Shown here: positions 1-64,000 of the stretch, piece by piece | Layout: the number at the start of each line of letters is the position of its first letter | Position numbering within the stretch: the stretch's first letter is position 1 | From: a virus | Lineage: Duplodnaviria; Caudoviricetes | Virus record (IMG/VR): IMGVR_UViG_3300032305_002766 | Span: 15,366 to 79,365 of that record | Strand: one strand, 5' to 3' | Length of the DNA stretch: 64,000 nucleotides | The notes under the pieces: generated by a model | Seen by the model: only the letters and a program-made list of their open reading frames with translations | Databases searched by the model: none | What the model was told of the DNA's origin: nothing | Made by a program: the position numbers and the translations under genes

Positions 1-1390
1 TTATGTCTAACTTTGTATTAGGATTTGTTTTTCCAATCCCAATATTACCTTTTAACGCTGTTGTAGTAATATTATCGTTACCTATTACAACTGTGTTTGA
101 ACCTAAACCTAAAGCTTCGTTACCAATTACAATTTGGTTAGTTTCTCCAATAGCGTTTGCTCTAGAATTAGCACCTATAAAAATTGAAGCACTTGCATTT
201 GTTAAAGCTGAGGTTCCTGTACCAAAATATCTACCGGCATTTTTACCTAAAGCATTGTTTTCACTTCCTGATATATTACTAAATAAAGCAAAGGTACCCG
301 CAGCAGTATTATCATTACCTACAGTAGTAGAAAGTAACGAAGAAACACCAAATCCACTGTTATTACTTCCTGAGGTTAGACTAAAAAGAGCACTACTACC
401 AACTGCAGTATTGGTCGAGCCTGAAATATTATTAAAGAGTGTATTTGTACCTACTCCAGTATTAAAACTTCCTCGGCTAGCACTAATTTGTGAAAAACTA
501 CCTATTGCTGTATTATTAGCACCTATAGTATTAAACGATAATGTATTATGACCTACTGAAGTATTATTACTTACAGAACTAGAGAATTGGGAATTATTAC
601 CTATAGCAATGTTTTGAAAACCAGATATATTATTAGATAAAGATGCAGATCCAATAGCAATATTACTATTTGAAGTACCATCATCTAATTTACCGGCATC
701 AACTCCAATAAAAATACTATTCACACCATCAGCAAGTGATAATTTACCTACAACACTAAGTTTTGAGAGAGGTGTAGTAGTTCCAATCCCTACATTTCCA
801 GAACTGGAAATGGACATAAATGTACTTGAGCCTGAGGTTATAATAAATGATCCTGTACCAAGAGATACAGAAGCAGATATACTACCTGTAGAAATTTGAG
901 ATAAATTTAAACCTACAATACTAGATGCGGATACATTAGTTAAACCTGAACCATCTCCTTGAAATGACCCACTAAATGAGCCTGAAAATCCATCTGTTCC
1001 ATTTACGGAGCCACTAAATATAGCAGGCCCAATATTTGTAAATGCTGATGAGCCCGAAACTGTAAGGGAACCAGTTATGATTACATTTTGGTTGAGTGGG
1101 TTTACATAAGATGCGGTTGATGAAAATGATGCACTAGTTGCAAATGAAGCCGTACCTGTTAAATTCCCTATAAATGATCCGGAAAATGAACCTGTGAATG
1201 AACCACTTGTAGGACCTATAGGTCCTTGAGGTCCAGGAGTTGCTACCGAAATTATATTGGTAACAGGTTGTGTTACGTTAATTTCTGTATTAGAGATATT
1301 ATTAATGATATTTAATTGATTATCATTAGTTTGGATCTCAACGTTATTAACAGTAGAGTCTATTACTATTTGATTAGGTACTCCAGCCAT
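1..1390 (-). CDS. Tail fibre/adhesin-like protein, partial (runs off the window's left edge; absent from the ORF track)
   Basis: Manual translation from ATG at 1390 (MAGVPNQIVIDSTVNNVEIQ...) stays open to base 1. It contains a short collagen-like GPQGPIGP, SGSF repeats, GNVGIGTTTP motifs and ~14-aa NTAxGxxAL-type repeats like YadA-head beta-rolls. Confidence 0.8.
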   Translation of the reverse strand, partial: MAGVPNQIVIDSTVNNVEIQTNDNQLNIINNISNTEINVTQPVTNIISVATPGPQGPIGPTSGSFTGSFSGSFIGNLTGTASFATSASFSSTASYVNPLNQNVIITGSLTVSGSSAFTNIGPAIFSGSVNGTDGFSGSFSGSFQGDGSGLTNVSASSIVGLNLSQISTGSISASVSLGTGSFIITSGSSTFMSISSSGNVGIGTTTPLSKLSVVGKLSLADGVNSIFIGVDAGKLDDGTSNSNIAIGSASLSNNISGFQNIAIGNNSQFSSSVSNNTSVGHNTLSFNTIGANNTAIGSFSQISASRGSFNTGVGTNTLFNNISGSTNTAVGSSALFSLTSGSNNSGFGVSSLLSTTVGNDNTAAGTFALFSNISGSENNALGKNAGRYFGTGTSALTNASASIFIGANSRANAIGETNQIVIGNEALGLGSNTVVIGNDNITTTALKGNIGIGKTNPNTKLDI

Positions 1391-1393
1391 CTA

Positions 1394-1813
1394 TTATTGT
1401 AGTGTTACTTGAGGATCAAGATTAACTTGACCTTCTAATATTCTTGTTTTTATACTTCCTGTTGTAATTTCTAAATCATATACAGCTGAATCTGTAAATG
1501 TTAAACCTTGGGTTGCTAACCAACCAGCATATATTCCTATACTTCCTGATGTGGGAGGGGTGGATAGATTACTTCCCGACATACTTAAAAATGAACTTCC
1601 TGAGGGGAACCCATTACTATATTGAGAACCTGACAAGGAGGGAAATGATAAATATGTAACAGAACAGTTACTTCCACTATATCCTGAGCGGATTTGCATG
1701 AATGCAGAGTATCCTGTTAAATCTATAGGATTTCCAACTGCATCTTTATACTGTATTTCAAAGTTTAAGGTAGACCCTTGTTCAATAGTAAAAGAATATT
1801 TTCCAGCAGACAT
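1394..1813 (-). CDS. Virion structural protein (tail/baseplate-associated, PIDLTGY-type beta-sandwich)
   Basis: 139 aa; FTIEQGST...NPIDLTGYSAFMQIR...VYDLEI pattern common in phage tail-fibre adaptor proteins; late-type motif upstream. Confidence 0.55.
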   Translation of the reverse strand: MSAGKYSFTIEQGSTLNFEIQYKDAVGNPIDLTGYSAFMQIRSGYSGSNCSVTYLSFPSLSGSQYSNGFPSGSSFLSMSGSNLSTPPTSGSIGIYAGWLATQGLTFTDSAVYDLEITTGSIKTRILEGQVNLDPQVTLQ

Positions 1814-1823
1814 ATTTTTTAGT

Positions 1824-1831
1824 TATAAATA
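1824..1831 (-). promoter_or_regulatory. Conserved upstream motif (sense TATTTATA), putative late promoter
   Basis: Exact copy about 10 nt upstream of the ATG at 1813; the same motif recurs upstream of many genes. Confidence 0.6.
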
Positions 1832-1846
1832 TTGGAAAAGACCAAA

Positions 1847-2587
1847 TTATTTATTACCTTTTAAACTTCCGCTGTTTCCTGTGGTTCCTAAAATAACTCC
1901 ATTTTCGGCTGCATCTTCATAATATGCTACTAAATCATCTACAATAGAATCTCTATGGTTTTGTTTCAATTTAATAGCAGACATGTTTTTAATTTTACGA
2001 GCCGCTATATATAAAAATCTAAATCCTGATTCGCGTTTTTGTTTTAAATCCACCTGAGCATCATCACCACATATGATCATTTTGGAATGTAATCCTATAC
2101 GGGTTACAATCATTTCCATTTGTTCATGGGTAACGTTTTGGGCTTCATCTACAATAATACAAGAATCTAAAAATGTTCTTCCTCGCATAAATGATAAAGG
2201 TACAATTTCTATTTTACCATCTTCTATAAGCTTTTCTACTTTTTCTTTATCATATAAAGCATACATGTTTTGGTAAATTGGCTGTACCCATGGGTCCATT
2301 TTTTCGCGTAAATCACCAGGTAAAAAACCTATATCTTCTTTAGAAACGGTTGGCCGCGTAATGATTATCTTCTCAAAGTGGCGTCGTAATAAACCGTCTA
2401 AAGCCACTTGACACGCTAATAATGTTTTACCTGATCCTGCGGATCCGGCTAACATTGTTAATGTGTTGTTTAATATTTCATCTTTTGCTAATTTTTGTTC
2501 TTCGTTTAAAGGTATTTTGAATTTAATAGGATTTTTCACTATTCTTTTTTCTCTAAATACCTCATCGGTATGATGGTTTGATGCCAT
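1847..2587 (-). CDS. phoH: PhoH family ATPase
   Basis: Walker A GSAGSGKT, IIITRP, GFLPGDL, RGRTF, IIVDEAQN and GDxxQxDL motifs. Confidence 0.95.
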   Translation of the reverse strand: MASNHHTDEVFREKRIVKNPIKFKIPLNEEQKLAKDEILNNTLTMLAGSAGSGKTLLACQVALDGLLRRHFEKIIITRPTVSKEDIGFLPGDLREKMDPWVQPIYQNMYALYDKEKVEKLIEDGKIEIVPLSFMRGRTFLDSCIIVDEAQNVTHEQMEMIVTRIGLHSKMIICGDDAQVDLKQKRESGFRFLYIAARKIKNMSAIKLKQNHRDSIVDDLVAYYEDAAENGVILGTTGNSGSLKGNK

Positions 2588-3308
2588 GATTTTTAAAATT
2601 GATTTTTACTAATTTATCTATTCCTGCATTAACATGCATTGCATCGTCTAAGATTAGGTTAAAATCATATCTATCATCCAACGGGAGTACTAGATCGACT
2701 TGTGACCCCCATCTAATTAACGAAAATCGTTCATTTTGAGCAAATGTATCATATTGTTGATTTGTAAACGGAGCAATAACGTTTACATCTTCATCAGCAA
2801 TTTGTATTAAATAATAAGTATAATCTAAAATAGGAGAATAAATTCTATTCCACATACGTTCATTATACTTCAAATATTCCATATTGGCTGGGTTGATTTT
2901 CTTATTAAGAATATCTTTTTCAACTGCTAACATTGGTTTGTTAGTTGATTGAATTGCCTCTAATGGTTTGTAAGTTAAAACACCCCCATAAGGTATACGA
3001 TTAATATGTACATCATAAAATGACATAAAAATTCCTATAACTAAAGAAGGTTTATTGTAATCTTTATCCCCTACTACATCTTGTAATGTATAATTTAACC
3101 CTTTGATTTCAACAATGGGTTCAGTAGGATCTTTAATGAATTTTTGATATAAAATAGTACCATCAGCAGGTGAATAAAAATGCTCATGATCTATAAAATT
3201 TGGGCGAATTGGATCTCTAAAAAAGAAAGTATTACTTAAATCACCTACTGGAAGTTTTTGTAATTGTTTAACTTCACCGTTTAACCATTCTTCTAATGTT
3301 TGAGCCAT
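2562..3308 (-). CDS. psd: Phosphatidylserine decarboxylase-fold (pyruvoyl-dependent) proenzyme, apparently soluble
   Basis: FFRDPxR, SPADG, FMSxYDVHINRxP, NER and the self-cleavage motif IRWGSQVDLVLP (compare RFGSRVD); no N-terminal membrane helix. Confidence 0.85.
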   Translation of the reverse strand: MAQTLEEWLNGEVKQLQKLPVGDLSNTFFFRDPIRPNFIDHEHFYSPADGTILYQKFIKDPTEPIVEIKGLNYTLQDVVGDKDYNKPSLVIGIFMSFYDVHINRIPYGGVLTYKPLEAIQSTNKPMLAVEKDILNKKINPANMEYLKYNERMWNRIYSPILDYTYYLIQIADEDVNVIAPFTNQQYDTFAQNERFSLIRWGSQVDLVLPLDDRYDFNLILDDAMHVNAGIDKLVKINFKNHGIKPSYR

Positions 3309-4222
3309 TATAACAAAATTTTATTGTGATCAACTCTATTCAAATGCATTATCATACAGCTCAACATAGCTCCTGATTTCATGTATTCTGATAGATTAAA
3401 TATAACTGGTTCCATACCTGCATTACTGCATATTTTTTCTAGGGTTTCAAGTTTATGTTTTTCTCCCTCATAATATTCATCTGTTTTTTTCATTTCAGAA
3501 ATATTTGAAGCACATAAAATCATATTACCTAAACGTACTGAATTTGTAAGACCACCTAAAGCATCTTCAACATCGATATTAATAATTTCAGTATGTTTTT
3601 CTATTTGTTTGATTTCTGACTCATCATATAATTCAGTACAAATTAATGTTTGTTCAGGATTTAAAGCAAAAATAGAACAATCTAAATGATATAGATATTC
3701 ATCAACCATAGCTACTTTAATGATATCCATTCCATAATTTTCTTCCATCCACTCATATGTTTTTATATTGGAACGGATTCCGTATCCACCTATATAAACA
3801 TTGTCATATAAATACTTTATATCAGCTTCTCCCTCCCATTTGTACGGAGATATGGCTGTTTTATAGCCCATTTGTTTAAAAAACGTTTCCCCAACTAATT
3901 CTTCACCTACTCGTGGGTGGGAAGTAAAATTAGATAATAAAATATGGTTTTCGTCTTTAATGTGGGGTAAATAAAGACCTAAATTAGCTACATAAACTTG
4001 ATCTTGAAAATTACCTTCTGAAGGTAGAAGATGAACTAAAGATCCGCCTGCTATAAAATTATACAGGTCCATAAATTGTTTGTAAGCTTTGGGTCTATTA
4101 ATTTGGAGTTCTTCATCATTTAATTCCTGCATCCAAATATTATTGGGGTCTGCTGTAGATAAAGAAAAGGGAAAATTCATTACGTAACTTTGTAATGGTA
4201 ACTGACTTGGTGTTTCTTTCAT
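3308..4222 (-). CDS. Amidinotransferase/guanidino-modifying (DDAH / arginine dihydrolase-like) enzyme
   Basis: QDQVYVANLG, WEGEAD, GYGIRS, YHLDC and C-terminal EYMKSGAMLSC (catalytic Cys) match the pentein fold motifs. Confidence 0.85.
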   Translation of the reverse strand: MKETPSQLPLQSYVMNFPFSLSTADPNNIWMQELNDEELQINRPKAYKQFMDLYNFIAGGSLVHLLPSEGNFQDQVYVANLGLYLPHIKDENHILLSNFTSHPRVGEELVGETFFKQMGYKTAISPYKWEGEADIKYLYDNVYIGGYGIRSNIKTYEWMEENYGMDIIKVAMVDEYLYHLDCSIFALNPEQTLICTELYDESEIKQIEKHTEIINIDVEDALGGLTNSVRLGNMILCASNISEMKKTDEYYEGEKHKLETLEKICSNAGMEPVIFNLSEYMKSGAMLSCMIMHLNRVDHNKILL

Positions 4223-4277
4223 GGTAACTACTTTATTGTATTTTCCTATACATATTAGGTAGGTCTATACTAGTACA

Positions 4278-4859
4278 CTAAATTTTATCACTTTTTTCTC
4301 TATTTTGAGTTTTTTCTAGGGGTTGTGTATTAAGATAATGAAAACAAATGTATAAATTTTCTTCAATATTTAAATCAAAAGAAGCTATAGGCTTTATATG
4401 ATCTATTTCCCAATATTCTCCATAATTATCCCAATTAATTTTTGGTGTAAACTGGGATTCAAGGTATTGAGTATATTCTTCCATATTACACCCCAAATAT
4501 TCTATAGTGCGATCTTTTTTAAGTGTATTGTATAATTTTAAAGCTTCTGATATTCTAGCTGCTGTTACGTGTTTGATTCTAAATCCAATATCTGTGTGAT
4601 ACTTGTTTTTATTCCATTCTCTATAAAGTTCCTTTTTAGTATGATAATGGTTTGTACAATATTGATTAAAATATTTTTTATTTTCTTTTCGGTATTCTTT
4701 ATAGTAATCTGTTCTAGATTCTTTACTAGTTTTATACCATATATCACTTAGAGGTTTTAAACAAGATCTACAATATATATGTTTACCATCTTTACTATCT
4801 TTTTTATTATAAAACTCCGTAATAGGTTGTTCTATATTACATTTTTTACATTTTTTCAT
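4278..4859 (-). CDS. HNH homing endonuclease with N-terminal CxxC zinc motif
   Basis: CKKC...CRSC N-terminus, LGC...W.NYG..WEIDHIKP...CFHYLNTQPL...NREKSD HNH core. Start placed at MKKCKKC (4859) because the promoter-like motif abuts the upstream ATG. Confidence 0.85.
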   Translation of the reverse strand: MKKCKKCNIEQPITEFYNKKDSKDGKHIYCRSCLKPLSDIWYKTSKESRTDYYKEYRKENKKYFNQYCTNHYHTKKELYREWNKNKYHTDIGFRIKHVTAARISEALKLYNTLKKDRTIEYLGCNMEEYTQYLESQFTPKINWDNYGEYWEIDHIKPIASFDLNIEENLYICFHYLNTQPLEKTQNREKSDKI

Positions 4860-4883
4860 ATTGTCCCGAATATTCGTGTCCAT

Positions 4884-4891
4884 TATACATA
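4884..4891 (-). promoter_or_regulatory. Variant upstream motif (sense TATGTATA) driving the HNH gene
   Basis: Lies immediately after the MCP terminator and 24 nt before the HNH start. Confidence 0.45.
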
Positions 4892-4893
4892 TG

Positions 4894-4920
4894 AAAAAGA
4901 GCCGCATTTTTGCGGCTCTT
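4894..4920 (-). terminator. Rho-independent terminator after major capsid gene
   Basis: AAGAGCCGCA/TGCGGCTCTT inverted repeat followed by a T run on the minus strand. Confidence 0.8.
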
Positions 4921-4947
4921 AATCTTTTATTCTATTAAATTTTTATA

Positions 4948-6714
4948 TTAGATGGTATTCAATCCACTGATATAAATTTTTCCATAAAACTCAGGGCGCA
5001 ACATTTTCTTAGCGTAACGAGTCAAGAGACCTTTACGTGGTGTAAATGTTTCTGGATCGTACACTAATGGTGTCATGATTAATGGAATGTATGGAGAGAA
5101 TACAGCTCCTGTTTCAAGGAATTGTGAACCTCTATAACCCATTAAGATCAAGTTTTCAGTCATGTAAGGGTTTTTGTAAACTTTGTAACGACCGTTAACT
5201 GAACCTACTTTTTGTACACCGAAAGCATATTCCATTTGATCAGCTTCACCGTTGCTTGTAGAAGCAAATCCTGGGATTGACTCAAGGATAGTTGCTACTG
5301 TAGGAGAAGTTACTAAGAAATTAGCACCTCCACGAAGAGTTAACTGGTGGATTCTGTTGCTTAATTTTTGGATCTTAGTACCTAATGTTTGGAACCATTG
5401 ACCTTGTGTATTGTAGAATGCTTGAGTAGTTGTAGCAGCCGAAAATGTATTTGAAGATGGTTGGAAAACTGTGTTATTAATAGCTGACCAATATTCAGTA
5501 CCTGCAGCAGCATCTTCAATCAACATATCTAAGATTTCCAAATCAATTTCCATTGAAATGTACTCAGACATGATGTTTGTTAATTCAGCTTCAGCATCGA
5601 TGTTTTGGTAAGCAGCTAAATCTTGTGCAAACTCAGGAGTCCATACAGCTTTCAATTTCTTGGTTTTAGCTGTAATTGGTTGTGATTGCATTTTAACGTT
5701 AATCTCAGGGATAACGATTTGTTGAGTTGAAGCGTTATTTGGTACTGAGAAAGAACCTGAAGCTTCGAAATCACCACGACCTGAGAATAAACCTGAACCA
5801 CCGTTGTTACCTGAAGTTACGTTAATACCATCTTGTGAAGTTGATTTTTGGTATAATACAGTAATTCTAGATCCTGATTGAGGAATTGCAGCAAAGTTTG
5901 AAGATCCTGTAAAGAAGAAGCTAATTGTACTGTTAGTATAGTTGTACGTAGTAAATGCAGGTAGCAATGTAGTTGCTGTAAAGTTTGAACCTGAAGTTAA
6001 TACAAAACCTCTAACTGCATCCTGATCAAATGATGGGATAGTAGAGTTAGAAGAAGTGATCGTAAATTTGTAAACTTGACCTGAAGCAACAGATGCTGAG
6101 AAGGTAGAGTCAAAGTTTAACTCAGCCCAAGAAGCAGATATGATTGAACCTGTACCAGCAGCAGTAGTAGTTAAAGCATTTGTTAATGAAGCTGACATCT
6201 CTAACAATGAAGAAGAGAATTGGTTGGTTGAATACGTAAAGCGTCCTGTTCCGTAAAGACCACCTGTAGTATCTAAAGTTTCAAATGGGAACTGAGAAGC
6301 AGTATCTCTAGTACCATAAAGTGATTGACCTGCAGTAAATGGATTCTTAGTGTTACCATATTGGAAATCTAAGAAGAACACTAGACCTGAAGGCATGTTC
6401 ATTGGTTGAACTGAAACGAATTCTTTAGCTACGATAGTACCGAATACTTTACGTACTAAAGGAAGAGCGATACCAGCCCAGTTCTCACCTTGTCCACCTG
6501 AAGTGTAATATGAGTTAGAAGCGATTTCATTTGATTCAGTTACTAATTGTTTTGCTTGGTTTTCTAACAAAAGTGACATATTGTTTTTGTCCATTTCTGT
6601 TAGTCCTTCCAACAAACCAGTTCTAGCCCATTTTCCGGCTAATTTGGCAGCATCACTTTGAAGTGATTTCCAAGATCCTGCTGCACTTTCTAAAAGTTGT
6701 TGTACTTGTGACAT
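4948..6714 (-). CDS. gp23: Major capsid protein, T4 gp23-like, with a large Ser/Thr/Gly-rich insertion
   Basis: LVRKVFGTIVAKEFVSVQPMNMPSGLVFFLDF, AKTKKLKAVWTPEFAQDLAAYQNIDAEAELTNIMSEYISMEIDLEIL, YSPYIPL-like FSPYIPL and F.PRKGLLTRY motifs. Confidence 0.95.
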   Translation of the reverse strand: MSQVQQLLESAAGSWKSLQSDAAKLAGKWARTGLLEGLTEMDKNNMSLLLENQAKQLVTESNEIASNSYYTSGGQGENWAGIALPLVRKVFGTIVAKEFVSVQPMNMPSGLVFFLDFQYGNTKNPFTAGQSLYGTRDTASQFPFETLDTTGGLYGTGRFTYSTNQFSSSLLEMSASLTNALTTTAAGTGSIISASWAELNFDSTFSASVASGQVYKFTITSSNSTIPSFDQDAVRGFVLTSGSNFTATTLLPAFTTYNYTNSTISFFFTGSSNFAAIPQSGSRITVLYQKSTSQDGINVTSGNNGGSGLFSGRGDFEASGSFSVPNNASTQQIVIPEINVKMQSQPITAKTKKLKAVWTPEFAQDLAAYQNIDAEAELTNIMSEYISMEIDLEILDMLIEDAAAGTEYWSAINNTVFQPSSNTFSAATTTQAFYNTQGQWFQTLGTKIQKLSNRIHQLTLRGGANFLVTSPTVATILESIPGFASTSNGEADQMEYAFGVQKVGSVNGRYKVYKNPYMTENLILMGYRGSQFLETGAVFSPYIPLIMTPLVYDPETFTPRKGLLTRYAKKMLRPEFYGKIYISGLNTI

Positions 6715-6747
6715 TTTCTTATTTGTTTTTTAATTGTTTTTAATTAA

Positions 6748-8031
6748 TTACTTAATACCGGCTAACACTTGCCATCTAGCAAATTGGTTATCCACTTCAA
6801 GAATTGGTTTCTTAGGAGCAATACCTGCTACTTTAGAAGCACCACCAATCATTGATTCATTAATGTTAGATCTTTTTTCTTTCAATCCTTCAGATAATGT
6901 TTCAAATACTAATTTTGCTTCTTTTGGAGTAGAAGTTTTGTCAAAAGCTTCCAATACTTTTACTTTTTGAGCTTCAGTTAAGTTTTTAGCTCTAAAGATT
7001 TTATTAACGTAAAGAAGTTTAGCGTTTAATAAGTTAATTTCATTTAACTCAGAACGAAGAGTAGTAATAGTTTTAAGAGCTTCATTTAATTCAGCTTTCA
7101 TCTTTTTAGCTTCAGCAAATCCAGTATTTACATTTCCATCACTTTTAAGATTAGTTGGGGTAGCTTTACCACCTACAAGAGCTGCTTTAAGTTGTTTTGT
7201 CATAGTACCAGCCTGATTTGCATCATAATAGTCAGCTAAATACTTATAGATTTTATTAACTTCACCGCTAAGTTTTTGTTTCAAATTTTCATCTGTAAAT
7301 TTACCAGCGTTAATTTGAGCCATAGCTGCCTTAACATCCGCATCTGACATTTTTAGTGTATCTTTTAAATACTTGTCAATTGATGCACCCTTAAGAGCAC
7401 TTCCGATTTTTGAAAAAATTCCTTCTTTCATCATTTCGTCTTCATCTTCGAATTCAACTTCTTCTTCTTCTTCATTTTCACCTTCATGACCTGCTTCTAG
7501 TTCCCCAGAAGCTACCATATTAGCGATTACGTCTTCGATAAATTTTCTAAGATCGTCTTCTGACATGTTTTCGATATCAACTTCTGCATCCTCGTCGTCT
7601 TCAATACCATCGGCATCTTCATCTTCATAGTCTTCGTCTTCGTTGACGTTACCATGAGCTGTGGCTCCTTTAGGATCATTAATTAATTCATCTCCTTCCA
7701 TGATAGATTCTTCTTCTTCTAATCCATCTAATTCTCTTAGAAGTTCTTCAAGATCGATTTCGTCCATAGTTTCATCCTCTTCCATCATGTCGTCTTCCTC
7801 CATCATGTCATCAGCTTCTTCCATCATTTCATCTTCTTGCATTCCTTCTACTTCTTCTAGCTCTTCATTTTCTTCCATTTCATCCATTTCAGCTATCTTT
7901 GCAGCTAACTTTTCACGAATTAAAGGTCCGAAATTTTCTTCAAGAGCAGCTTTTGCGTTTGCTATTGCAGTTTCTTTAACAGCTTTAGCATCAGCAATTG
8001 CTTCTTTAAGCAAGTCTCTGTTACTTTTCAT
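6748..8031 (-). CDS. Prohead scaffolding/core protein (gp22-like), highly acidic
   Basis: Directly upstream of MCP; Glu/Asp/Met-rich middle; C-terminal coiled coil LNEINLLNAKLLYVNKIF; many LxE/MxE motifs. Confidence 0.8.
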   Translation of the reverse strand: MKSNRDLLKEAIADAKAVKETAIANAKAALEENFGPLIREKLAAKIAEMDEMEENEELEEVEGMQEDEMMEEADDMMEEDDMMEEDETMDEIDLEELLRELDGLEEEESIMEGDELINDPKGATAHGNVNEDEDYEDEDADGIEDDEDAEVDIENMSEDDLRKFIEDVIANMVASGELEAGHEGENEEEEEVEFEDEDEMMKEGIFSKIGSALKGASIDKYLKDTLKMSDADVKAAMAQINAGKFTDENLKQKLSGEVNKIYKYLADYYDANQAGTMTKQLKAALVGGKATPTNLKSDGNVNTGFAEAKKMKAELNEALKTITTLRSELNEINLLNAKLLYVNKIFRAKNLTEAQKVKVLEAFDKTSTPKEAKLVFETLSEGLKEKRSNINESMIGGASKVAGIAPKKPILEVDNQFARWQVLAGIK

Positions 8032-8137
8032 TTGTCCTCAAATATTTTTTTGTTGGAAATACGCTTATTGTTGACGATTGTCGAAGCGTAATAATAATTT
8101 ATTACTTTAATGTGATATAGAGATCACATATTGCAAA

Positions 8138-8145
8138 TATACATA
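8138..8145 (-). promoter_or_regulatory. Variant upstream motif (sense TATGTATA) for the scaffold-MCP operon
   Basis: About 105 nt upstream of the scaffold ATG, just past a terminator. Confidence 0.45.
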
Positions 8146-8177
8146 TATGTGGATTTTTCAAAAATCGCCTTTGCAAT

Positions 8178-8205
8178 AAAAAAGCCTGCGGGTTAGGCAG
8201 GCTTT
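8178..8205 (-). terminator. Rho-independent terminator
   Basis: AAAGCCTGC/GCAGGCTTT stem plus T tract on the minus strand, after the 8227..9384 gene. Confidence 0.8.
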
Positions 8206-8226
8206 AATATAAATTTATAAGAATAA

Positions 8227-9384
8227 TTAACGTTCCATTTCTTGTGCTTGAGTTATATACCAACCTAATGCACGTTGTAATATTCTTTTTTGGCGAGGAT
8301 TAATACGAGAATCTGATTCTAAGGATGATTTTAATTCTGTATGGTCTTGGATTTCTTCGTTGCCAAAAATATCAATCTTTTGAATATATTCTTTATATAA
8401 TGTTTTAGTTTCATCATCCATGTTATCCATGAATGAAGCTTCTTTTAATTTAGTTTTTTTTTTTACTTCGTTAGTTTTTTCAGCACCTAACATTTTAGCT
8501 ATAGCAATTAATGCTCCTGCTACTCCTGCTGTAATAGCTAATCCACCACCAAATCCAGTACCTGTTACTTTACCTACAATTAAAGGAATAAGTGGAATGA
8601 TCATTGATTTCATTAATCCACCACCTACATCACTTAATGCACCTGCTATTTGTTGTTTAATATCTCCTTCAGCTTCAAATAAAGATTCATCAATTTTAGT
8701 AATTACATCTTTAACTTCTGAATTTGCTGTAATGCCTTTTTTAGCTAATAATGATTTTAATTGGGCTTTTTGTTCATCTGTGAGTTTATCAAGAGCTGTT
8801 TCGATTGCAGGGTTTGCTTCAACTGCAGATTCAACTTTATCACCTACAGCAGCTGCTTCTTCGGCTTCATTTAGGTATTTTTTTCCAAAGAAATAATCAA
8901 TTGGATCTTTAACATCTCCTATTATTCCTAAACTTATAACACCTCCTATAGATTCATTTAAAGGTTTAGAAATTTTTTCTAATTTTGCTTTATATTCACT
9001 TTCAGTAAGAATACCTGCTCTTTTTTGTAATTTAAGTTGTTCTTTTGTCATTTCGTTTTGTTTAAACATGTTTTGTTCTCTAAGAAATCCACCCCCACTT
9101 CTTCTAACTGTGGTTTGGTTTGAAGCTCCAAATTGTCTATTTGGACTAGTATTTACAGTTCCTCTGGCAGCATCTGCTTTTTCCATATAATCTTTTAATT
9201 CACTAGCAAAACCTTTTAAAGGTTCATGTGTATCAAGTAAAGATTTTAAACTTTCTTTTCCTTCACTGTTAGCCCAAAAATAGGCTGATTGGAATTCATC
9301 TTTAAGGTTTTCATCTTTTAAATTAGAATATCGAGAAAGAAACTTTTCAGCATTCATATCAGATATTTCATTCAATTTACTCAT
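8227..9384 (-). CDS. Hypothetical head-associated protein with a hydrophobic Gly-rich segment
   Basis: 385 aa between protease and scaffold; repeated LNE/LRE/LTE/LFE/LKE motifs; hydrophobic stretch GGGLMKSMIIPLIPLIVG...LAITAGVAGALIAIAKMLG. Confidence 0.6.
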   Translation of the reverse strand: MSKLNEISDMNAEKFLSRYSNLKDENLKDEFQSAYFWANSEGKESLKSLLDTHEPLKGFASELKDYMEKADAARGTVNTSPNRQFGASNQTTVRRSGGGFLREQNMFKQNEMTKEQLKLQKRAGILTESEYKAKLEKISKPLNESIGGVISLGIIGDVKDPIDYFFGKKYLNEAEEAAAVGDKVESAVEANPAIETALDKLTDEQKAQLKSLLAKKGITANSEVKDVITKIDESLFEAEGDIKQQIAGALSDVGGGLMKSMIIPLIPLIVGKVTGTGFGGGLAITAGVAGALIAIAKMLGAEKTNEVKKKTKLKEASFMDNMDDETKTLYKEYIQKIDIFGNEEIQDHTELKSSLESDSRINPRQKRILQRALGWYITQAQEMER

Positions 9385-9395
9385 TGGGTTTTATT

Positions 9396-10004
9396 TTAAA
9401 ATATAGGACAAGTGCCATTAGCACATAATATGTCAGTTAATAATGAGTTTACTTTTGAATATGGGTTTTTATTTACTTTATTTTCTTTACCTTCTTTAAC
9501 CAAATGCATGTATGAACCTGGGTTAGAAGGGGTTGATACAAAATCCCAACATAATAATTCAAAATCATCTTGTACCTCTAATGTTTCACCAATTTGTTTT
9601 AATGAACCCATTCCACGAGATGATACACCTACTGTAACATTATTTTCAATAAGTGCTTTTAAAATATTACCGGATACTGTAGGGAGAATTTCTATTTTAC
9701 CTAATACTTTATCTCCATCCCACCAACAATCTCTAATGATGTGAGATACATTTTTAAGATTAATAATAGAAGAATCAGGGTGATCTAATTCACCTGTTGC
9801 TCTATTTCCTCTAACAACATCTTGGTATTTGTTAATTTCTCGTTCCCATAATTCTTTAGGATAATATCTTCCATTTCCGTTTTTAACTTCAGCTGTGGCT
9901 AATATTCCTTCAACTAATGGGTTTCCGGAAGGTGCTTTCATACCTTCAGTTAGTTGAAGTGGAGATACTGAAAAGGGAATGGTTTCTATTAATACTTGTT
10001 TCAT
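9396..10004 (-). CDS. gp21: Prohead core protease, T4 gp21-like
   Basis: KNGNGRYYP, GELDHP, VSHII, GVSSRGMGSL, DFVSTPSNPGSY motifs. Confidence 0.95.
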   Translation of the reverse strand: MKQVLIETIPFSVSPLQLTEGMKAPSGNPLVEGILATAEVKNGNGRYYPKELWEREINKYQDVVRGNRATGELDHPDSSIINLKNVSHIIRDCWWDGDKVLGKIEILPTVSGNILKALIENNVTVGVSSRGMGSLKQIGETLEVQDDFELLCWDFVSTPSNPGSYMHLVKEGKENKVNKNPYSKVNSLLTDILCANGTCPIF

Positions 10005-10007
10005 AGG

Positions 10008-10622
10008 TTATTTTTTATCTAAATCACCGTATCCACTTGATTTGTATTTTCCTTTAGGAGCTTTTGGTTCACCTAATCCAGGTGCTTCAACTTGGTATCC
10101 AATTCCTTTAACACCAGCAAAAGCATTTGTATGATAATAGTTAATATCTTTAGCCATGTTTTTAGCAACAATAGCTTTTAATTCATCAACAGTTTTTTTA
10201 GCATTTTTAGGATCACCCATTTCAGTTAAATAACCTAATAAAAATGATTGACCATAAAGGTTATCAATATTTTTAGGATCTTTATTATTAAAATTAGCTT
10301 TATCTAAAGTATCTTGAACAGCTTTATCGATTTTAGAGAATTTGTTTTGATCACCATATTCTTCTTTATCTTTAACCCCAACAGCTTCAACTATTTTTTC
10401 ATTAAAAATTTTAAACCAATTAGGTTGAGATTTAGATTGAGTAACTACTCCTCCAACACCTTCACTTAAAAGACTTTTGCTTTTTAAAATAGAGACAGCA
10501 GAATTAAAATCATTTCCATGAGCTATATATTCGGGGAATAAGTTTCTAGCTACTTTAAGAAAATGATCTTTGTTACCTTTTCCTTCTTTTATTAATTGAT
10601 ATTCTTGTTGTAATGTTTTCAT
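10008..10622 (-). CDS. Hypothetical head-module protein
   Basis: 204-aa ORF in the head operon; IKE/LSE/IVE motifs; motif TATAAATG (plus strand, 10627..10634) just upstream. Confidence 0.6.
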   Translation of the reverse strand: MKTLQQEYQLIKEGKGNKDHFLKVARNLFPEYIAHGNDFNSAVSILKSKSLLSEGVGGVVTQSKSQPNWFKIFNEKIVEAVGVKDKEEYGDQNKFSKIDKAVQDTLDKANFNNKDPKNIDNLYGQSFLLGYLTEMGDPKNAKKTVDELKAIVAKNMAKDINYYHTNAFAGVKGIGYQVEAPGLGEPKAPKGKYKSSGYGDLDKK

Positions 10623-10634
10623 TTATTATAAATG

Positions 10635-10907
10635 TTAATTAAAAAATAATACATTATTACTAGTAGCATCTAATGAAGCACTAGTAACAAAAATAGGATA
10701 ATATCCCGGAGAGAAAAATAAAGCAGGTGATGAGCCTGATAGGGCTAGTTCTCTATTACCTCCGTCTTTTAGTCCTCTAAAATGAGCTACGGTTGCTTGG
10801 GGATTAACTGATGTATTAGGGCATACAATAAAACCAGCAAATGAGCCGGTTATAGATTGACCTTGTATTAAAGGTACTGCAGTTGCATTTACAGGTATAT
10901 TTGCCAT
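10635..10907 (-). CDS. Small hypothetical protein (possible capsid decoration)
   Basis: 90-aa beta-rich, S/G/P-rich ORF tightly packed in the head operon. Confidence 0.5.
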   Translation of the reverse strand: MANIPVNATAVPLIQGQSITGSFAGFIVCPNTSVNPQATVAHFRGLKDGGNRELALSGSSPALFFSPGYYPIFVTSASLDATSNNVLFFN

Positions 10908-10910
10908 TTT

Positions 10911-11462
10911 TTAATCTTTAAAAAGTTCTATTAAATCGTCTAAATAATCATTTGCAATGTCGGTACCATATAAAACGTTATAAGATGGTTGGTTTCTATA
11001 GTAATCCATTGTTTTGTGTTTTGCTGCTTGAAGTAAAGGAAGTAATTCGTTTAATTTAGCTTCTAAAGTATCAAATCCTAAAATTCTACCAGCAATAAAT
11101 TTTCTTAAAGAAGCATCTACATCTATGTCATTTAAAAATGATTCAACATCTGTATTAGCTTCCCATAATTTTTTAACTTCAATTCCTTTGGCTTTTTTCG
11201 CTAGTGCATCTTTATTAACTAATTTATATTTAAATTGTTTAACATATACATTATCTTTTACACCTTCAGGACCTGCTTTAGGACCAGGACCCATATTTGC
11301 TCCCGGGCCTTCAGCTACTTTTTTATATCCTGCTTGAGAATATGCTCCATAAGTGCTTTTTCTTGGAGATGGACCATTGTGGTTTTCTCCTTCTCCTCCT
11401 GAGGTAAATCCTGAGTTGGAAGCAATTGTAGAGTCTTCTTTTATTTTATATTTGTACTTCAC
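10911..11462 (-). CDS. Hypothetical head-module protein
   Basis: 183 aa; Gly/Pro-rich N-half with IKE, VAE, LWE motifs. Confidence 0.6.
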   Translation of the reverse strand: MKYKYKIKEDSTIASNSGFTSGGEGENHNGPSPRKSTYGAYSQAGYKKVAEGPGANMGPGPKAGPEGVKDNVYVKQFKYKLVNKDALAKKAKGIEVKKLWEANTDVESFLNDIDVDASLRKFIAGRILGFDTLEAKLNELLPLLQAAKHKTMDYYRNQPSYNVLYGTDIANDYLDDLIELFKD

Positions 11463-12315
11463 TACTTGCCTTTTTTAATTCTTCTAAAAGTTCATAGTAT
11501 TGTAACAAATTAACTAAATCATCATTACCCACTTTGGAAAGTTTTCCTAGTGGGGTTAATAAATTATTAACTTCTTTTAATTTTATCTGTACTGCTTTAT
11601 CACTAACATTTTCTGAGATTATAGTGATTTGGGTTTTAATTTCGGAAACTTTAGTATTATAAAATTCTTTTAATTTTGGAGTTGAATCAACTGAATTAAT
11701 GAATTCTTTTAATACTTCTTTTTGGTTATCATTCAATGTAGCGTACTTACCATTGAATTTTTCTAACATTACTTTATATGTAAGAATACGTAAATCTTTA
11801 TCATATGATTGGAATTCCTCAATTAAATCATCTTCTACTTTTTGTTTATTAAATTGTTTAGTAGTTAATGTTTCTAAAAGAGCAATTTTATTTGATATAA
11901 TTTGATCGGGATTTGATAGATTCTCACTGTTATAAATCTCTACTAAAGTATATAAAGCAGCATGTGATTTATAATTTGGAAGTTTTGTTGAAAAAAATTC
12001 TTCTAAATCATAATATTTAGAAATTTCGTTAATCAAATTATATTTTTGTCTTTTAAGAGTACTTCTATTTAAATTTTTAGAAGATTCAATAACTGAAGTG
12101 ATTACTAATTCAGCTTTACCTTCCGTTAAATTTTTGTGTTTAGTAAGAGTTTCATATAATTTATATTCTCTTCCTAATTCTGTTTTGACAAAATATTTTT
12201 TAAGAACATCTGTAGCTTTAGAATCTTTACCTGATAATGTGTCCGATGTTATCTGACGCACAAGCAATTCAAATAAAATTCCCGTATTCTTATACTTAGA
12301 ATGTTTAATAGTCAT
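11446..12315 (-). CDS. Hypothetical helical protein between portal and protease
   Basis: 289-aa ORF with typical coding bias; exact late-type motif upstream (12331..12338). Confidence 0.7.
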   Translation of the reverse strand: MTIKHSKYKNTGILFELLVRQITSDTLSGKDSKATDVLKKYFVKTELGREYKLYETLTKHKNLTEGKAELVITSVIESSKNLNRSTLKRQKYNLINEISKYYDLEEFFSTKLPNYKSHAALYTLVEIYNSENLSNPDQIISNKIALLETLTTKQFNKQKVEDDLIEEFQSYDKDLRILTYKVMLEKFNGKYATLNDNQKEVLKEFINSVDSTPKLKEFYNTKVSEIKTQITIISENVSDKAVQIKLKEVNNLLTPLGKLSKVGNDDLVNLLQYYELLEELKKASSEVQI

Positions 12316-12330
12316 TCCTATGATTTTTGT

Positions 12331-12338
12331 TATAAATA
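12331..12338 (-). promoter_or_regulatory. Conserved upstream motif (sense TATTTATA)
   Basis: Exact copy 15 nt upstream of the start at 12315. Confidence 0.6.
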
Positions 12339-12349
12339 TATAAAGATTC

Positions 12350-14242
12350 TTACTCTCTTATTTGATTTTCATCTAATAATGATTCTTTTGATTTATCCTT
12401 ACTAATATTTAAACTTTCAATTAAAGTTTTATGTTTAAGATAAATTTGTTTAGCTTCTAATGCTAATGGAGAGCCACCTTTATATTCAGGTTTAATTGAA
12501 TTTGATTCATTATCGTCTTTTTTCATACCTCTAGTACCTAATCTATCTTTACCAAAATTATCATCTTGTGTATTTCTATTAGTAGATTTTTCTTCAGGAC
12601 GACCTAATTTTGAATCCTCATCATATCCTGCAGGTACATTATCGGGTTCTGAATACATTCTTCCTTTACCATATAATGAAGCTAAATCATGTGGGGTACC
12701 ATAAGATTTACCAGTTACTTTAGGGTCATTACCTTCGGCTTCAATTTGAGCGTAACGGAATCTACGTTTCTGGTCTTCAAGGAGTAAATCTCTATATTCA
12801 TCGTATTCATCTTCACTGAAATGGAAGATATTATCATATATCCAATCTGTAGGTAATAATTTAGCTTCCATAATTTTTTGGGCTAAATCTACTTTTTGGG
12901 TTAACAATGCAATTTTTTCCTGATCATAAATGATTGAAGGAGTCGTTAAACGAAGTTCAAAGTTTGTTAATGCTTCGTCTCTATAACCTTGTGAATATAA
13001 ATGCACTAAAGCAATTTTATATAATTCCGAAACAGTAATACGTTGGATACGATCAATTGTACGAGCAAAACGAATATCTTCTGCTGCAAGTGTTGCTTTA
13101 CCTGTTAAATCCTTTTCGTAACCCATAAATGCTTTAGGAACTTTAAGGGCAGCAAATAATTTATCACGTAAATAGGTAACATCTTGAATACCATCATATT
13201 GTAAACCAGGAGCGGTTTCAATTTTAGTTGATGTGTCATTCCCACGAATAGGAATATAAAAATCTTCAAGTAAGTTTTGTTGATTATATTTTAAATTATA
13301 CTCACCCGTTTGTCCATCCATTAAAGGAGTACGTTTCATTGTAGAAATTGTTTTCTGCATGAAGTTTTCTACCTCGTTTGGTGGAATTGAACCTACGTTA
13401 ATATAAAAAATACGACGATCTGGAGAGCGAGAAATTCTATGAACTAACATCGCATCTTCCATTAAAACATATTGTTTGAAAATACGGCGAGCAGGTTCTA
13501 GATATGAACGACCATAAGGAAGATAATTAACATCAGTTAACAATCTAAAATGAGCCATTTCATAATTATCAAAGAAAATTCCTTCTGTTTTATCGTTTTG
13601 GACTTGTCCTAATGTTGGTGTACCATAATAACCTGACCCACCTGCATAAATACCTTCAGGTGAATATCTAAATCGTACAGCATTTGGATGCTCTTTATCG
13701 TAGTTTTCTTGTCTTTCAATATGATATGCAGTATATGGGATTACATTATAAACACCATATTTTTCTGCAATTTCCATTTTTAAGAAGAAATCACCGTATT
13801 TACACATTTGGCGAATCCAAGACCAAAGGTTAAATTCGATATTTAATACATCGTAAAATAAATTGTAAAGAACTTGTTGAATATCTTCGTCGTTTGAACG
13901 AATTTGCAATACTTCACCTAAGTCATTTTTTAATGTAGATTCATCTGAAATAATATCAAGAGCTGAAGCGACAATTGCATCGTAATCCATATTGTCATAG
14001 TCTGAATAGACCATGGTTCTCAAGTATTGCCAATTGACATTTAATTGGGAACCTAATAATGAAGTGGATGTTGGGGAATATAAGCGATTATATCTATCTA
14101 AAATTGAATTAGTTGCTACATCGCCCGAACGTTGAATTGAATCAACATCTATTACTTTTAATTCATTTCCACCCTGATTACGGATGATTACGTCTGTTGA
14201 AAACAAACGTTGCAATCGGGTAAATAAAGTAGTATCGGCCAT
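12350..14242 (-). CDS. gp20: Portal protein, T4 gp20-like
   Basis: LMEDAMLVHRISRSPDRRIFYINVG, LEDFYIPIRG, FAALKVPKAFMG, EDIRFARTIDRIQ motifs. Confidence 0.95.
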   Translation of the reverse strand: MADTTLFTRLQRLFSTDVIIRNQGGNELKVIDVDSIQRSGDVATNSILDRYNRLYSPTSTSLLGSQLNVNWQYLRTMVYSDYDNMDYDAIVASALDIISDESTLKNDLGEVLQIRSNDEDIQQVLYNLFYDVLNIEFNLWSWIRQMCKYGDFFLKMEIAEKYGVYNVIPYTAYHIERQENYDKEHPNAVRFRYSPEGIYAGGSGYYGTPTLGQVQNDKTEGIFFDNYEMAHFRLLTDVNYLPYGRSYLEPARRIFKQYVLMEDAMLVHRISRSPDRRIFYINVGSIPPNEVENFMQKTISTMKRTPLMDGQTGEYNLKYNQQNLLEDFYIPIRGNDTSTKIETAPGLQYDGIQDVTYLRDKLFAALKVPKAFMGYEKDLTGKATLAAEDIRFARTIDRIQRITVSELYKIALVHLYSQGYRDEALTNFELRLTTPSIIYDQEKIALLTQKVDLAQKIMEAKLLPTDWIYDNIFHFSEDEYDEYRDLLLEDQKRRFRYAQIEAEGNDPKVTGKSYGTPHDLASLYGKGRMYSEPDNVPAGYDEDSKLGRPEEKSTNRNTQDDNFGKDRLGTRGMKKDDNESNSIKPEYKGGSPLALEAKQIYLKHKTLIESLNISKDKSKESLLDENQIRE

Positions 14243-14260
14243 TTTAATTTAAGTTATATG

Positions 14261-14268
14261 TATAAATA
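14261..14268 (-). promoter_or_regulatory. Conserved upstream motif (sense TATTTATA)
   Basis: Exact copy 18 nt upstream of the portal start. Confidence 0.6.
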
Positions 14269-15837
14269 TTACAATATCCAGCTAATATCTTCAGATCCAT
14301 GATCTGTTTTTATATTATAGGGATTTGGAATATTATTTCTGTTATAAGCACCAACATACGTACTCTTACTCATGCTTCCAAGCATAGCTCGAGTTAAATC
14401 ATGGGATTGTTGTTGGAATTTTAGTGATGTATCTCTTAAAAACATTCCTATACCAAAAGCCATCACTAAGTCATCATTGTAACCAGTTTGTGCTTCAGGT
14501 CTACCGTTTTTCCAAACGAATACTTTCATTTCTTCTAATAATCGTTTCGAACGGATTGTTACTGAATGATCACCAACATACTCTCTAAATTTGTTTATAA
14601 CAAGAGGTCTTGTTCTTAGGGACATTGTAAAACCAGGTGTCATTTCCGAACCACCTTCAAATACTCGTAAATAGGATTCAGCTGTTAATTGGTCAGATTT
14701 TGGTGAATGGTATAAATTTCTATATCCCCTTTCAATAATAGCATCTAATGTAGCCCAACCAATTGAGGCATTTTCAACTACTAGCATTGCATTATTGTAT
14801 TCGGAAGCTAAACCAACTAAGAAATAACCATATTCTTTAGGCGGTAATTGACCTCGATATTCAGCAACTTGTGTATTTGTTGCAATATCAATTACATGAC
14901 ATGCCGAAGAGTCTTTTCCATCTCCACGAGCAACGTCTGCCAATATCATGTATTCACGTGTGTAGTCTGCAGGTTCCCACACCCATAGATTTTGATCGAC
15001 TCCTCTACGCTCAATTGGGTCTTTAATTGTTGTTTCTTTTATAAAATCAATCCATTCAGGATAAAATACAACATCCCCTGAGGTACTAAAGTCACAATCA
15101 CATTCTTGGGCTGCTAATCTAGGATCACCTAATAATTCATCTTGTCGTTTCCTCCAGGCTTCATCTCGTTCAGGGTGGACGTACCATGGAAGTTTAATTG
15201 GTAAGAAATCGTTTTCTGCATTTTCAGCAGAAACCCATGTTTTATGAAACCAGTTACCGGTACCGTAAGGGGTTGATAATACTATCGCTCCACCACCTGT
15301 TGCTAAGGTTTGTTGTGCTGATGCCCAAATCTCACCAATTTGTTCAATAAATGCGGCCTCATCCACTATCAATAAAGATACTGCTTCTGATCGACCTGCA
15401 TCACTACTTGCTGAAGTAGCTTTGATTTGGGACCCATTACTTAATCGTAATGATAATTTATTATTTTCCTCTGCTTGTATTTTTAACCAGGAAGGTAAGT
15501 TATCAAACATAAACTTAACCTTTGTAACCATGTTACGAGCGGTTTCCTGTTTAGTTGCAATACAAAGTACATTTTTATCTTTATGGAATAACATTAACCA
15601 CAAGGAATAACCTGCTGCTAATGTTGATATACCTAATTGTCTAGATTTTAATACAACTGAATATGGATTGTCTCTAAATAAACGTAATGTTTTTTCCTGG
15701 AAGGGATAAAGGTTAAATAAGACTCTACCTCTTTGAGGATGTTGGATGTGGCAATACTTTTTCATAAAGTGAGCCGGATCTTGGGCACACTTTAAGTATT
15801 CCTCACGTATTATTTGTTTTAAATCAGGTTGACTCAT
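14269..15837 (-). CDS. gp17: Terminase large subunit, T4 gp17-like
   Basis: LYPFQ, KSRQLGIST Walker A, LIVDEAAF Walker B, STPYG, ADVARGDGKDSS and GYNDDLVMA nuclease motifs. Confidence 0.95.
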   Translation of the reverse strand: MSQPDLKQIIREEYLKCAQDPAHFMKKYCHIQHPQRGRVLFNLYPFQEKTLRLFRDNPYSVVLKSRQLGISTLAAGYSLWLMLFHKDKNVLCIATKQETARNMVTKVKFMFDNLPSWLKIQAEENNKLSLRLSNGSQIKATSASSDAGRSEAVSLLIVDEAAFIEQIGEIWASAQQTLATGGGAIVLSTPYGTGNWFHKTWVSAENAENDFLPIKLPWYVHPERDEAWRKRQDELLGDPRLAAQECDCDFSTSGDVVFYPEWIDFIKETTIKDPIERRGVDQNLWVWEPADYTREYMILADVARGDGKDSSACHVIDIATNTQVAEYRGQLPPKEYGYFLVGLASEYNNAMLVVENASIGWATLDAIIERGYRNLYHSPKSDQLTAESYLRVFEGGSEMTPGFTMSLRTRPLVINKFREYVGDHSVTIRSKRLLEEMKVFVWKNGRPEAQTGYNDDLVMAFGIGMFLRDTSLKFQQQSHDLTRAMLGSMSKSTYVGAYNRNNIPNPYNIKTDHGSEDISWIL

Positions 15838-15838
15838 G

Positions 15839-16267
15839 TTATTTAACTACTACCAATGTAAAAACAGCAAGTAGAGAAGTTACGAATCCTCCACCTAACC
15901 ATTTAATTCCTTTCTTTAGGTTATTATTTTTATTGGTAAGGTCAGTTACATCTTTTTCTAGCCCTTTAATTACAGTATCTTGTACCGTAACAATCTTTTC
16001 ATAGTCTGCTACTTGTTTAAGATAATTTTTTTCTTTAGCTATATAAATACTGATTGTACTATCTTTGGCGTCAATTTTTTCATTTAACTGCCATACCATT
16101 TTATTTATAACTTTTAATTCAGCAATAGCAGAATCACCTCGTGTAAGATCAATTGCAATTGATCGTGCTTTATCGTGAGAAAAACAAATTTTATCTGTAA
16201 CGGTCTGAGAAAAACTGTTCGAGCTCAGTATTAGAAGCACTAGTAAGATCTTTAATTTTATTGCCAT
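15839..16267 (-). CDS. Secreted/membrane coiled-coil protein, spanin-like candidate
   Basis: N-terminal signal peptide, coiled coil and C-terminal hydrophobic helix; overlaps the adjacent gene by 77 nt. Confidence 0.4.
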   Translation of the reverse strand: MAIKLKILLVLLILSSNSFSQTVTDKICFSHDKARSIAIDLTRGDSAIAELKVINKMVWQLNEKIDAKDSTISIYIAKEKNYLKQVADYEKIVTVQDTVIKGLEKDVTDLTNKNNNLKKGIKWLGGGFVTSLLAVFTLVVVK

Positions 16268-16553
16268 AATATGTGCGTGTTGTTTGTAGCTCTTGTTCTG
16301 TGTGTTTAATTTCTATATTTAATGAATCAACAATATGATTTTGTTGGTCAAGGTTTTTATTTAAAATTTTTTGACCTTCTTTTAATAAAAAAATATTGTT
16401 TTTTAAACGTTCAATTTCTTTTTTTTCTTTAGAGTATTTGTCTACTGTAGAAGTTGTAGGTTTAAAATAAGTTAAAAGTATTAAACACAATAAAAGTATC
16501 CCACCTATAATAAGACGGGATAACTTTATTTTAAATATTTTATCTTTAATCAT
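16191..16553 (-). CDS. Inner-membrane-anchored coiled-coil protein, i-spanin-like candidate
   Basis: N-terminal TM helix LIIGGILLLCLILLTYF followed by a coiled coil; start moved to MIKDK, next to the upstream stop. Confidence 0.45.
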   Translation of the reverse strand: MIKDKIFKIKLSRLIIGGILLLCLILLTYFKPTTSTVDKYSKEKKEIERLKNNIFLLKEGQKILNKNLDQQNHIVDSLNIEIKHTEQELQTTRTYYGNKIKDLTSASNTELEQFFSDRYR

Positions 16554-16554
16554 A

Positions 16555-17118
16555 TTACCCAATTACACCTGATACTAGTGAATCTAAACTAGCACCTTTA
16601 GCTTTAAATAAATCTTTTACTTCTTGCTTGTTAATAAGACTTTTTAATACTTTTAAATCATCAGATTTAACTCTTTCTGACTTAGGCATGTCTTTTAACT
16701 TATTAACTTTAGCTGTAATGCCTTTTTTTAATTTATCGTATCTTTCTTCTTCAGCTGAAGTAAGTTTTTTAGCATGTTTAGAATTTTTACCTAATTCTTT
16801 TTCTGCTTTTTTCAAATCAGCAGCTGTTGGTTCTTTATCATCGTCATCATCTTCTCCTTCAGGAAGTAAATCAGCTGGGATTGGTTGTTTGGATTGGATG
16901 GCTTTATTGATTTTGGCTTGTCTAGCTTTAGAAGCATTTAAAGATGCAATTGCTGCTTTTTTATTTTCGATATCAGTTGTTTGAGTAACTTTAAGGGTTA
17001 AGTCTTTTACTGTATCATCAATTGCTGTTTTAGCTGCTGTGTTTGCAGCCATATCTTGAGGGGTTAATTCTGCTAGGATAGCTTCGCGAATATATTCTTT
17101 TAATTCAGATTTTTTCAT
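16555..17118 (-). CDS. Hypothetical protein with MKKSELKEYIRE N-terminal leader (putative head cargo)
   Basis: Leader shared with other ORFs; motif CATAAATA (plus strand, 17133..17140) upstream. Confidence 0.65.
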   Translation of the reverse strand: MKKSELKEYIREAILAELTPQDMAANTAAKTAIDDTVKDLTLKVTQTTDIENKKAAIASLNASKARQAKINKAIQSKQPIPADLLPEGEDDDDDKEPTAADLKKAEKELGKNSKHAKKLTSAEEERYDKLKKGITAKVNKLKDMPKSERVKSDDLKVLKSLINKQEVKDLFKAKGASLDSLVSGVIG

Positions 17119-17140
17119 TTTAGAATTTTGATCATAAATA

Positions 17141-17671
17141 TTATAAGGAAAGGGTTTCTTTCACTTGTTTCATGCGTTCTTCAGTTGAACCTTTAATTTC
17201 AATGAAATTTTTAATTTTATGATTATATTTTCGCAACAATGTTTTAATTTCAGTATCAATCTTTTTTCTATATTCTAAATCAGTTGTACGAATACCATTA
17301 TCTTCTACTTCAACACCTTCAGGAGAAACATAAAATAAATAATCATATTCCTGGATAAGGTGGTTTGCAAAATTAGAAAAATCTTCTGCTTGAATGTGAC
17401 TAATTGATGTAGCTGATAGAGCAAAAGCCATAACATCAATTACTGTACGATCAGTAATAATATTTTCCTGCATCAATTCACTAGCACGTTCTGCTAGAAA
17501 AATAGTTTGACCTTTAACCGTTGAGTCTGTATTCAATGGGATACCTAATTCCATTAAATACTTAGAACGCTCTGTTCTAAATGTATAATTCTTAAATTCA
17601 GGTAATTTTTTCAATGCTTTTACAAGCGTTGTTTTACCTACTGACATTGTTCCGCAAAAACCTATCTTCAT
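17141..17671 (-). CDS. P-loop nucleotide kinase (NadR/AAA_28-like)
   Basis: GFCGTMSVGKTT, IITDRTVID, YDYLFYVSP motifs. Confidence 0.8.
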   Translation of the reverse strand: MKIGFCGTMSVGKTTLVKALKKLPEFKNYTFRTERSKYLMELGIPLNTDSTVKGQTIFLAERASELMQENIITDRTVIDVMAFALSATSISHIQAEDFSNFANHLIQEYDYLFYVSPEGVEVEDNGIRTTDLEYRKKIDTEIKTLLRKYNHKIKNFIEIKGSTEERMKQVKETLSL

Positions 17672-17672
17672 A

Positions 17673-17945
17673 TTAAAATCGTGTTGTTCCTTTCATTGAT
17701 GAATTCTTATACCAAGGTAATCCTTCTCTACTTTTAAGAGTTTCTTTATATAATTTCTCAGTATATTTAATCCCATTAAGATAGTATTCTTTTTTCAATT
17801 TACAATCTTTATCAACAGGTTCAATTGCTGGACCATCCCAATTGTGGAGTTTCCAACTTGATTCTCCAAGTAATTTAATGAAATGATGTTTAGCACCATT
17901 CATTTTCATTACTTTTAAGTCATATAGTTTTTCTTTAGTTTCCAT
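17673..17945 (-). CDS. Hypothetical protein (LHNWDGPA motif)
   Basis: 90 aa; KLHNWDGPAIE...EYYLNG pattern seen in small phage proteins. Confidence 0.6.
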   Translation of the reverse strand: METKEKLYDLKVMKMNGAKHHFIKLLGESSWKLHNWDGPAIEPVDKDCKLKKEYYLNGIKYTEKLYKETLKSREGLPWYKNSSMKGTTRF

Positions 17946-17981
17946 ATTGTAAATGTAATAAAAATATTTTAAATATCCTAA

Positions 17982-19295
17982 TTATTTTAATAAATCTTCA
18001 GCAACATAAATTGCTTGAGCTCCGGATACTGTAATACCACGTGCACTTAAAGCATCACCTACGAAATGTACGTTAGGATAATCGATTAGACTAAGGTTAC
18101 TATAATCTACTTTTACCTCAGGTGATAGATATTTTACTTCAGGAATATACATTCCCCAATCATCACCCAATGTTGGGAATACTTTCTTCATATCCTCGAT
18201 AAAATCTTCTATGTATTGAAAATATCCTCTAAAAGCTTCTCTTACCTCAAATAATAAATCAGAATCAACCATATGATATGATGATACTAAAGTTCCTTCA
18301 GATGTAGTAGATGGTTTACGTGAAGGGGAGTAATATAATCCTGTATTATGGAGTTGACATTTATTGACAACTTCTCTTGACCATTCAAATGGATCTTCAA
18401 TACCATTAATTTCCATTAAAATACCAAAGTTAGTCATATTGTTTCTATATGCTTCATCTTTTTTAGCGTGCCCATTGTAACTGTGATCTCCATATGTTTC
18501 CTCTACAGCAACATATGCTGCATTATTGTTTGTACAGAACGAACGTAATGAAACACCTTTATCTTCAAACTTTTTATATAACTTAAAGTCATATGAAATA
18601 TCGATTAATTTTTGGAAGTGTTCTTGTGGTGCTTCAAATCTAACACCAATTTGTACTGATTTAGGTTCATCTGGAAGTTTATATGATTGGGCTAATTGTT
18701 GGGCAAAGTCAATACCTGATTTACCTACAGCAAAGATAAGTTCATTATAATCTAATTGGAATCCTAATTCACTATTTAAAATATCACACGATATATGATT
18801 ATTTTTAAAGTTAATAGATGTTACTTTAGTTTCCCATCTAAAGTTTACACCTTTAGATACTAAATAATCATACCAGTTTTTAGCAATTTCAGATAAATAA
18901 TCTGTACCTACGTGCCATACTGGGAATAATCGTAAACCGAAATATGGTTTAATAAATTCAGGTTCCTCAACAGGATTTGAACATTGTACTTCTTCAGGTT
19001 TAGGGTGAAAACGTTTAAAGTTGGTAATGACTTGATCCATCAATTCCATTGCTTTATCCTCACCTGTGTATTTAGATAATTGACCTCCAATTGCTGTGTG
19101 GTAAGTCAATTTCCCATCAGACCAACCTCCAGCACCAAGAAAACCTATCATTACCTCTTCAGGTAAACGTTGGTATGGATCTTTACCCATATCAATTATT
19201 GTGATGAATTCTCCAGGGTATCCATTATCCACTAATTTTGTTGCAGCATTAACACCGGCAACACCCGCTCCTACAATTACAATTTTTTTATCCAT
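17982..19295 (-). CDS. FAD-dependent oxidoreductase (uncharacterized dehydrogenase type)
   Basis: Rossmann IVIVGAGVAG, GFLGAGGWSDGKL, IFAVGKSG, RSFCTN, PEVKY and FVGDALSARGI motifs. Confidence 0.85.
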   Translation of the reverse strand: MDKKIVIVGAGVAGVNAATKLVDNGYPGEFITIIDMGKDPYQRLPEEVMIGFLGAGGWSDGKLTYHTAIGGQLSKYTGEDKAMELMDQVITNFKRFHPKPEEVQCSNPVEEPEFIKPYFGLRLFPVWHVGTDYLSEIAKNWYDYLVSKGVNFRWETKVTSINFKNNHISCDILNSELGFQLDYNELIFAVGKSGIDFAQQLAQSYKLPDEPKSVQIGVRFEAPQEHFQKLIDISYDFKLYKKFEDKGVSLRSFCTNNNAAYVAVEETYGDHSYNGHAKKDEAYRNNMTNFGILMEINGIEDPFEWSREVVNKCQLHNTGLYYSPSRKPSTTSEGTLVSSYHMVDSDLLFEVREAFRGYFQYIEDFIEDMKKVFPTLGDDWGMYIPEVKYLSPEVKVDYSNLSLIDYPNVHFVGDALSARGITVSGAQAIYVAEDLLK

Positions 19296-19322
19296 ATTTA
19301 TATTTTAACGTTTAAATATACG

Positions 19323-19360
19323 AAAAAAAAGCTGTGGCTCCAAATTAATGGGCCACAGCT
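19323..19360 (-). terminator. Rho-independent terminator
   Basis: AGCTGTGGC/GCCACAGCT stem followed by a T tract on the minus strand. Confidence 0.7.
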
Positions 19361-19405
19361 CCTAAAATTTTTTAAAAATCGACAGGCTATGAATCTGTCT
19401 GTATG

Positions 19406-19879
19406 TTATAATTTTTTAATATATTGTACTCTATCTCCACGTCCAAAAAGATAATGATCATCAACTAATCCTAACCAAAAGTCATATGAAGTAGTTTTAC
19501 CAGAATTATCTTTAACTCCATTTTCAATAGCTTTATCTAACATATCTTGGGTAAGATTTACTACATATTCATCACCTCCTGAACCATTATCAATAGTAAA
19601 TCCTATTTCATATTTTCCAGGGATTATATCTTCAATGTATGAATTTCTTAAATCTTGATTTTCATTAAGAGATTGGATTTTTTCTTTAGCTTGGGAATAA
19701 TTAAGAGTAACTTTTGTTCCTCTTTTTTTAGAAATTAATTTAATTACATATCCATTATCTGAGAAAACTCGATGTGGTTCTCCCATATACATTACTTCCT
19801 CACCTACTTCAAACATATTTTCAGTTAAAACACGTTTAATTTCTTCTTTAAGAAGAGCTTTAAATTCAGATTTTTTCAC
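19406..19879 (-). CDS. Hypothetical protein with MKKSEFKALLKEE leader (putative head cargo)
   Basis: Leader ends VLTE; an internal SLNE splits two small modules. Confidence 0.6.
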   Translation of the reverse strand: MKKSEFKALLKEEIKRVLTENMFEVGEEVMYMGEPHRVFSDNGYVIKLISKKRGTKVTLNYSQAKEKIQSLNENQDLRNSYIEDIIPGKYEIGFTIDNGSGGDEYVVNLTQDMLDKAIENGVKDNSGKTTSYDFWLGLVDDHYLFGRGDRVQYIKKL

Positions 19880-20142
19880 GATTTATATATTTTTAATCTT
19901 AAGTTTCCTGTTCCTTTAATAACACGATGCCATTCGTGTCTTGGTATAAATATACGTTCTTTTAAGGAGGTAGGCAAATTATTATCTAATTGAAGTTGCC
20001 AATCTGTATCTTCCAAGATTTCAACTATTCTATCCTCATCATCACGATGCCAAAGTAATTCTATTGGATCTATATTTTCGGTAAATTCACGAATAATATA
20101 TTTGTCAGTAACTTCTATGTCGTTGTAGGGTTTACTCATCAT
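19876..20142 (-). CDS. Small cupin-like protein
   Basis: LWHRDDEDR...FIPRHEWHRVIKG cupin-type His motifs; start placed at MMSKPY, overlapping the upstream stop. Confidence 0.6.
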   Translation of the reverse strand: MMSKPYNDIEVTDKYIIREFTENIDPIELLWHRDDEDRIVEILEDTDWQLQLDNNLPTSLKERIFIPRHEWHRVIKGTGNLRLKIYKS

Positions 20143-20791
20143 AGTTAAATTTAGTAGCATTAGCTGCAGTCCATCTATCTTGATTTTCACATATCCATGT
20201 TTTAGTAGAAAATCTAAAATATGGAGTTTTTAAATCCGTTGAAGATGTTTGTGATTGATGCTTCCAAAGTATACGATTATTTGGTTGAGCAGCAAATTGT
20301 CCATTATCTAATTTAATTATATTAAATGATTTATGTTCATTTGGTGTCTCAGCCCATGATATATCTAATTCATTTGGTTCTGAAGAGCAGGAGTCTATTG
20401 TAAAAAGATAATAACCAGGGGCTTTACTTTTATCTTTCATGATGACTTCACATCTTGCATTTCTTAATCTTTGTTTTTTAATAACAGTTATATTATATGA
20501 AAAACAATCCCATAATTGTAACCAATCTAAAGGATATAGTTTATCTTCATTTATATCTGTTTTCCAAACATATGCATGTAAAGGTAATTTATCATATAAA
20601 GCACCATAATCATGAATAAGTGATTCAAAGTATAATGCTTGATTTGGTATTGATTTAGTTGATATCCAATGAGCTGATTCAAATTCTCCTTTTCCAAGAA
20701 ATTTATTATTTTTATCTAACTCAAAGTCATATAAAAATTCTTTTTTTATAAAAACCTCAATTGGGGGGAGATTAGCTACTAAATAACTCAT
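20132..20791 (-). CDS. Hypothetical phage protein
   Basis: 219 aa with aromatic-rich globular composition (LQLWDCFSY, GQFAAQPNNRI). Confidence 0.7.
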   Translation of the reverse strand: MSYLVANLPPIEVFIKKEFLYDFELDKNNKFLGKGEFESAHWISTKSIPNQALYFESLIHDYGALYDKLPLHAYVWKTDINEDKLYPLDWLQLWDCFSYNITVIKKQRLRNARCEVIMKDKSKAPGYYLFTIDSCSSEPNELDISWAETPNEHKSFNIIKLDNGQFAAQPNNRILWKHQSQTSSTDLKTPYFRFSTKTWICENQDRWTAANATKFNYDE

Positions 20792-21108
20792 TTTTTATCT
20801 CTAATTAATAATTCACCTAGTACTTCTAAACGACCCACTTCTCTTTGAAATTCAATTGGTGTCATATTCAAAGATATTTTTTTTAATGTTTTTTCAAATT
20901 CTTTTTTAGATGCTTCTTCATCAAATTTACCTTCAGTAGCTTTTTTATAGTATGGAGCTTTAACTTTAAAATGATGCCAAGTTAAAAGTGCTAAACCGCC
21001 TTTTTCTTCAGCGTTTGCTGCTATTTTAGCCGCACCTTCACCACGTTTTTTAGCAAATTCTTCAAAAGTTTCTTTTGCTTCTTTTAATAGTTCAAGTAAA
21101 TTTATCAT
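20788..21108 (-). CDS. Hypothetical protein with MINLLELLKE leader
   Basis: Start overlaps the upstream TGA (ATGA); LxE leader. Confidence 0.6.
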   Translation of the reverse strand: MINLLELLKEAKETFEEFAKKRGEGAAKIAANAEEKGGLALLTWHHFKVKAPYYKKATEGKFDEEASKKEFEKTLKKISLNMTPIEFQREVGRLEVLGELLIRDKK

Positions 21109-21530
21109 TTTGTTTTTCCCCATTTTTTACCTTTTCCAGGTGTTTTACATTGTGATGCTGTAGGGCGGCATGAAGGATATTTAGCACGTTTTTCGCCTTT
21201 TTGACGACCACAAGATTTATATCCTACTATTTTACCATCTTTTCTAATAGGAGAATTACAATCTACCCAACCTCCTGTTTTACCAGGTGCTCCTTGACGT
21301 TTGAACCATTTACGTAAAGATTCATCTTCTTTTATTATAGTAGAAATGGTTTCTCTTAATTGACTTTCTTTAACGCTTTTCCAAATTTCTCCTTTACGAC
21401 ATCTAACTACAGCTCCTGATTTGTAAGCTGAAGGTTTGTCAAATTTACGATCAGCAATACGTAAACATCTGTCTCGTTTAACCTTCTTTTCTTGAAGGAC
21501 CTCACTAATAATTTTTTTCAATTTATCCAT
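21105..21530 (-). CDS. Basic, Cys-containing two-module protein
   Basis: MDKLKKIISEVLQE leader; modules DRCLRIADRKFDKPSAYKSGAVVRCRKG and ESLRKWFK...WVDC...CGR...YPSCRP. Confidence 0.65.
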   Translation of the reverse strand: MDKLKKIISEVLQEKKVKRDRCLRIADRKFDKPSAYKSGAVVRCRKGEIWKSVKESQLRETISTIIKEDESLRKWFKRQGAPGKTGGWVDCNSPIRKDGKIVGYKSCGRQKGEKRAKYPSCRPTASQCKTPGKGKKWGKTK

Positions 21531-22210
21531 CACCAAAATCCTGAAAATGAAGATTTTAATCCAAGTAATTTAGCATATCTAGGTAATCTACAGCTCCAGT
21601 ATGAAGCTTTAGTTCTATCTGTTTTTTGAGAACATTTATGGCGTTTAGCAAATGCTGCTCTTGCTTTTGGATTATTAATTTTAGCAGACATACCTGCTTG
21701 ACCAAATGATACTTTTTTAATTCGTTTAGTTTTAGGATTACGAACATAAACATAAAACTTTTTAGAACCCCCACGCATTGGTTTTCCAATTGGTGGGTTT
21801 TTCTTTTTAGGTTTTGATTTAGCTTCGTCTAATTCCTCTTCAATTTCTTCAAAAATATAATCTAATGGAACTTTTTTATTTTCATAAATAGCAAATTCAC
21901 CTAAATTAGTTTCAGTTAAAATCTCTAAATCATCACCTGTAAAGTTTAAAATACCTCTAGAGTATAATGATCTTGCTTCTGCCCATAAATTAAAATAACT
22001 TTGGGATCCAGCACGATAAACATGTTCAGTAAGTGGTTTTTTATTATCTAAATGATATTTTAATCCTTCAGATAGTATTTCACGTGGAGCTAAACTTTCA
22101 TTTAAAACAATTGGAGCTTTAGTTTTTCCACATTTGTCTCCACATCCGCAACCACAATCTGTGGTTTTAGATTCTAATACTTCTCTAATTAATTGGTGTA
22201 AGTTTTCCAT
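21530..22210 (-). CDS. Two-module protein with a basic C-terminal domain (DUF6321-like, from memory)
   Basis: MENLHQLIREVLE leader; C-terminal RGGSKKFYVYVRNP...KKVSFG...ARAAFAKRHKC...ASYWSCR. Confidence 0.65.
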   Translation of the reverse strand: MENLHQLIREVLESKTTDCGCGCGDKCGKTKAPIVLNESLAPREILSEGLKYHLDNKKPLTEHVYRAGSQSYFNLWAEARSLYSRGILNFTGDDLEILTETNLGEFAIYENKKVPLDYIFEEIEEELDEAKSKPKKKNPPIGKPMRGGSKKFYVYVRNPKTKRIKKVSFGQAGMSAKINNPKARAAFAKRHKCSQKTDRTKASYWSCRLPRYAKLLGLKSSFSGFW

Positions 22211-22211
22211 A

Positions 22212-23324
22212 TTATCTAAGTACAATTTGGGGATTTGTATTATCCCATTTATATCCTAAAGTAGGTGCTTTAACTACAGTATCAATATACCCTGCATTTA
22301 CTACTTCAGAAAGTTTATCAACATCTATTAATACATAATCACCACTTGATGAATTAAGCATTAAAAAAGAATCTACGTTATTTTTAGAAGCATAAGAAGC
22401 AGCATTTAATTCTAGGATTTTTTTCTTCATATCCTCTAAATTTTGAAAATCTGCAGGACCATTAAAGAATTTACTAGCTAATCCTTGATTAAAATATATT
22501 TGATCAAGAATTTTTTGAATATATGAAATTACTTCTTCGGATTTATACCCGTTTTTAGTTGCTCTTTCATATATATCTTTTAAAGCATAGTTGATATTTC
22601 CATTGCTAGGTTCAGAAAGAAATTCTTCTAATTCTTCTCCATCTAAAAATTTATCTCCTATAATTTCTAAGTAATTAGTAGAACTACCTCTACCACCTTG
22701 TTGACCAAATCTACCACCTGTTCCTTTAACCTCAAGGTTTTTACCATTGAAATTTAAGTCACCACCACCGCTTCTATTATCAACATCTTTAAAAACTAAT
22801 GCTAAAAATACTTCGGCTTTACCGATAGAAGAACCACTTGCATCTAGGCCTGGTTCTATGTTAATAAGATCTTTTACTAGTTGGTCTGAGAGTCCAGTTA
22901 CTTGAGCTAGATTACCTTTATCACTTGCTCCTTCAAGGGATTTAGGTTTTTTAAGGTAATCTATAAGTTCTTTAGTTTCGGTATCTGTTAATTTATCTAA
23001 GATATATTCTAAAGACGATTCTTTTGTTTTAAAACTTTCAGGAGTATATCCTTTTTGATTTAAATATGATTTTAATTCACCTCTAGATCCCGAACCGGAA
23101 ATGCTTTTAAACAGCTTTTTAAGGGTTTCATCGGGGATATCGGATGATTTTATTAAATCGATGAGTTTATTTTTTAAATCTTCTTCTTCGGGGTTTTCAT
23201 CGGCCTCTAATATATTGTTAACCATTTCAAATAACATTTTTTTATCCTCAGGGCTACCCATATCAGGATATCCTTTAGGAAATTTATAAGCTACATTATT
23301 TATGATTCTATCAAAAACGTTCAT
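22212..23324 (-). CDS. Hypothetical protein with a possible PD-(D/E)XK nuclease motif
   Basis: SIGKAE...GGGDLNFNGKNLEVKGTGG; N-terminal segment ends ILE|AD. Confidence 0.5.
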   Translation of the reverse strand: MNVFDRIINNVAYKFPKGYPDMGSPEDKKMLFEMVNNILEADENPEEEDLKNKLIDLIKSSDIPDETLKKLFKSISGSGSRGELKSYLNQKGYTPESFKTKESSLEYILDKLTDTETKELIDYLKKPKSLEGASDKGNLAQVTGLSDQLVKDLINIEPGLDASGSSIGKAEVFLALVFKDVDNRSGGGDLNFNGKNLEVKGTGGRFGQQGGRGSSTNYLEIIGDKFLDGEELEEFLSEPSNGNINYALKDIYERATKNGYKSEEVISYIQKILDQIYFNQGLASKFFNGPADFQNLEDMKKKILELNAASYASKNNVDSFLMLNSSSGDYVLIDVDKLSEVVNAGYIDTVVKAPTLGYKWDNTNPQIVLR

Positions 23325-23803
23325 TATGCTGGGGTTTCTTCTGCTGGTGTTTCTTCTTCCTCTGGTGGGGTTGTTTCCTCACCTGCTGCTGCTTCTTCAC
23401 CTTCAACTTTTGGTTCTTCTTGAATACCATATGCTAATAATCGAGAGATAGCTTCGGCAGCGGATTGTTCTTCACCAAGATTTAATAAATAATATTTTTT
23501 ACCTTCTACTTGTGCAATCCAACTTCGTTCGGTATAAATTAACATAAAATTTTCCATATTGCCTAATACAATACGAAAAGTTGTTGGACGAGGAGCTACC
23601 CATTGTATATCAGTCATGAATACCTCATACTGATTTGTAAGTAGATCAATAATGACTTTTTTAAGTTGTGGAAATTTTCCTAATACAGGAAATTTATCGG
23701 CATCAAGAGATATTTCTTCTCCTTTATCAATATCAACTTGTTTTTCAGCATATGATTGCTTAACAATTGATTTAATTTTATCTCTTAATTCACTTTTATT
23801 CAT
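23324..23803 (-). CDS. Hypothetical protein with MNKSELRDKIK leader and acidic tail
   Basis: 159 aa; leader resembles the MKKSEL family. Confidence 0.65.
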   Translation of the reverse strand: MNKSELRDKIKSIVKQSYAEKQVDIDKGEEISLDADKFPVLGKFPQLKKVIIDLLTNQYEVFMTDIQWVAPRPTTFRIVLGNMENFMLIYTERSWIAQVEGKKYYLLNLGEEQSAAEAISRLLAYGIQEEPKVEGEEAAAGEETTPPEEEETPAEETPA

Positions 23804-23821
23804 TATTCAGACTTTAACTTT

Positions 23822-24658
23822 TTAGCTAATTTTTTCAGCAATTGATCCTGTTTTCTTTTTAGCTTGAGAAAATTTTTCAATACTAGCAATATCCATTATT
23901 CTACCATCTTCATGTTTAAAAAACTTTTCTTTAGTTTTTTTATCTATTTGGATGGGATAATCTTTTCCTTTATAAGTATAAGTATCTGTAGTTACTTCGT
24001 AATTAGTACTTATAGGATTTAGTGAAGATGTTGAGGTAGAAGTTTTAGTAGAAGTAAACCTACCTTTTTCATCTCTTGCAGGAGTTGATTTAGGTGTAGA
24101 TGTAGGTTGAGATGTTGGTTGAGATGTTGGTTGAGATGTTGGTTCTTCTTGGGCAAAAACTTTACCTGCTGCGATTGCTGTGTTGGCTTGGCTAGTTTGA
24201 TTTAATAATCTTTTATAAGCATCAATAGTTTGTTGAATTTCTTTAGGAGCTTTATTTAATGATGTTTGAGGAAATAATTTATTTATATCGTTTACTACAT
24301 CAGCAAGTTCTTTTTCTAAGGTTTTAGCTTTTTGTCCTAATTTAGCCATTCCTGCTTCTAATTTAGGATTTTTTAAATCTTTACCCATAAAAGATCTACC
24401 TATATTCCCTAATCCTGTTCCTACAAAAGCACCAGCACCTTTAGTTTGAGCTTTTAATCTATCTAAAAAACCCTCAGATACTTTATCAACTAATTCTTCT
24501 TCTTTTATATGTTTTTTTAATTTTTTAACATATTTTTCTCTACCTTTTTCTAAACTTTTAGTTAGTTTAGCAGGTTTGTCAGAAGGTTTAGATTGTGGGC
24601 GACCATATTTTTGTAAATTGGTAGCTAAAGCGTACTTTAATCCTTCTTTATCTTCGGC
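23822..24658 (-). CDS. -1-frame continuation of the 24637..25734 gene (includes the 23822..24388 ORF)
   Basis: The frame is open for 90 extra codons upstream of the ATG at 24388 with no ATG/GTG/TTG, reading AEDKEGLKYALATNLQKYGRP...HIKEEELVDKVSEGFLDRLK. It starts right at a 10-A run. Confidence 0.65.
   Translation of the reverse strand, partial: AEDKEGLKYALATNLQKYGRPQSKPSDKPAKLTKSLEKGREKYVKKLKKHIKEEELVDKVSEGFLDRLKAQTKGAGAFVGTGLGNIGRSFMGKDLKNPKLEAGMAKLGQKAKTLEKELADVVNDINKLFPQTSLNKAPKEIQQTIDAYKRLLNQTSQANTAIAAGKVFAQEEPTSQPTSQPTSQPTSTPKSTPARDEKGRFTSTKTSTSTSSLNPISTNYEVTTDTYTYKGKDYPIQIDKKTKEKFFKHEDGRIMDIASIEKFSQAKKKTGSIAEKIS
24099..24144. repeat. 12-bp tandem repeat (~4 copies) encoding QPTS
   Basis: GATGTTGGTTGA units on the plus strand; protein EEPTSQPTSQPTSQPTS. 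Confidence 0.9.
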
Positions 24659-25734
24659 TTTTTTTTTTCTTCCATCATTGATGGTTTACCTGTTATATCA
24701 TCGATAAAAGCATCTACTTTAGGTTCTGCTAATTCAAATTCTAAATAATGTTTAGCACTTGATATCATAGTTTTAGCAGTAGTAATTTTTGATTGCCACC
24801 AAGCTGGGAGATCAATTTCACCACCTCTTTCTTCTAATTCATCCATAATACTATAAAGCATCATAGAATATTTTCCTATTTTATATAGTTCTGATTTGAT
24901 ATGGTGTGGTTCATTATCTTCATGACCTAAGTCGATATCCTCTGTGTACATATCTTTTGGGAATTCAATACCTACAGAATAATTTTGAGGCATAAGATCA
25001 TCAAATTTACCTTCTAATCCTAAAGCTTTTAAAGCATCTTTAATATCTTTGTAAGTATAAGGTTCTTTTAAATTAATTTTAACACCTTGTTTTTGAAGTG
25101 ATCTTACTAAATCTTCGGGAGCTTGAAATTCTCTAATTTCACCTTTTGCTTTTTTAATGATGGATTTTTGCAAAGCATCAGGTAATTTTTTCTGTTTACC
25201 TTTTAATGCTGGGTTATTGTCGTATTCTTTAGAAAATGAAATGGCTTCTTTCATTTTAAGTTTATCGTCAGGAGCATATTGATTGTAAAGTGTTTTAGCA
25301 TCTTCACCGTATCCTAAATCAACCAATTGTTTTACTACACTACCAATTTTTTTATCATATAATGAACCTGCAAGGAATGATCTATTATCATCGGACATAT
25401 AGTAATACCAATCGAATCCTTTTAAAAGAGATTCTAATCTATTCATCAAGGCAGATGCTTGAGATAAGTCTTGCTCATCTTCATATCTATCGGCACCAAC
25501 TTCAACATCCATTTCTTGCATTAGAGATTTTCTAACTAATTCTTTGATACGAGTTTTATGAGTATTTTCTTCCATTTCTACTGCTTTTTTAGCTGCGTTT
25601 ATTGCTTTTCCAATAACAACCCTTTCAGCCTCTTTCCCATAAGTCTTAACAAGCTTACGCTTGTTTTTCTTAATCATGTTCCTTTTAATTTGAGCACTTT
25701 TATTAAGTACTTTAGGGGAAAGTTCGTTTTCCAT
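24637..25734 (-). CDS. Modular hypothetical protein (putative head cargo)
   Basis: 365 aa; modules bounded by LMQE, MKE, IRE, YTE, MMEE; ends in a slippery A run. Confidence 0.7.
   Translation of the reverse strand: MENELSPKVLNKSAQIKRNMIKKNKRKLVKTYGKEAERVVIGKAINAAKKAVEMEENTHKTRIKELVRKSLMQEMDVEVGADRYEDEQDLSQASALMNRLESLLKGFDWYYYMSDDNRSFLAGSLYDKKIGSVVKQLVDLGYGEDAKTLYNQYAPDDKLKMKEAISFSKEYDNNPALKGKQKKLPDALQKSIIKKAKGEIREFQAPEDLVRSLQKQGVKINLKEPYTYKDIKDALKALGLEGKFDDLMPQNYSVGIEFPKDMYTEDIDLGHEDNEPHHIKSELYKIGKYSMMLYSIMDELEERGGEIDLPAWWQSKITTAKTMISSAKHYLEFELAEPKVDAFIDDITGKPSMMEEKKKPKIKKD
24658..24668 (-). promoter_or_regulatory. Slippery site GAA AAA AAA AAG (A-AAA-AAG heptamer), candidate -1 frameshift
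   Basis: Ten consecutive A on the sense strand (T 24659..24668); a -1 slip joins the two open frames. Confidence 0.5.
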
Positions 25735-25904
25735 TATTTTTTATCTTCGGTGATTGATGCTTTTTTATATTCAGCAACCAATTTTTTAATTTCACCTAAT
25801 ACTTTACGAGCACGTCCGTGAGCTGCTTTTGAAGTTCCAGCATGTTCTGCTTTAAATGATTCGTAAAGTGCTTCAATTTTTTCAAAAATTTCTGTTGTAT
25901 TCAT
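25734..25904 (-). CDS. Histone H1-like (Hc1-type) small DNA-binding protein, below the ORF-track cutoff
   Basis: 56 aa MNTTEIFEKIEALYESFKAEHAGTSKAAHGRARKVLGEIKKLVAEYKKASITEDKK; the KAAxxRARK...KxS pattern recalls Bacteroidota Hc1-like proteins; TAATG stop-start overlap. Confidence 0.7.
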   Translation of the reverse strand: MNTTEIFEKIEALYESFKAEHAGTSKAAHGRARKVLGEIKKLVAEYKKASITEDKK

Positions 25905-25923
25905 AATTTTTATTATTTATAGA

Positions 25924-27390
25924 TTATTTATTTAATTTAGTCCACATTGGGAACGTAACTTCTTTAATTTTCATAGAAGATTCTTTTTCATCACCTTCAG
26001 CTAATCCTGGTTTTTCAACTACGTGGGTACGAGTAAAGAATGTAATTGTATTACCAATTTGATCCATTAATTTTTTATCACCTAATTGTTCAGCAGCTGC
26101 TTGAGCTTGTGTCAAAGCATCTTGTACTGATTTTACATTTGGATCAACTTCGGCGGTAGTCATTGTATCTGTTACTTCAACATCTTCTGTACCTTCAGGA
26201 GTTTCAATTTCTGCATCTGCTGTTTCAGTATCAGTTGCTTCAGCGTCTACTTCCTCATCTGCTTCATTTAAATTTCCTAATTTTTTAACAGCTTTTACTA
26301 AAAGATCATATGCTTGTTTAACTTCTTTAGAATCGTATAATTCTGCATGATATTCATCATATAAAAGAAGATCAAGTGCTTTAAGAAATGAAGCAATACG
26401 AGCTGGTTTTGCAGTTTCAAATTCATCTGCTTCGTTCATAAAATCATATAAACTATTTTCTTTTGATGGATTCTCAACATCAAGTTCAACTTCTGCTAAA
26501 ACCATTTCTTTGATTTTAGCTTTTAATTCTGATACTTTCATTTTCTTTTTTTCTATTTCTTCGCCTTTTTTAACACCAGCTCCGTATACATCTTCTTCGC
26601 CTTTGTTTTTAGCTACTTTGTTCTTTTTTCCTTTTGCTACTCGTTGAAATTCAGTGTCACCTTCTTCTAATGTTCTCATATTAGCATATACTTCTTGGGG
26701 TGTAACGGAGGCATTTATAATATTTCCCTCTGAATCGATGAAGTAACTTCCTCCCTCAGTTGAAAGGATTTCATCTCCTTTTATTATATCTAAATCAAAG
26801 GATGATGGTTCAACTGAACCTGGGGTTACGGTAAATTTTATATTTTCTTTGTCCGACATGTAGTCAGCAAATCTTTTAGCTACGTTAGCTGTTTCTTGTG
26901 TATTTAATGTAGGTTTTTCCATTTTTTCTTGTAGATATTCATCATCTCTATCTCCCGTGATATAATCATCATCATCTTCTTCACCAGCATACCATGATTG
27001 ATTAGGATCATTTGGTGCTTCTTCAGTAAAATCATGCATTTTCCAGTTAAAGTTAGGATTAGTAACTAATGCCGGATATAAAATTCCTTTTTTTCCTGAA
27101 AATGCTAAACTGATTCCTTCTGATCTATCTGGGTTAGCCATGCCATTCATTTGGGCTAATAATTCGTAATAATCTTTACCACCAAAATCACCATACCCTT
27201 CATAATTTTTTTCTAACCATTTATTACCTTTGTTGTCAAACATATAAACAGCACGAAGTGTGTTTTCAGGTTCAGAACCAATTTGTTGGTCTGTATCCTG
27301 GGTAAACCATGAAAATTGACCTTCGGTCAATGAGGAATGAAATGTTGCTTTATTTTCTAATATAGCTTTTCTAAGATCGAATTTTTTCAT
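25924..27390 (-). CDS. Modular acidic hypothetical protein (putative processed head cargo)
   Basis: 488 aa; segments separated by ILE, LTE, LQE, LEE, LAE, MNE, LNE, LAE. Confidence 0.7.
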   Translation of the reverse strand: MKKFDLRKAILENKATFHSSLTEGQFSWFTQDTDQQIGSEPENTLRAVYMFDNKGNKWLEKNYEGYGDFGGKDYYELLAQMNGMANPDRSEGISLAFSGKKGILYPALVTNPNFNWKMHDFTEEAPNDPNQSWYAGEEDDDDYITGDRDDEYLQEKMEKPTLNTQETANVAKRFADYMSDKENIKFTVTPGSVEPSSFDLDIIKGDEILSTEGGSYFIDSEGNIINASVTPQEVYANMRTLEEGDTEFQRVAKGKKNKVAKNKGEEDVYGAGVKKGEEIEKKKMKVSELKAKIKEMVLAEVELDVENPSKENSLYDFMNEADEFETAKPARIASFLKALDLLLYDEYHAELYDSKEVKQAYDLLVKAVKKLGNLNEADEEVDAEATDTETADAEIETPEGTEDVEVTDTMTTAEVDPNVKSVQDALTQAQAAAEQLGDKKLMDQIGNTITFFTRTHVVEKPGLAEGDEKESSMKIKEVTFPMWTKLNK

Positions 27391-27404
27391 TTTTGGGTAT
27401 ATGT

Positions 27405-27412
27405 TATAAATA
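27405..27412 (-). promoter_or_regulatory. Conserved upstream motif (sense TATTTATA)
   Basis: Exact copy 14 nt upstream of the start at 27390. Confidence 0.6.
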
Positions 27413-27414
27413 TG

Positions 27415-28638
27415 TTATTTTTTAAAATTACTTTTAAGTTTTCGTAATATAGTTTCAGCTAATGTATTTTCGTACCCTGAGTCATAATCATAATCATCAT
27501 CTTCACCAATATTCCAATCATCAATTTCAATATCTTGAGAATTTAAATCATAAAAGAAATCATAGATATCTGATGGAGTGTTTGAAGCATATAAAGTATC
27601 ATCGTATTTTTTAATATCAAAATTATCTCTATATTCGTCATATGTACCTATTGCTTTACGAGCATCTCTGTTTGATACTTTAACGAAATATTTTTCATCA
27701 ATTTCACCACCCATACCTTCTTTTATATTGGGGTTATCGCCTAACGCAAATTTTTCGTAATTTTGTAAATCGTTATAATATTTAATTTGATGTTTTTTAC
27801 CATCTGTATCAATACCATAAACTATTGCATCAAATTTACCCATTCCATCATCACGTTTACCTGAGAGGAATTGTCTTAGTGATGATTTAGCACGTGCCTT
27901 ATTAATGAAGGATAATTGTTCTTCTTTAATTTCTTCAGTAGCACCTACAATTTCTTCGTAATCATCCATTTGTAAGATACCTCTTTCTTTACCTAATTTA
28001 TTTGCTTTTTCAGTAACGTCATGTAAATCTAAATCTTGTTCAGCATCTTCTCTAGCATATTCCAACATACGAAGGAATAAAGGAATATCCATTGTAATTG
28101 TATCAACGGCATCTTCTTCTTTAGCTTCTAATAAGTTCTTTTTAAGATAAGAAGCGTCAATGTCAATTTCTAAACTAACATTTCCTTCTTTGGCTTTTTC
28201 GTTATGAGGTTTGATAACAAGTTTACCAACATTGTCTTTTACCTTCATTACTTTCCAATCTTCACCATCCTTAAATTTAAGGATATCACCAACTTTATAA
28301 TCAGAAATAGATTTAGATTCATATGCTGTTGTCATAGCTTCATTTATACCTTGGAAATTAGTTGTTCTAAGAGCTTGCATGATAGCATATACAGCATCTT
28401 GTTCTGAGTAATCATAGTGATTGGCAAGGGCTTTAATAAATCTATTTACTTTATTAATTACTTCTGGGTTTATACCTTCATTTAGGTTTGAAATTTCATC
28501 TCTAACCCATTCTTTTTCATTTGGACCTAATTGATCATAATCCATACCAAACTCTTCGTTTGCTATTTCATCATATATATCTCTTTCTTCTTTTAAAGGT
28601 TTAGAAAAGAATTCTTTAATTTTTTGTAAATCTTTCAT
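27415..28638 (-). CDS. Modular acidic hypothetical protein (putative processed head cargo)
   Basis: 407 aa; segments separated by LKE, LNE, INE, LLE, IKE, IKE, LAE. Confidence 0.7.
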   Translation of the reverse strand: MKDLQKIKEFFSKPLKEERDIYDEIANEEFGMDYDQLGPNEKEWVRDEISNLNEGINPEVINKVNRFIKALANHYDYSEQDAVYAIMQALRTTNFQGINEAMTTAYESKSISDYKVGDILKFKDGEDWKVMKVKDNVGKLVIKPHNEKAKEGNVSLEIDIDASYLKKNLLEAKEEDAVDTITMDIPLFLRMLEYAREDAEQDLDLHDVTEKANKLGKERGILQMDDYEEIVGATEEIKEEQLSFINKARAKSSLRQFLSGKRDDGMGKFDAIVYGIDTDGKKHQIKYYNDLQNYEKFALGDNPNIKEGMGGEIDEKYFVKVSNRDARKAIGTYDEYRDNFDIKKYDDTLYASNTPSDIYDFFYDLNSQDIEIDDWNIGEDDDYDYDSGYENTLAETILRKLKSNFKK

Positions 28639-29261
28639 TTGGTTGATTTTAAATAATCAGTTAGTAGTGAACCAATAGCCCCTACTTTCTGTCTTATAAA
28701 TATCCATTCTTCTCTGGATAATTTATGTTCTTTATCATTAAATGCTATTCCCATTACTCCTATAAAATGTTTATCTAAATCATCTATAGCAATCATGTAA
28801 AATGATTTAGTACCATAATCACGAGCAAAAATACTCAAATCATATGTTTCATCAGTGTTATAATTAACAACAGCTAATTCACCATCTTTATAAAGTTTAG
28901 ATAATGCTTTAGGGAATAAAGATACAGGGATTTGTTGAAAAATATGTTGGATAGTTCCAGTATTAGGAGTGATTTTTTCGTAAAAAAGAGAAAATTTCTG
29001 AATGGATTTCCCTGTAGGGAAAAAATGACCACCATTGTGGAATTGACCTATCCAAATACGATCACATTCTATTTCTTCCATAATCTGATCTAGTTGTTTA
29101 TCAACTAGTTCATTTAAGTCAATGGCTTCTTTTACTGGGGATAGTTTTTCAGTTTTAGATTGTTTTTCTAATTTATTTTTAAACCAAGTTATGATTAAAG
29201 GCCCTACTACAGTGGTAATAAGAGCAACAGCAATCGTTGTAATTGTTGCTAAAATTGTCAT
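28635..29261 (-). CDS. Membrane protein with a GAF-like soluble domain (T4 holin T-like architecture)
   Basis: Single N-terminal TM helix, then DRIWIGQFHNG...YMIAIDDLDKHFIGVMGIAF with GAF-type topology. Confidence 0.5.
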   Translation of the reverse strand: MTILATITTIAVALITTVVGPLIITWFKNKLEKQSKTEKLSPVKEAIDLNELVDKQLDQIMEEIECDRIWIGQFHNGGHFFPTGKSIQKFSLFYEKITPNTGTIQHIFQQIPVSLFPKALSKLYKDGELAVVNYNTDETYDLSIFARDYGTKSFYMIAIDDLDKHFIGVMGIAFNDKEHKLSREEWIFIRQKVGAIGSLLTDYLKSTK

Positions 29262-29830
29262 TCTTTTCTTTGTTTATGAAGATGTTCTAATGCTTCTTGT
29301 TTATATTTCAATAATTGATTTTTTCCAGAACCGCTCCAATTTTCTATATCACCCGCCTCCGTAACAAAGGTTTCGTTACTGTTGATTAATTCATCTACCC
29401 AAATTTCGAAATCTTTAGTAACACCATCTAAATGATCATTAATAACTTGTTTTTCTACTTGTTCTAATTTTCCTTGTTTTCTTAATTCGTGTTCACTATC
29501 TACCTGGCAATTAAAACAGTGGCTATACATTACATACCATTGTTTATCTAAATGAGGTTTTAATGATTTAGAACAAGAAGGGCAAAATAAAGGTAATACT
29601 ATACCTTCTTTTGCCTTATCTAATTTTGTAATATTTTGTTTTATACCATTTTTAATAGTCCATGATCGTCCGTCTTCTTCCCATACATCTCCTTCATCAT
29701 GGAATTCTTTTGCTTTTGTATAACCAGTTCCCATAGTAGTTTTTTCTCCATACTTACCTTGGACAAGATTACGGAGACGATTAACGTCACTATGTTTAAA
29801 CTCTTTTTTTAAAACTGAATCGTTTTTCAT
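29258..29830 (-). CDS. Hypothetical zinc-finger protein
   Basis: CPSC...CFNC motif. Confidence 0.65.
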   Translation of the reverse strand: MKNDSVLKKEFKHSDVNRLRNLVQGKYGEKTTMGTGYTKAKEFHDEGDVWEEDGRSWTIKNGIKQNITKLDKAKEGIVLPLFCPSCSKSLKPHLDKQWYVMYSHCFNCQVDSEHELRKQGKLEQVEKQVINDHLDGVTKDFEIWVDELINSNETFVTEAGDIENWSGSGKNQLLKYKQEALEHLHKQRKE

Positions 29831-30099
29831 TTGTTTGCTGCTGTTATTGGTTTCTGTAATTTAATTATTGCTTTCATTTTATATTTCCCAGCAATGTTTT
29901 TAATTTTTTTAGAAACCGTATCTGCCCCGGATCCATTTAAATCTACAACTAAAGTATCTTCTTTAATAGGTGATTTAATCACTCTATGTTCTAATTCACT
30001 ATAATTTGTTGTAAAAAAACTACTTAGAAAATAAGTACTAAGATCAACATTGGTTTTCTCTACTTCATTTCCGCTAATAACTACTCTTCTAAAGGCCAT
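29827..30099 (-). CDS. Hypothetical protein
   Basis: 90-aa ORF with a 4-nt overlap to the next gene. Confidence 0.55.
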   Translation of the reverse strand: MAFRRVVISGNEVEKTNVDLSTYFLSSFFTTNYSELEHRVIKSPIKEDTLVVDLNGSGADTVSKKIKNIAGKYKMKAIIKLQKPITAANK

Positions 30100-30126
30100 A
30101 TTTTATTGTTTTGATTAGGTGTAAAT

Positions 30127-33100
30127 TTAATGACCCTTTTTGGCTTTTCCAAGTTCTTCCAATGGTAATTTTGGAGAAGTGGTTTTAAAATCTCGTTTAC
30201 GCATAACAGTTTTAGCAACTAAATCCATTTCATCATTTTTAGCATCGTAATTTAATGCAAATGGTAAATTGATACTAGTACGTAAATCGTTTAATACGGC
30301 TTCAAAATTGTCAGGGAAATCAGATAATTTCTTTCCATATTTTTCGGCTGTTTTGATAAATAAATCTTCAAGTTCTTCAGCTGAGATAGGTTTTCCATTA
30401 CGTGGATCATTTACTCTTTCAAGAAAATGGTAAGTAAATTCTACATCAATGCCGTAATCCTCAAACCACTCATCTGCTATTTTTTCGATTTGATTTAAAT
30501 CGCTTCTAGTTATTTCTTCTTTTAATTCTTGAACTAATTCACGAGCATATTCTTTTAAACCAAATGGGTCTGATTTTGGGGTATTATTGTGCCAGCATTT
30601 ATGGCAAGTAAATAAATCGTTTCCTCCATCTTTTATAGCCCATTTCCAACCACATTTATCACATATAATATCAGTTGCAGTCATTAATTCTTTTACAGGA
30701 GCAAACCCTGAACCATAAGGTAAGGCTGTACCTGCTTGTGGGTCAGATGCTTCTTTCATTTTATTTAAACGTTGTGTCTTCTTTTTAGACATTTCTTTAC
30801 GTTTTTCAATATAATCTAAAGCACGTTTTAATCTTGATTTCACTTCAGGATCTTTTGCTTTACCATAAGCTGCTCTTACTCGTTGGTGAATTAAGTTAAT
30901 TACTTGAGATTGACGAGCGTGTGCTTTAGATTTAAATGATTTTTTATTTAAAGTATCAACGATATCTTCTTTGGTTTTAAATTTAACTCTAACTGTATCT
31001 GATGGATCTTCATCTGTGTATAATCTACGACCTGATCCTTTAGGTTTTTTACCTGTTCCTTTTTTAGGATCATTTTCTGGGATTATTAGTTCGTTTAGGT
31101 TTTCTATGTCTGTAGGGTATGATTTGGTTTTAGAATAAAATTCTATCATCCATGGTAATTGTTTCCATGAGTCTACTCCGTTAGGTGTTTCAGCATCAAA
31201 ATATTTACCTTCATATTCAACCCAAACATGTCCTAATGTATTATTTCTAGAATCTTCTGTACTCATTATTTTAGAGCCAGGTAAATATTTACTTAAATTT
31301 TTAGCAAAAATATCACAGAAACCATTATTACATTCTTTTCCTCCAAATTTATCCCAATTTTTATATGTTATTTTTAATGCATCTTTTTCTGTTTGGGATA
31401 ATGCTTTTTGATGTATATTCAATTCTGCTACTATAGCATTACCTGGGAAGTAGGTTATTATATTCTCGCCTTGTTGTTTAATTTTAGCATCAGGAAATAC
31501 TTTTAATATAAATGCTTTATATAAATTATCTCTTTGGTTACTAAAATCTTCTTCGCTTGATTTTTTAGAAGGGGAGTATAAAATTGCTTTAATATCTCCT
31601 CTATACTGTCTTAAATAATGTTTAATAATATTCGTTATTGTAGACATTACTCTATATAGTTCTCCTTTATTGACTACTATTTTTGAAGATGAACCCTCAG
31701 CACCTTTAGGTTTTGCTAAAAATTCAATATCCATAGCTTCCATAGACATATCCTCATCTTCAGGATCGTCAATTTCGATATGTGTTAAATCTACCTCATA
31801 TTTGGTTTCGGAAGGTGTGGTAAATTCTATAGAAGTAACTCGACCACTACTATCAACTTCTGTCCACTTATAAGGTTCAAGATTAGCTTCACCTACTTCA
31901 TTTATTGGGAAGAATTTATCTTTAAATTTAGAAGGATATGTTGAAAATTTACCTTTACTTAAAAAATTAGTTAGTGTACCTAATAATGTAGTTCCTGAAA
32001 TTCCTAAAATGGGAATAGCGCTCATTTTGAATATGTCTACAACATTACGATGTAACTTTTCTTTTTCTTCAGGAGTTAATTCTTGTTTTTTAATATATTT
32101 GGTAAATAATTCTTTAAATCCTTTAAAATCACCTGTTTGATCTTTATAAGCTGATTTGAAAGTGGAAATTAGGTTTTTAGTTTTATCTAAAATCCCTTCG
32201 TCTAATTTAGTTTTACTATCTGACCATTTTCTAAATTCAATATTACCATTTAGATAGGCTTCTTTTTCTATAGTTTCTAAATAATCGTCTTCATTTGTAT
32301 TAGTAGTATTAATATCACCATTACCTATTCTACCTTCAAGATTTTGTATATGATGGATCATTTCATGAGAAAATGAACGTACAATATCTTTTGGATGACG
32401 ACCATAAGTGTAAAGTACAATTAATTTATCATTAGGATTATAATATGCTGTTTTACCAAAAAAGTCTTCAGCATTCTTACTATCATCATGTATAAATTTT
32501 ACTTTAGGCAAAGGACGAATATTCATACCTTTATCTAACATGTATTTTGTTAGATCTTGTATTTTTTCTTTATAATCTGTGTTTATTAAATTTTCTTGTA
32601 AAGGTAAAGATAAAGCTTTAGCTCTTTGTTTCCATAAATCTAAAATATTATTTCTATCTTTTTTATTTAATCTTACTTTATCAAAATAATCATTAATTAC
32701 ATCTTTAAAAGGTGTTTTTGATTTTTTAGCTTTCAAGTACATACCTTGAAGCATAGCATCTACCTCTTTTTCTAATTTAAAGTATTCTGATTTAGGTAAA
32801 ACTTTTAAAGCAATTAAATTTCGTAAAATTTCATCATCTTCCATTTCTTTAGACGAAATTACATTAGACCCGGCTTGAGTTAAATGTTCAATTTCATGTC
32901 TAACAACATCTATTAGATCATTATATATGGTTTCCCATTTTTGAGGTAAATCTCTAGGATCTACTTGGAATTTAATTTCTAAATATGCTGGGGTTCTTAA
33001 TGGATCTGCTCCTCCATCTACTCTATAAACTTCTGTTTTTGTTTCTTTAACATTTAAAGTAGCATAAAGTTCAAAGTTAATAGATTGACCTTTAGAATTT

Positions 33101-33789
33101 TCGGATTCATAATCCTCATTATATTCTAAAAGTTCAGGAGTACCATCATATTGACTTTTCCAATCATTAATTATATCTTTAACAATCATTCTTGTTAATG
33201 AATCATAACGACCTTCATTGATGGTTTCTTTTCCTTCTAATAGATCCTTAAGTTTAATAATAACATTTTGAGGAGTATCTATTAAAATCCCAATCCCACC
33301 TGCTTGTTCAAAAGCTCTAATGTTTTCGGGTTTATCATCAATTAATACGGAATTTGGTGTAGCCCATAATGCTTTTTCTTTACCATTTTTGGACCAATTC
33401 ATTGGTAATGAACCTATATTTTTTGTAACCCATTCTGTTTTACCATCAATGGGAGCATCAAAAAATCTTCTACCAGTTAATTCTTTATTTGCTTTAGATA
33501 ATTCAGGAACAGCAGAAAGTATTTCAACTTTATTGAAATTATTTTTAGCAAAATCAACCATTTCTTTAGCTCCTGGAATGATAGGGGCATTAAGCCAATA
33601 ATCTAGATTTTCAACTGTATCTTGAGGTTTGATTTTTCTATCTTCACCAGTTTCAGGATCCTTAATAAACGTAGTTGCTAAATTTTGAGTGTAGTTTGAT
33701 AAAGTATCATCTACATCAAAATAAATAATATAGTCTCGATTATCTTCTTCTAAAAGATCCTCCAATAAGAATTTGGTAAGCAAATCCAT
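30127..33789 (-). CDS. Multi-domain polyvalent protein: HAD nucleotidase, two HExxH metallopeptidase-like modules, Cys-His-Asp hydrolase, Zn ribbon, RelE-like C-terminus
   Basis: FDVDDTL...LIDDK (HAD); HEIEH; HEMIH...E; NNGFC...GHVWV...YFDAE; CDKC...CHKC; HFLERVND...AKTVMRK. Each module is bounded by [LIVM]xE. Confidence 0.8.
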   Translation of the reverse strand: MDLLTKFLLEDLLEEDNRDYIIYFDVDDTLSNYTQNLATTFIKDPETGEDRKIKPQDTVENLDYWLNAPIIPGAKEMVDFAKNNFNKVEILSAVPELSKANKELTGRRFFDAPIDGKTEWVTKNIGSLPMNWSKNGKEKALWATPNSVLIDDKPENIRAFEQAGGIGILIDTPQNVIIKLKDLLEGKETINEGRYDSLTRMIVKDIINDWKSQYDGTPELLEYNEDYESENSKGQSINFELYATLNVKETKTEVYRVDGGADPLRTPAYLEIKFQVDPRDLPQKWETIYNDLIDVVRHEIEHLTQAGSNVISSKEMEDDEILRNLIALKVLPKSEYFKLEKEVDAMLQGMYLKAKKSKTPFKDVINDYFDKVRLNKKDRNNILDLWKQRAKALSLPLQENLINTDYKEKIQDLTKYMLDKGMNIRPLPKVKFIHDDSKNAEDFFGKTAYYNPNDKLIVLYTYGRHPKDIVRSFSHEMIHHIQNLEGRIGNGDINTTNTNEDDYLETIEKEAYLNGNIEFRKWSDSKTKLDEGILDKTKNLISTFKSAYKDQTGDFKGFKELFTKYIKKQELTPEEKEKLHRNVVDIFKMSAIPILGISGTTLLGTLTNFLSKGKFSTYPSKFKDKFFPINEVGEANLEPYKWTEVDSSGRVTSIEFTTPSETKYEVDLTHIEIDDPEDEDMSMEAMDIEFLAKPKGAEGSSSKIVVNKGELYRVMSTITNIIKHYLRQYRGDIKAILYSPSKKSSEEDFSNQRDNLYKAFILKVFPDAKIKQQGENIITYFPGNAIVAELNIHQKALSQTEKDALKITYKNWDKFGGKECNNGFCDIFAKNLSKYLPGSKIMSTEDSRNNTLGHVWVEYEGKYFDAETPNGVDSWKQLPWMIEFYSKTKSYPTDIENLNELIIPENDPKKGTGKKPKGSGRRLYTDEDPSDTVRVKFKTKEDIVDTLNKKSFKSKAHARQSQVINLIHQRVRAAYGKAKDPEVKSRLKRALDYIEKRKEMSKKKTQRLNKMKEASDPQAGTALPYGSGFAPVKELMTATDIICDKCGWKWAIKDGGNDLFTCHKCWHNNTPKSDPFGLKEYARELVQELKEEITRSDLNQIEKIADEWFEDYGIDVEFTYHFLERVNDPRNGKPISAEELEDLFIKTAEKYGKKLSDFPDNFEAVLNDLRTSINLPFALNYDAKNDEMDLVAKTVMRKRDFKTTSPKLPLEELGKAKKGH

Positions 33790-33791
33790 TA

Positions 33792-34157
33792 TTATTTAAG
33801 CTTTTGGATTTTTTCTTTTGCAGCTGCTTTCTTTTCTTCAATATCTTTTTTAGCACCACGGAAAGCTTCCATTGCCTCTTCCATTTCTTTAAGCTGCGAT
33901 TCATATTCCATGAAAGCTTCATTAGCATGACGATTAGCCTCAGAGCGGTTTTTATAAACACCTTTAGTTTCCTCCATTTTGATTTCGTCAAATACAGTAG
34001 CTTCGCAAACCATTCCTTCTTTAGTCATACCTTTACCAGGTTTTTTAACTACGAAAAATTTACCAATTTCATCTACTACAGTTGGACTATCCTCTTCTTT
34101 AATGGATTTTTTATCTTTTTTTTCTTCTACTTCTTTAAGTAAGTCTAATAATTTCAT
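33792..34157 (-). CDS. Hypothetical protein with MKLLDLLKE leader
   Basis: 121 aa; motif GATAAATA (plus strand, 34180..34187) upstream. Confidence 0.65.
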   Translation of the reverse strand: MKLLDLLKEVEEKKDKKSIKEEDSPTVVDEIGKFFVVKKPGKGMTKEGMVCEATVFDEIKMEETKGVYKNRSEANRHANEAFMEYESQLKEMEEAMEAFRGAKKDIEEKKAAAKEKIQKLK

Positions 34158-34339
34158 AATTATATAGTTTTGTTCGGATGATAAATACTTAATAATTTTG
34201 TTTCTTATCGTTTATTTTTACATTTTTTAATTAATTCATATAAATGATATAATAAATGCCACTCAATTTGAATGGCATTCTATAAAAATGTGATAAATAT
34301 TTATAAAAACGTTTTGTTTCAATTGTTTCCGCTATATTT

Positions 34340-35110
34340 TTATTGTTCTTTTTTCACTTGTGTTTTGAATTCTGTAAATACAGGTGCTTCGTTTGGATTT
34401 TCTAAATCGAATAAACGTTTTACTGTTTTAAAGATTTCAATGTTTTCTTCTTGTGTGCGAGATGGTAAAATCATTTCCCATCCTTTACCTTGCATTTTTT
34501 CTTTATTAGGTTTACGTTTAGAAGATTTTAACCATAAAATACCTACACGATCAGGTTTAACACCAAAGCATTCTTCATAACAATGAGCATAAATTGCTGC
34601 TTGTAATTCATATATTGTTTGCATATGATTTGATGTTTTATGGTCAATAATCCATAAATCATTATTAATTTTACAAACTAAATCTGTTGTTCCTGCTACT
34701 TTAAGTTCGTCTGAAAATAAATGAATTTCTTGGTCTATTAATTCAGGTTGATTAGTTTCCCAAAAATCAACAAAACGTAAGAACATTTGCCAAATATTAG
34801 GATCATATTGAGGATTACCCCATTCATTTAAAAAGTTCATTTCTTTACCTTCTAAATATTCTTCAATCATTTCGTGTACCTTAGTTCCATCTTCTGCTGC
34901 TTTACGAACAATGTAATCGGCTGATCGACCCATATTTTTAAGCCATTCTTCAAAGTGTTTACCTTTAGGATAACAACTTAAAACATGTGTAATTGATGGA
35001 TAATATTCTCCGTTTCGTCTGTAGTATCTAGAATCTGGGAGGGTAATTTGTTTGTGATCCTCCGAAATTTCTAAAATTCGATTGTTAACGGATTTAATAA
35101 TTTTTTTCAT
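34340..35110 (-). CDS. PD-(D/E)XK exonuclease (phage exonuclease/Cas4-like fold)
   Basis: YPSITHVL, GTKVHEMIE, VAGTTDLV, IIDHKTS, QAAIY motifs. Confidence 0.85.
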   Translation of the reverse strand: MKKIIKSVNNRILEISEDHKQITLPDSRYYRRNGEYYPSITHVLSCYPKGKHFEEWLKNMGRSADYIVRKAAEDGTKVHEMIEEYLEGKEMNFLNEWGNPQYDPNIWQMFLRFVDFWETNQPELIDQEIHLFSDELKVAGTTDLVCKINNDLWIIDHKTSNHMQTIYELQAAIYAHCYEECFGVKPDRVGILWLKSSKRKPNKEKMQGKGWEMILPSRTQEENIEIFKTVKRLFDLENPNEAPVFTEFKTQVKKEQ

Positions 35111-36036
35111 AGAAATAATTTTTTCTCAAGTAAACCGGAAAATGTTAAGGGGTAGGTTTCTTGAATTAGTTTAGTGAAATTTTTGAAACCCATTTCACTC
35201 GGGTCTTTATCTTGCATATCTACAAGATAAACTTCTTTTCCTTCTTTCATAAGTTGCTCGCAAAAATTTAAGGCTTGTTTTTGAGCATCTTTATCTAAGG
35301 CAATGTATATTTTATCAACTGTTGATTTTACTATTTTTTTCATTAAATTAGATTGAATGTTTTTTCCAAGTAAAGGAATAACATTACGTTTAATAGCAAT
35401 AGCATCAAATGGACCCTCACATAATATAAGAGGTAAATCCCAATTTACAAATAGTTCAAAAGGTATAATATCACGAGAAACTGATGGGTTTCTATATTTT
35501 ACAGATGGTTCTTTTTCAAATGAACGTCCTGTAAAGTAATTTATAGTTCCATTTTCATCAAATGAGGGAATTATAACCATATTAGCGTATCTTCCTGTCT
35601 CACAATATCCAATCCCATATTTTAAAATATCTTCTTCGGTAATACCTCGAGATTTGATATACGAAAGAGCATGTCTTCCTATGATGTTGGATTTTTGAAT
35701 ATCTGTTAAAGGTTTAAATTCTTTTGGAAGTTGTAATTTATGTTCAATCTGAATATGGGTTTCAGGTCCTACATACTTTACTAAAACTTTTAATTCAGAT
35801 ATTTTATCTTGAGAAACGGATGCTGATTTGAATAATTGGTAAAGTTTTTTACCTTTTTTATCACAAACCCAGCAATGCCAAGGATTTTCTCCTTTAGCAT
35901 TTTCAGTCATATTGATTTCTAGTTTAGGTTTATGGTGATTACATAAAGGACAATGGTAAGCATAATTACCACGAGCCGTTTGTTTACCAGAACCAAGCAC
36001 AGAATTAGTCAGTGCTACTAGAGATTGATTTATCAT
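35107..36036 (-). CDS. DNA primase (Zn finger plus TOPRIM)
   Basis: CPLCNH...HCWVC zinc finger; YIKSRGI; LCEGPFDA and ALDKDA TOPRIM motifs. Confidence 0.9.
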   Translation of the reverse strand: MINQSLVALTNSVLGSGKQTARGNYAYHCPLCNHHKPKLEINMTENAKGENPWHCWVCDKKGKKLYQLFKSASVSQDKISELKVLVKYVGPETHIQIEHKLQLPKEFKPLTDIQKSNIIGRHALSYIKSRGITEEDILKYGIGYCETGRYANMVIIPSFDENGTINYFTGRSFEKEPSVKYRNPSVSRDIIPFELFVNWDLPLILCEGPFDAIAIKRNVIPLLGKNIQSNLMKKIVKSTVDKIYIALDKDAQKQALNFCEQLMKEGKEVYLVDMQDKDPSEMGFKNFTKLIQETYPLTFSGLLEKKLFL

Positions 36037-36048
36037 AATGATAATATA

Positions 36049-36510
36049 CTAATTCTCTTTTGCTACTCCAAAGTCACGTGCGAAAAATTTTCCTAAAATA
36101 TTGTCGTTAAAATAAGATTCGGGATATTCTAAAACACCCATCATAAAAAGATACTTACATTCGTAATAAGTCAATAATTTTTTATTATTAACTACTTTAA
36201 GAATTTCACGTTTAAATTCGTCTTGTTTGTCTTCCTTGATGATTTCTAGTACAGGTTTAGCAGAACCAAAATATGTTTTCCAATCGCTTTCTTTTTGAAC
36301 TACTTTAGTAGTAGGTTTACGACCAGGTCCGGTTTGTTCAGCTAATTCTTTTTTAGTGAGTTTTTTCTTTATATTATGATATAAAGATTTTTTTCCAATA
36401 TATGCTTTCCCACTTGGTATATGAGTAGTTACATATATAAAACCAAAAGCATCTTGAGGTAAATCCTCTAGGGAATTTACCTCTTTATTTTGATATAACC
36501 AATTTTTCAT
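36049..36510 (-). CDS. GIY-YIG (Seg-like) nuclease-domain protein
   Basis: FGFIYVTT...KAYIGKK, WKTYFGS, F.REIL, YFNDNI motifs. Confidence 0.75.
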   Translation of the reverse strand: MKNWLYQNKEVNSLEDLPQDAFGFIYVTTHIPSGKAYIGKKSLYHNIKKKLTKKELAEQTGPGRKPTTKVVQKESDWKTYFGSAKPVLEIIKEDKQDEFKREILKVVNNKKLLTYYECKYLFMMGVLEYPESYFNDNILGKFFARDFGVAKEN

Positions 36511-36515
36511 AATTT

Positions 36516-37052
36516 TTATACTTTTATATATCCTGTATAAATTACATTACCCATATATGTAGAAGTATCATCGAAAAATTCTAAATAACCTCCATTAATT
36601 GTTGCTTTAATTGGAGGACCTGGATCGTCTACAGAGTTTGCTGTTACCCAAATATCGGTTCCTAAAGTTGTTGGAGTAGGTGCGGGAGAGAATGAATTTA
36701 AAGAAATAGAAGCAGATGTGGTAGAACCTCCCCCAAAAGTGGCAAATCCTGCAATTAAATACATTAGTCGTGGTGAATCTCCTTGAGGGATAACATTTAT
36801 GGTACCTAATGTAGAAGAGGCATTTAAAGAAAAAGAGGCTGTTACAGCACGTGATGAACTTATTGCAAAAGAGGCTGTTACAGCACGTGATGAACTTATT
36901 GCAAAAGAGGCTGAGGTTGCTGAACCTGTTAAACTACCACTAATGGAAACATCATATCCTCCATTTGATGTTAAGGCTGAATATAGTTGTAGGATATCAT
37001 TTGGTTGGATTGTATTTCCGTTTACAATGTTGGAATTATTTAAAGTTGCCAT
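36516..37052 (-). CDS. Short tail-fibre/baseplate-associated structural protein
   Basis: N-terminal IVNGNTIQPNDI; ISGSLTGSA and ASFAISSSRAVT repeats like fibre shafts. Confidence 0.55.
   Translation of the reverse strand: MATLNNSNIVNGNTIQPNDILQLYSALTSNGGYDVSISGSLTGSATSASFAISSSRAVTASFAISSSRAVTASFSLNASSTLGTINVIPQGDSPRLMYLIAGFATFGGGSTTSASISLNSFSPAPTPTTLGTDIWVTANSVDDPGPPIKATINGGYLEFFDDTSTYMGNVIYTGYIKV
36831..36913. repeat. 36-bp direct tandem repeat (2.3 copies) in a coding region
   Basis: AAAAGAGGCTGTTACAGCACGTGATGAACTTATTGC twice plus a partial copy, no spacer; encodes a 12-aa repeat. Confidence 0.9.
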
Positions 37053-37054
37053 GG

Positions 37055-38083
37055 TTATCTATCTAGATTAATTAATATTGTTGTATCGGTTGTAGGGGAT
37101 AAAGGTAAAGGTTGTGCTAATTTACCTATAGCTATTAAATTTTGATTGTCATCATATAACCCTACTGTTGTAATATAAGGATTAAAATACGAAGCAGTTG
37201 CAAAACTATATAGATATTGTCCCGGTGTAAAAAAAGTACCATTTGAGGCACTAATTTGAGTACTTCCTGAGGAGATACTTGGGTTTAGGGTAAAATTGTA
37301 TTCATTATCTCTAATAGTACATTTATATTGAGTTTCATATATTGTAAGAGATGAAGAAAATGAACAAGTTACATTTGATGAAGTGACAAAAGCATTAGTA
37401 ATTTGTACATTTCCACCTCCATATAAACTACTACCATATGTTGCGGATCCATAACCATTTAGTCCTGGGTTGCTATCACTAGTAATTACTGCTAAACCGT
37501 GAGGATAAAATATTTGACCACAAATTTCTCCTGATGATGATAAAATTAAATTTCCATTTGCATCATCATATATTGATCCACTTACAGAACCACTAACCAT
37601 ATTCCATATAAATGAACCGGGTTGGATATAATTTCCATATAATTTAGATGGAACTGACATTACTCCTATTACTGAACCTGAACCTGTTGGGAAATATTTT
37701 TCAAAAGTTAAAGTTGTTTGATTATAATTAAAATATCTTCCACTTGAATCACTAGATCCTATATAAACATTTCCTTCAGGATTATTACCGGGGAATAAAC
37801 TTTGGGTGGTAGCAGGACTACCATAACTAGAACTTAAATAATTTGAATAATATAATTCTTGAATTGAACTATAAATTAATCTCTGATATTGAGTGGATAC
37901 TTGTCCTGTTGTAGGATCTGTATTTGGATTAAATAGAGTTCCTGAAAGGTTTGTTCCTATAAATCTATCAATTCCAACAATAGATCCTGTTAGTTGATTA
38001 GCTCCAGTAAAAGTAAAACTCTTATTTACCTCAAAAGGGGTAACAATTATATCAGATGAAAGAAATTGTTTGTATGCACTCAT
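37055..38083 (-). CDS. Baseplate/tail-fibre attachment structural protein
   Basis: C-terminal PYITTVGLYDDNQNLIAIGKLAQPL (tail-collar-like); S/G/T-rich; paralogous to the next gene. Confidence 0.6.
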   Translation of the reverse strand: MSAYKQFLSSDIIVTPFEVNKSFTFTGANQLTGSIVGIDRFIGTNLSGTLFNPNTDPTTGQVSTQYQRLIYSSIQELYYSNYLSSSYGSPATTQSLFPGNNPEGNVYIGSSDSSGRYFNYNQTTLTFEKYFPTGSGSVIGVMSVPSKLYGNYIQPGSFIWNMVSGSVSGSIYDDANGNLILSSSGEICGQIFYPHGLAVITSDSNPGLNGYGSATYGSSLYGGGNVQITNAFVTSSNVTCSFSSSLTIYETQYKCTIRDNEYNFTLNPSISSGSTQISASNGTFFTPGQYLYSFATASYFNPYITTVGLYDDNQNLIAIGKLAQPLPLSPTTDTTILINLDR

Positions 38084-38088
38084 TCATT

Positions 38089-39141
38089 TTAGAAATCTAG
38101 CTTAACGCGAACTAATGCTTCTTTTGTAAAGTCTTTAGGTAAAGGTCTTGACAATTTAGCAACCGCTAATAATTGGTTAGTATCGTTGTATAATCCTATA
38201 GTTGTGATATAAGTTGTAGGATTATTAATAAAACTACTATATAATACCTCACCAGTTGAACCTGAAATAAATGATGGGTTTTCTGAATAATTAAATTCTG
38301 ATGTTCTTGGTCTTACAAATATATAATCGGAAGTTATTGATTCTTGAGAATTAATAAAGAAATCAGCAGATGGAGCTAAATTAGCTAAAGATGAACTTAG
38401 AGATACAAATAATGATTGATTTGGACTAACATTAGGAGCAGCTGAAGCGGTTGCTGATCCACTATATAAAAAACCAATACCTCCACTAATTGCCGGAGCA
38501 GCTAATGCCTTAGGGTTTAATAAAATAGTTCCAATATCTGGGAGTAACCATCCATAAGAACCTGAGTTCGCTGAATACCCATCAGCTGTATTTCTTGATG
38601 AAATTGTTGCTCTAGTACCTGTTGAACCTGTAATTAATTGAAATACTCTACCAGCTTCTGTAAATTGAACTGATGTTACATAACTACTATTATCGGTTAT
38701 AGTAACAGAACCACCTGAACCTGAAAGGGTTAATGAAAGAGATCCTAAAAATAATGAATCTTTATATCTTGCTCTCTCAAAAGTTAAAGCATAAAATTCA
38801 GATGATGTAATAGCACCAAAAGTAAAATTAGTATTTTCATCACCAATTACTAAATCTTGCCATTGACCATAAATTGTTGATGTTGGTGATTTTCCGTTTA
38901 CAGCAATATTGTAATTTAAACTACCACTTCCATCTGAATTTCCATAAGCTATTGCAAATTGGACAGATTGAGTTGTAGCGGTATCATATACATTAGTATA
39001 AAAAGCTCCATTAGAGCTATTAACTTGTGCGGATGATGAAAAAACGGATGCTAATGATGGAGCATCAGTGGACCACAGAGTTGAAGAAATAGCATCTGTG
39101 CTTACTACGAAATCGTCTGTTTCTAATCTTTTAAATGACAT
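38089..39141 (-). CDS. Baseplate/tail-fibre attachment structural protein
   Basis: C-terminal TYITTIGLYNDTNQLLAVAKLSRPL; shares the E(F/Y)N.(S/T).NPS..SGST motif with 37055..38083. Confidence 0.6.
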   Translation of the reverse strand: MSFKRLETDDFVVSTDAISSTLWSTDAPSLASVFSSSAQVNSSNGAFYTNVYDTATTQSVQFAIAYGNSDGSGSLNYNIAVNGKSPTSTIYGQWQDLVIGDENTNFTFGAITSSEFYALTFERARYKDSLFLGSLSLTLSGSGGSVTITDNSSYVTSVQFTEAGRVFQLITGSTGTRATISSRNTADGYSANSGSYGWLLPDIGTILLNPKALAAPAISGGIGFLYSGSATASAAPNVSPNQSLFVSLSSSLANLAPSADFFINSQESITSDYIFVRPRTSEFNYSENPSFISGSTGEVLYSSFINNPTTYITTIGLYNDTNQLLAVAKLSRPLPKDFTKEALVRVKLDF

Positions 39142-39151
39142 AATCTATATA

Positions 39152-39814
39152 TTAAGATACTTGAGTTACTGTTACAGGGATTGTTAAACGAGCACCTGAA
39201 TCTCTACCTTCTACAGTTAATGTAGCTTGTAATTGATTATTTGAACCAAACAATGTATTCACTGTTGTTGCTCTTAAGTTAATTGTACTACCAACAACTG
39301 TTTTAGATACGGATGTACCTAGTGTTTGTGTTTGGTTTGATAAATTAAGTGCCTGTACAGCTGGTGTGTTAATACCAATACCTTCAAATGTACTAAATAA
39401 ACGAACATCTGAGATTGTTGCTGTATAACCTGCTGTTTCATAAGTATTCCCACCTAAATAATTTAATGTTTGAGGTGTGATTGCTAATGAAGCACCTTGT
39501 TTAATTATAATTGCACTGTAACCTAAATCAAGGATAGGCATTTTAGCAGTTCCACGAGGTAAAGTAACTAATTTATATTTCATTACTTGTGTTGCTTGCG
39601 GAAATGCTTCTAATAAAGGCATGTTTTGGATAGCTTCACCATAATATGCAGAACCTGAGGGATGATTTGGATTATAAAGTGTATAATCTATTTCATCATC
39701 AGCTAAAGCAAATTGAGTGATTCTAAATTGACCATCATTTTGTGCTAGTAACTGGCGTCCTGTATCTGTAAGGATTGCATCTATTGTTACTACGCTGTTA
39801 TTTAAATATCCCAT
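39152..39814 (-). CDS. Baseplate/tail-collar-like structural protein
   Basis: DAILTDTGRQLLA...ITQFALADDEIDY N-terminus typical of tail-collar/baseplate proteins. Confidence 0.6.
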   Translation of the reverse strand: MGYLNNSVVTIDAILTDTGRQLLAQNDGQFRITQFALADDEIDYTLYNPNHPSGSAYYGEAIQNMPLLEAFPQATQVMKYKLVTLPRGTAKMPILDLGYSAIIIKQGASLAITPQTLNYLGGNTYETAGYTATISDVRLFSTFEGIGINTPAVQALNLSNQTQTLGTSVSKTVVGSTINLRATTVNTLFGSNNQLQATLTVEGRDSGARLTIPVTVTQVS

Positions 39815-39834
39815 TTGTTTTTATTGTTATATGT

Positions 39835-39842
39835 TATAAATA
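39835..39842 (-). promoter_or_regulatory. Conserved upstream motif (sense TATTTATA)
   Basis: Exact copy 20 nt upstream of the start at 39814. Confidence 0.6.
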
Positions 39843-39862
39843 TATAATTTTATTATTTTTTA

Positions 39863-42800
39863 TTAAATATTTGAAAAGAATCCAACAGATTGTGCTATTC
39901 CTAATAAACTACCTGTATATTGTGGGTTAAAATTTCCTGGGACTAGTAATCCATTAATGTTTCCAGTAGGTGTTATAAAAGACCCAGTAGCTAAAAGAAC
40001 TAGATTTTCATTTGGTTTTCCAAATACATTTTGAAATGTATAAGAACCAGTAGCGTTTAGATCAGGAGCTACACCGGTTGAAAATACTTGATAATTTTGA
40101 AAACTTCCTGAAAATACATTAACATTGCTTCCTGAAAAAGAATATTGGCGGATTGATACTGGAGTATCCATGGATGAAGTACCCATTGGGGTACCTAAAT
40201 ATCCTGAGAATATATTTGAGGGAAATATTGAATTTAATATAGGAATGTTACTTGTTAAAGGATTTACTTTATTATCTAAAGCCCCAGTTAAACTCGATGA
40301 TGGAATAATATTATTTGTTGAACTTAAATCAATTCTATTACCATCTATACTAATTAATGAAGTAATACGAACTACAGAAACACCAGTAAAGGATTGGATT
40401 TGTGAACCACCAATGAATATTTTATAAGCTACAAGTGAAGGACTTATATTATCAAAATACGCAAACCAATTACAATAATCTTCAACATTTGCTACTGCTC
40501 CTATTGAACTTCCGGAAATCATAGGTTGATTAACATATAATTGAGATATAGATCCTGTTGGAGATGTTGTTGTACTTCCATTATATCTTGGATTAGCACT
40601 TCTAGCTATAGTATAATTTGAAGCCGGGACTGTTGCTGGTGTTGCACTACCTGATCCTCTAGATGCTGAAATAATTGTATTAAAATTTACTGCAGTAATA
40701 GCATTTGATGAAAAATCTACATCAAAAAATTCTTCATTTGGACGAGATATAATAATATTATTTACTAATGGGTTGAATGATGAATAATTATATCCATTTG
40801 CCTCATTTAAAAATGGATCTAAAGTTACAGCTGTATCTGAGGTAATGGAATTATACGCATAAGGATCACCAAAGTTATAAGGGGAAAAAATTGTAGTTGT
40901 TGATACTGTTCCTCCAACAAATTGAATTTTATAAACTGTTTGAGATTCGGGAGAAATGGAAGCAATAGTCCCTGTTACTGTTACGGTATATGGAGTCGCA
41001 TTTACACTAAAGGCTACTGGAAGAGTAATTTTATCCCCAGCCCTTAAATTAGATAAAGCTGCTTCTATATTTAATGCATTTTCATCAATTTCATTTATAT
41101 ATAAAGTACTTACATATAAATAATAATTAGAACCATTATATCCAATACTTATTTGCCAAAAAATTTGACCAGCACCTGGGGTTGTTAAGGAAGATCCGAA
41201 AATAGTATATTCTGATAATTGAGTGGGGGCCATTTTATATGGATTATCCTCATTTAATTCCCCATTTTCTACCTCTAAAATAGATCCACTTAATTCACCA
41301 TCGAAAAATTCAATTTGACTTGATTGAGTAAAAGCAACTGAACCTGAAAGTGAAGGGGTAGTACCACTCCAACTTTGAGTAATATTAACTACGTTATTTC
41401 CTGTATATTGAGATGAAGTTAATCCAAATAAATTAGGCATTGTACCTCCAGTTCCTCCATTAATTTCATACATTTGAATTGGTGAGCCTGTGATTTCTAG
41501 GTTTTGAAATACAAAAGGAGAATTCCATGTAGGAGGAGGTGTACTACCACTTCCATAATATGAAGTAGTTGTATAAGTATCTACTTGTGGAACAGGATAT
41601 TTGTTTCTCTCAAGTAAATGTTGTTTAATTACAATACCCGTAGCTAATGATGTTCTAGCAGGTACATAATCTTTAATCATTTTAAATAAGGCATTATCAT
41701 AATATTGAATTATTCTAATGTAATCCCAAATATTGTAATTTGATGTATATTTTTTAAAATATTCTTCACTTAAAATATCCAGTTCAGGATATGTTTGAGC
41801 TGAGGTGGAAACTAATCTTGGATCACCAATATAGTTACCAATATTAAAATATCCTATTTGTGAATTTATATCCTCGTTTATTTCATTTTGAGGGGATAAA
41901 GCTACTTCTGTATAGTTAATATCATTAGTATAACTTTGACTTATAGGATAATTTTGTTGTATTGAAATAAATGGAGAAAGGACTTTATTTGTAGGTAAAT
42001 TTACTTCTTCACTTCCACTATAAGGTAATACTCCATTAATTTGAGTAATTTTTTCAGTAACAATATTTTTTATTCCTACTGGTACTTGATCAAAGTAAAT
42101 ATATTCGTAATTATTTACAAAACTTGATGTATTACTTATATAAAAATTACTATCATTAGAAATAAAGGATGAAGCTGTTATCCAGGATCCCGTTACTTTA
42201 GGGTGGATTGATTTAGAACCTGTATATAATTCTCCACCTAAGGGGGCTCTAAATGCTAATTCATTTGGGGATGAATTTATTCCCCCTGCTCCTTCGGTTG
42301 AATAAGGATTCATAATATAATCCTTAAATACACTAGAGTTTAGTATAGTATCATAATATCTAATTTCTTGGTAAGAACCACTAAACATCTTACCTAAAGA
42401 GGAATTTGCAGTAGCCGGAAAATAACTATATACACTATCTGTCCAAGCAGCTTCATTTGCCGTTACCGATGAACTAGCTAAAAAGTTATATTCATTATAA
42501 TTCCCCCCAGGAGTTACTTTATCTCCAGCGTATAATATAAAATCTCCAGAATTAACATCAGCTGTAACCATTACACTCCACCAATTACCATTAAAAAAAG
42601 GTAAGTAAACACTTGCTGATGTTGAAATAGCACTTGTATCTGGGATTAGATCTAAAAGAGCATATTGGTAGGAAGAACTTGGAATTGAACCTGAATAGGA
42701 ACCACTTGTATAGCCTGAACCTGTATATCTTAGACGAATAGCTGAGCTTATATTATTTGTCCATAAACTTTGAGAATAATATCCACCATTAGTAGGAACC

Positions 42801-44677
42801 CCGTTAGTTTTAAATCTAAATTGTATACTTGCGGGGGTTAATGTATCCCAATTAGGTCCAAGTTCCCAAGAAGAAGATATAAAATAAGATCCTGAAGTAT
42901 TGTAGGCTAAGTTATATTCATTTTGCCATTGATCCCATGTATTTGGGTTTTTATCTTTACCTCCAAATTCATTAATACGAATAATAGTATCAGGAATACC
43001 AAATACATTAATTAAAGTTCTAACACCATCAACTGTACCTTTTTTCTTTAAAAGATAAGGTAAATTATGGTATATTTTTTTATAAGATAATTTTACAAAA
43101 TCTTCAATAGTTGGTAAAGAAGAAGCTGAAACTGATGCTGTTACATAAGATGTAATTAATTCACTTCCTGTTGGAACCAATGTACTACCACTTGGTGATA
43201 AACCGATAATAGCATTATATATGTTTTCCAGGGTATATGAACTATCATATATTTTAGTTCCTAAAGATGTTAATACATCTGCAACTAAATCTTTTGAAAC
43301 ACCCTCATATAAATTTGAATTTGCATTTAATTTAGAAGTAATACCTTTTGTATATAACCAAATATAGTCAAAGAATTGACCCACCATATTTACAAATAGT
43401 ATGTAATTAGTGTTATCATTGTCACTTCGAATAAATTCAGGTACTACATAAATTAAATTATTTTGATTATTCTGATCATATATTGATGCTGAAATACTTT
43501 GAGTAGTATACCAGTTAAGAGCTTGAGATGATCCTGTTGGATATAAAGTATACGGAGGGATAGAATTTGATTTAGGCCAAGTATATGAACTTGAATCATA
43601 GTATAAAAAATATTCATACCCATCAAAACTTACTATTTCATCTTGGATTTTTTTCTCTAAAATTGCTTTACTTGAAGAAACAGCAAATGATTGAGATGTT
43701 GAACCGGTAATGGTAGAATATATAGCATTAATTTGATTTTGATAATTCTCTATATTTGATACTTTTTGTTCAAAATTATACAATCGTTGATTTGCTGATG
43801 AAAAGAAAACAAAGTTTTCATAATCTTCATAATCTACTGAAAGATCAAAATTAGGACCATCTAAATTAGTTAATAACTGAGATAAAGAGCCTGATAATGG
43901 AGTAGAGGTAATACTAGTATAGGATTGATAACTTGTAAGAGGTCCAGTTTCATTTTTAATAGGAATATTAAAATTAGCTGTTTTTAATTGTAAAACATTA
44001 TCAATATTTAATACTATATCTTCAAATTCAATTTGGTAAGCCGTTGATTCAGCCGTTTTAACCACAACATATGTTTGAGTTTTTAATGGTATATTTGCCG
44101 GTAAAGGTTCGTATAATTTAATTAAAACTGAATATGTTGGGGTTGTAATGTCTAATAAAATATTAACAGCTAATACATAAAAATTATCTTCAAAATTTAA
44201 GTAAAATTCATCGAAATAATTTAAATCATCTAATTGAGCCTTAAATTCATTATAAGCAATAGCTATTTCCTCGTTAGATAAAAAATTAGAATTTAATCTA
44301 ATTTCAGTTCTATTTGAAGAAATTTCGCTTATATAATATTGTTGTTCAAAAGAAGAACTTAATTTAGGAGCAATATAATTGTATACCGTTTTTACTATAC
44401 CTGTATTAAAGCCTGCGGCAATAGCATCTTCTTCAGGATTAATAGTAATAGAGGTAATTTCCTCGGCACTGGTTAAGTATTGAGGTTTCCACCCTGCAAA
44501 ATTATAATTACTCTGTAATAAATTATTATTAAAATCATATACAAAATACTCAATCGTATCCTTATTATCATTAAAAGAGCTTGATAATGTAAAGTTAGGG
44601 ATTACATTAAAGTCTTGTGTATTAAAAGACTGATTAGGTGTTAATGTATTAGGATTTATTTGAGTTATACTATTCAT
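39863..44677 (-). CDS. Large baseplate wedge-like structural protein
   Basis: 1604 aa; NLPYLLKKKGTVDGVRTLINVFG (baseplate wedge-type motif); a central LamG-like beta region (SIQFRF...WWSVMV...FSGSYQEIRYY). Confidence 0.65.
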   Translation of the reverse strand: MNSITQINPNTLTPNQSFNTQDFNVIPNFTLSSSFNDNKDTIEYFVYDFNNNLLQSNYNFAGWKPQYLTSAEEITSITINPEEDAIAAGFNTGIVKTVYNYIAPKLSSSFEQQYYISEISSNRTEIRLNSNFLSNEEIAIAYNEFKAQLDDLNYFDEFYLNFEDNFYVLAVNILLDITTPTYSVLIKLYEPLPANIPLKTQTYVVVKTAESTAYQIEFEDIVLNIDNVLQLKTANFNIPIKNETGPLTSYQSYTSITSTPLSGSLSQLLTNLDGPNFDLSVDYEDYENFVFFSSANQRLYNFEQKVSNIENYQNQINAIYSTITGSTSQSFAVSSSKAILEKKIQDEIVSFDGYEYFLYYDSSSYTWPKSNSIPPYTLYPTGSSQALNWYTTQSISASIYDQNNQNNLIYVVPEFIRSDNDNTNYILFVNMVGQFFDYIWLYTKGITSKLNANSNLYEGVSKDLVADVLTSLGTKIYDSSYTLENIYNAIIGLSPSGSTLVPTGSELITSYVTASVSASSLPTIEDFVKLSYKKIYHNLPYLLKKKGTVDGVRTLINVFGIPDTIIRINEFGGKDKNPNTWDQWQNEYNLAYNTSGSYFISSSWELGPNWDTLTPASIQFRFKTNGVPTNGGYYSQSLWTNNISSAIRLRYTGSGYTSGSYSGSIPSSSYQYALLDLIPDTSAISTSASVYLPFFNGNWWSVMVTADVNSGDFILYAGDKVTPGGNYNEYNFLASSSVTANEAAWTDSVYSYFPATANSSLGKMFSGSYQEIRYYDTILNSSVFKDYIMNPYSTEGAGGINSSPNELAFRAPLGGELYTGSKSIHPKVTGSWITASSFISNDSNFYISNTSSFVNNYEYIYFDQVPVGIKNIVTEKITQINGVLPYSGSEEVNLPTNKVLSPFISIQQNYPISQSYTNDINYTEVALSPQNEINEDINSQIGYFNIGNYIGDPRLVSTSAQTYPELDILSEEYFKKYTSNYNIWDYIRIIQYYDNALFKMIKDYVPARTSLATGIVIKQHLLERNKYPVPQVDTYTTTSYYGSGSTPPPTWNSPFVFQNLEITGSPIQMYEINGGTGGTMPNLFGLTSSQYTGNNVVNITQSWSGTTPSLSGSVAFTQSSQIEFFDGELSGSILEVENGELNEDNPYKMAPTQLSEYTIFGSSLTTPGAGQIFWQISIGYNGSNYYLYVSTLYINEIDENALNIEAALSNLRAGDKITLPVAFSVNATPYTVTVTGTIASISPESQTVYKIQFVGGTVSTTTIFSPYNFGDPYAYNSITSDTAVTLDPFLNEANGYNYSSFNPLVNNIIISRPNEEFFDVDFSSNAITAVNFNTIISASRGSGSATPATVPASNYTIARSANPRYNGSTTTSPTGSISQLYVNQPMISGSSIGAVANVEDYCNWFAYFDNISPSLVAYKIFIGGSQIQSFTGVSVVRITSLISIDGNRIDLSSTNNIIPSSSLTGALDNKVNPLTSNIPILNSIFPSNIFSGYLGTPMGTSSMDTPVSIRQYSFSGSNVNVFSGSFQNYQVFSTGVAPDLNATGSYTFQNVFGKPNENLVLLATGSFITPTGNINGLLVPGNFNPQYTGSLLGIAQSVGFFSNI

Positions 44678-44686
44678 ATATTGTAA

Positions 44687-45034
44687 TTATCCGGTAGGTA
44701 ATTGGATGGTACTAATCTGTTGTTGTAATTCCAAATTATCTTGTCTAAGTTGTGTAAGTTCGTCAATAAGTGCTTGAACTACTTCATCTTGGGGAGCCGT
44801 TGTTCCAATATAAGCACCACTAGTTTTAACTAAATATTCGTGAGAATTAATTTCTCCAAATTTAGGTATGTCAAAAAATAATTGTTGATATTCTTGGAAA
44901 AATTGTTCAATTGTAACACTTGGGGTTACAGCTAAAGAAGAAGTAGGTTGGACTAATTGAGTAAAAGAAGTATCAATAGTATTATTAAAACTATCTCTAT
45001 CAAATACCTGTTTACTAAAATTTATATTTTCCAT
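44687..45034 (-). CDS. Hypothetical baseplate-region protein
   Basis: 115 aa with a C-terminal coiled coil. Confidence 0.6.
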   Translation of the reverse strand: MENINFSKQVFDRDSFNNTIDTSFTQLVQPTSSLAVTPSVTIEQFFQEYQQLFFDIPKFGEINSHEYLVKTSGAYIGTTAPQDEVVQALIDELTQLRQDNLELQQQISTIQLPTG

Positions 45035-46491
45035 TATCCATTAACTACTTTAAAATAATATTGATCTTCATATACAATCGTTGAACTACCAATTGTAGTT
45101 TGTACAAGAATTTGATAATATCTTTCAGGTTCTAATCCATTCATATATAAATCGAAATAACTTCCTGAAGGATCTACACTGAGTTGGGTATATGTTGGAT
45201 CAAAATCAATTACATATTCATTAGTCTCTAAATCCTTAATAGCATAATAAGATGCTGTAGGTAAATAATAATTGTAAGTATAAACAGATGATGTTACCCA
45301 TAATTGAGGTGGATATTCAGGGCGAGAATTTACTCTAAATCTATTTATACTTTCACTAAAGAATATACCGGGGTTGTTGTTAACTAGTATAGATGCTGGT
45401 AGGGTGGTTAATTCAAATTGACCTTTAGTTAAAGTAATTTTTAAATCAGTCCCACCTGAAGCTATTGATCCTAATGATTGGGAAGGGATTGTAATTACTT
45501 GTCCGGGAGCATATCCAGATCCTGTGCTAGTTACAGTAATATTAGATATTGAGGCAGTTGTAGCTCCTAATGTAATTGAAAATATTGCTGTTGAGCAAAG
45601 TGTTGGAGTTGATCCACTTACACCTGTAAAGGTTGTATTTGGAGTAGAACCAGTTGCATTTACATTTTGCGTAATTGAAGCTGAAAGAGCATTAGATGTT
45701 GTTCTTAAAATACCTAAGGGGTCTAAACTTCCAATATTATATGAATAATCATTCCATTTAAACTCTAATTGAGGAGGATAAATAGTATGGGTGTCTCTTG
45801 AAAAATAAGCTAAATTTACTTGTTGATATATACTGTTTACAAATTCTAAAGATGGATCTTGTCTAACAATAAATCCATCATTTGGTCTTCCATTTGCTGG
45901 GTTAGCAATACTTGCTGTCCAATACTCAACAAAGGATTTAACGTTAAAGGTTAAATCTAAAGGTGAATAATATGTAAATGTTTGATTTGTTTGAGGAGTT
46001 ATATACCAAGTACCACCTCCGGCTGATGGTGGATTAGTAGAGGTATTAAAAGATCCTGTACTACCTGCTGTATATGAAGATGTTTTCCAAGCATTACTTC
46101 CTGAATAGGATCTCCAATTCCAAGAACATCCATTTTGGGTCTCAGGAGAGTTTAGATAACGACCTGTTCCCATATTCCAAGATTGGGATACCATGTTTAC
46201 TAATACAGTAGTATCACTACTTAAACCAGTATCATTAGCAACAAATAATTTTAAATTTGCTGTCCAATTTGAAGTTCTTATTAAACTTTGAGAAACAAAA
46301 GCTATATCTGAATCATCAAATTGAATTAAAAAGCGAGATGTTTGAGGATAAAGACCGTTTTGGATAGATCCTAATGAACCCGTTTTAAAATTTGTACTAG
46401 CTTCAATGATTTCATCTAATCCGGTATTCATATTAGAATAGGATGAGTATAAGGTTGAATCTTTGGTAGGAAATATCTTATATACTGCCAT
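45034..46491 (-). CDS. Virion structural protein (beta-rich, carbohydrate-binding-like N-terminus)
   Basis: IFPTKDSTLYS...NTGLDE, SRFLIQFD, GFIV, YFSRDT...PPQL pattern; located in the baseplate block. Confidence 0.55.
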   Translation of the reverse strand: MAVYKIFPTKDSTLYSSYSNMNTGLDEIIEASTNFKTGSLGSIQNGLYPQTSRFLIQFDDSDIAFVSQSLIRTSNWTANLKLFVANDTGLSSDTTVLVNMVSQSWNMGTGRYLNSPETQNGCSWNWRSYSGSNAWKTSSYTAGSTGSFNTSTNPPSAGGGTWYITPQTNQTFTYYSPLDLTFNVKSFVEYWTASIANPANGRPNDGFIVRQDPSLEFVNSIYQQVNLAYFSRDTHTIYPPQLEFKWNDYSYNIGSLDPLGILRTTSNALSASITQNVNATGSTPNTTFTGVSGSTPTLCSTAIFSITLGATTASISNITVTSTGSGYAPGQVITIPSQSLGSIASGGTDLKITLTKGQFELTTLPASILVNNNPGIFFSESINRFRVNSRPEYPPQLWVTSSVYTYNYYLPTASYYAIKDLETNEYVIDFDPTYTQLSVDPSGSYFDLYMNGLEPERYYQILVQTTIGSSTIVYEDQYYFKVVNG

Positions 46492-46501
46492 TAATTATAT
46501 A

Positions 46502-48361
46502 TTAAAATGGTACTACTTTTGCTTGAATATCTGTGTTAGGGTACTTAACTTCAAAAATCATTGGATCTAATGAAGGATATATTACATTGTTATCTGTAGC
46601 TGCACTAATATCATAAGAAAAATCAGAATATCCATTAGATACTCCTACTTTATTAATAATTGATACATTTTTAACGGTTTGTACACCTTCAATTCTATCT
46701 AGTATAACATTTATATCACGTAAAATAATTGGTTGGTTAATCTGCCAGTTTTCAATATTAAAATAATCTCTCATTGCTGTTATACATTTTAAGAGTACTT
46801 CATCATTGTTATAATTAGGTAAAGTAATAATATCTATATTAACTCCTATATTAATAACATAAGCATCTTTAATATTAATATTATCGTTTATAATTTTATA
46901 TTCAGATAAATAAACTGCTAAATTTTGCTTTAAAGCGGATGAAGCTTGAATTACCTGTTGATTTACATTATACGCTAAAACATAAAGATCTAATACACTT
47001 GGAATATCACCAGTTGCTATATCAGATGCTTTTTGTTGGGTTGCAAATATTTTAGCTATATTACCATAATCTGAAGGTAAACTTAAAGCACGTACTACAT
47101 AATCATCAAATGTTACTGTACGTAATTGGTTTTGGAAATTACCTAATGAATTTTGTCTAATTTCATTTATATTATCTCCATCAGATCCACCATCAGCAGC
47201 TACAGGATTTGTAACTAATAAAGAAGTAAATATTTGATTTGCTAATGATGAATTAGTTATACTTGAATTTAAAAACTTAACGTTTGTAGTATCTATAAGA
47301 GTTAGTGAATTTGCTTGAGCATTTGCTGAAACACCCCCACCAACTAGATAACGTGTTGTTAAAGTAGTATTAGCAGGTGCAATACCATAAGTATTTGTGA
47401 ATATAAAGTTTGTAGGAGAGTAAGCTGTTGTTAGTTTACTTTTTTTAGTTGGTAATCCAATACCTACATTATTTGGGTTTGGAATAATTACTTCAGTAGT
47501 ATCTGTTGGACTTCCAGCTCCAAATTGTACCTGAAGGGTGGTCTTATTTAAGAAACGAGTTGCAAATCTTCTAGCAACTTGCTTTACTTGAAGTAAATTA
47601 GCTACATTAGTATCTGAAGAAAAATTAGGATTATTAATATTAGTATTTTTAATACTTTCAAAAATTGAATCCTGAGCTAAATTATCTACTTCATACCATA
47701 TGTTATTATTAGAGTCTGTAATACTTAAGATTCCAATGATGTTGGTATCACTTATATTAAATGAATTAAACGCTACAGGGACCGTAAATGAATTGGTTTG
47801 GGTATTTACAGTAGCTGATATGGCTTGTCTTTGTTTCTTTAGTAAATAATAAGTAGGAGCGTTGTTTGCGGTAGAATATACTGTAACTTCCGTAGGATCT
47901 AATGAACTACTAACAGTAAAATTAACATTATCTTGGATTAAAAATTTTAATGAACTTGTTAAATTAGAAGTTACTGTTGTATTTTCAGGTATTTGTAAGG
48001 CGTATGTGTAATCAGGTATTGCAACACTTGCGCTTATAGTGGCTGGTACTTGTTGGTATATATCAAATACAACTGTTGCTGCTGATGTTACTCGAGGTTT
48101 ATACCCAAGTAAATATGCTAATTCATATAAATTTTGGGTTTGACGAGCATATTGAATAAATGTTTCCTGGACTTGATTATCAACATAAAAAGATAAAACA
48201 TCACCTACATAAGCTGCCATTTCCATAAACATCATACCAGGTGATGATGGAGTAAAATCACTATAAGTGTTAGGGAAATAGGTTTTTGCATAACTGATAA
48301 GACTATCTTTCAGTGATGGGAAATCTCTATTTATATATTTTATATCTTTTTTTGAAGCCAT
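46502..48361 (-). CDS. gp6: Baseplate wedge subunit, T4 gp6-like
   Basis: DFPSLKDSLISY, YSDF...SPG, AYVGDVLSFY, QNQLRTVTFDDY motifs. Confidence 0.9.
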   Translation of the reverse strand: MASKKDIKYINRDFPSLKDSLISYAKTYFPNTYSDFTPSSPGMMFMEMAAYVGDVLSFYVDNQVQETFIQYARQTQNLYELAYLLGYKPRVTSAATVVFDIYQQVPATISASVAIPDYTYALQIPENTTVTSNLTSSLKFLIQDNVNFTVSSSLDPTEVTVYSTANNAPTYYLLKKQRQAISATVNTQTNSFTVPVAFNSFNISDTNIIGILSITDSNNNIWYEVDNLAQDSIFESIKNTNINNPNFSSDTNVANLLQVKQVARRFATRFLNKTTLQVQFGAGSPTDTTEVIIPNPNNVGIGLPTKKSKLTTAYSPTNFIFTNTYGIAPANTTLTTRYLVGGGVSANAQANSLTLIDTTNVKFLNSSITNSSLANQIFTSLLVTNPVAADGGSDGDNINEIRQNSLGNFQNQLRTVTFDDYVVRALSLPSDYGNIAKIFATQQKASDIATGDIPSVLDLYVLAYNVNQQVIQASSALKQNLAVYLSEYKIINDNINIKDAYVINIGVNIDIITLPNYNNDEVLLKCITAMRDYFNIENWQINQPIILRDINVILDRIEGVQTVKNVSIINKVGVSNGYSDFSYDISAATDNNVIYPSLDPMIFEVKYPNTDIQAKVVPF

Positions 48362-48362
48362 G

Positions 48363-48767
48363 TTATACTACTACGTTAATACTGTCTGTTATACCAAAAT
48401 TTGTTACACTATAATATATTTTTATTATAATAGTATTTTCGTCAGCATTTGGTTGAATTAAAACATTGTTAAGAGTTACAAATGGAAAGAAAGCATTTAT
48501 TTCATTTTGGATAAGTTGTCTAACTATACCATCTGTTAATCCATTAATATTTTCATATACAAATCGTTGAAGACCACTTCCAAAAAATGGGTTGAATACA
48601 CGTTCTCCTTGATTTGTTGAGAAAAAATTAATTAAGTTATTTTTTATAGCATCTCTAGTAAAATAATTAGGTCTAAATACAGAAGGAGCGTTAAAAGGAA
48701 GGTCAACCCCTACGGCTTGTCTTCCAACGTTATCTGCTGGGAATCTATTATTTACTATAAATGCCAT
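48363..48767 (-). CDS. gp25: Baseplate wedge subunit, gp25/GPW-like
   Basis: IKNNLINFFSTNQGERVFNPFFGSGL motif. Confidence 0.9.
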   Translation of the reverse strand: MAFIVNNRFPADNVGRQAVGVDLPFNAPSVFRPNYFTRDAIKNNLINFFSTNQGERVFNPFFGSGLQRFVYENINGLTDGIVRQLIQNEINAFFPFVTLNNVLIQPNADENTIIIKIYYSVTNFGITDSINVVV

Positions 48768-49111
48768 TATTTATTCATTAAATTCATTATCATATCTAAT
48801 CCTACTTCACCTGCTGGTAGAGCACCATTAATAGTATCTACGGATTGGGGTTTAAATTCATTTGCATATTGTGAAGTAATTGCTCCACCATTTTGCATTT
48901 CACCCAAAATATTACCAAACATCGCCTGTCTTTCGGCCGCATTTAATTGTTTTGGTTTTTCAATGTGAGGTTGAGCATAAGTATCTCTTACAGATTCTTG
49001 TACAATTGTTTTAGGAGCACGAACTGCTTCCAAAAGAATTTCTTTTAATTCTTCTTGAATAGCTTCTTTAACAGCTGATTTGATTAAATTTTTAAGTTCT
49101 GTGGTTTTCAT
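48767..49111 (-). CDS. Hypothetical protein with MKTTELKNLIKSAVKE leader
   Basis: 114 aa; exact motif upstream at 49117..49124. Confidence 0.65.
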   Translation of the reverse strand: MKTTELKNLIKSAVKEAIQEELKEILLEAVRAPKTIVQESVRDTYAQPHIEKPKQLNAAERQAMFGNILGEMQNGGAITSQYANEFKPQSVDTINGALPAGEVGLDMIMNLMNK

Positions 49112-49116
49112 CGTAT

Positions 49117-49124
49117 TATAAATA
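49117..49124 (-). promoter_or_regulatory. Conserved upstream motif (sense TATTTATA)
   Basis: Exact copy 5 nt upstream of the start at 49111. Confidence 0.55.
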
Positions 49125-49129
49125 TTAAA

Positions 49130-50092
49130 TTAATAAGCTTTTAAATTATCTCTGTCAATTATCAGTTTAAGTTCATTTATTAATGTTTGATCACTTGCTG
49201 TAAATGAAAGTTCGGTGTTTATAAGTGGAACACCTTGTGAATTATAGGCAACTGCTCTTTTTCTAACAATTGAGTCATTATATGGAATTTCTTCTATTTT
49301 TATAGTAAAACCCTGGTATGTTGATTGGTTAGTTGTTTGTAGAGATTGTTGTTGAGATGTGACTGCACTTATTATATTAGGATTAACCTCAACAAGTGTA
49401 TTTAAAGCGGAAGGACTACATTTTTTTAAATACGCATCTAACTCATTTAATTTAGCTGTTAACTTATCAAGAGCAGCTGCTATTAATGCTAGTGGGATAG
49501 TAGTAGAAGAAAGAGCATCTTGGATTTTTTTAAGTTTAGATGCACCTAAATTATCAAATGAAATTCCATCAAGCGCATCTCCTAAATCACTTAGAAGAGA
49601 GGCTACAGCTCCTGGGGTTACAGGGATAGCTTTTATAGCAACTGATGCTCCTGTTTTAGCTATTTTAAGGGCATTTACTATATCAAGGGCTGTATTAAAA
49701 CCAACATTTACTCCCGTAATAGTAGAAGTTAAAGTATCTAATGTTTTTCCTACTTTATTTAATTCATCTACTATATTATTTCTTTGTGAGATTAATTTAT
49801 CTATTTGATCCGCAGGGAGACAAAAATCCGAAACTTTATCCTGAACTAATTCTGTGATTTTTTTCTGAAGGAATTGTTCTATAAAAACACTTTGACTTAA
49901 AAGTAAGTTAGGGATTTTACTTATTCCTTTAGGTTTTGATGAATCAGGTATAGATTTAATAATAGTATTAATAGTTGAAGCAGCAGCAACCGCAGCTTTA
50001 GTAGCATCTTTTATTTTTTTAGCCTTTTCAGCAGCTTGTTCAGCTTCCATTTTAGCTTTTGCTAATTCTTCTTTATTAAGTTCTATAGCCAT
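49130..50092 (-). CDS. Hypothetical helical protein in the baseplate block
   Basis: 320 aa; Ala/Leu-rich coiled coil. Confidence 0.6.
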   Translation of the reverse strand: MAIELNKEELAKAKMEAEQAAEKAKKIKDATKAAVAAASTINTIIKSIPDSSKPKGISKIPNLLLSQSVFIEQFLQKKITELVQDKVSDFCLPADQIDKLISQRNNIVDELNKVGKTLDTLTSTITGVNVGFNTALDIVNALKIAKTGASVAIKAIPVTPGAVASLLSDLGDALDGISFDNLGASKLKKIQDALSSTTIPLALIAAALDKLTAKLNELDAYLKKCSPSALNTLVEVNPNIISAVTSQQQSLQTTNQSTYQGFTIKIEEIPYNDSIVRKRAVAYNSQGVPLINTELSFTASDQTLINELKLIIDRDNLKAY

Positions 50093-50094
50093 TA

Positions 50095-51393
50095 TTATAT
50101 TGTTTTAGATACTTTAGATTTTGTTTGAGTCTCTAATTGGGTCTTAATTTTATTTAATTCAGGTATAAAAGCAGTTGTAACAAATGGATTAACAGCAGGT
50201 CCGGCTTGGGGAATTATTGTTTGTAAAGCTGTAGCTAATTGTAGTAATTGGGTGGTTAAATCACTTAAAATACTAATTGTAGTATCACCTAATAAAATAG
50301 GTTCAGTAGCATCTTTACTTCCCAAATATACATTTTGAGATTGTAATACTGAAGTAGGGGCATCAATATTTACACTAGTAACAGCATTTAATCCAACAGA
50401 TTGATTTGATGATAATAAAATATGATCTGAGGTACTATTTAATAGAATTCTACTAGCATTAGATATAACTTGACTTTCCGAATATTCATTTGGTTTGGTT
50501 GGTGCGGTTGTATAGCTATTATATGTTGTACTAGATGCATCTATTTTAATTTGTTGAGTAGATGTCATCCAAATACTTGAAGGATCTTTATTTATATCTT
50601 CATATGTTGGAATCCAAGCATCTGTATTTGATGATCCTTGTCCATTTCTAAGTAATGTAATAGGATCTCCCTCATTACCTATATCCTTAACTGACCATCC
50701 ATTGAGAGAACCTGTAACTGTGCTTCCAAAACGTAATGAGTTACCCCATCTACCTTCAAAAATTACATCACCCTCATATGGTTGAAGATTTTTTATATTT
50801 GATTTTTCTTGAAATGTATTACCTAAAAATATTTCAGTAGATCCATCTTGAACTTTTCGTACAACACCTGCTCCTGATTGTTCATAATCATTTAATTGAG
50901 CTTGTTGAGTTCCATCTCCATAATTATCTTTTGATTCTACTGATGGATCAGGTAAAGCATTATGGTGAACACTATTCCATAAGTTAACTGGTAGGAAATA
51001 GTAATATTCGGTTTTATTTAAATCTATATTATATGGATCCTGTATATCTACTGTAGGCATACTCATTATGTATGCTATCTCATTGATTAAAGGTACTTGT
51101 CTATAATTAGGGAATAAAGGTTTTGCAAAAGTATATTGAGATAGTAAATAATCTTTATCCTGAGTTTTTTCAGATGAAACAGGATTAGTTACTGAATCAA
51201 AAAGGACTCCTCCTAAAGATGCATATCCTCCATATAAATCATATAATTCAGGAATATCTCTTTTAATACCTTCTAGATCTAAAAAAACATATTTTATTCT
51301 AACAGGGGTAATAGCAAATGTCCCCTGTCTTCCAAATTTAGAAGAATTTGAAAGAATACTATTTTCAAGACCAAAATTAAAAAAACCTGCCAT
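50095..51393 (-). CDS. Baseplate hub/spike protein (gp5/GpV-like)
   Basis: N-terminal OB-like VPLINEIAYI; EGDVIFEGRWGNSLRFGS; C-terminal beta-helix-like repeats and ILLGD. Confidence 0.6.
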   Translation of the reverse strand: MAGFFNFGLENSILSNSSKFGRQGTFAITPVRIKYVFLDLEGIKRDIPELYDLYGGYASLGGVLFDSVTNPVSSEKTQDKDYLLSQYTFAKPLFPNYRQVPLINEIAYIMSMPTVDIQDPYNIDLNKTEYYYFLPVNLWNSVHHNALPDPSVESKDNYGDGTQQAQLNDYEQSGAGVVRKVQDGSTEIFLGNTFQEKSNIKNLQPYEGDVIFEGRWGNSLRFGSTVTGSLNGWSVKDIGNEGDPITLLRNGQGSSNTDAWIPTYEDINKDPSSIWMTSTQQIKIDASSTTYNSYTTAPTKPNEYSESQVISNASRILLNSTSDHILLSSNQSVGLNAVTSVNIDAPTSVLQSQNVYLGSKDATEPILLGDTTISILSDLTTQLLQLATALQTIIPQAGPAVNPFVTTAFIPELNKIKTQLETQTKSKVSKTI

Positions 51394-51734
51394 TATTTAT
51401 TATCTCCTCCTTTAAGATCATTCATTGCTGAAAGTAATTGTTCTTTTTCTTCATCAGAGATAGTTAATGAACCTTCTGATGTTTGGGTTTGCATAGCACG
51501 TTGAGCTAAAGCAGCCATTTTGATTAAAATATCATCATTTTTAACCCCTATATCCATATATTCTTTAATCAATGGAACTACTAAAGTAGCATCCCCCACA
51601 TCTGAAATAAGAGGTTTTAATTCATTGATTAAAGCCGTGACTTGTTTGTCTTTTTTCTGTTGGTTATTATAAATTTCCTCCAATATATCAGAGAATTTTT
51701 TCTTACCAAAGACTACATTATCAAATTGTGACAT
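51393..51734 (-). CDS. Hypothetical helical protein
   Basis: 113 aa; motif GATAAATA (plus strand, 51757..51764) upstream. Confidence 0.6.
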   Translation of the reverse strand: MSQFDNVVFGKKKFSDILEEIYNNQQKKDKQVTALINELKPLISDVGDATLVVPLIKEYMDIGVKNDDILIKMAALAQRAMQTQTSEGSLTISDEEKEQLLSAMNDLKGGDNK

Positions 51735-51770
51735 AAATATACAATATTAGTTTTTTGATAAATATTAAAA

Positions 51771-52475
51771 CTAAAAATTTGTATATCCGTTTTCTAAATA
51801 AAAGACGTAATTTTCTTTAAATACATCATATAGCTGATTAGCTATTTTAGTGATTTTTGGTGTTTTAACATCTATAATTTCACGGATATAAATGTAAAGT
51901 GCTTTTTTATTGAAAATATCTAAATTTTCTCTTTTACGAAATAATTCTAAAATGGCATCTGCTATTTGGGCATCATATTCTTTAGGAAAAAGTTTATATA
52001 TATTTGTTGTACAATATTCTACATATTCATTTATAAACATAGATAATCTATCTTCATGGATATTATCATCTATATTGTATGAATGGGTTTCACTTTCTTC
52101 TAGTAATTCAATAGGTGCAGTATCAATACGTTTTTTATAATTTTTCTGATTTGAAAGAATTAAATAACGTTTTGCAATAGTACCAAAATATGAATATGCT
52201 TTGGCTCCCTTTTCATGATTAAATAAATGAATTTTAGATAAAAGGAATGTAATTACTTCATGTTGTAAATCTTCAATATTATCTACTTCAGTATAATAAA
52301 ATTTAAAAGTATGAATGATATTTTCGGTTAATTTAAAGAAAGCATAATGTATTTCTTCTCTATATATCTTTGAACGTTCATCAAAATCAGAAGATTGGTT
52401 GTATCTAATAATGGCATTTTCAGTAGCTTGAGTAAAATATTGTACTCCCTTTTTCTTTTTTACTGTTTGTTCCAT
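51771..52475 (-). CDS. Phage RNA polymerase sigma-like factor (T4 gp55-like)
   Basis: YFT...ENAIIRY; EDLQHEVITFLL...F...KGAKAYSYFGTIAKR resembles sigma region 2. Start placed at MEQTV, after the upstream stop. Confidence 0.65.
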   Translation of the reverse strand: MEQTVKKKKGVQYFTQATENAIIRYNQSSDFDERSKIYREEIHYAFFKLTENIIHTFKFYYTEVDNIEDLQHEVITFLLSKIHLFNHEKGAKAYSYFGTIAKRYLILSNQKNYKKRIDTAPIELLEESETHSYNIDDNIHEDRLSMFINEYVEYCTTNIYKLFPKEYDAQIADAILELFRKRENLDIFNKKALYIYIREIIDVKTPKITKIANQLYDVFKENYVFYLENGYTNF

Positions 52476-52476
52476 A

Positions 52477-52752
52477 CTACAATTTTCGTATATCAAACGA
52501 ATTTAATACATCTTGGATAGCTAGGATTGATTGAAAGAAAAAACCGATTTCATCATCTGATTTAAAACTACCTTTAGCATCTATTTCTTCTAATTTTCTA
52601 TTAGATGTTTGGATAATATCTGAGATTTTATTTAGGTATCTCATATATCCTGCTAAAATATCTTCTTGTTTTTCGTTTTTACGTAAAAGGTTAAAGGTCG
52701 TATATCCTAAGATTACGACCAATATTGACAATATAATTACTAATAGTATCAT
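52477..52752 (-). CDS. Small membrane protein
   Basis: N-terminal TM helix plus a helical soluble part. Confidence 0.6.
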   Translation of the reverse strand: MILLVIILSILVVILGYTTFNLLRKNEKQEDILAGYMRYLNKISDIIQTSNRKLEEIDAKGSFKSDDEIGFFFQSILAIQDVLNSFDIRKL

Positions 52753-53546
52753 AAGTTATCTAACATATTTTTTAAACTATCACTTTTCACACTATTTAAA
52801 GCTTTCACTTTATTTGATGCTGAAGGATATGATTTTTTATCATTTGACCCCAATGTAAAATTTTTCTTTCCGGCATCCAAGGGTTTTTTATCTTCTTTTA
52901 ATTTAGGTAACCACTCACGTTCAAATTCGATACGTGCAGCCATTAAATCGGCCTGATGTAAAATAAAAGGTAAAGATGTTCTTGGTTTTTGTTCTGGCAT
53001 ATAAGACATAAGGTATTTTTCATTTGCCTTATCATATAAACCATCATGCGTCTGAATAGCAATCATTTCATTAAATGTATACTGAATACCATGAGACTGT
53101 AACATAAATAATCCTCTATCTGGGACTGAAGCAAATGATACTTTAGTATTGAACATATAATCTTCTCCTAATTTTTCACGTCTCCAATTATCAGTCTGAG
53201 GAATATATGATTCTTGTTCTTCATCTCCCATTTTACCTAAATCATGATTCAAAGCTGAGAATATTAATTCTTCAGTTGTAAATGTAGACATATCACATCC
53301 TTCACTTTGCCATAACTCAGCTTGTTTAATAGAACATCTAATAACACGTAAAACATGCTCAACATATCCTCCAGGAAAAGCATTATGATATTCTTTTTTA
53401 TGAGCAGCAGGCATTAACATTATGCGTTCGGCATATTGATCATAGAATGCTAATAATTTTTCTTTACGAGGTTCCGAGATGTACTCATTAATATACCCCA
53501 TTAATTCATTCCAATTGTCTTGGATTTGTTCTGCTGTTAATTGCAT
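52749..53546 (-). CDS. HD-domain phosphohydrolase (YhaM-like motif set)
   Basis: HNAFPGGYVEH, LNHDLGK, IQTHDG, LHQAD motifs. Confidence 0.85.
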   Translation of the reverse strand: MQLTAEQIQDNWNELMGYINEYISEPRKEKLLAFYDQYAERIMLMPAAHKKEYHNAFPGGYVEHVLRVIRCSIKQAELWQSEGCDMSTFTTEELIFSALNHDLGKMGDEEQESYIPQTDNWRREKLGEDYMFNTKVSFASVPDRGLFMLQSHGIQYTFNEMIAIQTHDGLYDKANEKYLMSYMPEQKPRTSLPFILHQADLMAARIEFEREWLPKLKEDKKPLDAGKKNFTLGSNDKKSYPSASNKVKALNSVKSDSLKNMLDNL

Positions 53547-53555
53547 ATAACTTAT

Positions 53556-53753
53556 TTAATATTGATTTACTTCTCCGGGGGATAACGGTTCTTGTTGAAC
53601 AAATGACTTAGCATCTTGGAGACATTCACGTGCATCTCTTAATACTTCCTCTACTTGTTCGGATGACCCTCCTCGATTTAGGAAGAAATATAGTTTCTCA
53701 ATATTCCCTTCCACCCGTTCTAATCGTCTCATTATAATCTCTCTATTCTTCAT
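53556..53753 (-). CDS. Small coiled-coil hypothetical protein
   Basis: 65 aa from MKNREIIMRR. Confidence 0.5.
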   Translation of the reverse strand: MKNREIIMRRLERVEGNIEKLYFFLNRGGSSEQVEEVLRDARECLQDAKSFVQQEPLSPGEVNQY

Positions 53754-53821
53754 ATACTTTATTTTAAATGTTTTAAACCCTCGTATCCCCAATATACGAG
53801 ATCAATATCATGCCTCCAAGC

Positions 53822-54274
53822 TTACTTTAAGAAGCTTTCAATAAGATTTTGGATTTTTTTAAGATGCGCACATTTTTCATATTCTTCTGATTCTTCAAAA
53901 TATGAAATTGTAAATTTTACACTGGATAGGAAGATTTCATCTGAATGGAAATGGATAGCATCTTGATGATATTCTAATGATAAGTCTACCTTCTCTATCC
54001 AATACCAGGCTCTATTGTACGCTATAAATTCTCCAGCATTTTCGACATCAAATAAATCTAATTCTTCATTCATTTTCTCAAAGAATTGGATTACTTTTTT
54101 ACTGAAGGTTTTATGATTATAGATAAGTTTCTTAAACATTCCTACCCAGAATAAAGGATGTTGTTTATAATCCTCTAATAAATAGGACATATCATTTTCA
54201 TGATCAAATAAAGGTTTAGAACCTTCACCTGAAGAATCAAATAAATCAAATATTTTGTCTTTATCCACATACAT
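53822..54274 (-). CDS. Hypothetical protein with a UVR-like C-terminal helix
   Basis: C-terminal EEYEKCAHLKKI; motifs upstream at 54301..54308. Confidence 0.6.
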   Translation of the reverse strand: MYVDKDKIFDLFDSSGEGSKPLFDHENDMSYLLEDYKQHPLFWVGMFKKLIYNHKTFSKKVIQFFEKMNEELDLFDVENAGEFIAYNRAWYWIEKVDLSLEYHQDAIHFHSDEIFLSSVKFTISYFEESEEYEKCAHLKKIQNLIESFLK

Positions 54275-54300
54275 ACATATGTACTTTATAACTTTATGAA

Positions 54301-54308
54301 TATAAATA
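54301..54308 (-). promoter_or_regulatory. Conserved upstream motif (sense TATTTATA)
   Basis: Exact copy immediately past the terminator at 54314..54339. Confidence 0.55.
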
Positions 54309-54313
54309 TATAC

Positions 54314-54339
54314 AAAAAAAGCCGGGATTACCCGGCTTT
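54314..54339 (-). terminator. Rho-independent terminator after the lysis genes
   Basis: AAAGCCGGG/CCCGGCTTT stem plus T tract on the minus strand. Confidence 0.8.
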
Positions 54340-54359
54340 CCTAATAGTTTATTATTTAT

Positions 54360-54950
54360 TTACTTAATATCTGAAGATTCGATTAAGGTATATGTAAATG
54401 ATTTACCATGAATAGCGGCTGCTTTACGAGCAATAACCATAAATGCTTCAAAATCTGATGCTTTTTTAAATACTTGACACCCTTCAGACCAGTTTTCTAC
54501 GTAAGTAGAATCTGCACCTGCTTTATGAATGTTAATACCAAATACACCCTCAGCAATTTTAGTTTCATCATAAGTCATATCTCTATTTGCATCACGATAA
54601 ACTTTTACTGGTTTAGCTTGTTTTAAAGCTTCGTATTTTCCTTGGTGTAAACCTAAAGTGTGTGAACCTCTATATTGACCTTCAACTAAACGAGCAACCC
54701 CAGCGGCATTATGGTATTCTTTTACTCCTTTCTTACCAGGGTCTGTAGTACAAGGCCATTGACCAAATCTCCATTCACCCCCTTCTTTATAAGAAACAGT
54801 TATTGTATCATCAAATACATTTGTTACTACTTGACCAGTTGATGAGTTTCTAACTCCTACTATATTTACATCAAAATCTTTTGCTCCTTCAAACCAAACA
54901 TACCCTTTGGCTTTAACAGCAGCTTCAATTTGTTCTCTTGTATATGCCAT
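54360..54950 (-). CDS. Putative endolysin, L,D-transpeptidase (YkuD)-like catalytic motif
   Basis: VNIVGVRN, FDD, GINIH...NWSEGCQV (His...Cys). Confidence 0.65.
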   Translation of the reverse strand: MAYTREQIEAAVKAKGYVWFEGAKDFDVNIVGVRNSSTGQVVTNVFDDTITVSYKEGGEWRFGQWPCTTDPGKKGVKEYHNAAGVARLVEGQYRGSHTLGLHQGKYEALKQAKPVKVYRDANRDMTYDETKIAEGVFGINIHKAGADSTYVENWSEGCQVFKKASDFEAFMVIARKAAAIHGKSFTYTLIESSDIK

Positions 54951-54955
54951 TTTAT

Positions 54956-55567
54956 TTATTTTACGAATTGATAATATTTAAATGTTTTTTCTTCGCGATC
55001 CGCAAGGCCATGTGTTCCGCCATTGATTCGTTTTGTAAGCGCAAGTATCGCGTTTTTATCAACGCCTTTATCGCATATGTCCCATAATTTATTGCGGTCA
55101 AAGAAAAACATTGCTGATTCAAAAGCATAAGTAGTTGCTACTAAATCGGGAGTAGTTATTATTTCGGGCTTATTCAAATATTTTGAAAAAGCTTCATAAT
55201 TCGATTTTCCGGTAAGTTGTAATGCACCTCGCCCCCTATATTTCCAACCATCTCCGGATGCTTCATCGCCATTACCCATTCGGCTAGCATATACTCGGTT
55301 GGCAATTTTTTCTGGTTGGCGCGCATATGACTCTTCTAAATTACCCGGAAAGTATTTACCAAAAATCCCTTGTAATCCTTGGGATGAATAATTTAAATTT
55401 TCTGAAAATGCTTTAAAACCTCCTGTTTCGTGAGACGTTTGAGCAAAGAAATGTGCTGCACGTATTGGGGTTAATTTGTAATAAGCCATAGCGGCTTTTA
55501 TTGTACCTGGACCAAAAGCACCATCGGCTGTTACTCCTATTTTTTCTTGTAAACTTTTTAAGCTCAT
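54956..55567 (-). CDS. Glycoside hydrolase family 19 endolysin
   Basis: AAHFFAQTSHETGGF, ENLNYS, YRGRGALQLTGKSNY, TKRINGG motifs. Confidence 0.92.
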   Translation of the reverse strand: MSLKSLQEKIGVTADGAFGPGTIKAAMAYYKLTPIRAAHFFAQTSHETGGFKAFSENLNYSSQGLQGIFGKYFPGNLEESYARQPEKIANRVYASRMGNGDEASGDGWKYRGRGALQLTGKSNYEAFSKYLNKPEIITTPDLVATTYAFESAMFFFDRNKLWDICDKGVDKNAILALTKRINGGTHGLADREEKTFKYYQFVK

Positions 55568-55573
55568 TTTTTA

Positions 55574-55837
55574 TTAGTTTTCGTTATTACTATCTTCTTC
55601 GTGTTTATCTTTCTTATTTAACCACTTGTCAACAGAAGCAATACCAAATGATCCTAATACGATTACCATAAAGCCATCAAAAATAAATTTATTGATTAAC
55701 AATGGATTACCATAAGCCCCAGTAATTAAATCTACTGCTAAAGCTATTACTAGCATTAAAAATGCTATGAAACCAACTACTGCTTTTTCGTTGATTGAAT
55801 TGTTATCATCAAACAATTGTTTAAAGAATTTTTTCAT
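55574..55837 (-). CDS. Holin-like two-TM protein
   Basis: Two hydrophobic helices and a charged tail, directly upstream of the endolysins. Confidence 0.6.
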   Translation of the reverse strand: MKKFFKQLFDDNNSINEKAVVGFIAFLMLVIALAVDLITGAYGNPLLINKFIFDGFMVIVLGSFGIASVDKWLNKKDKHEEDSNNEN

Positions 55838-55894
55838 TTGTTATTTAAATTTAGTTAATAATCAAATAACTTTATTTTAAATAACTTTTTCAAT

Positions 55895-55902
55895 TATAAA
55901 TA
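55895..55902 (-). promoter_or_regulatory. Conserved upstream motif (sense TATTTATA) heading the lysis operon
   Basis: Exact copy 57 nt upstream of the holin start. Confidence 0.55.
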
Positions 55903-56355
55903 TTAAGGTTTTAAATAGAATTCAATTTGATGTTTTGCATGTTCTATTAACCAAGGTTCCACATTAGGTATTTTAAAAAGCAATTCAATTTCATATGTGT
56001 AACATAATATTTCTTCCTCATTAAATTCCATCTTAATTTGGTTTTTAAGTAAATATAGATGAAGGGATTCATGTACTAAAATAGCAGCTATATCATTAAT
56101 ATTTCCCTTTAATATCTCTTTTTGAGCAATTAAGATTGTAGTCCCACTTTCGGTAGTAGAAAAAGATAAAAGTGAGTAACTAACATGCTCACAGTTTTCT
56201 ATCAATAGAGTATACTTCTCGTAATCATATTGTTTTATAACCTCTATAGCCTGTTCAACTTTATTTTTCCATCCATCTCCAACATCATCTATTTTGATTT
56301 GAGCTGAGAGGATAAATGGGAAAAAGATACTAAGGCATTTTACTAATAGCTTCAT
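55903..56355 (-). CDS. Secreted HExxH metallopeptidase-like protein
   Basis: Signal peptide ending LSAQ; ILVHESLH...EE motif. Confidence 0.55.
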   Translation of the reverse strand: MKLLVKCLSIFFPFILSAQIKIDDVGDGWKNKVEQAIEVIKQYDYEKYTLLIENCEHVSYSLLSFSTTESGTTILIAQKEILKGNINDIAAILVHESLHLYLLKNQIKMEFNEEEILCYTYEIELLFKIPNVEPWLIEHAKHQIEFYLKP

Positions 56356-56779
56356 TTATTGCTTTTTTTATGGCAGAGGATACTGTCATTTTTTCAAATG
56401 GGATTGCACCTTCTTTTACCTCGATTAAAACTGCTGTAATTTCGGTTTCGGATTCACCTATACCTTCATATTTAATATCTTTATAACATAAACGCACTCC
56501 AACTTGAGTAATTACATTTGAACGTTCTACCCCCATTACTCGAATAGTATTTTTTGGAATACCAAAGTAATAAATTTCAACTTTAATAGGATCACCTTTA
56601 TCGTCCAAACAATATTTTTCAGATAAAGCATCTTCTACAATTTGTTTGATACCAAAGCGAATATCACGTGTACCTAGTTCCCTTACTTTTGCGGTTACAA
56701 ACACAGTATCTACATAGACACATTGTTGTGCAACTAGCATAAACGGGAATAAAAATAACGATAAAAATAGCTGTTTCAT
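56330..56779 (-). CDS. Secreted CsgG-like minimal-domain protein
   Basis: Signal peptide; its C-half (GIGESETE...FEKMTVSSAIKKAINEA) parallels the 59245..59973 protein (GLGEAIT...FNQSTIGISTKKALETA). Confidence 0.5.
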   Translation of the reverse strand: MKQLFLSLFLFPFMLVAQQCVYVDTVFVTAKVRELGTRDIRFGIKQIVEDALSEKYCLDDKGDPIKVEIYYFGIPKNTIRVMGVERSNVITQVGVRLCYKDIKYEGIGESETEITAVLIEVKEGAIPFEKMTVSSAIKKAINEAISKMP

Positions 56780-56780
56780 G

Positions 56781-57779
56781 TTAATAAGTTACTTGCCCCT
56801 TATATCCGGGAGCGATTAGATAATAGTTTCCTGTAGTGGTACCACTTACAGGGGAATTAATTGTGATTGAGCTTACACCTGGTATGGTGGAGCGCAAATC
56901 GGTTGTACCTATTGTTAAAGATGTATATTGTGTTGGGGTAAATATTCTAGATGTATAAGGGAATGTTGCTAGTCCGTTTTGTTTTCTATTGATGTAAATA
57001 GCATCTGAGACGCTTATTTTTCCATCATTGTTTGTATCGTATTGTAACCAATGTATACTTTTTCTTACTGTATTGCCTAATATATTATCTGTTACACCTC
57101 TAATATCTGTTATAGTGTGGGATGTTATAGGGGTTGGGGCATCTATTTGTATGTACCATTCAACTGATGGATTTGTTGCTTGGGAAAATGAATAGTATCC
57201 TGAGGAATTAGTGTACACTGTTTGTTGAACAACCCATGCTGTATAAGTTACTATATACTCAAACTCTAATACATAAGGTAGCGAGCTTGAATTATTCAAG
57301 TCATTCCATTTACCCCCACCAACGAACTGAATGTAATCTTCATTCCCTGAATTATTTGGTTCACCCCCATTCCAGGAAGAGTAAGAATATGTTTCCCCAG
57401 TTACCCATCTCCACACACCTTCAGTCACTTCATCTGTTAATCCAATCCAACCAGAAGGCCATAAATTAAATATGAAAGAGTTTTCAGCTGCTGTAGTTAC
57501 TGTTACTAAATGCCCACCCATAGCTTCACAATTAGATCTAGCAGTTGTCCATACTGCCGATCCAGTTGATCGATAATATGAATGACCATTGTAATTGTTT
57601 TGTGAAGTAAATCCGGTTAGTGTTGGAGTAGTTCTTTTATACAATTTAACAGGTACATTTATAGCACCTGTACCATCTGCATTTCTAATATAGCCGGAAT
57701 ATGTAAATGTTTGGGAAAACAAGTTACATGAAAATAATATGAGTAATATTATTGTCCTACCAATATCCTTGTACCGCAT
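56781..57779 (-). CDS. Secreted C-type lectin plus dockerin-like protein
   Basis: Signal peptide; YNGHSYY...W..ARSNCEAMGGHLVT...WIGLTD...W.W..GE...W..GEPNN...ED C-type lectin; DTNNDGKISVSD EF-hand/dockerin loop. Confidence 0.8.
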   Translation of the reverse strand: MRYKDIGRTIILLILFSCNLFSQTFTYSGYIRNADGTGAINVPVKLYKRTTPTLTGFTSQNNYNGHSYYRSTGSAVWTTARSNCEAMGGHLVTVTTAAENSFIFNLWPSGWIGLTDEVTEGVWRWVTGETYSYSSWNGGEPNNSGNEDYIQFVGGGKWNDLNNSSSLPYVLEFEYIVTYTAWVVQQTVYTNSSGYYSFSQATNPSVEWYIQIDAPTPITSHTITDIRGVTDNILGNTVRKSIHWLQYDTNNDGKISVSDAIYINRKQNGLATFPYTSRIFTPTQYTSLTIGTTDLRSTIPGVSSITINSPVSGTTTGNYYLIAPGYKGQVTY

Positions 57780-59248
57780 GTTACTGTATAGTTTAGGGCT
57801 GCTGTTTTTAAATCCCAAGCACCTCCTGCGTTTATGTTAAATTTGAATTTTTTAGTTATACCTATATTTGTTCCAATACTAGGAAGCATTACATATGGGG
57901 ATTTTAATAAAACATCATTATAGTATGAAACATAGGGAGCATAAACCATCAAATTCATTAATTTAATATCTGTGCGTTTACCTACTTTAACATCATACAT
58001 TAAACCTCCAATTATCGCAGTTCCGGTAAATGCTACTTTATAAACTTGACCATATGATACCGTAGCCATATAGACTGCTTTTAAGGTAGGTACTTTTTTA
58101 AACTTAAACATTTGCCCAAATGCTAGAGTACCATATAAAGATTTATTTCCTTCAAATCCAATGGTTGCAGTCCCTGAAAGGAGAATTACTGATTTGGGTC
58201 TCATCCAAGCATAAAAGCATGTAATGTTTGGTCCTTTTAAAGCTGAGGTATAATCGACTAATGCACCCCAACTGCGTTTTCCATCCCATCTCATGGAAGT
58301 ATAACCACCAGTTGCTTTTAACCCAGTCTTGACATCTGAGTTTCTAAAGTTGAAACCAACGAAGTCGCTTGACGCGACTACACTGGGTTTACCTCCTTCT
58401 TTAGAGGTTGGGGTTGATTTAGCTGTTGTTGAAGCTCCGGCTGTTATATTTGTTTTGCCTTCGCTTTTTTCTGACGAGGTTTGCGAACCTTCTTGGTTTG
58501 GATTGGTTTGTTCACCACTTCCGTTCCCTGAGGTGCTACTGGTGTTTTCGCTACCTTGTTCACTACTGGTTTCTCCACTTTCACTTCCACTGCTTGTGGT
58601 TGTTCCTTCACTTCCTCCTCCTTCAGTGGATGAGGTAGAACTGGTACCCCCGCTTCCTTCAGGGTTTCCGCTAGTTTCGCTGCTGCTTGTTCCTGTTCCT
58701 TCTTGCGTTCCACTACTTTGGGTTTGCGTGCTTTGATTAGACTGAGTAGAGACACTACTCCCATTCCCACTAGGATTACTAGAATTACTACTGATATTGT
58801 TGTTTCCATTTTTATTATTTTTGTTATTATTACTTCCTCCATCTCCGGGAGAATTAGATACTGACCCAACTGCTCCTCCTAGGACATTTGTCGCTCCACT
58901 TGTTAAACTTGCAATAGTTGATAAGGAATTTAAAATCCCTATAACATTTAAAGTTGTACTTTGTGTTACATTAATAGCAGTTCCTAATCCTACTATTTGA
59001 GAACATGGAGAATCTTGTCCATATTGGTTAAAAATCCCACTTGCCCACGACTCAAAATTTCCATTTGTAAAATCACTTGCGCTAAATGATCCTAATTCAC
59101 CGTAGTAAGAAACAGTAACATTACCATTTATTGGAACTACTATTGTTTTTAAATTCCCAGTACAAGGATCAGTATAACTATAATTATACGTCTGTGCGTC
59201 TATATTAAATATACACAGTAGGAATAATATAAACAAGTATGTTTTCAA
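57749..59248 (-). CDS. Secreted protein with a long S/T/G/N-rich linker and a C-terminal outer-membrane beta-barrel-like domain
   Basis: Signal peptide, low-complexity linker, then about 200 aa of alternating amphipathic strands. Confidence 0.6.
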   Translation of the reverse strand: MKTYLFILFLLCIFNIDAQTYNYSYTDPCTGNLKTIVVPINGNVTVSYYGELGSFSASDFTNGNFESWASGIFNQYGQDSPCSQIVGLGTAINVTQSTTLNVIGILNSLSTIASLTSGATNVLGGAVGSVSNSPGDGGSNNNKNNKNGNNNISSNSSNPSGNGSSVSTQSNQSTQTQSSGTQEGTGTSSSETSGNPEGSGGTSSTSSTEGGGSEGTTTSSGSESGETSSEQGSENTSSTSGNGSGEQTNPNQEGSQTSSEKSEGKTNITAGASTTAKSTPTSKEGGKPSVVASSDFVGFNFRNSDVKTGLKATGGYTSMRWDGKRSWGALVDYTSALKGPNITCFYAWMRPKSVILLSGTATIGFEGNKSLYGTLAFGQMFKFKKVPTLKAVYMATVSYGQVYKVAFTGTAIIGGLMYDVKVGKRTDIKLMNLMVYAPYVSYYNDVLLKSPYVMLPSIGTNIGITKKFKFNINAGGAWDLKTAALNYTVTCGTRILVGQ

Positions 59249-59973
59249 TTCTTGAATACACCTTTACTAATTAATCGTGATACAACTCGGGATGATGCAG
59301 TTTCTAATGCTTTTTTAGTTGAAATTCCAATTGTAGATTGGTTAAATTTTACTTCATCGGTAACATCTCCCAATATAGAAGACATTTTTACCGTGATTGC
59401 TTCACCTAAACCTGAACCTACAATTATTTGGCCTGTTTCAGCATCTACGAATTTAATTTGCAACCCTAAACGTGTTGTTTGTGTAGTAGTTTGTTTACCA
59501 TCTATTTTAACTATTTCATCTTCTGATACACTGAAATCATAAACTTCAATATAGACGAAATATTTGGCAAGTACTACATTTCCTTTTACTTCTATTTTAT
59601 TTGATGAAATACCTTTATCAGAGGCTTTATCTTGAGCAATCATACGTTGCTTGATATCCTCTTTCTCCTCAGTAAAAGTAAAGCGATTAGTATATTCAAG
59701 ATATTCAATTACAATGTTTGTTACACCTAAACCAACACGTTTATCTTTTAATTCAGGATACATTTCATATAGTTCCTCGTTTATTCCGATTTTAAGTAAT
59801 TGGATAGGAACTTGAATAGAACCATCATAATCAGATACAACATCAAGTGACTGTTTTTTCTCAAATTCAGCTTGATATTGTTCTGTTTTAACAGTACCTA
59901 TATCACCTTGAGCTTGGGCTGTTTTACAAGAAAACAACCCTAGCGTCAATAATATAAATAAAAATCTTACCAT
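59245..59973 (-). CDS. csgG: CsgG/HfaB-like outer-membrane lipoprotein
   Basis: Lipobox LFSC; GLGVTNIVIEYL...RF...E; VYDFS; RLGLQIKFVDAETGQII motifs. Confidence 0.7.
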   Translation of the reverse strand: MVRFLFILLTLGLFSCKTAQAQGDIGTVKTEQYQAEFEKKQSLDVVSDYDGSIQVPIQLLKIGINEELYEMYPELKDKRVGLGVTNIVIEYLEYTNRFTFTEEKEDIKQRMIAQDKASDKGISSNKIEVKGNVVLAKYFVYIEVYDFSVSEDEIVKIDGKQTTTQTTRLGLQIKFVDAETGQIIVGSGLGEAITVKMSSILGDVTDEVKFNQSTIGISTKKALETASSRVVSRLISKGVFKN

Positions 59974-60284
59974 GATTCCTCTTGTGGTTTCTGTACAGAT
60001 GCAGCAGGTTGAGTTGGTTTTTCTACAACTCTTTCACGAATTACTGTTCCACCACCATTTTCAACTTTTTGTTTGTTTTCTTGGTTTTGTTGAACATTTA
60101 CAATTACAGGAGCAGATGATGATGGTTGTTCTGTTTTAGTTTCTTCTTTAGGTTCTTCATCGTGTCCACCACTATAAAGAGTTGTTCCTAACCATACACC
60201 ACCTCCAGTAATTACTGTAGTAAGAGTTCCAATGATCGTTTTTTTAAGGCCTGACCAAGTGCCGTCGTTTGTTTCTTCTGACAT
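59967..60284 (-). CDS. Small single-TM protein with a Q/E/P-rich tail
   Basis: TM IIGTLTTVITGGGVWLG; overlaps the csgG-like start. Confidence 0.6.
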   Translation of the reverse strand: MSEETNDGTWSGLKKTIIGTLTTVITGGGVWLGTTLYSGGHDEEPKEETKTEQPSSSAPVIVNVQQNQENKQKVENGGGTVIRERVVEKPTQPAASVQKPQEESW

Positions 60285-60287
60285 AGC

Positions 60288-62192
60288 TTATTGTTTGAGT
60301 AACTTTGTATTGATTGGGTTTTCGTTATCTAGGGATAAATTAACTACATACATTCCTTGAGCTAATTTACCTAAATCTTTTACATATGTAAATTGTCCTG
60401 CTGGTAATTTTCCGTTTAATATTGTAATTATTTTTCTTCCTTGTAAATCATAAATTGCTAAATTAGCATCAGTAGTTGAAGTTACATTAAATGTAATGGC
60501 AACATTTTCAATTGCTGGATTAGGAGAAATTTCAATTGTATTAGGTGCAATTAATTTACCATTAATAGATTTAAGTACTTGTAAAATCCCATTTGTAGGT
60601 GTAATTTCAAGATCTTTTGAATTAATAGCTCCTGCAAATTTGTCAGTTGTATAAAGTGGACTTTCTAACCACTCGTTTTGTGGTTGTTTAGCTAAAAATT
60701 GCAATGTCATTACTTCATCACCATCTTGCAATGGGTTTAAGTTATTTGTTGCATCATATCCACCCCATTCAACTTCATCGTTATTTGGATTGATATATGT
60801 TAACCATTTCATTACATTTGAAGTAGAATAAGCATTTTTGAATTCAAGTACTGTTGGATCGTATTTTAATCCAAATTGCAATGAATTCAATTCTTGTCCG
60901 TTTGTAAATACTTTTACAGGAATATTAACTAAATTTCCTGCTTGTACAGATAAATGAGGTACGTTTACTTCAATTGTTGCAGTTGGAAAATCATATTCTA
61001 CTGTATTATCAATTACATTATATATTTGATTTTCAATCCCAGGAATTGGATCAATTAAGATTTCAATTGGTGTTTGACGAGCCATATGATATCCCGTTCC
61101 ATTCGCATCACCAGGTACACAAACATAATACGTTACTGTTGAAGGTTGACCTGCTATGATTTCATATGTGAAATTAGTTATACCTGCAATTGTTGAAGTG
61201 TAGTTAGTAGAGGAGTTATTAATTGTAGCATATTCATTTGCCGTAAAGAATTTAACGTTTTTAACGTTATTTGGCCATACTGTAAAATTACCTGATACTT
61301 TAGCAAATACACCATAAGCATCTGAAATTGTTACGTTATCTGATTCATTTACATCTGCTGTATAATAATCAAATCCTGACATTGTGCCATTACCTAATAC
61401 CCATTGGTTAATTAATTGTGCATCAGTTGCAGAAATTGCATTTCCAATACCCATTGTATCACCTTGAATTGCTAAACGTACATCCCAATAAGTTGTATCT
61501 AAGTTAACAGTAAAGGTAAAATCACCAGCAATATCAGTTGTGTAAGCTGAATGTTGGGTCCAAGTAGAACCACCTGCAGGGCGAGTTTGTAAAGCTAATG
61601 GTAAGTTTTTAGCAGGTGTACCTGTTGTGTTTGTAAAGTTCCCAGCAAATGTAAATGTTGGTAGGATAAATTCACCACCATAATTATGTAATGTTAAAGT
61701 AGTATCAATACCATTTTGCTTAGAAGCGTACTGTGAGAAAGTTTGGGTACCTGTCCAAGTTAAGTTAGTAATTGAAGCTAAGTTATTAAAAATTGAGGGT
61801 GGAGCATGTGTAAATGTAACAGCAAATCTTTCTCCTCCAGCTAAAGTATAAGTTGAAGAAGCTCCTGTATAAACAAGAGTAATTGTAATATACCCAGCAG
61901 CTGCATTGGTTACATATTGCATATCTAAGTTGGTTGTAGAACCAATTAAAGCAACAGTAGCATTTGTAAATGCAATGTTGTCATAAAACACACGAAACTG
62001 AGTTGCTGTAAATTTAGTTAAGGTTGTGTTTTGTAACGTTAAATTAGCTGTTGTAAACCCTGTAGCTGTAGGAGCTACTTGATAAGTTGGGTGGATTAAG
62101 GCATAAATACCATTTCCGGGTGCATTCGGTGCTTGGGAGAATACATTAAATGCTGTAAAAGCAAGTAATAAAGATAATAATAAATTTTTCAT
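60288..62192 (-). CDS. T9SS-sorted protein with two cohesin-like domains and a dockerin-like module
   Basis: Signal peptide; VQAGNLVNIPVKV...SLQFGLKYDPTVLEF cohesin; ADVNESDNVTISD dockerin loop; C-terminal ISPNPA...IYDLQGRKI...L..GMYVV...KLLKQ T9SS type A CTD. Confidence 0.85.
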   Translation of the reverse strand: MKNLLLSLLLAFTAFNVFSQAPNAPGNGIYALIHPTYQVAPTATGFTTANLTLQNTTLTKFTATQFRVFYDNIAFTNATVALIGSTTNLDMQYVTNAAAGYITITLVYTGASSTYTLAGGERFAVTFTHAPPSIFNNLASITNLTWTGTQTFSQYASKQNGIDTTLTLHNYGGEFILPTFTFAGNFTNTTGTPAKNLPLALQTRPAGGSTWTQHSAYTTDIAGDFTFTVNLDTTYWDVRLAIQGDTMGIGNAISATDAQLINQWVLGNGTMSGFDYYTADVNESDNVTISDAYGVFAKVSGNFTVWPNNVKNVKFFTANEYATINNSSTNYTSTIAGITNFTYEIIAGQPSTVTYYVCVPGDANGTGYHMARQTPIEILIDPIPGIENQIYNVIDNTVEYDFPTATIEVNVPHLSVQAGNLVNIPVKVFTNGQELNSLQFGLKYDPTVLEFKNAYSTSNVMKWLTYINPNNDEVEWGGYDATNNLNPLQDGDEVMTLQFLAKQPQNEWLESPLYTTDKFAGAINSKDLEITPTNGILQVLKSINGKLIAPNTIEISPNPAIENVAITFNVTSTTDANLAIYDLQGRKIITILNGKLPAGQFTYVKDLGKLAQGMYVVNLSLDNENPINTKLLKQ

Positions 62193-62246
62193 TTTTAGTT
62201 TTAGTTAGTTTAACAAATTAAAACCATTAATAAAACTAAATTTGAT

Positions 62247-62254
62247 TATAAATA
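62247..62254 (-). promoter_or_regulatory. Conserved upstream motif (sense TATTTATA) heading the secreted-protein cluster
   Basis: Exact copy 54 nt upstream of the start at 62192, just after tRNA-Arg. Confidence 0.55.
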
Positions 62255-62266
62255 TTATAAAAATCG

Positions 62267-62340
<74 letters not shown>

Positions 62341-62356
62341 AGTTGAAATTTTTTTG

Positions 62357-62431
62357 TGGCTCCTGCAGGACTCGAACCTACGACCTTCGCGTTATGAGCG
62401 CGCTGCTACTAACCAACTGAGCTAAGAAGCC
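62357..62431 (-). tRNA. tRNA with CAT anticodon (elongator Met or Ile2)
   Basis: GGCTTCT/AGGAGCC acceptor stem; CTCATAA loop; lacks the initiator GGG/CCC stem. Confidence 0.85.
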
Positions 62432-62618
62432 AATAATGTTAAGGGAGAGGAAATTAAAAGTTCGCTGAAAAGGTTTGAATCTTAAGTTTTCCCGTAATTA
62501 AATTTTCAATTTTCAATTTTGAGCTCAATATCATTATCAACATCCAATTATCAGATCTAGAGTACATTACGTTGTAGGTAATCGGTATGCTACTAATTTA
62601 ATCTCACTCCCTCTTAAC

Positions 62619-63050
62619 TTAAATTTTTATGGTTGCGTTGAATGTTTCAATTTCTTCTTGAAGCAATTCAATTTCTTCCTCCCACAATTTTATTTGGTGA
62701 TCTTTTCCAATTAAATCAAAATATGCTGTATATTCAACTGGGGATTGACTATCATAATAATCACGATGAGTACCTTTTTTAGTGTCAATTGATTTAAAAC
62801 GATGAACCATATTTTTTAATTCCGCTATTCTAAAGATTTTACTCATAATAGGAGCATTAGAAATCTGAATTTTGGTTTTCAAATCGATTAATTCATTTGT
62901 TAATTTTACCCAAGCATCAAATGATTCATCTGCTTTATAAGGCACATCACTATCAACTACTGTTGAATTAAATTTTGAAAAACGTGCAAACATTTCATCT
63001 GCTTGTTTAATCAATTTTTTCTTTTGTTTTAGGGCTTTAGTTAAATTCAT
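62619..63050 (-). CDS. Coiled-coil protein (DIP1984-like, from memory) inside the tRNA array
   Basis: MNLTKALKQKKKL...ELIDLKTKIQISN...IAELK...EIELLQEEIETFNATIKI pattern. Confidence 0.6.
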   Translation of the reverse strand: MNLTKALKQKKKLIKQADEMFARFSKFNSTVVDSDVPYKADESFDAWVKLTNELIDLKTKIQISNAPIMSKIFRIAELKNMVHRFKSIDTKKGTHRDYYDSQSPVEYTAYFDLIGKDHQIKLWEEEIELLQEEIETFNATIKI

Positions 63051-63140
63051 GTAACTTGTTTTTTATTTGTTTAATATAATAAAACATATTGGAAATTCCA
63101 AACTTAATATTGTAGCTTTTAATAGTTGTAAAAATATTTG

Positions 63141-63214
63141 CACGCCTGGATGGATTCGAACCACCAACACTCGGATTTGGAATCCGATGCTCTACCAGTT
63201 GGAGCTACAGACGC
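63141..63214 (-). tRNA. tRNA-Trp (CCA)
   Basis: TCGGA-TTCCAAA-TCCGA anticodon arm; G73 discriminator. Confidence 0.9.
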
Positions 63215-63365
63215 ATAATGACTGTCTAGGTACCACCGACTCTTACCTATTCTTGGGCCGACCAGTCATCAATCGTAGGAGCCTTCTCACTCCGCGTTAG
63301 TGCATACAGGGATCAATCTGTTTCTTACATATTGCACATACTAGTCACCAATCAAGTGACACGTG

Positions 63366-63435
63366 TAGTCAGGACAGGATTCGAACCTGTAACTTTCGTA
63401 CAAATAACTAGCGTCTACCATTCCGCCACCTAACT
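63366..63435 (-). ncRNA. tRNA-like RNA with an aberrant anticodon arm (pseudo-tRNA)
   Basis: Acceptor AGTTAGG/CCTGACT, Leu-type D arm GGCGGAATGGTAGACGC and T arm ACAGG-TTCGAAT-CCTGT are intact; only ~20 nt without a canonical stem lie between them. Confidence 0.65.
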
Positions 63436-63534
63436 ATATGCCCACCCCGTAGATGGGCTGCTCAACTTAAGGTATTGAGATCGCAAGAACAAGTCTCTGA
63501 CCAAGTCATCTACAATTTTTGCAGAGACATTTAG

Positions 63535-63607
63535 TAGCGGGGGCAGGACTCGAACCTGCGTCCTCGGGTTATGAGCCCGCCAAGAATACCATCTTCTCCA
63601 CCCCGCA
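63535..63607 (-). tRNA. Initiator tRNA-fMet (CAT)
   Basis: GGG/CCC anticodon-stem triplet, CTCATAA loop, unpaired 1:72 (T:T). Confidence 0.85.
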
Positions 63608-63613
63608 ATATAG

Positions 63614-63766
63614 TAGCTCTAGTAGGAATCGAACCCACCTTGTAAACTACTTGTAATATGCCTTGACTTAAGTAACTCCGATCCTAGTATTAAGGAGTGT
63701 CAAACCAAATTACCCTCATTTACCCACTCGCAGCTGCCAGGAGCGACCTGCGCTTGCTATAGAGCC
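63614..63766 (-). ncRNA. 153-nt structured RNA with a tRNA-like acceptor stem and T arm
   Basis: GGCTCTA/TAGAGCT acceptor stem; GTGGG-TTCGATT-CCTAC T arm; internal hairpins CGCAG/CTGCG, TTGAC/GTCAA, ACTCC/GGAGT. Confidence 0.6.
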
Positions 63767-63773
63767 ATATTTG

Positions 63774-63845
63774 ATTCTCATGAAGGATTCGAACCTTCGT
63801 CTGGGCACTCAACGTACCCCGACTTTACCACTTGTCCAATGAGAA
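63774..63845 (-). tRNA. tRNA-Gln (TTG)-like with an atypical anticodon loop
   Basis: TTCTCAT/ATGAGAA acceptor (T1-A72); loop CGTTGAG, with G at position 33. Confidence 0.65.
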
Positions 63846-63943
63846 AACTGTTACACACTTTCATCGGCAAATTACTAATGCATATCAGACCCTTATAGTA
63901 TTGGAAATACTTGCCGGTACTTCACTTTCCTACCCAGGTTTTG

Positions 63944-64000
63944 TATTCGGTACGGGGTTCGAACCCGTGCCTCTGCCGTGAAAGGGCAGCGTGTTAACCA
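63944..64000 (-). tRNA. tRNA-Glu (TTC), 5' end beyond the window
   Basis: CTGCC-CTTTCAC-GGCAG anticodon arm; ACGGG-TTCGAAC-CCCGT T arm. Confidence 0.85.

What the first reader, a model, noticed from the sequence alone, without database searches (positions are those of the whole stretch)
2562..4222. PSD-fold decarboxylase coupled to an arginine-dihydrolase-like enzyme: possible new putrescine (or DNA-modification) route
Seen in sequence: the two genes overlap by 1 nt and lie just downstream of the capsid operon. The PSD homologue keeps the GS self-cleavage motif but lacks a membrane anchor. The partner's motifs (DQVYVANLG, EGEAD, YHLD, EYMKSGAMLSC) resemble the ArgZ/AgrE/DDAH group. Established: ArgZ-type enzymes convert Arg to ornithine, pyruvoyl enzymes decarboxylate amino acids, and polyamines neutralise packaged phage DNA. 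Inference: Arg->Orn->putrescine via a PSD-fold ornithine decarboxylase, which would be a new activity for this fold. An alternative is decarboxylation and amidino transfer on amino-acid-modified DNA bases.
Basis: inference. Interest (0 to 1): 0.78.

Follow-up and report, generated by a model that had tools for sequence, protein, structure and literature searches.

The report
Phage arginine-to-putrescine enzyme pair
Next to its capsid gene, this uncultured ~160-kb phage carries two coupled enzyme genes, an arginine-dihydrolase-like enzyme and a soluble relative of the lipid enzyme phosphatidylserine decarboxylase, that travel together through unrelated phages and several bacterial phyla and most likely turn arginine into the polyamine putrescine by a route found in no paper I could search.

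Summary
Two minus-strand genes, 3308-4222 and 2562-3308, share one base (TAATG). The upstream protein models at pLDDT 97 and matches the arginine dihydrolases ArgZ/AgrE far better than DDAH or amidinotransferases. It keeps the residues that align with ArgZ N71, E118, H168 and C264, and two arginines that probably bind the substrate carboxylate. The downstream protein belongs to PF02666. It keeps the Asp-His-Ser self-cleavage triad and has no membrane segment.

The pair is a real functional unit. It provides two of only four ORFs shared by three otherwise unrelated phage genomes. In bacteria of at least four phyla it sits next to an exporter gene. In rare phage relatives a SpeD-type pyruvoyl decarboxylase replaces the PSD-like partner.

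My best reading is Arg -> Orn -> putrescine, at about 0.5 and entirely inferred. The novelty claim needs correcting: PSD-fold decarboxylases of free amino acids are already known (Aspergillus arginine decarboxylase, PsiD). Only an ornithine activity and this pairing would be new. The DNA-modification alternative is disfavoured.

This scan has already flagged the same pair in several other genomes. Follow-up agents there reached the same reading, which is not independent evidence.

The parts
3308..4222 (-). ArgZ/AgrE-like guanidino-group-modifying enzyme (304 aa, P0002). I predict it is an arginine dihydrolase.
   Evidence: NCBIfam Arg_dihydro 2.6e-20, DDAH 5.5e-20, ArgZ 1.5e-19, all far below their cut-offs. 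phrog_12759 3e-65. PDB phmmer hits ArgZ/AgrE at 5e-12. AF2 pLDDT 97.1. Foldseek ArgZ/AgrE E~1e-22, TM 0.80-0.90.
3356..3358 (-). Codon of Cys289, the predicted nucleophile (aligns with ArgZ/AgrE C264)
   Evidence: Invariant in 66 diverse homologues, together with R104, E107, H179, D181 and G284.
3686..3688 (-). Codon of His179 (aligns with ArgZ/AgrE H168) in the YHLD motif
   Evidence: Alignment to 6lrf/6jv0. Invariant.
2562..3308 (-). Soluble PSD-fold pyruvoyl proenzyme (248 aa, P0001). I predict it is a decarboxylase of a basic amino acid, with ornithine favoured.
   Evidence: PF02666 2e-23. phrog_12670 2e-44. All NCBIfam PSD equivalogs are far below cut-off. AF2 pLDDT 81.8. VIA Z 11 to E. 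coli PSD, 9.4 to Ao-ADC1, 9.3 to PsiD.
2703..2708 (-). Codons of Gly201-Ser202, the predicted self-cleavage site. Ser202 would become the pyruvoyl group, giving a 201-aa beta chain and a 47-aa alpha chain.
   Evidence: G201, S202 and Q203 are invariant in 16 lineage representatives, as are D49 (SPADG) and H101 (DVH), which correspond to the E. coli PSD triad.
3306..3310 (-). TAATG stop/start overlap, consistent with translational coupling
   Evidence: The same tight junction (0-12 nt gap by tblastn) occurs in 80 of 80 related contigs.
1847..2587 (-). PhoH-like ATPase. It overlaps the end of the PSD-like gene. It is syntenic only within this phage clade.
   Evidence: PF02562 5.6e-65. It follows the pair in nearly all of the 80 relatives, but not in the Campylobacter or Bacteroides phages or in the bacterial loci.
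4278..4907 (-). HNH/endonuclease VII-like ORF, a variable insertion between the capsid gene and the pair
   Evidence: phrog_1035 1e-14. Found in only 5 of 80 related loci.
4897..4920 (-). Intrinsic-terminator-like hairpin just after the capsid gene
   Evidence: 10-bp stem with 6 GC pairs and a T tail.
4948..6714 (-). Major head protein
   Evidence: phrog_138 2.4e-69. 76% nucleotide identity to the Flavobacterium phage immuto capsid gene.

Best explanation
The two genes encode a self-contained, two-step route from L-arginine to putrescine. Step 1 (inferred): the 304-aa enzyme works like the cyanobacterial arginine dihydrolases ArgZ/AgrE. Cys289 attacks the guanidino carbon of free L-arginine, which is held by its alpha-carboxylate through Arg104 and Arg150. 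Two hydrolytic rounds release 2 NH3 and CO2 and leave L-ornithine. Step 2 (inferred): the 248-aa protein cleaves itself between Gly201 and Ser202, using the PSD-type Asp49/His101/Ser202 triad, to make a pyruvoyl cofactor. As a soluble enzyme it decarboxylates ornithine to putrescine. Translational coupling (TAATG) would give matched amounts of the two enzymes. During infection the pair would top up the polyamine needed for translation and for neutralising packaged DNA. The likely hosts are Bacteroidota; from my own knowledge, not tested here, Bacteroidota and Campylobacter make putrescine only by the longer agmatine route. What is shown: the folds, the conserved catalytic residues, gene coupling, co-inheritance and partner displacement. 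What is inferred: the substrates, the products and the benefit to the phage.
For: (1) The AT model has pLDDT 97.1. Its best structural matches are ArgZ/AgrE (E~1e-22, TM 0.80-0.90, rmsd 2.2-3.0 A), well ahead of DDAH (1e-13), amidinotransferases (1e-10 to 1e-12) and C. jejuni agmatine deiminase (1.6e-9). (2) Through the alignment, N80=N71 (the residue mutated in the solved N71S intermediate-trapping structure 6juz), E130=E118, H179=H168, and by position C289=C264. R104, H179, D181 and C289 are invariant, and D74, E130 and R150 are 65/66 conserved. The R104/R150 spacing matches the DDAH carboxylate-binding arginines (my memory of the literature), which argues for an amino-acid substrate rather than agmatine. 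(3) The PSD-like protein keeps the self-cleavage triad, has no membrane segment, and fails every PSD equivalog cut-off. Xenorhabdus, Photorhabdus and an acidobacterium each keep a canonical PSD elsewhere in the genome as well as this paralogue. (4) PSD-fold enzymes do decarboxylate free amino acids: Ao-ADC1 acts on Arg and PsiD on Trp. (5) Co-inheritance: the pair supplies two of only four ORFs shared by a complete relative of this phage (G001), Campylobacter phage NCTC12673 and Bacteroides phage SJC03, and they are the best conserved of the four (1e-67; 1e-44 to 1e-49). The closest cultured phage, immuto, has neither gene. The pair is adjacent in about 19 bacterial loci from at least four phyla. 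Pairwise identities of the two proteins correlate at r=0.82 over 11 lineages. (6) Partner displacement: relatives of the AT are fused to, or directly follow, a SpeD/AdoMetDC-type pyruvoyl decarboxylase (P0315; L223 with P0395 next to P0264). Phage SpeD homologues are experimentally ornithine or arginine decarboxylases. The same study found no arginase in phages and calls ornithine supply limiting (PMC9992855). (7) Other neighbours of AT-family genes also belong to arginine or polyamine metabolism: a PLP-dependent Orn/Arg decarboxylase, an agmatine-deiminase-family gene and a glutamine-synthetase-like gene.
Against: There are no biochemical data for any member of either subfamily. The AT scores 70-73 bits against cut-offs of 300-1025 for the ArgZ, Arg_dihydro and DDAH models and is only about 21% identical to ArgZ, so the chemistry could differ (deiminase, or transferase). 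The only basic-amino-acid activity proven for the PSD fold is arginine decarboxylase, not ornithine decarboxylase. The model is about equally distant from PSD, Ao-ADC1 and PsiD (Z 11, 9.4, 9.3). Two related bacterial clusters (L192, L193) also carry a PLP-dependent Orn/Arg decarboxylase, which would be redundant with a PSD-fold ODC. The adjacent exporters in bacteria suggest a secreted product that need not be putrescine. The SpeD-type partner is rare: three cases were seen. One fused copy (P0346) lacks the processing serine, and the other (P0315) has Phe at the R150 position. I found no downstream polyamine genes in these phage genomes.
Confidence: 0.5

Rival explanations
1. The order and substrates are reversed. 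The PSD-like enzyme is an arginine decarboxylase (as Ao-ADC1 is) that makes agmatine. The GME enzyme hydrolyses agmatine to N-carbamoylputrescine or straight to putrescine.
For: The only proven basic-amino-acid activity of the PSD fold is arginine decarboxylation. In bacteria the gene order is PSD-like then AT. An AT-family gene lies beside an agmatine-deiminase-family gene in a cyanobacterial MAG. An earlier scan note reports a phage trio that includes an agmatine-deiminase-like gene.
Against: R104 and R150, at the positions of the carboxylate-binding arginines of DDAH/ArgZ-type enzymes, are 66/66 and 65/66 conserved. The AT model is far closer to ArgZ/AgrE (1e-22) than to C. jejuni agmatine deiminase (1.6e-9).
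Confidence: 0.13
2. The GME enzyme stops at citrulline (a deiminase). The PSD-like enzyme decarboxylates citrulline to N-carbamoylputrescine, and the host N-carbamoylputrescine amidohydrolase finishes the conversion to putrescine.
For: DDAH, which releases citrulline, is the second closest family. From my own knowledge, not tested here, Campylobacter and Bacteroides hosts have the amidohydrolase.
Against: The ArgZ-specific Asn (N80 = N71) is kept in 59 of 66 homologues, where DDAH, from memory, has Asp. No citrulline decarboxylase is known in any fold. The phage genomes carry no CN_hydrolase gene.
Confidence: 0.07
3. The GME enzyme is a true amidinotransferase. Together with the decarboxylase it builds a guanidino-amine, for example by amidinating the amine that decarboxylation produces. 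Bacteria export this compound, and phages use it for a purpose still unknown.
For: Annotators call it an amidinotransferase. In bacteria the pair is always followed by an ABC or MATE exporter, as in small biosynthetic clusters. L192 and L193 add a Cys-to-Asp paralogue, a PLP-dependent decarboxylase and a YqcI/YcgG protein. The polyamine amidinotransferase HsvA appears among the structural matches.
Against: Amidinotransferases (SxtG, AGAT, HsvA) match about ten orders of magnitude worse than ArgZ/AgrE and are 60-100 residues longer. No Pfam or NCBIfam amidinotransferase model is hit.
Confidence: 0.12
4. The pair acts on nucleotides or DNA. It could help replace dG with deoxyinosine, as in Fletchervirus, or trim amino-acid-decorated bases.
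For: Every phage genome in the collection that has the pair is either a Fletchervirus, whose dG is fully replaced by dI through an unknown pathway (PMC13091555), or a Bacteroides phage. In the Bacteroides phages the pair sits among dUTPase, dCTP-deaminase-like and IMPDH/GMP-reductase-like genes. Guanine C2 is formally a guanidino carbon. Both genes carry inteins in some relatives, which is typical of replication and nucleotide enzymes.
Against: The same pair lies next to exporters, among housekeeping genes, in Xenorhabdus and other bacterial chromosomes. The GMP-reductase-like gene is absent from NCTC12673 and from complete relatives of this phage. ThyA-type genes are absent from four of the five genomes searched. 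The conserved carboxylate-binding arginines and the pyruvoyl chemistry both need a free alpha-amino acid.
Confidence: 0.05
5. The PSD-like protein is an ordinary phosphatidylserine decarboxylase that boosts phosphatidylethanolamine synthesis, and the neighbouring gene is unrelated.
For: The PF02666 match and the database names. AMG catalogues list viral psd as a lipid gene (PMC11360552).
Against: It has no membrane segment. It scores 69 bits or less against PSD equivalog cut-offs of 111-377. The bacteria that carry it also have a canonical PSD. It is strictly co-inherited with the ArgZ-like gene. Ao-ADC1, another soluble family member, has no PSD activity.
Confidence: 0.03

Closest known systems
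ArgZ (Synechocystis Sll1336) and AgrE (Anabaena Alr4995) arginine dihydrolases, N-terminal domain (PDB 6JUY-6JV1, 6LRF-6LRH)
   Same: Same GME/pentein fold (TM 0.80-0.90). Same Cys/His/Asp/Glu set and the ArgZ-type Asn (N71 equivalent). Similar length to the catalytic domain.
   Different: Only about 21% identical. Scores 70-73 bits against family cut-offs of 450 and 1025. A stand-alone protein without the ornithine cyclodeaminase/LOR-SDH-type C-terminal domain. Paired with a decarboxylase instead.
Dimethylarginine dimethylaminohydrolase (DDAH; P. aeruginosa 1H70, human DDAH-1)
   Same: The short GME fold, the catalytic Cys and His, and two arginines at matching spacing.
   Different: The structural match is about nine orders of magnitude weaker. 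The sequence has VAN where DDAH, from memory, has VED.
Bacterial phosphatidylserine decarboxylase (E. coli Psd, PDB 6L06, 7CNW-7CNZ)
   Same: PF02666 fold. The SPADG Asp, the D-x-H His and the G-S cleavage site for pyruvoyl formation.
   Different: No membrane-binding segment. It has DVHxNR in place of DYHRxH. It fails all PSD equivalog models. It coexists with a canonical PSD in bacterial genomes and is always partnered with the ArgZ-like gene.
Ao-ADC1, the PSD-fold pyruvoyl arginine decarboxylase of Aspergillus oryzae (PDB 9JER, 9JF5), and PsiD, the tryptophan decarboxylase (8X4Q)
   Same: Soluble PSD-family enzymes that decarboxylate free amino acids. Structural Z is 9.3-9.4.
   Different: They are fungal, 350-480 aa, and have extra N-terminal helical regions. 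There is no detectable sequence match to them with the family profile at E<=1. The substrate here is unknown, and I favour ornithine.
Phage SpeD/AdoMetDC-derived pyruvoyl ornithine and arginine decarboxylases (Li et al., PNAS 2023, PMC9992855), and the arginase + ODC route of giant viruses
   Same: The same pathway logic: a virus-encoded supply of ornithine and its pyruvoyl-dependent decarboxylation to putrescine. SpeD-type genes replace the PSD-like partner next to AT homologues in some phages.
   Different: The decarboxylase has a different fold, and a GME dihydrolase stands in for the manganese arginase. That study found no arginase in phages and does not mention this pair.

Membership tests
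ArgZ/AgrE arginine dihydrolase (NCBIfam NF052232 Arg_dihydro, NF052231 bifunc_ArgZ) | Score above the curated family cut-off | tested here: not met
   72.8 bits against 450, and 69.7 against 1025.
ArgZ/AgrE arginine dihydrolase | GME alpha/beta-propeller fold closest to the solved ArgZ/AgrE structures | tested here: met
   Model pLDDT 97.1. The top ten Foldseek matches are all ArgZ/AgrE, with E~1e-22 and TM 0.80-0.90.
ArgZ/AgrE arginine dihydrolase | Catalytic Cys264, His168 and Glu118, and the Asn71 linked to the second hydrolytic step | tested here: met
   N80, E130 and H179 align with N71, E118 and H168. C289 sits in the C-terminal ...SC motif. Conservation is 59/66, 65/66, 66/66 and 66/66. 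The residue roles come from PDB entry titles and my memory of the papers, which the paper tools did not hold.
ArgZ/AgrE arginine dihydrolase | Conversion of L-arginine to L-ornithine + 2 NH3 + CO2 | not testable with these tools
   Needs an enzyme assay.
Phosphatidylserine decarboxylase (PF02666; NCBIfam PRK05305-type, TIGR00163/00164) | The Pfam domain, and the self-cleavage triad with a G-S site | tested here: met
   PF02666 83.5 bits against a cut-off of 22. D49, H101, G201 and S202 are invariant. The family profile hits E. coli PSD at 4e-12. VIA Z is 11.
Phosphatidylserine decarboxylase | Score above an equivalog cut-off | tested here: not met
   The best score is 69.4 bits against 183. 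All 14 models are below cut-off.
Phosphatidylserine decarboxylase | A membrane anchor or membrane-binding hydrophobic helices | tested here: not met
   Maximum hydropathy over 19 residues is 0.95. The N-terminal helices are polar.
Phosphatidylserine decarboxylase | It is the cell's housekeeping PE-synthesis gene | tested here: not met
   Two Xenorhabdus genomes, a Photorhabdus genome and an acidobacterial genome each have a canonical PSD (140-211 bits) plus this paralogue (about 95-108 bits where intact) beside the AT gene.
PSD-fold amino-acid decarboxylases (Ao-ADC1, PsiD) | A soluble PF02666 enzyme with a pyruvoyl site and structural similarity to 9JER/8X4Q | tested here: inconclusive
   Z is 9.4 and 9.3, tied with PSD within about 1.5. 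There is no sequence-level match at E<=1. The substrate is unknown.
Amidinotransferases (AGAT, StrB1, SxtG, HsvA) | Closest fold and family-model match | tested here: not met
   Foldseek E is 4e-12 to 3e-10, against 1e-22 for ArgZ/AgrE. There is no Pfam or NCBIfam amidinotransferase hit. Transfer chemistry itself cannot be tested here.
Known anti-phage defence systems (PADLOC) | A match to any defence-system protein model | tested here: not met
   No hit for either protein or for their Xenorhabdus homologues. The ABC protein gives only generic ATPase matches.

The most novel reading that the evidence does not exclude
The PSD-like protein is an ornithine decarboxylase built on the phosphatidylserine-decarboxylase fold, which would be a fourth fold for this reaction. 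Together with a stand-alone ArgZ-like dihydrolase it forms an undescribed two-enzyme arginine-to-putrescine pathway. That pathway has spread horizontally through thousands of phage lineages (Flavobacteria-type, Bacteroides, Campylobacter Fletchervirus) and, coupled to exporters, through bacteria such as Xenorhabdus, Photorhabdus, Acidobacteria and Actinomycetota.
Probability: 0.45. Interest if true: 0.7.

Novelty: new variant of a known kind. Interest (0 to 1): 0.6.

Why it matters
Phages need polyamines for replication, and many carry polyamine genes. The published survey of viral polyamine enzymes found no arginase in phages and noted that ornithine supply limits putrescine synthesis (PMC9992855). 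This pair would fill that gap with two non-canonical enzymes.

It would also re-annotate thousands of viral 'psd' and 'DDAH/amidinotransferase' genes, which AMG catalogues currently count as lipid or creatine metabolism. It would add a substrate to the PSD fold. It would give a testable function to a conserved three-gene island with an exporter in Xenorhabdus, Photorhabdus and soil bacteria.

It also gives a function to two conserved Campylobacter Fletchervirus genes. These phages are candidates for biocontrol.

Tried and rejected
- **Link to deoxyinosine DNA.** An IMPDH/GMP-reductase-like gene lies next to the pair in Bacteroides phage SJC03. It is absent from NCTC12673 and from three near-complete relatives of this phage, so I dropped it as a general partner.
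- **Other polyamine genes.** I searched the carrier phage genomes for PF02784, PF03435, PF00795 and PF02675 and found none.
- **ThyA-type hydroxymethylase (PF00303).** Present only in one relative, G002.
- **PSD-like/AT fusion proteins.** None among the eight longer PSD-like forms. These are intein-bearing, C-terminally extended or polyvalent proteins.
- **Recurrent promoter motif upstream of the AT gene.** Not enriched. Sigma-70-like hits are at or below chance.
- **Literature.** Searches for the pair found nothing relevant. The ArgZ and AgrE structure papers are not held.
- **Genome scans with broad alignments.** A three-sequence alignment worked.
- **Ralstonia and Xanthomonas phage hits to the AT.** The one hit in each never appeared in a listing, so they were not examined.
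- **PADLOC.** No defence-family match.
Full report
**What is there.** The window is part of a 79-kb IMG/VR viral contig estimated at 49% complete, with about 30% G+C. Its capsid gene is 76% identical at the nucleotide level to that of the 160-kb Flavobacterium phage immuto. On the minus strand the order is:
- major head protein, 4948-6714 (phrog_138)
- a strong terminator-like hairpin, 4920-4897
- an HNH/endonuclease VII-like ORF, 4278-4907
- a 304-aa ORF, 3308-4222 (P0002, called AT below)
- a 248-aa ORF, 2562-3308 (P0001, called PSD-like below)
- PhoH, 1847-2587

The AT stop and the PSD-like start share one base (TAATG). The one correction is that a terminator and a mobile HNH gene separate the pair from the capsid gene. 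The HNH gene is present in only 5 of 80 relatives.

**The upstream enzyme.** Pfam gives no hit. NCBIfam gives Arg_dihydro, DDAH and ArgZ at about 1e-20, but at 70-73 bits against cut-offs of 300-1025. PHROGs places it in phrog_12759, of unknown function. The only solved relatives by sequence are ArgZ (Sll1336) and AgrE (Alr4995), at 5e-12.

An AlphaFold2 model built on 66 diverse homologues has pLDDT 97.1. Its ten best Foldseek matches are all ArgZ/AgrE (E~1e-22, TM 0.80-0.90, rmsd 2.2-3.0 A). DDAH follows at 1e-13, amidinotransferases (SxtG, AGAT, HsvA) at 1e-10 to 1e-12, and C. jejuni agmatine deiminase at 1.6e-9.

Counting along the alignment gives N80=N71, R104=R90, E130=E118, R150=R139, H179=H168 and D181=D170. 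C289 sits in the C-terminal ...SC motif at the place of C264. N71 is the residue whose Ser mutant traps the covalent intermediate (title of PDB entry 6juz). Across the 66 homologues, R104, E107, H179, D181, G284 and C289 are invariant. D74, E130 and R150 are 65/66, and N80 is 59/66. The spacing of R104 and R150 matches the two arginines that hold the substrate alpha-carboxylate in DDAH-type enzymes. That point rests on my memory of the literature, because the ArgZ and AgrE papers were not held.

So the protein works like an ArgZ-type hydrolase of an arginine-like amino acid. It is not a member of the curated ArgZ family.

**The downstream enzyme.**
- It matches PF02666 at 2e-23 and fails all 14 NCBIfam PSD models (69 bits or less against cut-offs of 111-377).
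- A 16-sequence alignment across phage and bacterial lineages shows D49 (SPADG), H101 (DVH) and G201-S202-Q203 invariant. The family profile aligns these to the E. coli PSD motifs at 4e-12.
- Self-cleavage would give a 201-aa beta chain and a 47-aa alpha chain. There is no hydrophobic segment.
- The model (pLDDT 81.8) matches the E. coli PSD beta chain (Z 11). It also matches two soluble family members that decarboxylate free amino acids: Aspergillus oryzae arginine decarboxylase Ao-ADC1 (Z 9.4) and the tryptophan decarboxylase PsiD (Z 9.3).
- Ao-ADC1 is pyruvoyl-dependent, has no PSD activity, and was crystallised as a Schiff base with agmatine (PMC12904898).

Amino-acid decarboxylation by this fold is known. 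Ornithine as the substrate would be new.

**Are the two genes a unit?** Both families are very common in metagenomes. They have 1765 and 2421 clusters at 90% identity with E<=1e-5. The AT has 911 representatives at 50% identity.
- In all 80 IMG/VR relatives fetched (76-90% identity) the order is AT, PSD-like, PhoH. That is a single clade, so it counts once.
- Independent evidence comes from the phage collection. Both proteins occur in the same two groups: about 40 Campylobacter Fletchervirus records, where the genes lie 43 kb apart, and six Bacteroides thetaiotaomicron phages, where they are adjacent.
- An all-ORF comparison of a complete relative (G001, 164 kb), NCTC12673 and SJC03 finds only four ORFs common to all three. 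These are ribonucleotide reductase and ThyX (both weak matches, named by my reading of the sequences rather than by a family scan), AT (1e-67) and PSD-like (1e-44 to 1e-49).
- Phage immuto has neither gene.
- Diverse metagenomic representatives again show the two genes adjacent, in either order.

**In bacteria.** A scan of one genome per prokaryotic species found 28 loci. In about 19 of them the PSD-like gene directly precedes the AT gene.
- An ABC half-transporter follows in eight Xenorhabdus species, in Photorhabdus tasmaniensis and in two proteobacterial MAGs (Methylococcaceae and Pseudomonadota).
- A MATE transporter follows in the three Acidobacteria loci and in one Actinomycetota locus.
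- In X. budapestensis the flanking genes are housekeeping (QueF, PpnN, a 5'-3' exonuclease).
- Those genomes keep a canonical PSD elsewhere.
- Pairwise identities of the two proteins correlate across 11 lineages (r=0.82). The points are not independent.
- The window's proteins are closer to several of the bacterial versions (43-53%) than to the Campylobacter or Bacteroides phage versions (36-42%).

I infer repeated horizontal transfer of the pair as a unit.

**What the partner swap says.** Three relatives of the AT are linked to a different pyruvoyl decarboxylase fold:
- P0315 has an N-terminal AdoMet_dc domain (PF02675, 3.5e-8) that keeps a T-S-H processing motif.
- P0346 is its 37%-identical homologue but lacks the processing serine.
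- In phage contig L223 a stand-alone SpeD-like gene (P0395, phrog_3125) lies directly upstream of an AT-InPase fusion.

Phage SpeD homologues have been shown to be ornithine or arginine decarboxylases. The same study found no arginase in phages and called ornithine supply limiting, while giant viruses use arginase plus ODC (PMC9992855). The genomes that carry the PSD-like gene have no SpeD-like gene. Other neighbours of AT-family genes are a PLP-dependent Orn/Arg decarboxylase (L192, L193), an agmatine-deiminase-family gene (L211), and a glutamine-synthetase-like gene with a MATE transporter (L212). The recurring theme is arginine, ornithine and polyamine chemistry.

**Mechanism and odds.**

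| Reading | Odds |
|---|---|
| Arg -> Orn by the ArgZ-like enzyme, then Orn -> putrescine by the self-processed PSD-like enzyme | ~0.5 |
| PSD-like as arginine decarboxylase, with the AT acting on agmatine | 0.13 |
| A true amidinotransferase making an exported guanidino-amine | 0.12 |
| Deiminase plus citrulline decarboxylase | 0.07 |
| A nucleotide or DNA role | 0.05 |
| Ordinary lipid PSD | 0.03 |

- Points for the reversed route: the Ao-ADC1 precedent and the bacterial gene order. Point against: the conserved carboxylate-binding arginines and the poor match to agmatine deiminase.
- The exporters and the extended L192/L193 cluster keep the amidinotransferase reading alive.
- The nucleotide or DNA reading is tempting. 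Fletchervirus DNA has dI in place of dG by an unknown pathway (PMC13091555), and SJC03 places the pair among nucleotide genes. It is undercut by the bacterial exporter islands and by the lack of any consistent nucleotide partner.

No substrate or product is shown here. The folds, catalytic residues, gene coupling and co-inheritance are.

**Novelty.** I found no paper that treats the pair. The viral polyamine survey and its bacterial sequel mention neither family. An ocean AMG catalogue treats viral psd as a lipid gene.

Each element has a precedent: the ArgZ dihydrolase, a PSD-fold amino-acid decarboxylase, viral Arg -> Orn -> putrescine, and pyruvoyl ODCs in phages. I therefore rate it a new variant of a known kind.

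This scan has flagged the same pair in several other genomes, and follow-up agents reached the same reading. Those are AI notes, not independent support.
- the three-genome ORF comparison
- the SpeD-type displacement
- the second-paralogue test in bacterial genomes
- the Ao-ADC1/PsiD correction to the novelty claim

**Limits.** Physical association and expression are therefore untested.

Noticed in passing
L002:6801-8283 (Bacteroides phage SJC03, MT074146.1 144438-145920): Directly after the AT/PSD-like pair, SJC03 encodes a dCTP-deaminase/dUTPase-like protein and an IMPDH/GMP-reductase-family protein (PF00478, 2.9e-27). A second dUTPase lies three genes upstream of the AT gene. A phage GMP-reductase-like enzyme could point to unusual purine (dI-type) nucleotide metabolism in these Bacteroides phages.
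   Followed up: partly
P0309, P0380, P0384, P0339 (AT homologues); P0396, P0402 (PSD-like homologues): Both families carry LAGLIDADG-type insertions in some metagenomic relatives. Intein splice domains were detected in P0309 and P0396. In P0402 the insertion lies immediately before the catalytic DVH motif.
   Followed up: partly
window 4278-4907 (-): An HNH/endonuclease VII-like ORF sits between the capsid terminator and the AT gene. It is present in only 5 of 80 related contigs, so it behaves like a mobile homing endonuclease.
   Followed up: partly
L200-L206, L214 (Xenorhabdus spp.), L209 (Photorhabdus tasmaniensis): A conserved three-gene island (PSD-like, AT, ABC exporter) lies among housekeeping genes. 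In P. tasmaniensis the PSD-like gene is split into two pieces around a 345-aa ORF on the opposite strand.
   Followed up: partly
L192:1-7610 and L193:4558-10406: An extended cluster: PSD-like, AT, ABC exporter, a PLP-dependent Orn/Arg/DAP decarboxylase and a 354-372-aa unknown protein. In L192 there is also an AT paralogue with Asp in place of the catalytic Cys (P0333) and a YqcI/YcgG-family protein. It looks like a small biosynthetic cluster for a modified arginine-derived compound.
   Followed up: no
P0398 (1114 aa, metagenomic): A PSD-like domain sits at the N-terminus of a polyvalent-type protein that also carries an ADP-ribosyltransferase domain (PF03496) and a ParB-like nuclease domain (PF02195).
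   Followed up: no
P0264 / L223:3987-5309: An AT homologue is fused at its C-terminus to an InPase domain (PF18823, 1e-26). It lies in a phage contig, directly after a SpeD-like gene.
   Followed up: no
G001:C1:30845-32780 versus SJC03 164874-166773: The Flavobacteria-type phage relative and the Bacteroides phage share a 544-aa protein at 49% identity and a neighbouring ~90-aa protein. By size and order these look like GroEL/GroES-type chaperonins. I did not check this against a family library.
   Followed up: no
G002:C1:44160-45206: A ThyA-family gene in one complete relative matches the Pfam model in two pieces within a single 378-aa open frame, which suggests an insertion of about 40 residues. 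The other relatives searched lack ThyA; G001 has a ThyX-like ORF (motif read by eye, not checked against a family library).
   Followed up: no

Follow-up and report, generated by a model that had tools for sequence, protein, structure and literature searches.

Three classes of short N-terminal leader in an uncultured T4-like phage: candidate capsid-targeting propeptides

Introduction

A block of genes next to the packaging genes of a T4-type phage raises the question of why proteins with unrelated bodies should begin alike. As read from the predicted N-termini, about ten otherwise unrelated genes of this phage carry a short, conserved, helical tag at their start, and the tags are of three kinds. 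The preliminary description of the locus, an array of about 18 kb, had taken these starts for a single leader that loads cargo into the head.

The DNA analysed, called the window here, is the final 64 kb of a contig from a T4-type phage; the contig is 79 kb long and about half-complete. The source is an uncultured T4-like water phage. Its nearest cultured relative is Flavobacterium phage immuto, and a megablast search of the array against cultured phages gave no match.

Head-maturation genes

Homologues of gp17, gp20, gp21 and gp23 and a gp22-like protein are all encoded in the window. The T4 head-maturation set is thus present: a Peptidase_S77 protease, a Gp23 capsid protein, a T4-type portal and a gp22-like acidic scaffold, with profile matches to head genes (PF03420, PF07068 and PF07230). 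In the sequences below h is a hydrophobic residue, and a slash follows the Glu that ends a leader or site.

4948..6714, minus strand: major capsid protein, gp23 family (PF07068, E 6e-75)
6748..8031, minus strand: gp22-like acidic scaffold (pI 4.3) between the protease and capsid genes, starting MKSNRDLLKE/AIADAKAVKE/..., with many h-h-x-E sites
9396..10004, minus strand: prohead protease, gp21 family (PF03420, E 1.3e-29; about 35% identity to T-even gp21 by tblastn)
12350-14242, minus strand: T4-type portal, directly downstream of the array
14269-15837, minus strand: large terminase, directly downstream of the array

The protease N-terminus, MKQVLIE/T, parallels MNEPQLLIE/T of T4 gp21, and the scaffold N-terminus is kept in the relatives and in immuto. 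The likely propeptide junction of the capsid protein, ...NQAKQLVTE/SNE, is at the position matching ...FLTE/AEIGG of T4 gp23. This LVTE/S junction is conserved in 21 relatives and is followed by a variable Gly-rich stretch.

Leader classes

Leader A has 20 aa with the consensus MKKSELKxxIKEEIxEILSE. It is found on the genes ending at 17118 and 19879; at 23803 and 49111 the likeness is weaker or covers the first half only, and one internal copy lies in 25924-27390. Leader B, MxNFDLKKYLAENKL (12-15 aa), is on the gene at 27390. Leader C has 10 aa, M-x-x-h-x-x-h-h-x-E, in the register of the T4 capsid-targeting sequence MKTYQEFIAE, and is found on the genes at 21108, 21530, 22210 and 33789. All three end in h-h-x-E, as do the likely cleavage site of the capsid protein and the N-terminus of the protease. 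The genes are as follows.

16555..17118, minus strand: leader A gene nearest the terminase, MKKSELKEYIREAILAE/LTP (leader 17059-17118; PSSM 38 bits, HMM E 2.4e-9)
19406..19879, minus strand: 157-aa leader A protein, MKKSEFKALLKEEIKRVLTE/N (leader 19820-19879; PSSM 31 bits, HMM E 1.6e-4)
20788..21108, minus strand: 106-aa basic protein (body pI 9.3), leader C MINLLELLKE/A (21079-21108; T4-register pattern match)
21105..21530, minus strand: 141-aa very basic Cys-rich protein (pI 10.3) with a DUF5872-like module, leader C MDKLKKIISE/VLQE/KK (21501-21530; pattern match)
21530..22210, minus strand: 226-aa basic Cys-rich protein, leader C MENLHQLIRE/VLE (22181-22210; T4-register pattern match)
23324..23803, minus strand: 159-aa acidic protein, A-like in the first half only, MNKSELRDKIKSIVKQSYAE (PSSM 18.6, HMM E 5e-4)
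25924..27390, minus strand: 488-aa acidic protein, N-terminal leader B MKKFDLRKAILE/NK (27355-27390)
27415..28638, minus strand: 407-aa acidic protein, a fourth conserved N-terminus MKDLQKIKEFFSKPLKE (28588-28638), which also heads fusion proteins
30127..33789, minus strand: 1220-aa multi-module protein, leader C MDLLTKFLLE/DLLEE (33760-33789; T4-register pattern match)
33792..34157, minus strand: 121-aa protein, C-like leader one residue shorter, MKLLDLLKE/V (34131-34157), with the heptad h-x-x-h-h-x-E ending at residue 9
48767..49111, minus strand: 114-aa protein with an A-like 28-aa helix MKTTELKNLIKSAVKEAIQEELKEILLE/A (PSSM 15-20 bits, HMM E 0.02)

Frequency and distribution

The N-termini quoted in the preliminary description were all present, on the minus strand, and the ORFs behind them proved unrelated at the BLASTP level, falling into separate clusters. 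The single shared leader resolved into three, perhaps four, distinct classes together with ordinary N-terminal helices such as that of the terminase. The loose motif by which that leader had been recognized, an amphipathic start with [LIV]xE in the first 20 residues, occurs in 10 of 26 array genes and 15 of 53 others, with about 28% expected from composition; it is at chance level.

In contrast, sharper definitions such as the T4-register pattern were well above chance. This pattern, M..h..hh.E, was derived from T4 mutational data on the capsid-targeting sequence. It has four matches among 89 candidate starts where 0.14 were expected (P ~1e-5), and all four are array genes (4 of 22, as opposed to none of 57 others; P 0.005). 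In nine genes (2.0 expected), six of them in the array, the heptad h-x-x-h-h-x-E is complete by residue 22, and the 7-residue pattern is at least 40-fold rarer at internal positions than at N-termini. There were 17 matches to M..h..hh.E in the relatives (2.6 expected) and six in immuto (0.5 expected). As a positive control, the pattern retrieved IPII, IPIII, gp24, Alt and gp61.1 from T4, five against 0.6 expected; Syn9 and HTVC008M showed no enrichment.

A PSSM of leader A made from the relatives alone found five window N-termini at 10 bits or more, and shuffles gave an expectation of 0.005 per genome. HMMs of A and B matched the window genome, three near-complete relatives and immuto; they had no match in Mel-JY01, Syn9, HTVC008M, RM378 or P-SSM2 and nothing relevant in T4. 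By these profile searches leaders A and B are restricted to the source clade and immuto.

The array is not a uniform set. About half of its 22-26 genes have no leader, and three of these are ordinary enzymes (AAA_28 kinase-like, FAD oxidoreductase and phrog_3704). "Greatly expanded", as the system had been called, was also too strong: a near-complete relative carries two or three A leaders, one or two B leaders and a few C, and T4 itself has its five pattern matches.

Leaders and the proteins behind them

The leaders are modular. Leader A heads at least 12 unrelated body families, leader B at least 10 and leader C at least eight. Their codons vary synonymously while the peptide is kept, and conservation breaks off abruptly at h-h-x-E. 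Leaders are gained and lost among orthologues of one family, and copies are also found at the module joints of fusion proteins. The three small leader C proteins are basic (pI 9.3-10.3), whereas most A and B proteins and the large tagged proteins are acidic.

In 16555..17118 the leader is followed by a middle part that varies, then by an acidic linker and finally by a C-terminal coiled-coil hairpin, which is conserved. The leader is common to 56 distinct orthologues in the relatives, with synonymous codon variation. AF2 modelling from a 63-sequence alignment gave a helix at residues 3-17 and then a break; in the model the leader helix ends at residue 17, the predicted cut. Residues 1-40, searched against a set of 5.8 billion proteins, found close orthologues only, all unnamed proteins, and Pfam and PHROGs gave no match. 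Because it opens the late operon to which the terminase belongs, 16555..17118 was considered for the small terminase subunit. This was rejected, since the same leader is on other genes; in addition hhalign against T4 gp16 gave a probability of 0.1, and its profile against PDB sequences found generic coiled coils only and no small terminase subunit.

The second leader A gene, 19406..19879, has a GTG start that overlaps the upstream stop codon (GTGA), and its body has no relatives among the fetched loci. An AF2 model of it from the single sequence had a pLDDT of 36. Orthologues of 23324..23803 keep M[TKN]KxEL[KR]xKI[KR] and not the terminal h-h-x-E, so this may be an ordinary N-terminal helix; the lack of a conserved terminal Glu in this family was counted against a cargo role. 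In 25924..27390 the internal leader A copy is at aa 284-303, KMKVSELKAKIKEMVLAE/VE (26482-26541; PSSM 23 bits). Three orthologues (L024, L059 and L061) have the same layout of leader B, variable N-domain, internal A helix and conserved C-domain, and in a fourth, L051, the A helix is near the N-terminus.

Similar starts had also been pointed out in the scaffold and at 49111, and both are there. The gene 48767..49111 is outside the array, the first of the baseplate-wedge operon, and its position just upstream of a gp25-like gene is kept in the relatives; its place in a tail module argues against a purely capsid role. The resemblance of leader A to a conserved scaffold helix, MSEDDLKKFIEDVI, is not significant. 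The idea that leader A mimics this helix was dropped, as the score was reached by 53% of shuffles for the window scaffold and by 0-30% in most relatives.

At 21108, 21530 and 22210 leader C begins at a Met codon that lies inside the longest ORF. These Met codons are the more probable starts, since each overlaps or directly adjoins the upstream stop (ATGA or TGATG; ATGA at 21108). Orthologues of 20788..21108 begin MIKFQDILNE, MIKLINLINE or MRLLELLRE; an ESM Atlas look-up of this protein gave no usable match. Some orthologues of 21530..22210 have a leader (MKDLKELIRE, MDKIKKLIKE) and others begin directly at CxCGC, which makes the leader a facultative module; its absence from some was also counted against a cargo role.

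Immuto encodes the modules of the 1220-aa protein in separate genes; the C-terminal one (aa 1097-1211) stands alone there and carries leader A. In the window protein a degenerate A-like helix ending LVQE precedes that module, and the N-terminus has a weak NT5C match. That every module is bounded by h-h-x-E was unsupported by counts (five sites, about 10 expected). DUF5872-like, zinc-ribbon and other modules recombine widely, and starts of the 27415..28638 type (MKDLRKIQEFFSKPI, MEDLKKIQEFFSKPI) head fusions that end in a DUF5872-like module (P0034, P0052 and P0075).

A late-type promoter-like motif

Several leader-bearing genes are preceded by a late-type promoter-like motif, ATATTTAT[AG].

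17133..17141, minus strand: motif preceding leader gene 16555..17118
19945-19953, minus strand: motif 74 nt upstream of the gene at 19879
27405-27413, minus strand: motif 23 nt upstream of the gene at 27390
28695-28703, minus strand: motif 65 nt upstream of the gene at 28638
49117-49125, minus strand: motif 14 nt upstream of the gene at 49111

The coding strand has 18 copies of the motif and the opposite strand two; 15 copies lie between genes, 6-66 nt ahead of a start. It also precedes portal, head, baseplate and fibre genes. It stands before four of five clear A or B genes against 11 of 74 others (P 0.004), and in the relatives before 54 of 69 leader A genes against 146 of 806 others. The T4 late promoter, TATAAATA, showed no strand or intergenic bias in the window, and ATATTTAT[AG] is the local motif.

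Function of the leaders

The explanation that we favour, giving it about an even chance, is that the leaders act as capsid-targeting propeptides like those of T4 and come in three versions specific to the clade. The tagged proteins would be made late in infection, together with the head genes. The N-terminal amphipathic helix would bind the scaffold core of the assembling prohead and the shell would close around the tagged proteins. A cut by the gp21-family protease just behind the terminal h-h-x-E would then release the mature bodies within the head. At the next infection the bodies would exit along with the DNA, to take part early in host takeover or counter-defence. The helix copies at module joints, in 25924-27390 and the 1220-aa protein, would be cutting sites that part the modules after loading. 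Core binding, cleavage, virion presence and ejection of the tagged proteins are all steps that we infer. A literature search found no virion proteome of immuto or the relatives.

The helices may instead be ordinary structural elements, the first or linker helix of shuffled small modules, alike through a Lys/Glu/Ile/Leu-rich proteome and distant module ancestry and with no address function. We consider this rather unlikely, although several observations speak for it. The terminase N-terminus also carries the loose motif, and its helix has a homologous counterpart among the internal helices of T4 gp17 (residue 108); thus a helix ending in h-h-x-E can be structural, and this ending, frequent in any Glu-rich amphipathic helix, was itself counted against a cargo role. 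The 23324 family retains the helix without the cleavage-type ending, and internal copies are found in 25924-27390, L009, L059 and the 1220-aa protein. The protein 21105..21530, with its DUF5872-like module, has 849 representative homologues. In the DUF5872-like family a helix and then poly-Lys precede the core in both N-terminal and internal modules. An h-h-x-E helix precedes 32 of 57 internal modules (56%), so it could be the module's first helix or a linker; it is commoner at true N-termini (72 of 81, or 89%; P 2e-5). A T4-type terminase, portal or protease was within 10 kb of these modules at 26 of 80 loci, its absence elsewhere being uninformative. Against a structural role are the same leader on bodies without detectable similarity, its gain and loss within orthologous families, the abrupt end of conservation at h-h-x-E, the rarity of the 7-residue pattern at internal positions and its retrieval of known cleaved head proteins in T4.

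It is quite improbable that the leaders mark their proteins for recognition by another common partner, be it a modifying enzyme, a chaperone, or one another through helix-helix pairing. RiPP-like recognition sequences, too, are marked by a tag that stays constant while the bodies vary, and leader A is long, outside the T4 register and also heads a baseplate-operon gene; however, no modifying enzyme is linked to the array, and no tag-dependent chemistry is known for its leaderless enzymes (kinase-like, FAD oxidoreductase). A radical-SAM recognition tag was rejected: immuto and the three near-complete relatives have one radical-SAM gene each, tens of kb from the array, and the window's contig has none. 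That gene is probably QueE-like, judging by the 7-deazaguanine literature on immuto. Disfavoured, and very improbable, is a translation-start or composition effect in which A-rich first codons give MKK... in a host group without Shine-Dalgarno sites. Many leaders do begin ATG AAA AAA, the genome has 31% G+C and the loose motif is at chance, but conservation reaches residue 20 with helical periodicity and synonymous codon variation, the HMMs of A and B match nothing in five other AT-rich T4-like genomes, and the shuffle expectation for leader A is far exceeded.

Relation to known systems

The T4 capsid-targeting sequence of IPI, IPII, IPIII and Alt, removed by the gp21 prohead protease, is the closest parallel to the proposed propeptides. 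Of its 10 residues, those at positions 4 and 7 serve targeting and those at 8 and 10 direct the processing (PMC9026906). The zip-code claim agrees with T4 in the gp20, gp21, gp22-like and gp23 machinery, the short N-terminal tag on otherwise unrelated, non-essential-looking proteins, the h-h-x-E endings, and some candidate cargo that is small and basic like the T4 internal proteins. Leader C has the T4 length with hydrophobic residues at 4, 7 and 8 and Glu at 10, a likeness of pattern, as the leaders here have no sequence homology to MKTYQEFIAE. The claim does not hold for the register of A and B; this and their lack of homology to the T4 tag were counted against a cargo role. The differences from T4 are that the leaders fall into three classes, two of which exceed the T4 length (12-15 and 20 aa), that copies also lie within fusion proteins, that many bodies are acidic or large (up to 1220 aa), and that the genes cluster just upstream of the terminase gene. 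The acidity of most tagged bodies, in which they differ from T4 internal proteins, was likewise counted against a cargo role. The T4 core and shell propeptides (gp24, MAKINELLRE/; gp67, gp68, gp21, gp22, gp23) have h-h-x-E sites at places matched in the window's protease, scaffold and capsid protein. However, they are on essential structural proteins with their own conserved N-termini and no leader A, B or C.

The 1220-aa protein has the look of the polyvalent proteins of phages and conjugative elements, which are held to be packaged and injected (Iyer, Burroughs, Anand, de Souza, Aravind 2017; PMC5512222). Disparate modules are joined in one polypeptide beside virion genes and occur solo or in other combinations in relatives. 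That class, however, is defined by domain content and not by an N-terminal tag or protease joints. Domain matches here are weak (NT5C, YunG-like, DUF5872), and unlike in polyvalent proteins no match to the MuF, portal fusion or metallopeptidase families was recorded. In the giant phages phiKZ, 201phi2-1 and SPN3US, many head-internal proteins have propeptides cut C-terminal to Glu at a short motif by gp21-related proteases (PMC9026906). Processing after Glu at a short motif is a likeness to the proposed propeptides, in a very different lineage with no common transferable leader described. The giant-phage cleavage logo differs, being small residue-x-Glu.

Implications

A programmable packaging tag, suggested in the preliminary description, is already established for T4 (PMC3012670, PMC9026906); the new tags could widen phage-capsid protein delivery to non-coliphage chassis. 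A broader proposal, which we consider unlikely, is multi-tag addressing in an abundant aquatic clade of T4-like Bacteroidota phages. Three leader classes would load a changeable set of about ten proteins, perhaps at different places or stages of the prohead core, and the helices would double as protease-cut joints, so that cargo modules are fused, split and swapped as cassettes.

If the leaders are confirmed as capsid-targeting propeptides, the fast-shuffling block of unknown-function genes beside the packaging genes would be explained. M-x-x-h-x-x-h-h-x-E and the two longer tags would give a sequence rule predicting injected proteins in metagenomic phages, and such proteins would be prime candidates for counter-defence and host takeover. 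The T4 capsid-targeting principle would then extend well beyond the T-even coliphages, the group in which experiments on it have been done, to a widespread environmental lineage infecting Flavobacteria and their relatives.

Phage and gene setting

The parent contig is linear and viral, 79,365 bp long, with a completeness of 49% as estimated by CheckV; the window is its final 64 kb. Throughout the window the minus strand carries nearly all called genes and the plus strand has a few short ORFs. The phage is T4-type, and its terminase and head genes are as follows.

Terminase and head genes
14269-15837 (-), large terminase, 58% identical to that of Flavobacterium phage vB_FspM_immuto (immuto, the nearest cultured relative; host Flavobacterium sp. 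LMO8) and 26% to T4 gp17
12350-14242 (-), portal, PF07230
9396-10004 (-), prohead protease, PF03420, E 1e-29
6748-8031 (-), gp22-like acidic scaffold
4948-6714 (-), major capsid protein, PF07068

Immuto and the window share the order primase, exonuclease, hypothetical block, terminase, portal, protease, scaffold, capsid. Terminases 77-94% identical occur on hundreds of IMG/VR contigs, some of them 135-170 kb long. Five clustered tRNA genes (Arg-TCT, two Met, Trp and Gln; 62266-63845, minus strand) mark the upstream end of the window. Two small membrane or signal-peptide proteins of 142 and 123 aa with coiled-coil middles are encoded at 15839-16562 (-), between a leader-A gene and the terminase gene, an odd position for lysis-type proteins. 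One or two such genes occupy the same position in the relatives examined (loci L009, L024, L051 and L059) and in Microcystis phage Mel-JY01.

N-terminal leaders

The block of genes upstream of the terminase gene, about 16555-34157, had been described as an array sharing one putative capsid-targeting leader that ends in [LIV]xE. The N-termini quoted for it are present in the window. Read strictly, as an [LIV]xE anywhere in residues 1-20, the motif is at chance level: 10 of the 26 array genes have it and so do 15 of the 53 other genes, where composition predicts about 28%. The terminase carries it as well, in a helix whose aligned counterpart in T4 gp17 is internal. Instead of a single leader there are several, here called A, B and C.

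Leader A has the consensus M-K-K-S-E-[LF]-K-x-x-I-K-E-E-I-x-E-I-L-[SA]-E. Its scoring matrix was made from 33 distinct leaders of relatives only, and shuffles give an expectation of 0.005 N-terminal matches per genome at 10 bits. Four of the matrix matches were confirmed by a six-frame HMM search.

Matches to the leader A matrix
16555-17118 (-), leader A N-terminus, 38 bits
19406-19879 (-), leader A N-terminus, 31 bits
23324-23803 (-), leader A-like N-terminus, 19 bits
48767-49111 (-), leader A-like N-terminus, 15-20 bits
25734-25904, leader A-like N-terminus, 13 bits
25924-27390 (-), internal leader A copy at residue 284, 23 bits

In 16555-17118, the leader gene closest to the terminase, and in its 56 distinct orthologues, the 20-residue leader is kept while the codons vary synonymously. 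The rest of the protein varies in its middle, continues with an acidic linker and closes with a C-terminal coiled-coil hairpin that is conserved in the family. An AF2 model built from 63 sequences (pLDDT 78; pTM 0.37, domain packing unreliable) has the leader helix stopping at residue 17, the predicted cut. The protein was also considered as a small terminase subunit; no likeness to one was detected.

Leader B (M-x-N-F-D-L-[KR]-K-[YF]-L-[AV]-E-[NG]-K-L) occurs 15 times in 81 loci of relatives, always N-terminally and on at least 10 unrelated bodies; one copy is in the window, at 27390. HMMs of A and B match the window genome, immuto and three near-complete relatives, each of which has 2-3 A and 1-2 B leaders clustered upstream of terminase. 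The same HMMs have zero matches in Mel-JY01, Syn9, HTVC008M, RM378 and P-SSM2; in T4, A has none and B has one chance-level match, in vs.1. Since A and B are restricted to the clade and immuto, they are not a general trait of AT-rich phage proteomes.

The pattern for the 10-residue leader C, M-x-x-h-x-x-h-h-x-E (h, hydrophobic), was derived from the literature, not from the window sequence, and was scored at candidate starts. In the T4 internal protein IPIII, which starts MKTYQEFIAE, residues 4 and 7 serve targeting and residues 8 and 10 processing (PMC9026906); this start was verified in T4 DNA.

Leader C pattern, observed and expected matches
Window genome, 4 observed vs 0.14 expected, P about 1e-5
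81 loci of relatives, 17 vs 2.6, at least 8 body families, recurrent MIKLxxILxE
Immuto, 6 vs 0.5
T4 (positive control), 5 vs 0.6: IPII, IPIII, gp24, Alt and gp61.1
Syn9, 2 vs 0.35, one of them UvsX
HTVC008M, 1 vs 0.36

The window matches (MINLLELLKE, MDKLKKIISE, MENLHQLIRE and MDLLTKFLLE) are confined to the array, with 4 of 22 there against 0 of 57 elsewhere (P 0.005). In immuto, candidate leader genes are at record positions 102294, 102880 and 113188 for A, at 1803, 103806, 117637 and 118632 for B, and at 24569, 103366 and 109856 for C. Set beside T4, the system does not show the great expansion that the preliminary description proposed; nor is tag-directed packaging of foreign proteins new, being long established for T4. 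The MIKL-type leader reaches the more distant T4-like cyanophage Mel-JY01, because a paralogous pair there (60276-60926 and 62056-62718; loci L143-L152) starts MIKLKSLLQE and MIKLMSLVTE; A and B do not. The sole T4 match outside known head-core proteins is the hypothetical 54-aa gp61.1 (L153; NC_000866 18966-19130), whose start MKTFKEFIKE is near that of IPIII in register and residues.

Possible link to the head protease

All three leaders share a hydrophobic-hydrophobic-x-Glu ending. The same ending is found at the conserved capsid propeptide junction (QLVTE|S, matching T4 FLTE|A in position), at the protease N-terminus (VLIE|T; LLIE|T in T4) and at the scaffold N-terminus (LLKE|A), where | marks the predicted cut. 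The head-module protein 10911-11462 (-) carries SGFTSGGEGENHNGP, resembling YYTSGGQGENWAG, which in the capsid protein 4948-6714 (-) comes directly after the probable cleavage site; this type of resemblance recurs in relatives.

Promoter-like motif and transcription units

The window has 18 copies of the motif ATATTTAT[AG] on its coding strand and 2 on the opposite strand. Fifteen copies are intergenic, 6-66 nt ahead of starts. Downstream of them are portal, head, baseplate and fibre genes, along with genes 16555, 19406, 25924, 27415 and 48767.

Copies of ATATTTAT[AG]
62247-62255, 55895-55903, 54301-54309, 51732-51740, 49117-49125, 39835-39843, 28695-28703 (-)
27405-27413, 19945-19953, 17133-17141, 14261-14269, 12331-12339, 1824-1832 (-)

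Among relatives it stands before 54 of 69 leader-A genes, 50 of 57 portal genes and 146 of 806 others, counts dominated by one orthologous gene. Judged by the genes downstream, the motif probably serves the clade as its late promoter, and it differs from the T4 late promoter TATAAATA. In some relatives the motif ends merely 3 nt before the ATG, a spacing that would give leaderless or near-leaderless mRNAs. Two strong GC-rich hairpins with T-runs, at about 19324-19360 (-) (gctgtggc...gccacagc TTTTTTTT) and 54310-54345 (-) (aagccggg...cccggct TTTTTT), each have a promoter-like motif directly after them; they were spotted by eye and are absent from the scanner output. They are likely terminator-promoter junctions, closing a transcription unit from about 27413 to 19406.

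Modularity and interpretation

Bodies that carry one and the same leader fall into separate BLAST clusters, and in the 21530-22210 family some orthologues have leader C while others begin directly at the Cys motif. Leader-like helices also stand at module joints within proteins: in 25924-27390 and its orthologues, in L059 and L009, and in the 1220-aa protein (30127-33789, minus strand), whose final module immuto encodes as a separate gene with leader A. The DUF5872-like module (21105-21530), basic and Cys-rich with DRC[LKT]RIA.RKYD..PSAY.SGA, has 849 representative relatives or clusters (homologous proteins P0021-P0170; loci L154-L233). Its N-terminal fusion partners are very diverse, and many modules seen in the array are among its partners. 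Of 80 viral loci with the module, 26 have a T4-type terminase, portal or protease no more than 10 kb away.

The main alternative is that the leaders are nothing more than helices that open or link shuffled modules; unlikely overall, it keeps some force for the DUF5872-like and 23324 families. The h-h-x-E helix precedes the DUF5872-like module in 72 of 81 cases when the module is N-terminal and in 32 of 57 when it is internal (P 2e-5). An A-like helix also heads a baseplate-operon gene, which fits badly with a role confined to the capsid. That the leaders are recognised by some other partner is an improbable reading, as no enzyme is linked to them and relatives have just one radical-SAM gene, located far from the leader genes. 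That gene (about 260 aa, one per genome) is at W02:30766-31029 in immuto and at G001:36050-36307, G002:84031-84288 and G003:64008-64262 in near-complete relatives, and there is none in this contig. A QueE-like identity is probable and would agree with the 7-deazaguanine modification of DNA that a report on immuto mentions. That the likeness is an effect of translation starts or composition is very hard to credit, being contradicted by the shuffles, the synonymous codon variation and the silence of the A and B HMMs in other genomes.

From the sequences, it is about an even call that the leaders are clade-specific tags of a predicted T4-like head-cargo system. The tags would bring their proteins into the prohead core and be cut off by the gp21-type protease, and the internal leader copies would be the cutting joints of cargo polyproteins. 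Such a head-cargo system agrees with two published views: that T-even internal proteins have just the targeting sequence in common (PMC3012670), and that packaging and injection are the fate of polyvalent proteins (PMC5512222).

Follow-up and report, generated by a model that had tools for sequence, protein, structure and literature searches.

The closest described counterparts of the gene presented here are the internal proteins of phage T4. In T4 each cargo protein (IPI, IPII, IPIII and Alt) is a single module behind its own short N-terminal leader, which ends in hydrophobic-x-Glu, and the known cleavage rule of gp21-type proteases asks for Glu before the cut and a hydrophobic residue at -3. 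Within the leader, residues 4 and 7 are responsible for targeting, and residues 8 and 10 govern processing (PMC9026906). Cutting after Glu is a feature of T4-type head proteases (PMC5694885). The internal proteins are diverse and fast-changing, and their genes are scattered outside the head module of a genome that encodes a gp21-family protease.

The polyvalent proteins described by Iyer, Burroughs, Anand, de Souza and Aravind (2017, PMC5512222) carry many unrelated domains in a single polypeptide. A zincin-like domain is common among them and their delivery is predicted to be coupled to DNA; processing by an embedded metallopeptidase was proposed, with no fixed junction motif. In giant phages, proteases of a homologous family process many proteins inside the head by cutting after Glu, in some of these proteins at more than one site (PMC10052503, PMC5694885); the ejection proteins of phiKZ, 201phi2-1 and SPN3US are cut by gp175/gp245 at A/S/G-x-E. 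These cuts mostly strip long N-terminal propeptides off single proteins, and a module-cassette organisation has not been reported for them. By analogy only, the polyproteins of RNA viruses and retroviruses are also one product diced at short consensus sites, with stoichiometric output; their protease lies inside the chain and their products are replication and capsid proteins.

We analysed a window of 64,000 nucleotides from a T4-like marine phage (positions 15,366 to 79,365 of the IMG/VR record IMGVR_UViG_3300032305_002766). Judged from its sequence and that of its relatives, one gene in this window probably encodes a capsid-cargo polyprotein that is packed and cut by the head protease. The initial annotation had placed a 1220-aa ORF at 30127..33789; this ORF exists and lies on the minus strand, as the plus-strand reading of the interval is riddled with stop codons. 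HEIEH298, HEMIH475, C825/H854/D865 and all nine tripeptides that had been listed as module boundaries are found at the residues claimed. The protein consists of a 10-residue leader and nine unrelated modules (M1-M9), and the disparate domain activities within one phage polypeptide that define polyvalent proteins are found here too:

30127..33789, minus strand: polyprotein ORF (P0001), 1220 aa, coordinates including the stop codon
33760..33789, minus strand: leader MDLLTKFLLE, aa 1-10, followed by DLLEE; candidate capsid-targeting sequence
33214..33759, minus strand: M1, aa 11-192, HAD-type 5'(3')-deoxyribonucleotidase-like, ends INE192
32593..33213, minus strand: M2, aa 193-399, HEIEH module, starts GRYDS, ends LQE399 (alignment A7)
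32197..32592, minus strand: M3, aa 400-531, HEMIH minimal zincin-like module, ends LDE531
31897..32196, minus strand: M4, aa 532-631, basic helical module with a hydrophobic stretch, ends INE631 (breakpoints 522-524 and 629)
31423..31896, minus strand: M5, aa 632-789, DUF6934-like, starts VGEANL, ends VAE789
31090..31422, minus strand: M6, aa 790-900, Cys825-His854-Asp865 module, ends LNE900
30751..31089, minus strand: M7, aa 901-1013, highly conserved basic module, ends MKE1013
30688..30750, minus strand: spacer peptide of 21 residues, aa 1014-1034, ends VKE1034 (breakpoints 1013 and 1032-1034)
30517..30687, minus strand: M8, aa 1035-1091, CxxC...CxxC zinc ribbon plus helix, ends LKE1091
30130..30516, minus strand: M9, aa 1092-1212, widespread module, plus an 8-residue tail after LEE1212

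It is the placement of the hydrophobic-x-Glu tripeptides, and not their number, that sets this protein apart. [IL]xE occurs 14 times against 16.4 ± 3.5 in shuffled sequences and [ILVM]xE 27 times against 27.3, which rules out an enrichment over the whole protein. We set module boundaries independently of the motif, using BLAST breakpoints against 119 homologues (~190, 398, 524, 629, 790, 902, 1013, 1033 and 1089). An [ILVM]xE lies within 8 aa of each of these nine breakpoints, and 8 of the 10 [IL]xE in aa 21-1204 are no more than 8 aa away from a boundary, where chance would give 1.28 (reached in 0 of 20000 simulations). The nine LxE boundaries of the initial annotation coincide with homologue breakpoints, at an ordinary frequency and in non-random positions, although VAE789, MKE1013 and VKE1034 are looser than [IL]xE. 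In an AlphaFold model of aa 186-531, the junctions 186-192, 398-403 and 526-531 are three of the four lowest-confidence blocks.

The relatives of the polyprotein are metagenomic (2331 homologues of 671-2135 aa), and they present at least 158 architectures among 283 proteins, with 52 different neighbour pairs. Sequence comparison makes it clear that, across thousands of related phage proteins, modules have been swapped, duplicated and put into new orders, and that this happens exactly at the joints. The expectation that homologues shuffle precisely at hydrophobic-x-Glu sites was borne out: 133 of 148 distinct homologue junctions carry [ILVM]xE, against 26.7 ± 5.1 for random windows, although such counts overstate independence because the relatives share descent. 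A second, independent sample, made up of representatives of clusters at 50% identity, shows the motif in 124 of 125 cases where M3 has downstream sequence and in 124 of 126 where it has upstream sequence (background 24%). When contexts are aligned by the opening residues of five unrelated modules, Glu stands at -1 in 428 of 434 distinct cases (179/179, 73/73 for M5, 39/45, 55/55 for M8 and 82/82), L, I, V or (M) stands at -3 in 419 of the 434, and Asn is at -2 in about half. At many joints behind M9 the sequence is L-x-[LVF]-E, which puts the hydrophobic residues at -2 and -4. Modules at the C-terminus end without the Glu (..IKNV, ..LPKI or ..ELGL before the stop), so the Glu is a part of the joint and not of the module. 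The joint is encoded by at least 18 different 9-mers; this free variation of codons indicates a constraint on the protein and rules out a recombination signal in the DNA.

What are the modules? The claim of a HAD nucleotidase has support in M1, which matches phrog_2643 (5e-21 over aa 16-187) and carries DVDDT, a DxDxT nucleophile motif; its Pfam NT5C score of 17.7 bits is under the cut-off of 24.8. The proposal of two HExxH proteases fared less evenly. Both motifs are present, and for M3 the fold is zincin-like, at middling scores. In VIA-align the best match of the M3 model is Wss1 (5xbn_A, Z 8.2, rmsd 3.0, 102 aligned), and nearly all of the top 50 fold matches are zincins, e.g. PprI (Z 7.6) and SPRTN (Z 7.3). 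The HExxH and a downstream ExEA are invariant in M3, the most widespread module, which is found in 2739 cluster representatives. Against Pfam, M3 has no MPTase match and reaches Peptidase_M91 at E 0.067 only. A Foldseek search with the aa 186-531 model returned nothing at E <= 0.001, its weak rows being zincins, and a profile search of the representative library with M3 had close relatives only among the matches listed, with no bridge to a named family. The M2 model is mostly at pLDDT 75-94. In a profile-profile comparison of M2 and M3 the HExxH alone aligns, with a probability of 4.8%, so paralogy of the two is not supported.

M4 is basic (pI 9.6), and homologues of M5 match Pfam DUF6934 down to 2.2e-13. 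For M6, described earlier as papain/transglutaminase-like, the Cys, His and Asp are invariant in 28 distinct sequences with identities down to 42%; the family assignment is weaker, with a Phage_YunG-like (PF24591) score of 17.3 bits under a cut-off of 27 and weak matches in 13 relatives. M7 has a pI of 10.3, is 85-95% identical across homologues and is modelled as a disordered Lys/Gly-rich head followed by a helical hairpin. The model of aa 790-1220 is poor (pLDDT 53): it is lowest in the spacer peptide, 73-79 in the ribbon of M8 and 55-69 in M9, which was hardly probed by the fold search. That search gave generic helical hairpins over M7 only and none for M6, M8 or M9. M9 matches phrog_14518 and phrog_23027 and has 867 shorter relatives. 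Its earlier description as RelE-like and a possible RNase found no sequence match in Pfam, NCBIfam or the PDB. PDB sequence searches with profiles A3 and A5 gave nothing useful, and feature- and shape-based searches of the ESM Atlas led back to viral clusters of this family only. Relatives contribute further modules: a nucleotidyltransferase, an Fe/Mn superoxide dismutase, a Pol-beta-type NTase and a PAP2 phosphatase. Weak PolyVal-type matches also occur among them (ART-PolyVal at 5e-4 and an LPD23 atlas lead at 0.88).

The leader of P0001 ends in hydrophobic-x-Glu with its Glu at residue 10, and the pattern M[ND]xLTKxLLE[DE]LL[DE] is kept whether the first module is the HAD or the nucleotidyltransferase. 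We compared it with T4 ipI, ipII and ipIII (from NC_000866). F7, L8 and E10 match MKTYQEFIAE of IPII/IPIII, and the two are alike at these few positions only. Stand-alone M2, M9 and nucleotidyltransferase proteins have leaders of 10-17 residues with the same terminal motif. The 217-aa stand-alone forms of M2 begin MIKLIDILKE/GAYDS (the slash marks the end of the leader) and those of M9 MKTFKQFSEE/ITK or, in Paraglaciecola phage GD1 gp42, MKSFEQYIEE/Q; a further leader reads MKTYTEYLEE/A. In their letters some of these, above all those of M9 and the nucleotidyltransferase, are very like the T4 capsid-targeting sequence (MKTYQEFIAE/A, MKTFKEF..). Relatives of the Flavobacterium phage immuto type begin without this leader. 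In Flavobacterium phage vB_FspM_immuto, cuts are predicted in gene 182 behind LAE286, VKE496, LPE565 and MAE702, and the NT5C gene next to it bears a leader with ..LLLEE.

A candidate for the cutting enzyme is encoded in the same window, next to two motif-rich ORFs:

9396..10004, minus strand: prohead protease (Pfam Peptidase_S77), the proposed cutting enzyme
8227..9384, minus strand: second ORF between the protease and capsid genes, motif-rich
6748..8031, minus strand: scaffold-position ORF, 427 aa, acidic, motif-rich

The gp21 homologue that had been claimed is a Peptidase_S77 (PF03420, 1.3e-29, above cut-off) and matches T4 gp21 (5jbl) at 1.8e-15 with the catalytic His, Ser and Asp all in place; it carries LIE7 at its own N-terminus. 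Of 10 related virus records, 9 encode an S77 protease, among them all three that are at least 90% complete. The ORF at 8227..9384 is top-ranked in the window for [ILV]NE (3 against 0.36 expected). The scaffold-position ORF has 4 against 0.82, and its orthologues in four other genomes have 4, 4, 4 and 5 against 0.6-0.8, at differing positions; it is the [ILV]NE-richest ORF in five genomes. Its N-terminus (..DLLKE) is similar to the leaders.

Given a head-protease motif at every joint, we consider it probable that the phage packs the chain, cuts it into pieces and delivers them along with its DNA. Guided by the leader, the entire chain would enter the prohead's scaffolding core, in the way that IPI-III are brought there by the T4 capsid-targeting sequence. 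The S77 (gp21-type) protease, active inside the prohead only, would then cut after each junction Glu and free products of ~6-24 kDa: the HAD nucleotidase, two HExxH modules, the DUF6934 module, the Cys-His-Asp module, the basic module, the zinc ribbon and M9. Kept in the head, these pieces would reach the host together with the DNA and act there early as enzymes; their entry is the least certain step, and we put it forward tentatively.

Could the chain instead cut itself? A self-processing polyvalent protein would use its HExxH zincin (M3, perhaps M2) or its Cys-His-Asp module, in cis or in trans, before packaging or after entry. Possible cutters are at hand in the zincin-like fold of M3 (Z 8.2 or below), its wide spread and invariant HExxH and ExEA, and in the invariant C825, H854 and D865, and self-processing was predicted for MPTase-bearing polyvalent proteins (Iyer et al. 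2017, PMC5512222). That said, 85 of 240 relatives lack any HExxH and retain leaders and joints (e.g. P0036, 903 aa, with a full leader), which argues against self-cutting. Single stand-alone modules also bear the leader-plus-Glu site, and the motif is concentrated in scaffold-position ORFs without such domains. A Glu site with a hydrophobic residue at -3 fits the gp21-type rule rather than Wss1/IrrE-like zincins, for which we know of no such rule. We consider self-processing unlikely.

It is rather improbable that the protein is an uncut multidomain enzyme of nucleotide metabolism, with the tripeptide as a linker or domain-capping habit or a recombination scar. The gene does adjoin primase and exonuclease genes, in a position syntenic with phage immuto, and the motif is no more frequent than usual. 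But a linker habit would hardly explain a near-invariant -1 Glu ahead of five unrelated modules that is gone where a module is C-terminal, or the same site closing the short leaders of single-module proteins; codons vary freely, and the modules have no common pathway logic. There is also a slim chance that the head protease cuts the chain and the pieces are not delivered, but assist the core or scaffold, condense DNA as basic peptides, or are expelled at maturation. T4 scaffold fragments do exit the head (PMC9026906), M7 and M4 are basic like the T4 internal proteins, and the scaffold N-terminus resembles the leaders. Most modules are enzyme-like, however, from the HAD nucleotidase to the NTase, Fe/Mn SOD and PAP2 of relatives, and escape of folded 12-24 kDa products through capsid pores appears unlikely.

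A packed and head-protease-cut polyprotein would differ from each of the systems described above. T4 cargo proteins have one leader each, whereas here one leader precedes up to ~10 modules with predicted internal cut sites; the modules are recombined in many arrangements, position -2 favours Asn, and there is no sequence homology to the T4 internal proteins. Unlike the polyvalent proteins as described, a head-protease-type site is present at every joint, also in chains without HExxH. The -3 residue is L/I/V in place of the small residue of giant phages. In contrast to RNA viruses and retroviruses, cutting probably falls to a separate head protease, and the products are accessory cargo.

We lean modestly towards a broader view, in which T4-like phages that infect aquatic bacteria operate a plug-in cargo system. 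Any module placed between [L/I/V]-x-Glu joints behind a leader would be packaged, released by the protease and delivered to the host, and recombination at the joints would yield payloads in hundreds of combinations, making the system a phage equivalent of polymorphic toxin cassettes. We found no published description of joint-shuffled cargo polyproteins in the literature. Should the cuts prove real, phages would have a general route by which a single gene supplies the capsid with many enzymes, in fixed ratios and with quick swapping. Leader and joints would then form a rule by which the injected proteome could be predicted for thousands of uncultured phages from nothing but their sequence, with nucleotidases, NMNAT-like transferases, superoxide dismutase and peptidases as candidate early or anti-defence enzymes. 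It would also provide a natural template for packaging foreign proteins in phage heads, and revise the view that the metallopeptidase of polyvalent proteins does the processing.

The gene lies outside the head module, and two upstream features may bear on its expression:

33792..34157, minus strand: 121-aa ORF with the leader MKLLDLLKE, directly upstream of the polyprotein gene
34181..34187, minus strand: TATTTAT motif, 30 nt upstream of the 121-aa ORF

The stop codon of the 121-aa ORF is 2 nt ahead of the polyprotein start, and the two genes probably share one transcript. A scan for sigma-70 promoters and terminators gave signals at or below chance level. TATTTAT is a putative promoter: it is also found ahead of the portal and other virion genes, and 10 of its 33 minus-strand copies sit between 13 and 34 nt ahead of a start codon, in a zone that makes up 5.7% of the window.

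A single open reading frame on the minus strand encodes the predicted 1220-residue polyprotein, and every residue listed in the initial annotation was found in it, namely HEIEH298, HEMIH475, C825/H854/D865 and the nine tripeptides INE192, LQE399, LDE531, INE631, VAE789, LNE900, MKE1013, VKE1034 and LKE1091. The window derives from a 79-kb IMG/VR virus record that is ~49% complete, with 31% G+C. Its head module is of the T4 type, with a large terminase, a portal, a Peptidase_S77 protease and a Gp23-family capsid protein. The gp21 homologue is indeed encoded (Pfam Peptidase_S77 1.3e-29; T4 gp21 structure 5jbl 1.8e-15), and alignment with 5jbl has His, Ser and Asp in place. The main genes are:

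30127-33789, minus strand, polyprotein
9396-10004, S77 prohead protease
8227-9384 and 6748-8031, minus strand, two ORFs in the scaffold position, between the protease and capsid genes
4948-6714, Gp23-family capsid protein (Pfam 6e-75)

The site pattern lies strongly beyond chance, by position and not by frequency: [IL]xE is not enriched in the polyprotein (14 seen, 16.4±3.5 in shuffles). Among 5.8 billion proteins searched, 2331 relatives of comparable length were found, and BLAST against the best 119 of these recovered the same segments in differing order and copy number. The alignment ends cluster at ~190, 398, 524, 629, 790, 902, 1013, 1033 and 1089, so that independently defined boundaries match all nine proposed sites. 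Between residues 21 and 1204, eight of ten [IL]xE sites fall within 8 residues of a boundary, where 1.28 are expected (0 of 20000 simulations). The suggestion that modules shuffle at these linkers is borne out as well, with [ILVM]xE in 133 of 148 distinct homologue junctions (26.7±5.1 in random windows) and [ILVM]NE in 78 (7.6 in random windows). Searching 1.84 billion cluster representatives with a profile of M3 (the second HExxH module, residues 400-531) yielded another, more varied set, in which the motif follows 124/125 M3 modules that have further protein downstream and precedes 124/126 with further protein upstream, against a background of 24%. An architecture census counted 158 among 283 proteins, with 52 different neighbour pairs.

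The rule also emerges without prior choice of a motif. We took the opening conserved residues of five unrelated modules as fixed points and read off what stands before them. Across distinct contexts, Glu occupies -1 in 179/179, 73/73, 39/45, 55/55 and 82/82; position -3 is L/I/V(M) in 419/434 and -2 is Asn in about half, and -4 and -5 vary. C-terminal modules end at the stop codon with no junction Glu (..WEDSIKNV, ..LSLPKI, ..KELGL). The site before M2 (the first HExxH module, residues 193-399) is encoded by at least 18 different 9-mers, and the constraint is therefore on the protein. No site is spanned by any predicted domain. In the AlphaFold model of residues 186-531 (mean pLDDT 75.8), junctions 186-192, 398-403 and 526-531 are three of the four lowest-confidence blocks and lie between two compact domains; in the poor model of residues 790-1220 (pLDDT 53), the remaining sites fall in 894-942, 1011-1034 and 1073-1091, which are among its lowest stretches.

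Nearly all relatives open with M[ND]xLTKxLLE[DE]LL[DE], whether the first module is a HAD nucleotidase or an NMNAT-like nucleotidyltransferase. Single-module relatives carry a short leader ending in the same motif, with the module directly after it.

Leaders, with the predicted cut after Glu shown as a slash
M2 stand-alone: MIKLIDILKE/GAYDS; MKDIQHIKEFFSKPINE/GRYDS
M9 (residues 1092-1212) stand-alone: MKTFKQFSEE/ITK; MKKFKEYISEE/ITK
Paraglaciecola phage GD1 gp42: MKSFEQYIEE/Q
Nucleotidyltransferase fusions: MKTYTEYLEE/A; MKTFKQLTE/A
T4 (NC_000866): ipII and ipIII, MKTYQEFIAE/A; ipI, MKTFKEF..

The 10-residue T4 capsid-targeting sequence is sufficient for encapsidation, with residues 4 and 7 serving targeting and 8 and 10 gp21 cutting (PMC9026906). 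Many ORFs in 16555-34157 also open with leader-like peptides, with [ILV]xE at residues 6-17, e.g. MKKSELKEYIRE, (V)KKSEFKALLKE, MKKFDLRKAILE, MKDLQKIKEFFSKPLKE and MKLLDLLKE. Such starts occur in 9/21 ORFs of that stretch and 7/8 head-core genes, compared with 6/40 elsewhere (background 18%). The MKD..KEFFSKP leader is found ahead of M2 in other phages too.

We consider it probable, from these sequence patterns, that the polyprotein is a leader-addressed cargo chain cut apart by the S77 protease: the leader would address the chain, and the protease would separate its modules inside the prohead. All T4-type and giant-phage head proteases cut on the C-terminal side of Glu (PMC5694885). The two minus-strand ORFs richest in [ILV]NE in the window are those in the scaffold position (3 against 0.36 expected; 4 against 0.82), and four further genomes carry 4, 4, 4 and 5 in the orthologous ORF, at differing positions (0.6-0.8 expected); the capsid protein has none in this comparison. 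The capsid protein carries LLE51 and VTE60 near the T4 gp23 cut position, and LIE7 of the protease has LIE-9 as its T4 gp21 counterpart. Self-processing, for which the embedded HExxH and Cys-His-Asp modules would be the agents, is unlikely. HExxH is absent from 85/240 relatives, and these still keep leaders and joints (e.g. P0036, 903 residues, with a full leader), and the S77 protease is present in 9/10 related virus records, including 3/3 at ≥90% completeness; together with the motif-rich scaffold-position ORFs, this ties the motif to the head protease.

A polyprotein that goes unprocessed is very unlikely, and we give the same low standing to processing with no delivery of the modules. Delivery to the host is less certain than the leader-addressed chain cut in the prohead. 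The likeness is to T4 IPI-III and Alt, except that many modules stand behind one leader. The polyprotein also fits the polyvalent-protein concept (PMC5512222); self-cutting was proposed there, whereas here the predicted cuts are at fixed joints of head-protease type. Our literature search found no published description of a leader, multiple modules and head-protease joints in one arrangement.

Module assignments fared unevenly. M1 (residues 11-192), the proposed HAD nucleotidase, is HAD/NT5C-like by phrog_2643 (5e-21), with the Pfam match below cut-off. M2 keeps RHEIEH. M3 has a minimal zincin fold with scores in the middle range (Wss1: Z 8.2 over 102 aligned residues, rmsd 3.0), and zincins make up nearly all of its top 50 fold matches; profile-to-profile comparison detected no M2-M3 relatedness. 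M5 is DUF6934-like. The Cys-His-Asp set of M6, the proposed papain/transglutaminase-like module, is invariant, and the module has weak YunG-like matches. M7 is basic and very conserved, and M8 is the zinc ribbon proposed. Neither the 'RelE-like' label of M9 nor the RNase idea found support. Chains of the same type (P0007, P0075/P0438, P0187, P0297, P0421) also hold Fe/Mn superoxide dismutase, Pol-beta-type nucleotidyltransferase, PAP2 phosphatase and GNAT acetyltransferase modules, and a weak ART-PolyVal match.

The polyprotein gene lies outside the head module; T4 cargo genes, too, are scattered. It comes after DNA primase, exonuclease and a 121-residue ORF with leader MKLLDLLKE, an order shared with genes 179-184 of Flavobacterium phage immuto. 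Ten minus-strand start codons in the window, among them those of portal and tail-region genes, have TATTTAT(A) at 13-34 nt upstream; one of the ten opens the small operon of the 121-residue ORF and polyprotein, with the motif 30 nt ahead of it. Examples, all on the minus strand, are:

12332-12338, TATTTAT(A)
14262-14268, TATTTAT(A)
34181-34187, TATTTAT, ahead of the operon
39836-39842, TATTTAT(A)

It is a candidate late-promoter element, the counterpart of T4 TATAAATA, and its place ahead of the operon suggests late expression.

In four distant T4-like phages (the window, Melnitz-3, phiM12 and immuto), M9-bearing or polyprotein genes lie no more than a few kb from the DNA primase gene. Immuto gene 182 has at least four modules, although NMN adenylyltransferase is its only annotation. 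An AAA_28 (NadR-type kinase-like) protein (17141-17671, minus strand; Pfam 4e-14) lies within the leader-bearing block; with the NMNAT-like nucleotidyltransferase that opens polyprotein relatives, it hints at phage NAD salvage. The scaffold-position ORF 8227-9384 contains a long Gly/Ala/Ile-rich hydrophobic stretch (..MIIPLIPLIVGKVTGTGFGGGLAITAGVAGALIAIAKMLG..), and M4 of the polyprotein has a hydrophobic segment too. One in-frame TAG inside the S77 protease match of a related virus record (G005:C1:50206-50733) could reflect an error in sequencing, a disrupted gene or a reassigned stop codon. A 1604-residue ORF (39863-44677, minus strand) with no Pfam or PHROG match has the third highest [ILV]NE content of the window (5 against 1.4 expected); it is possibly a further substrate of the protease, or else a large protein of the virion.
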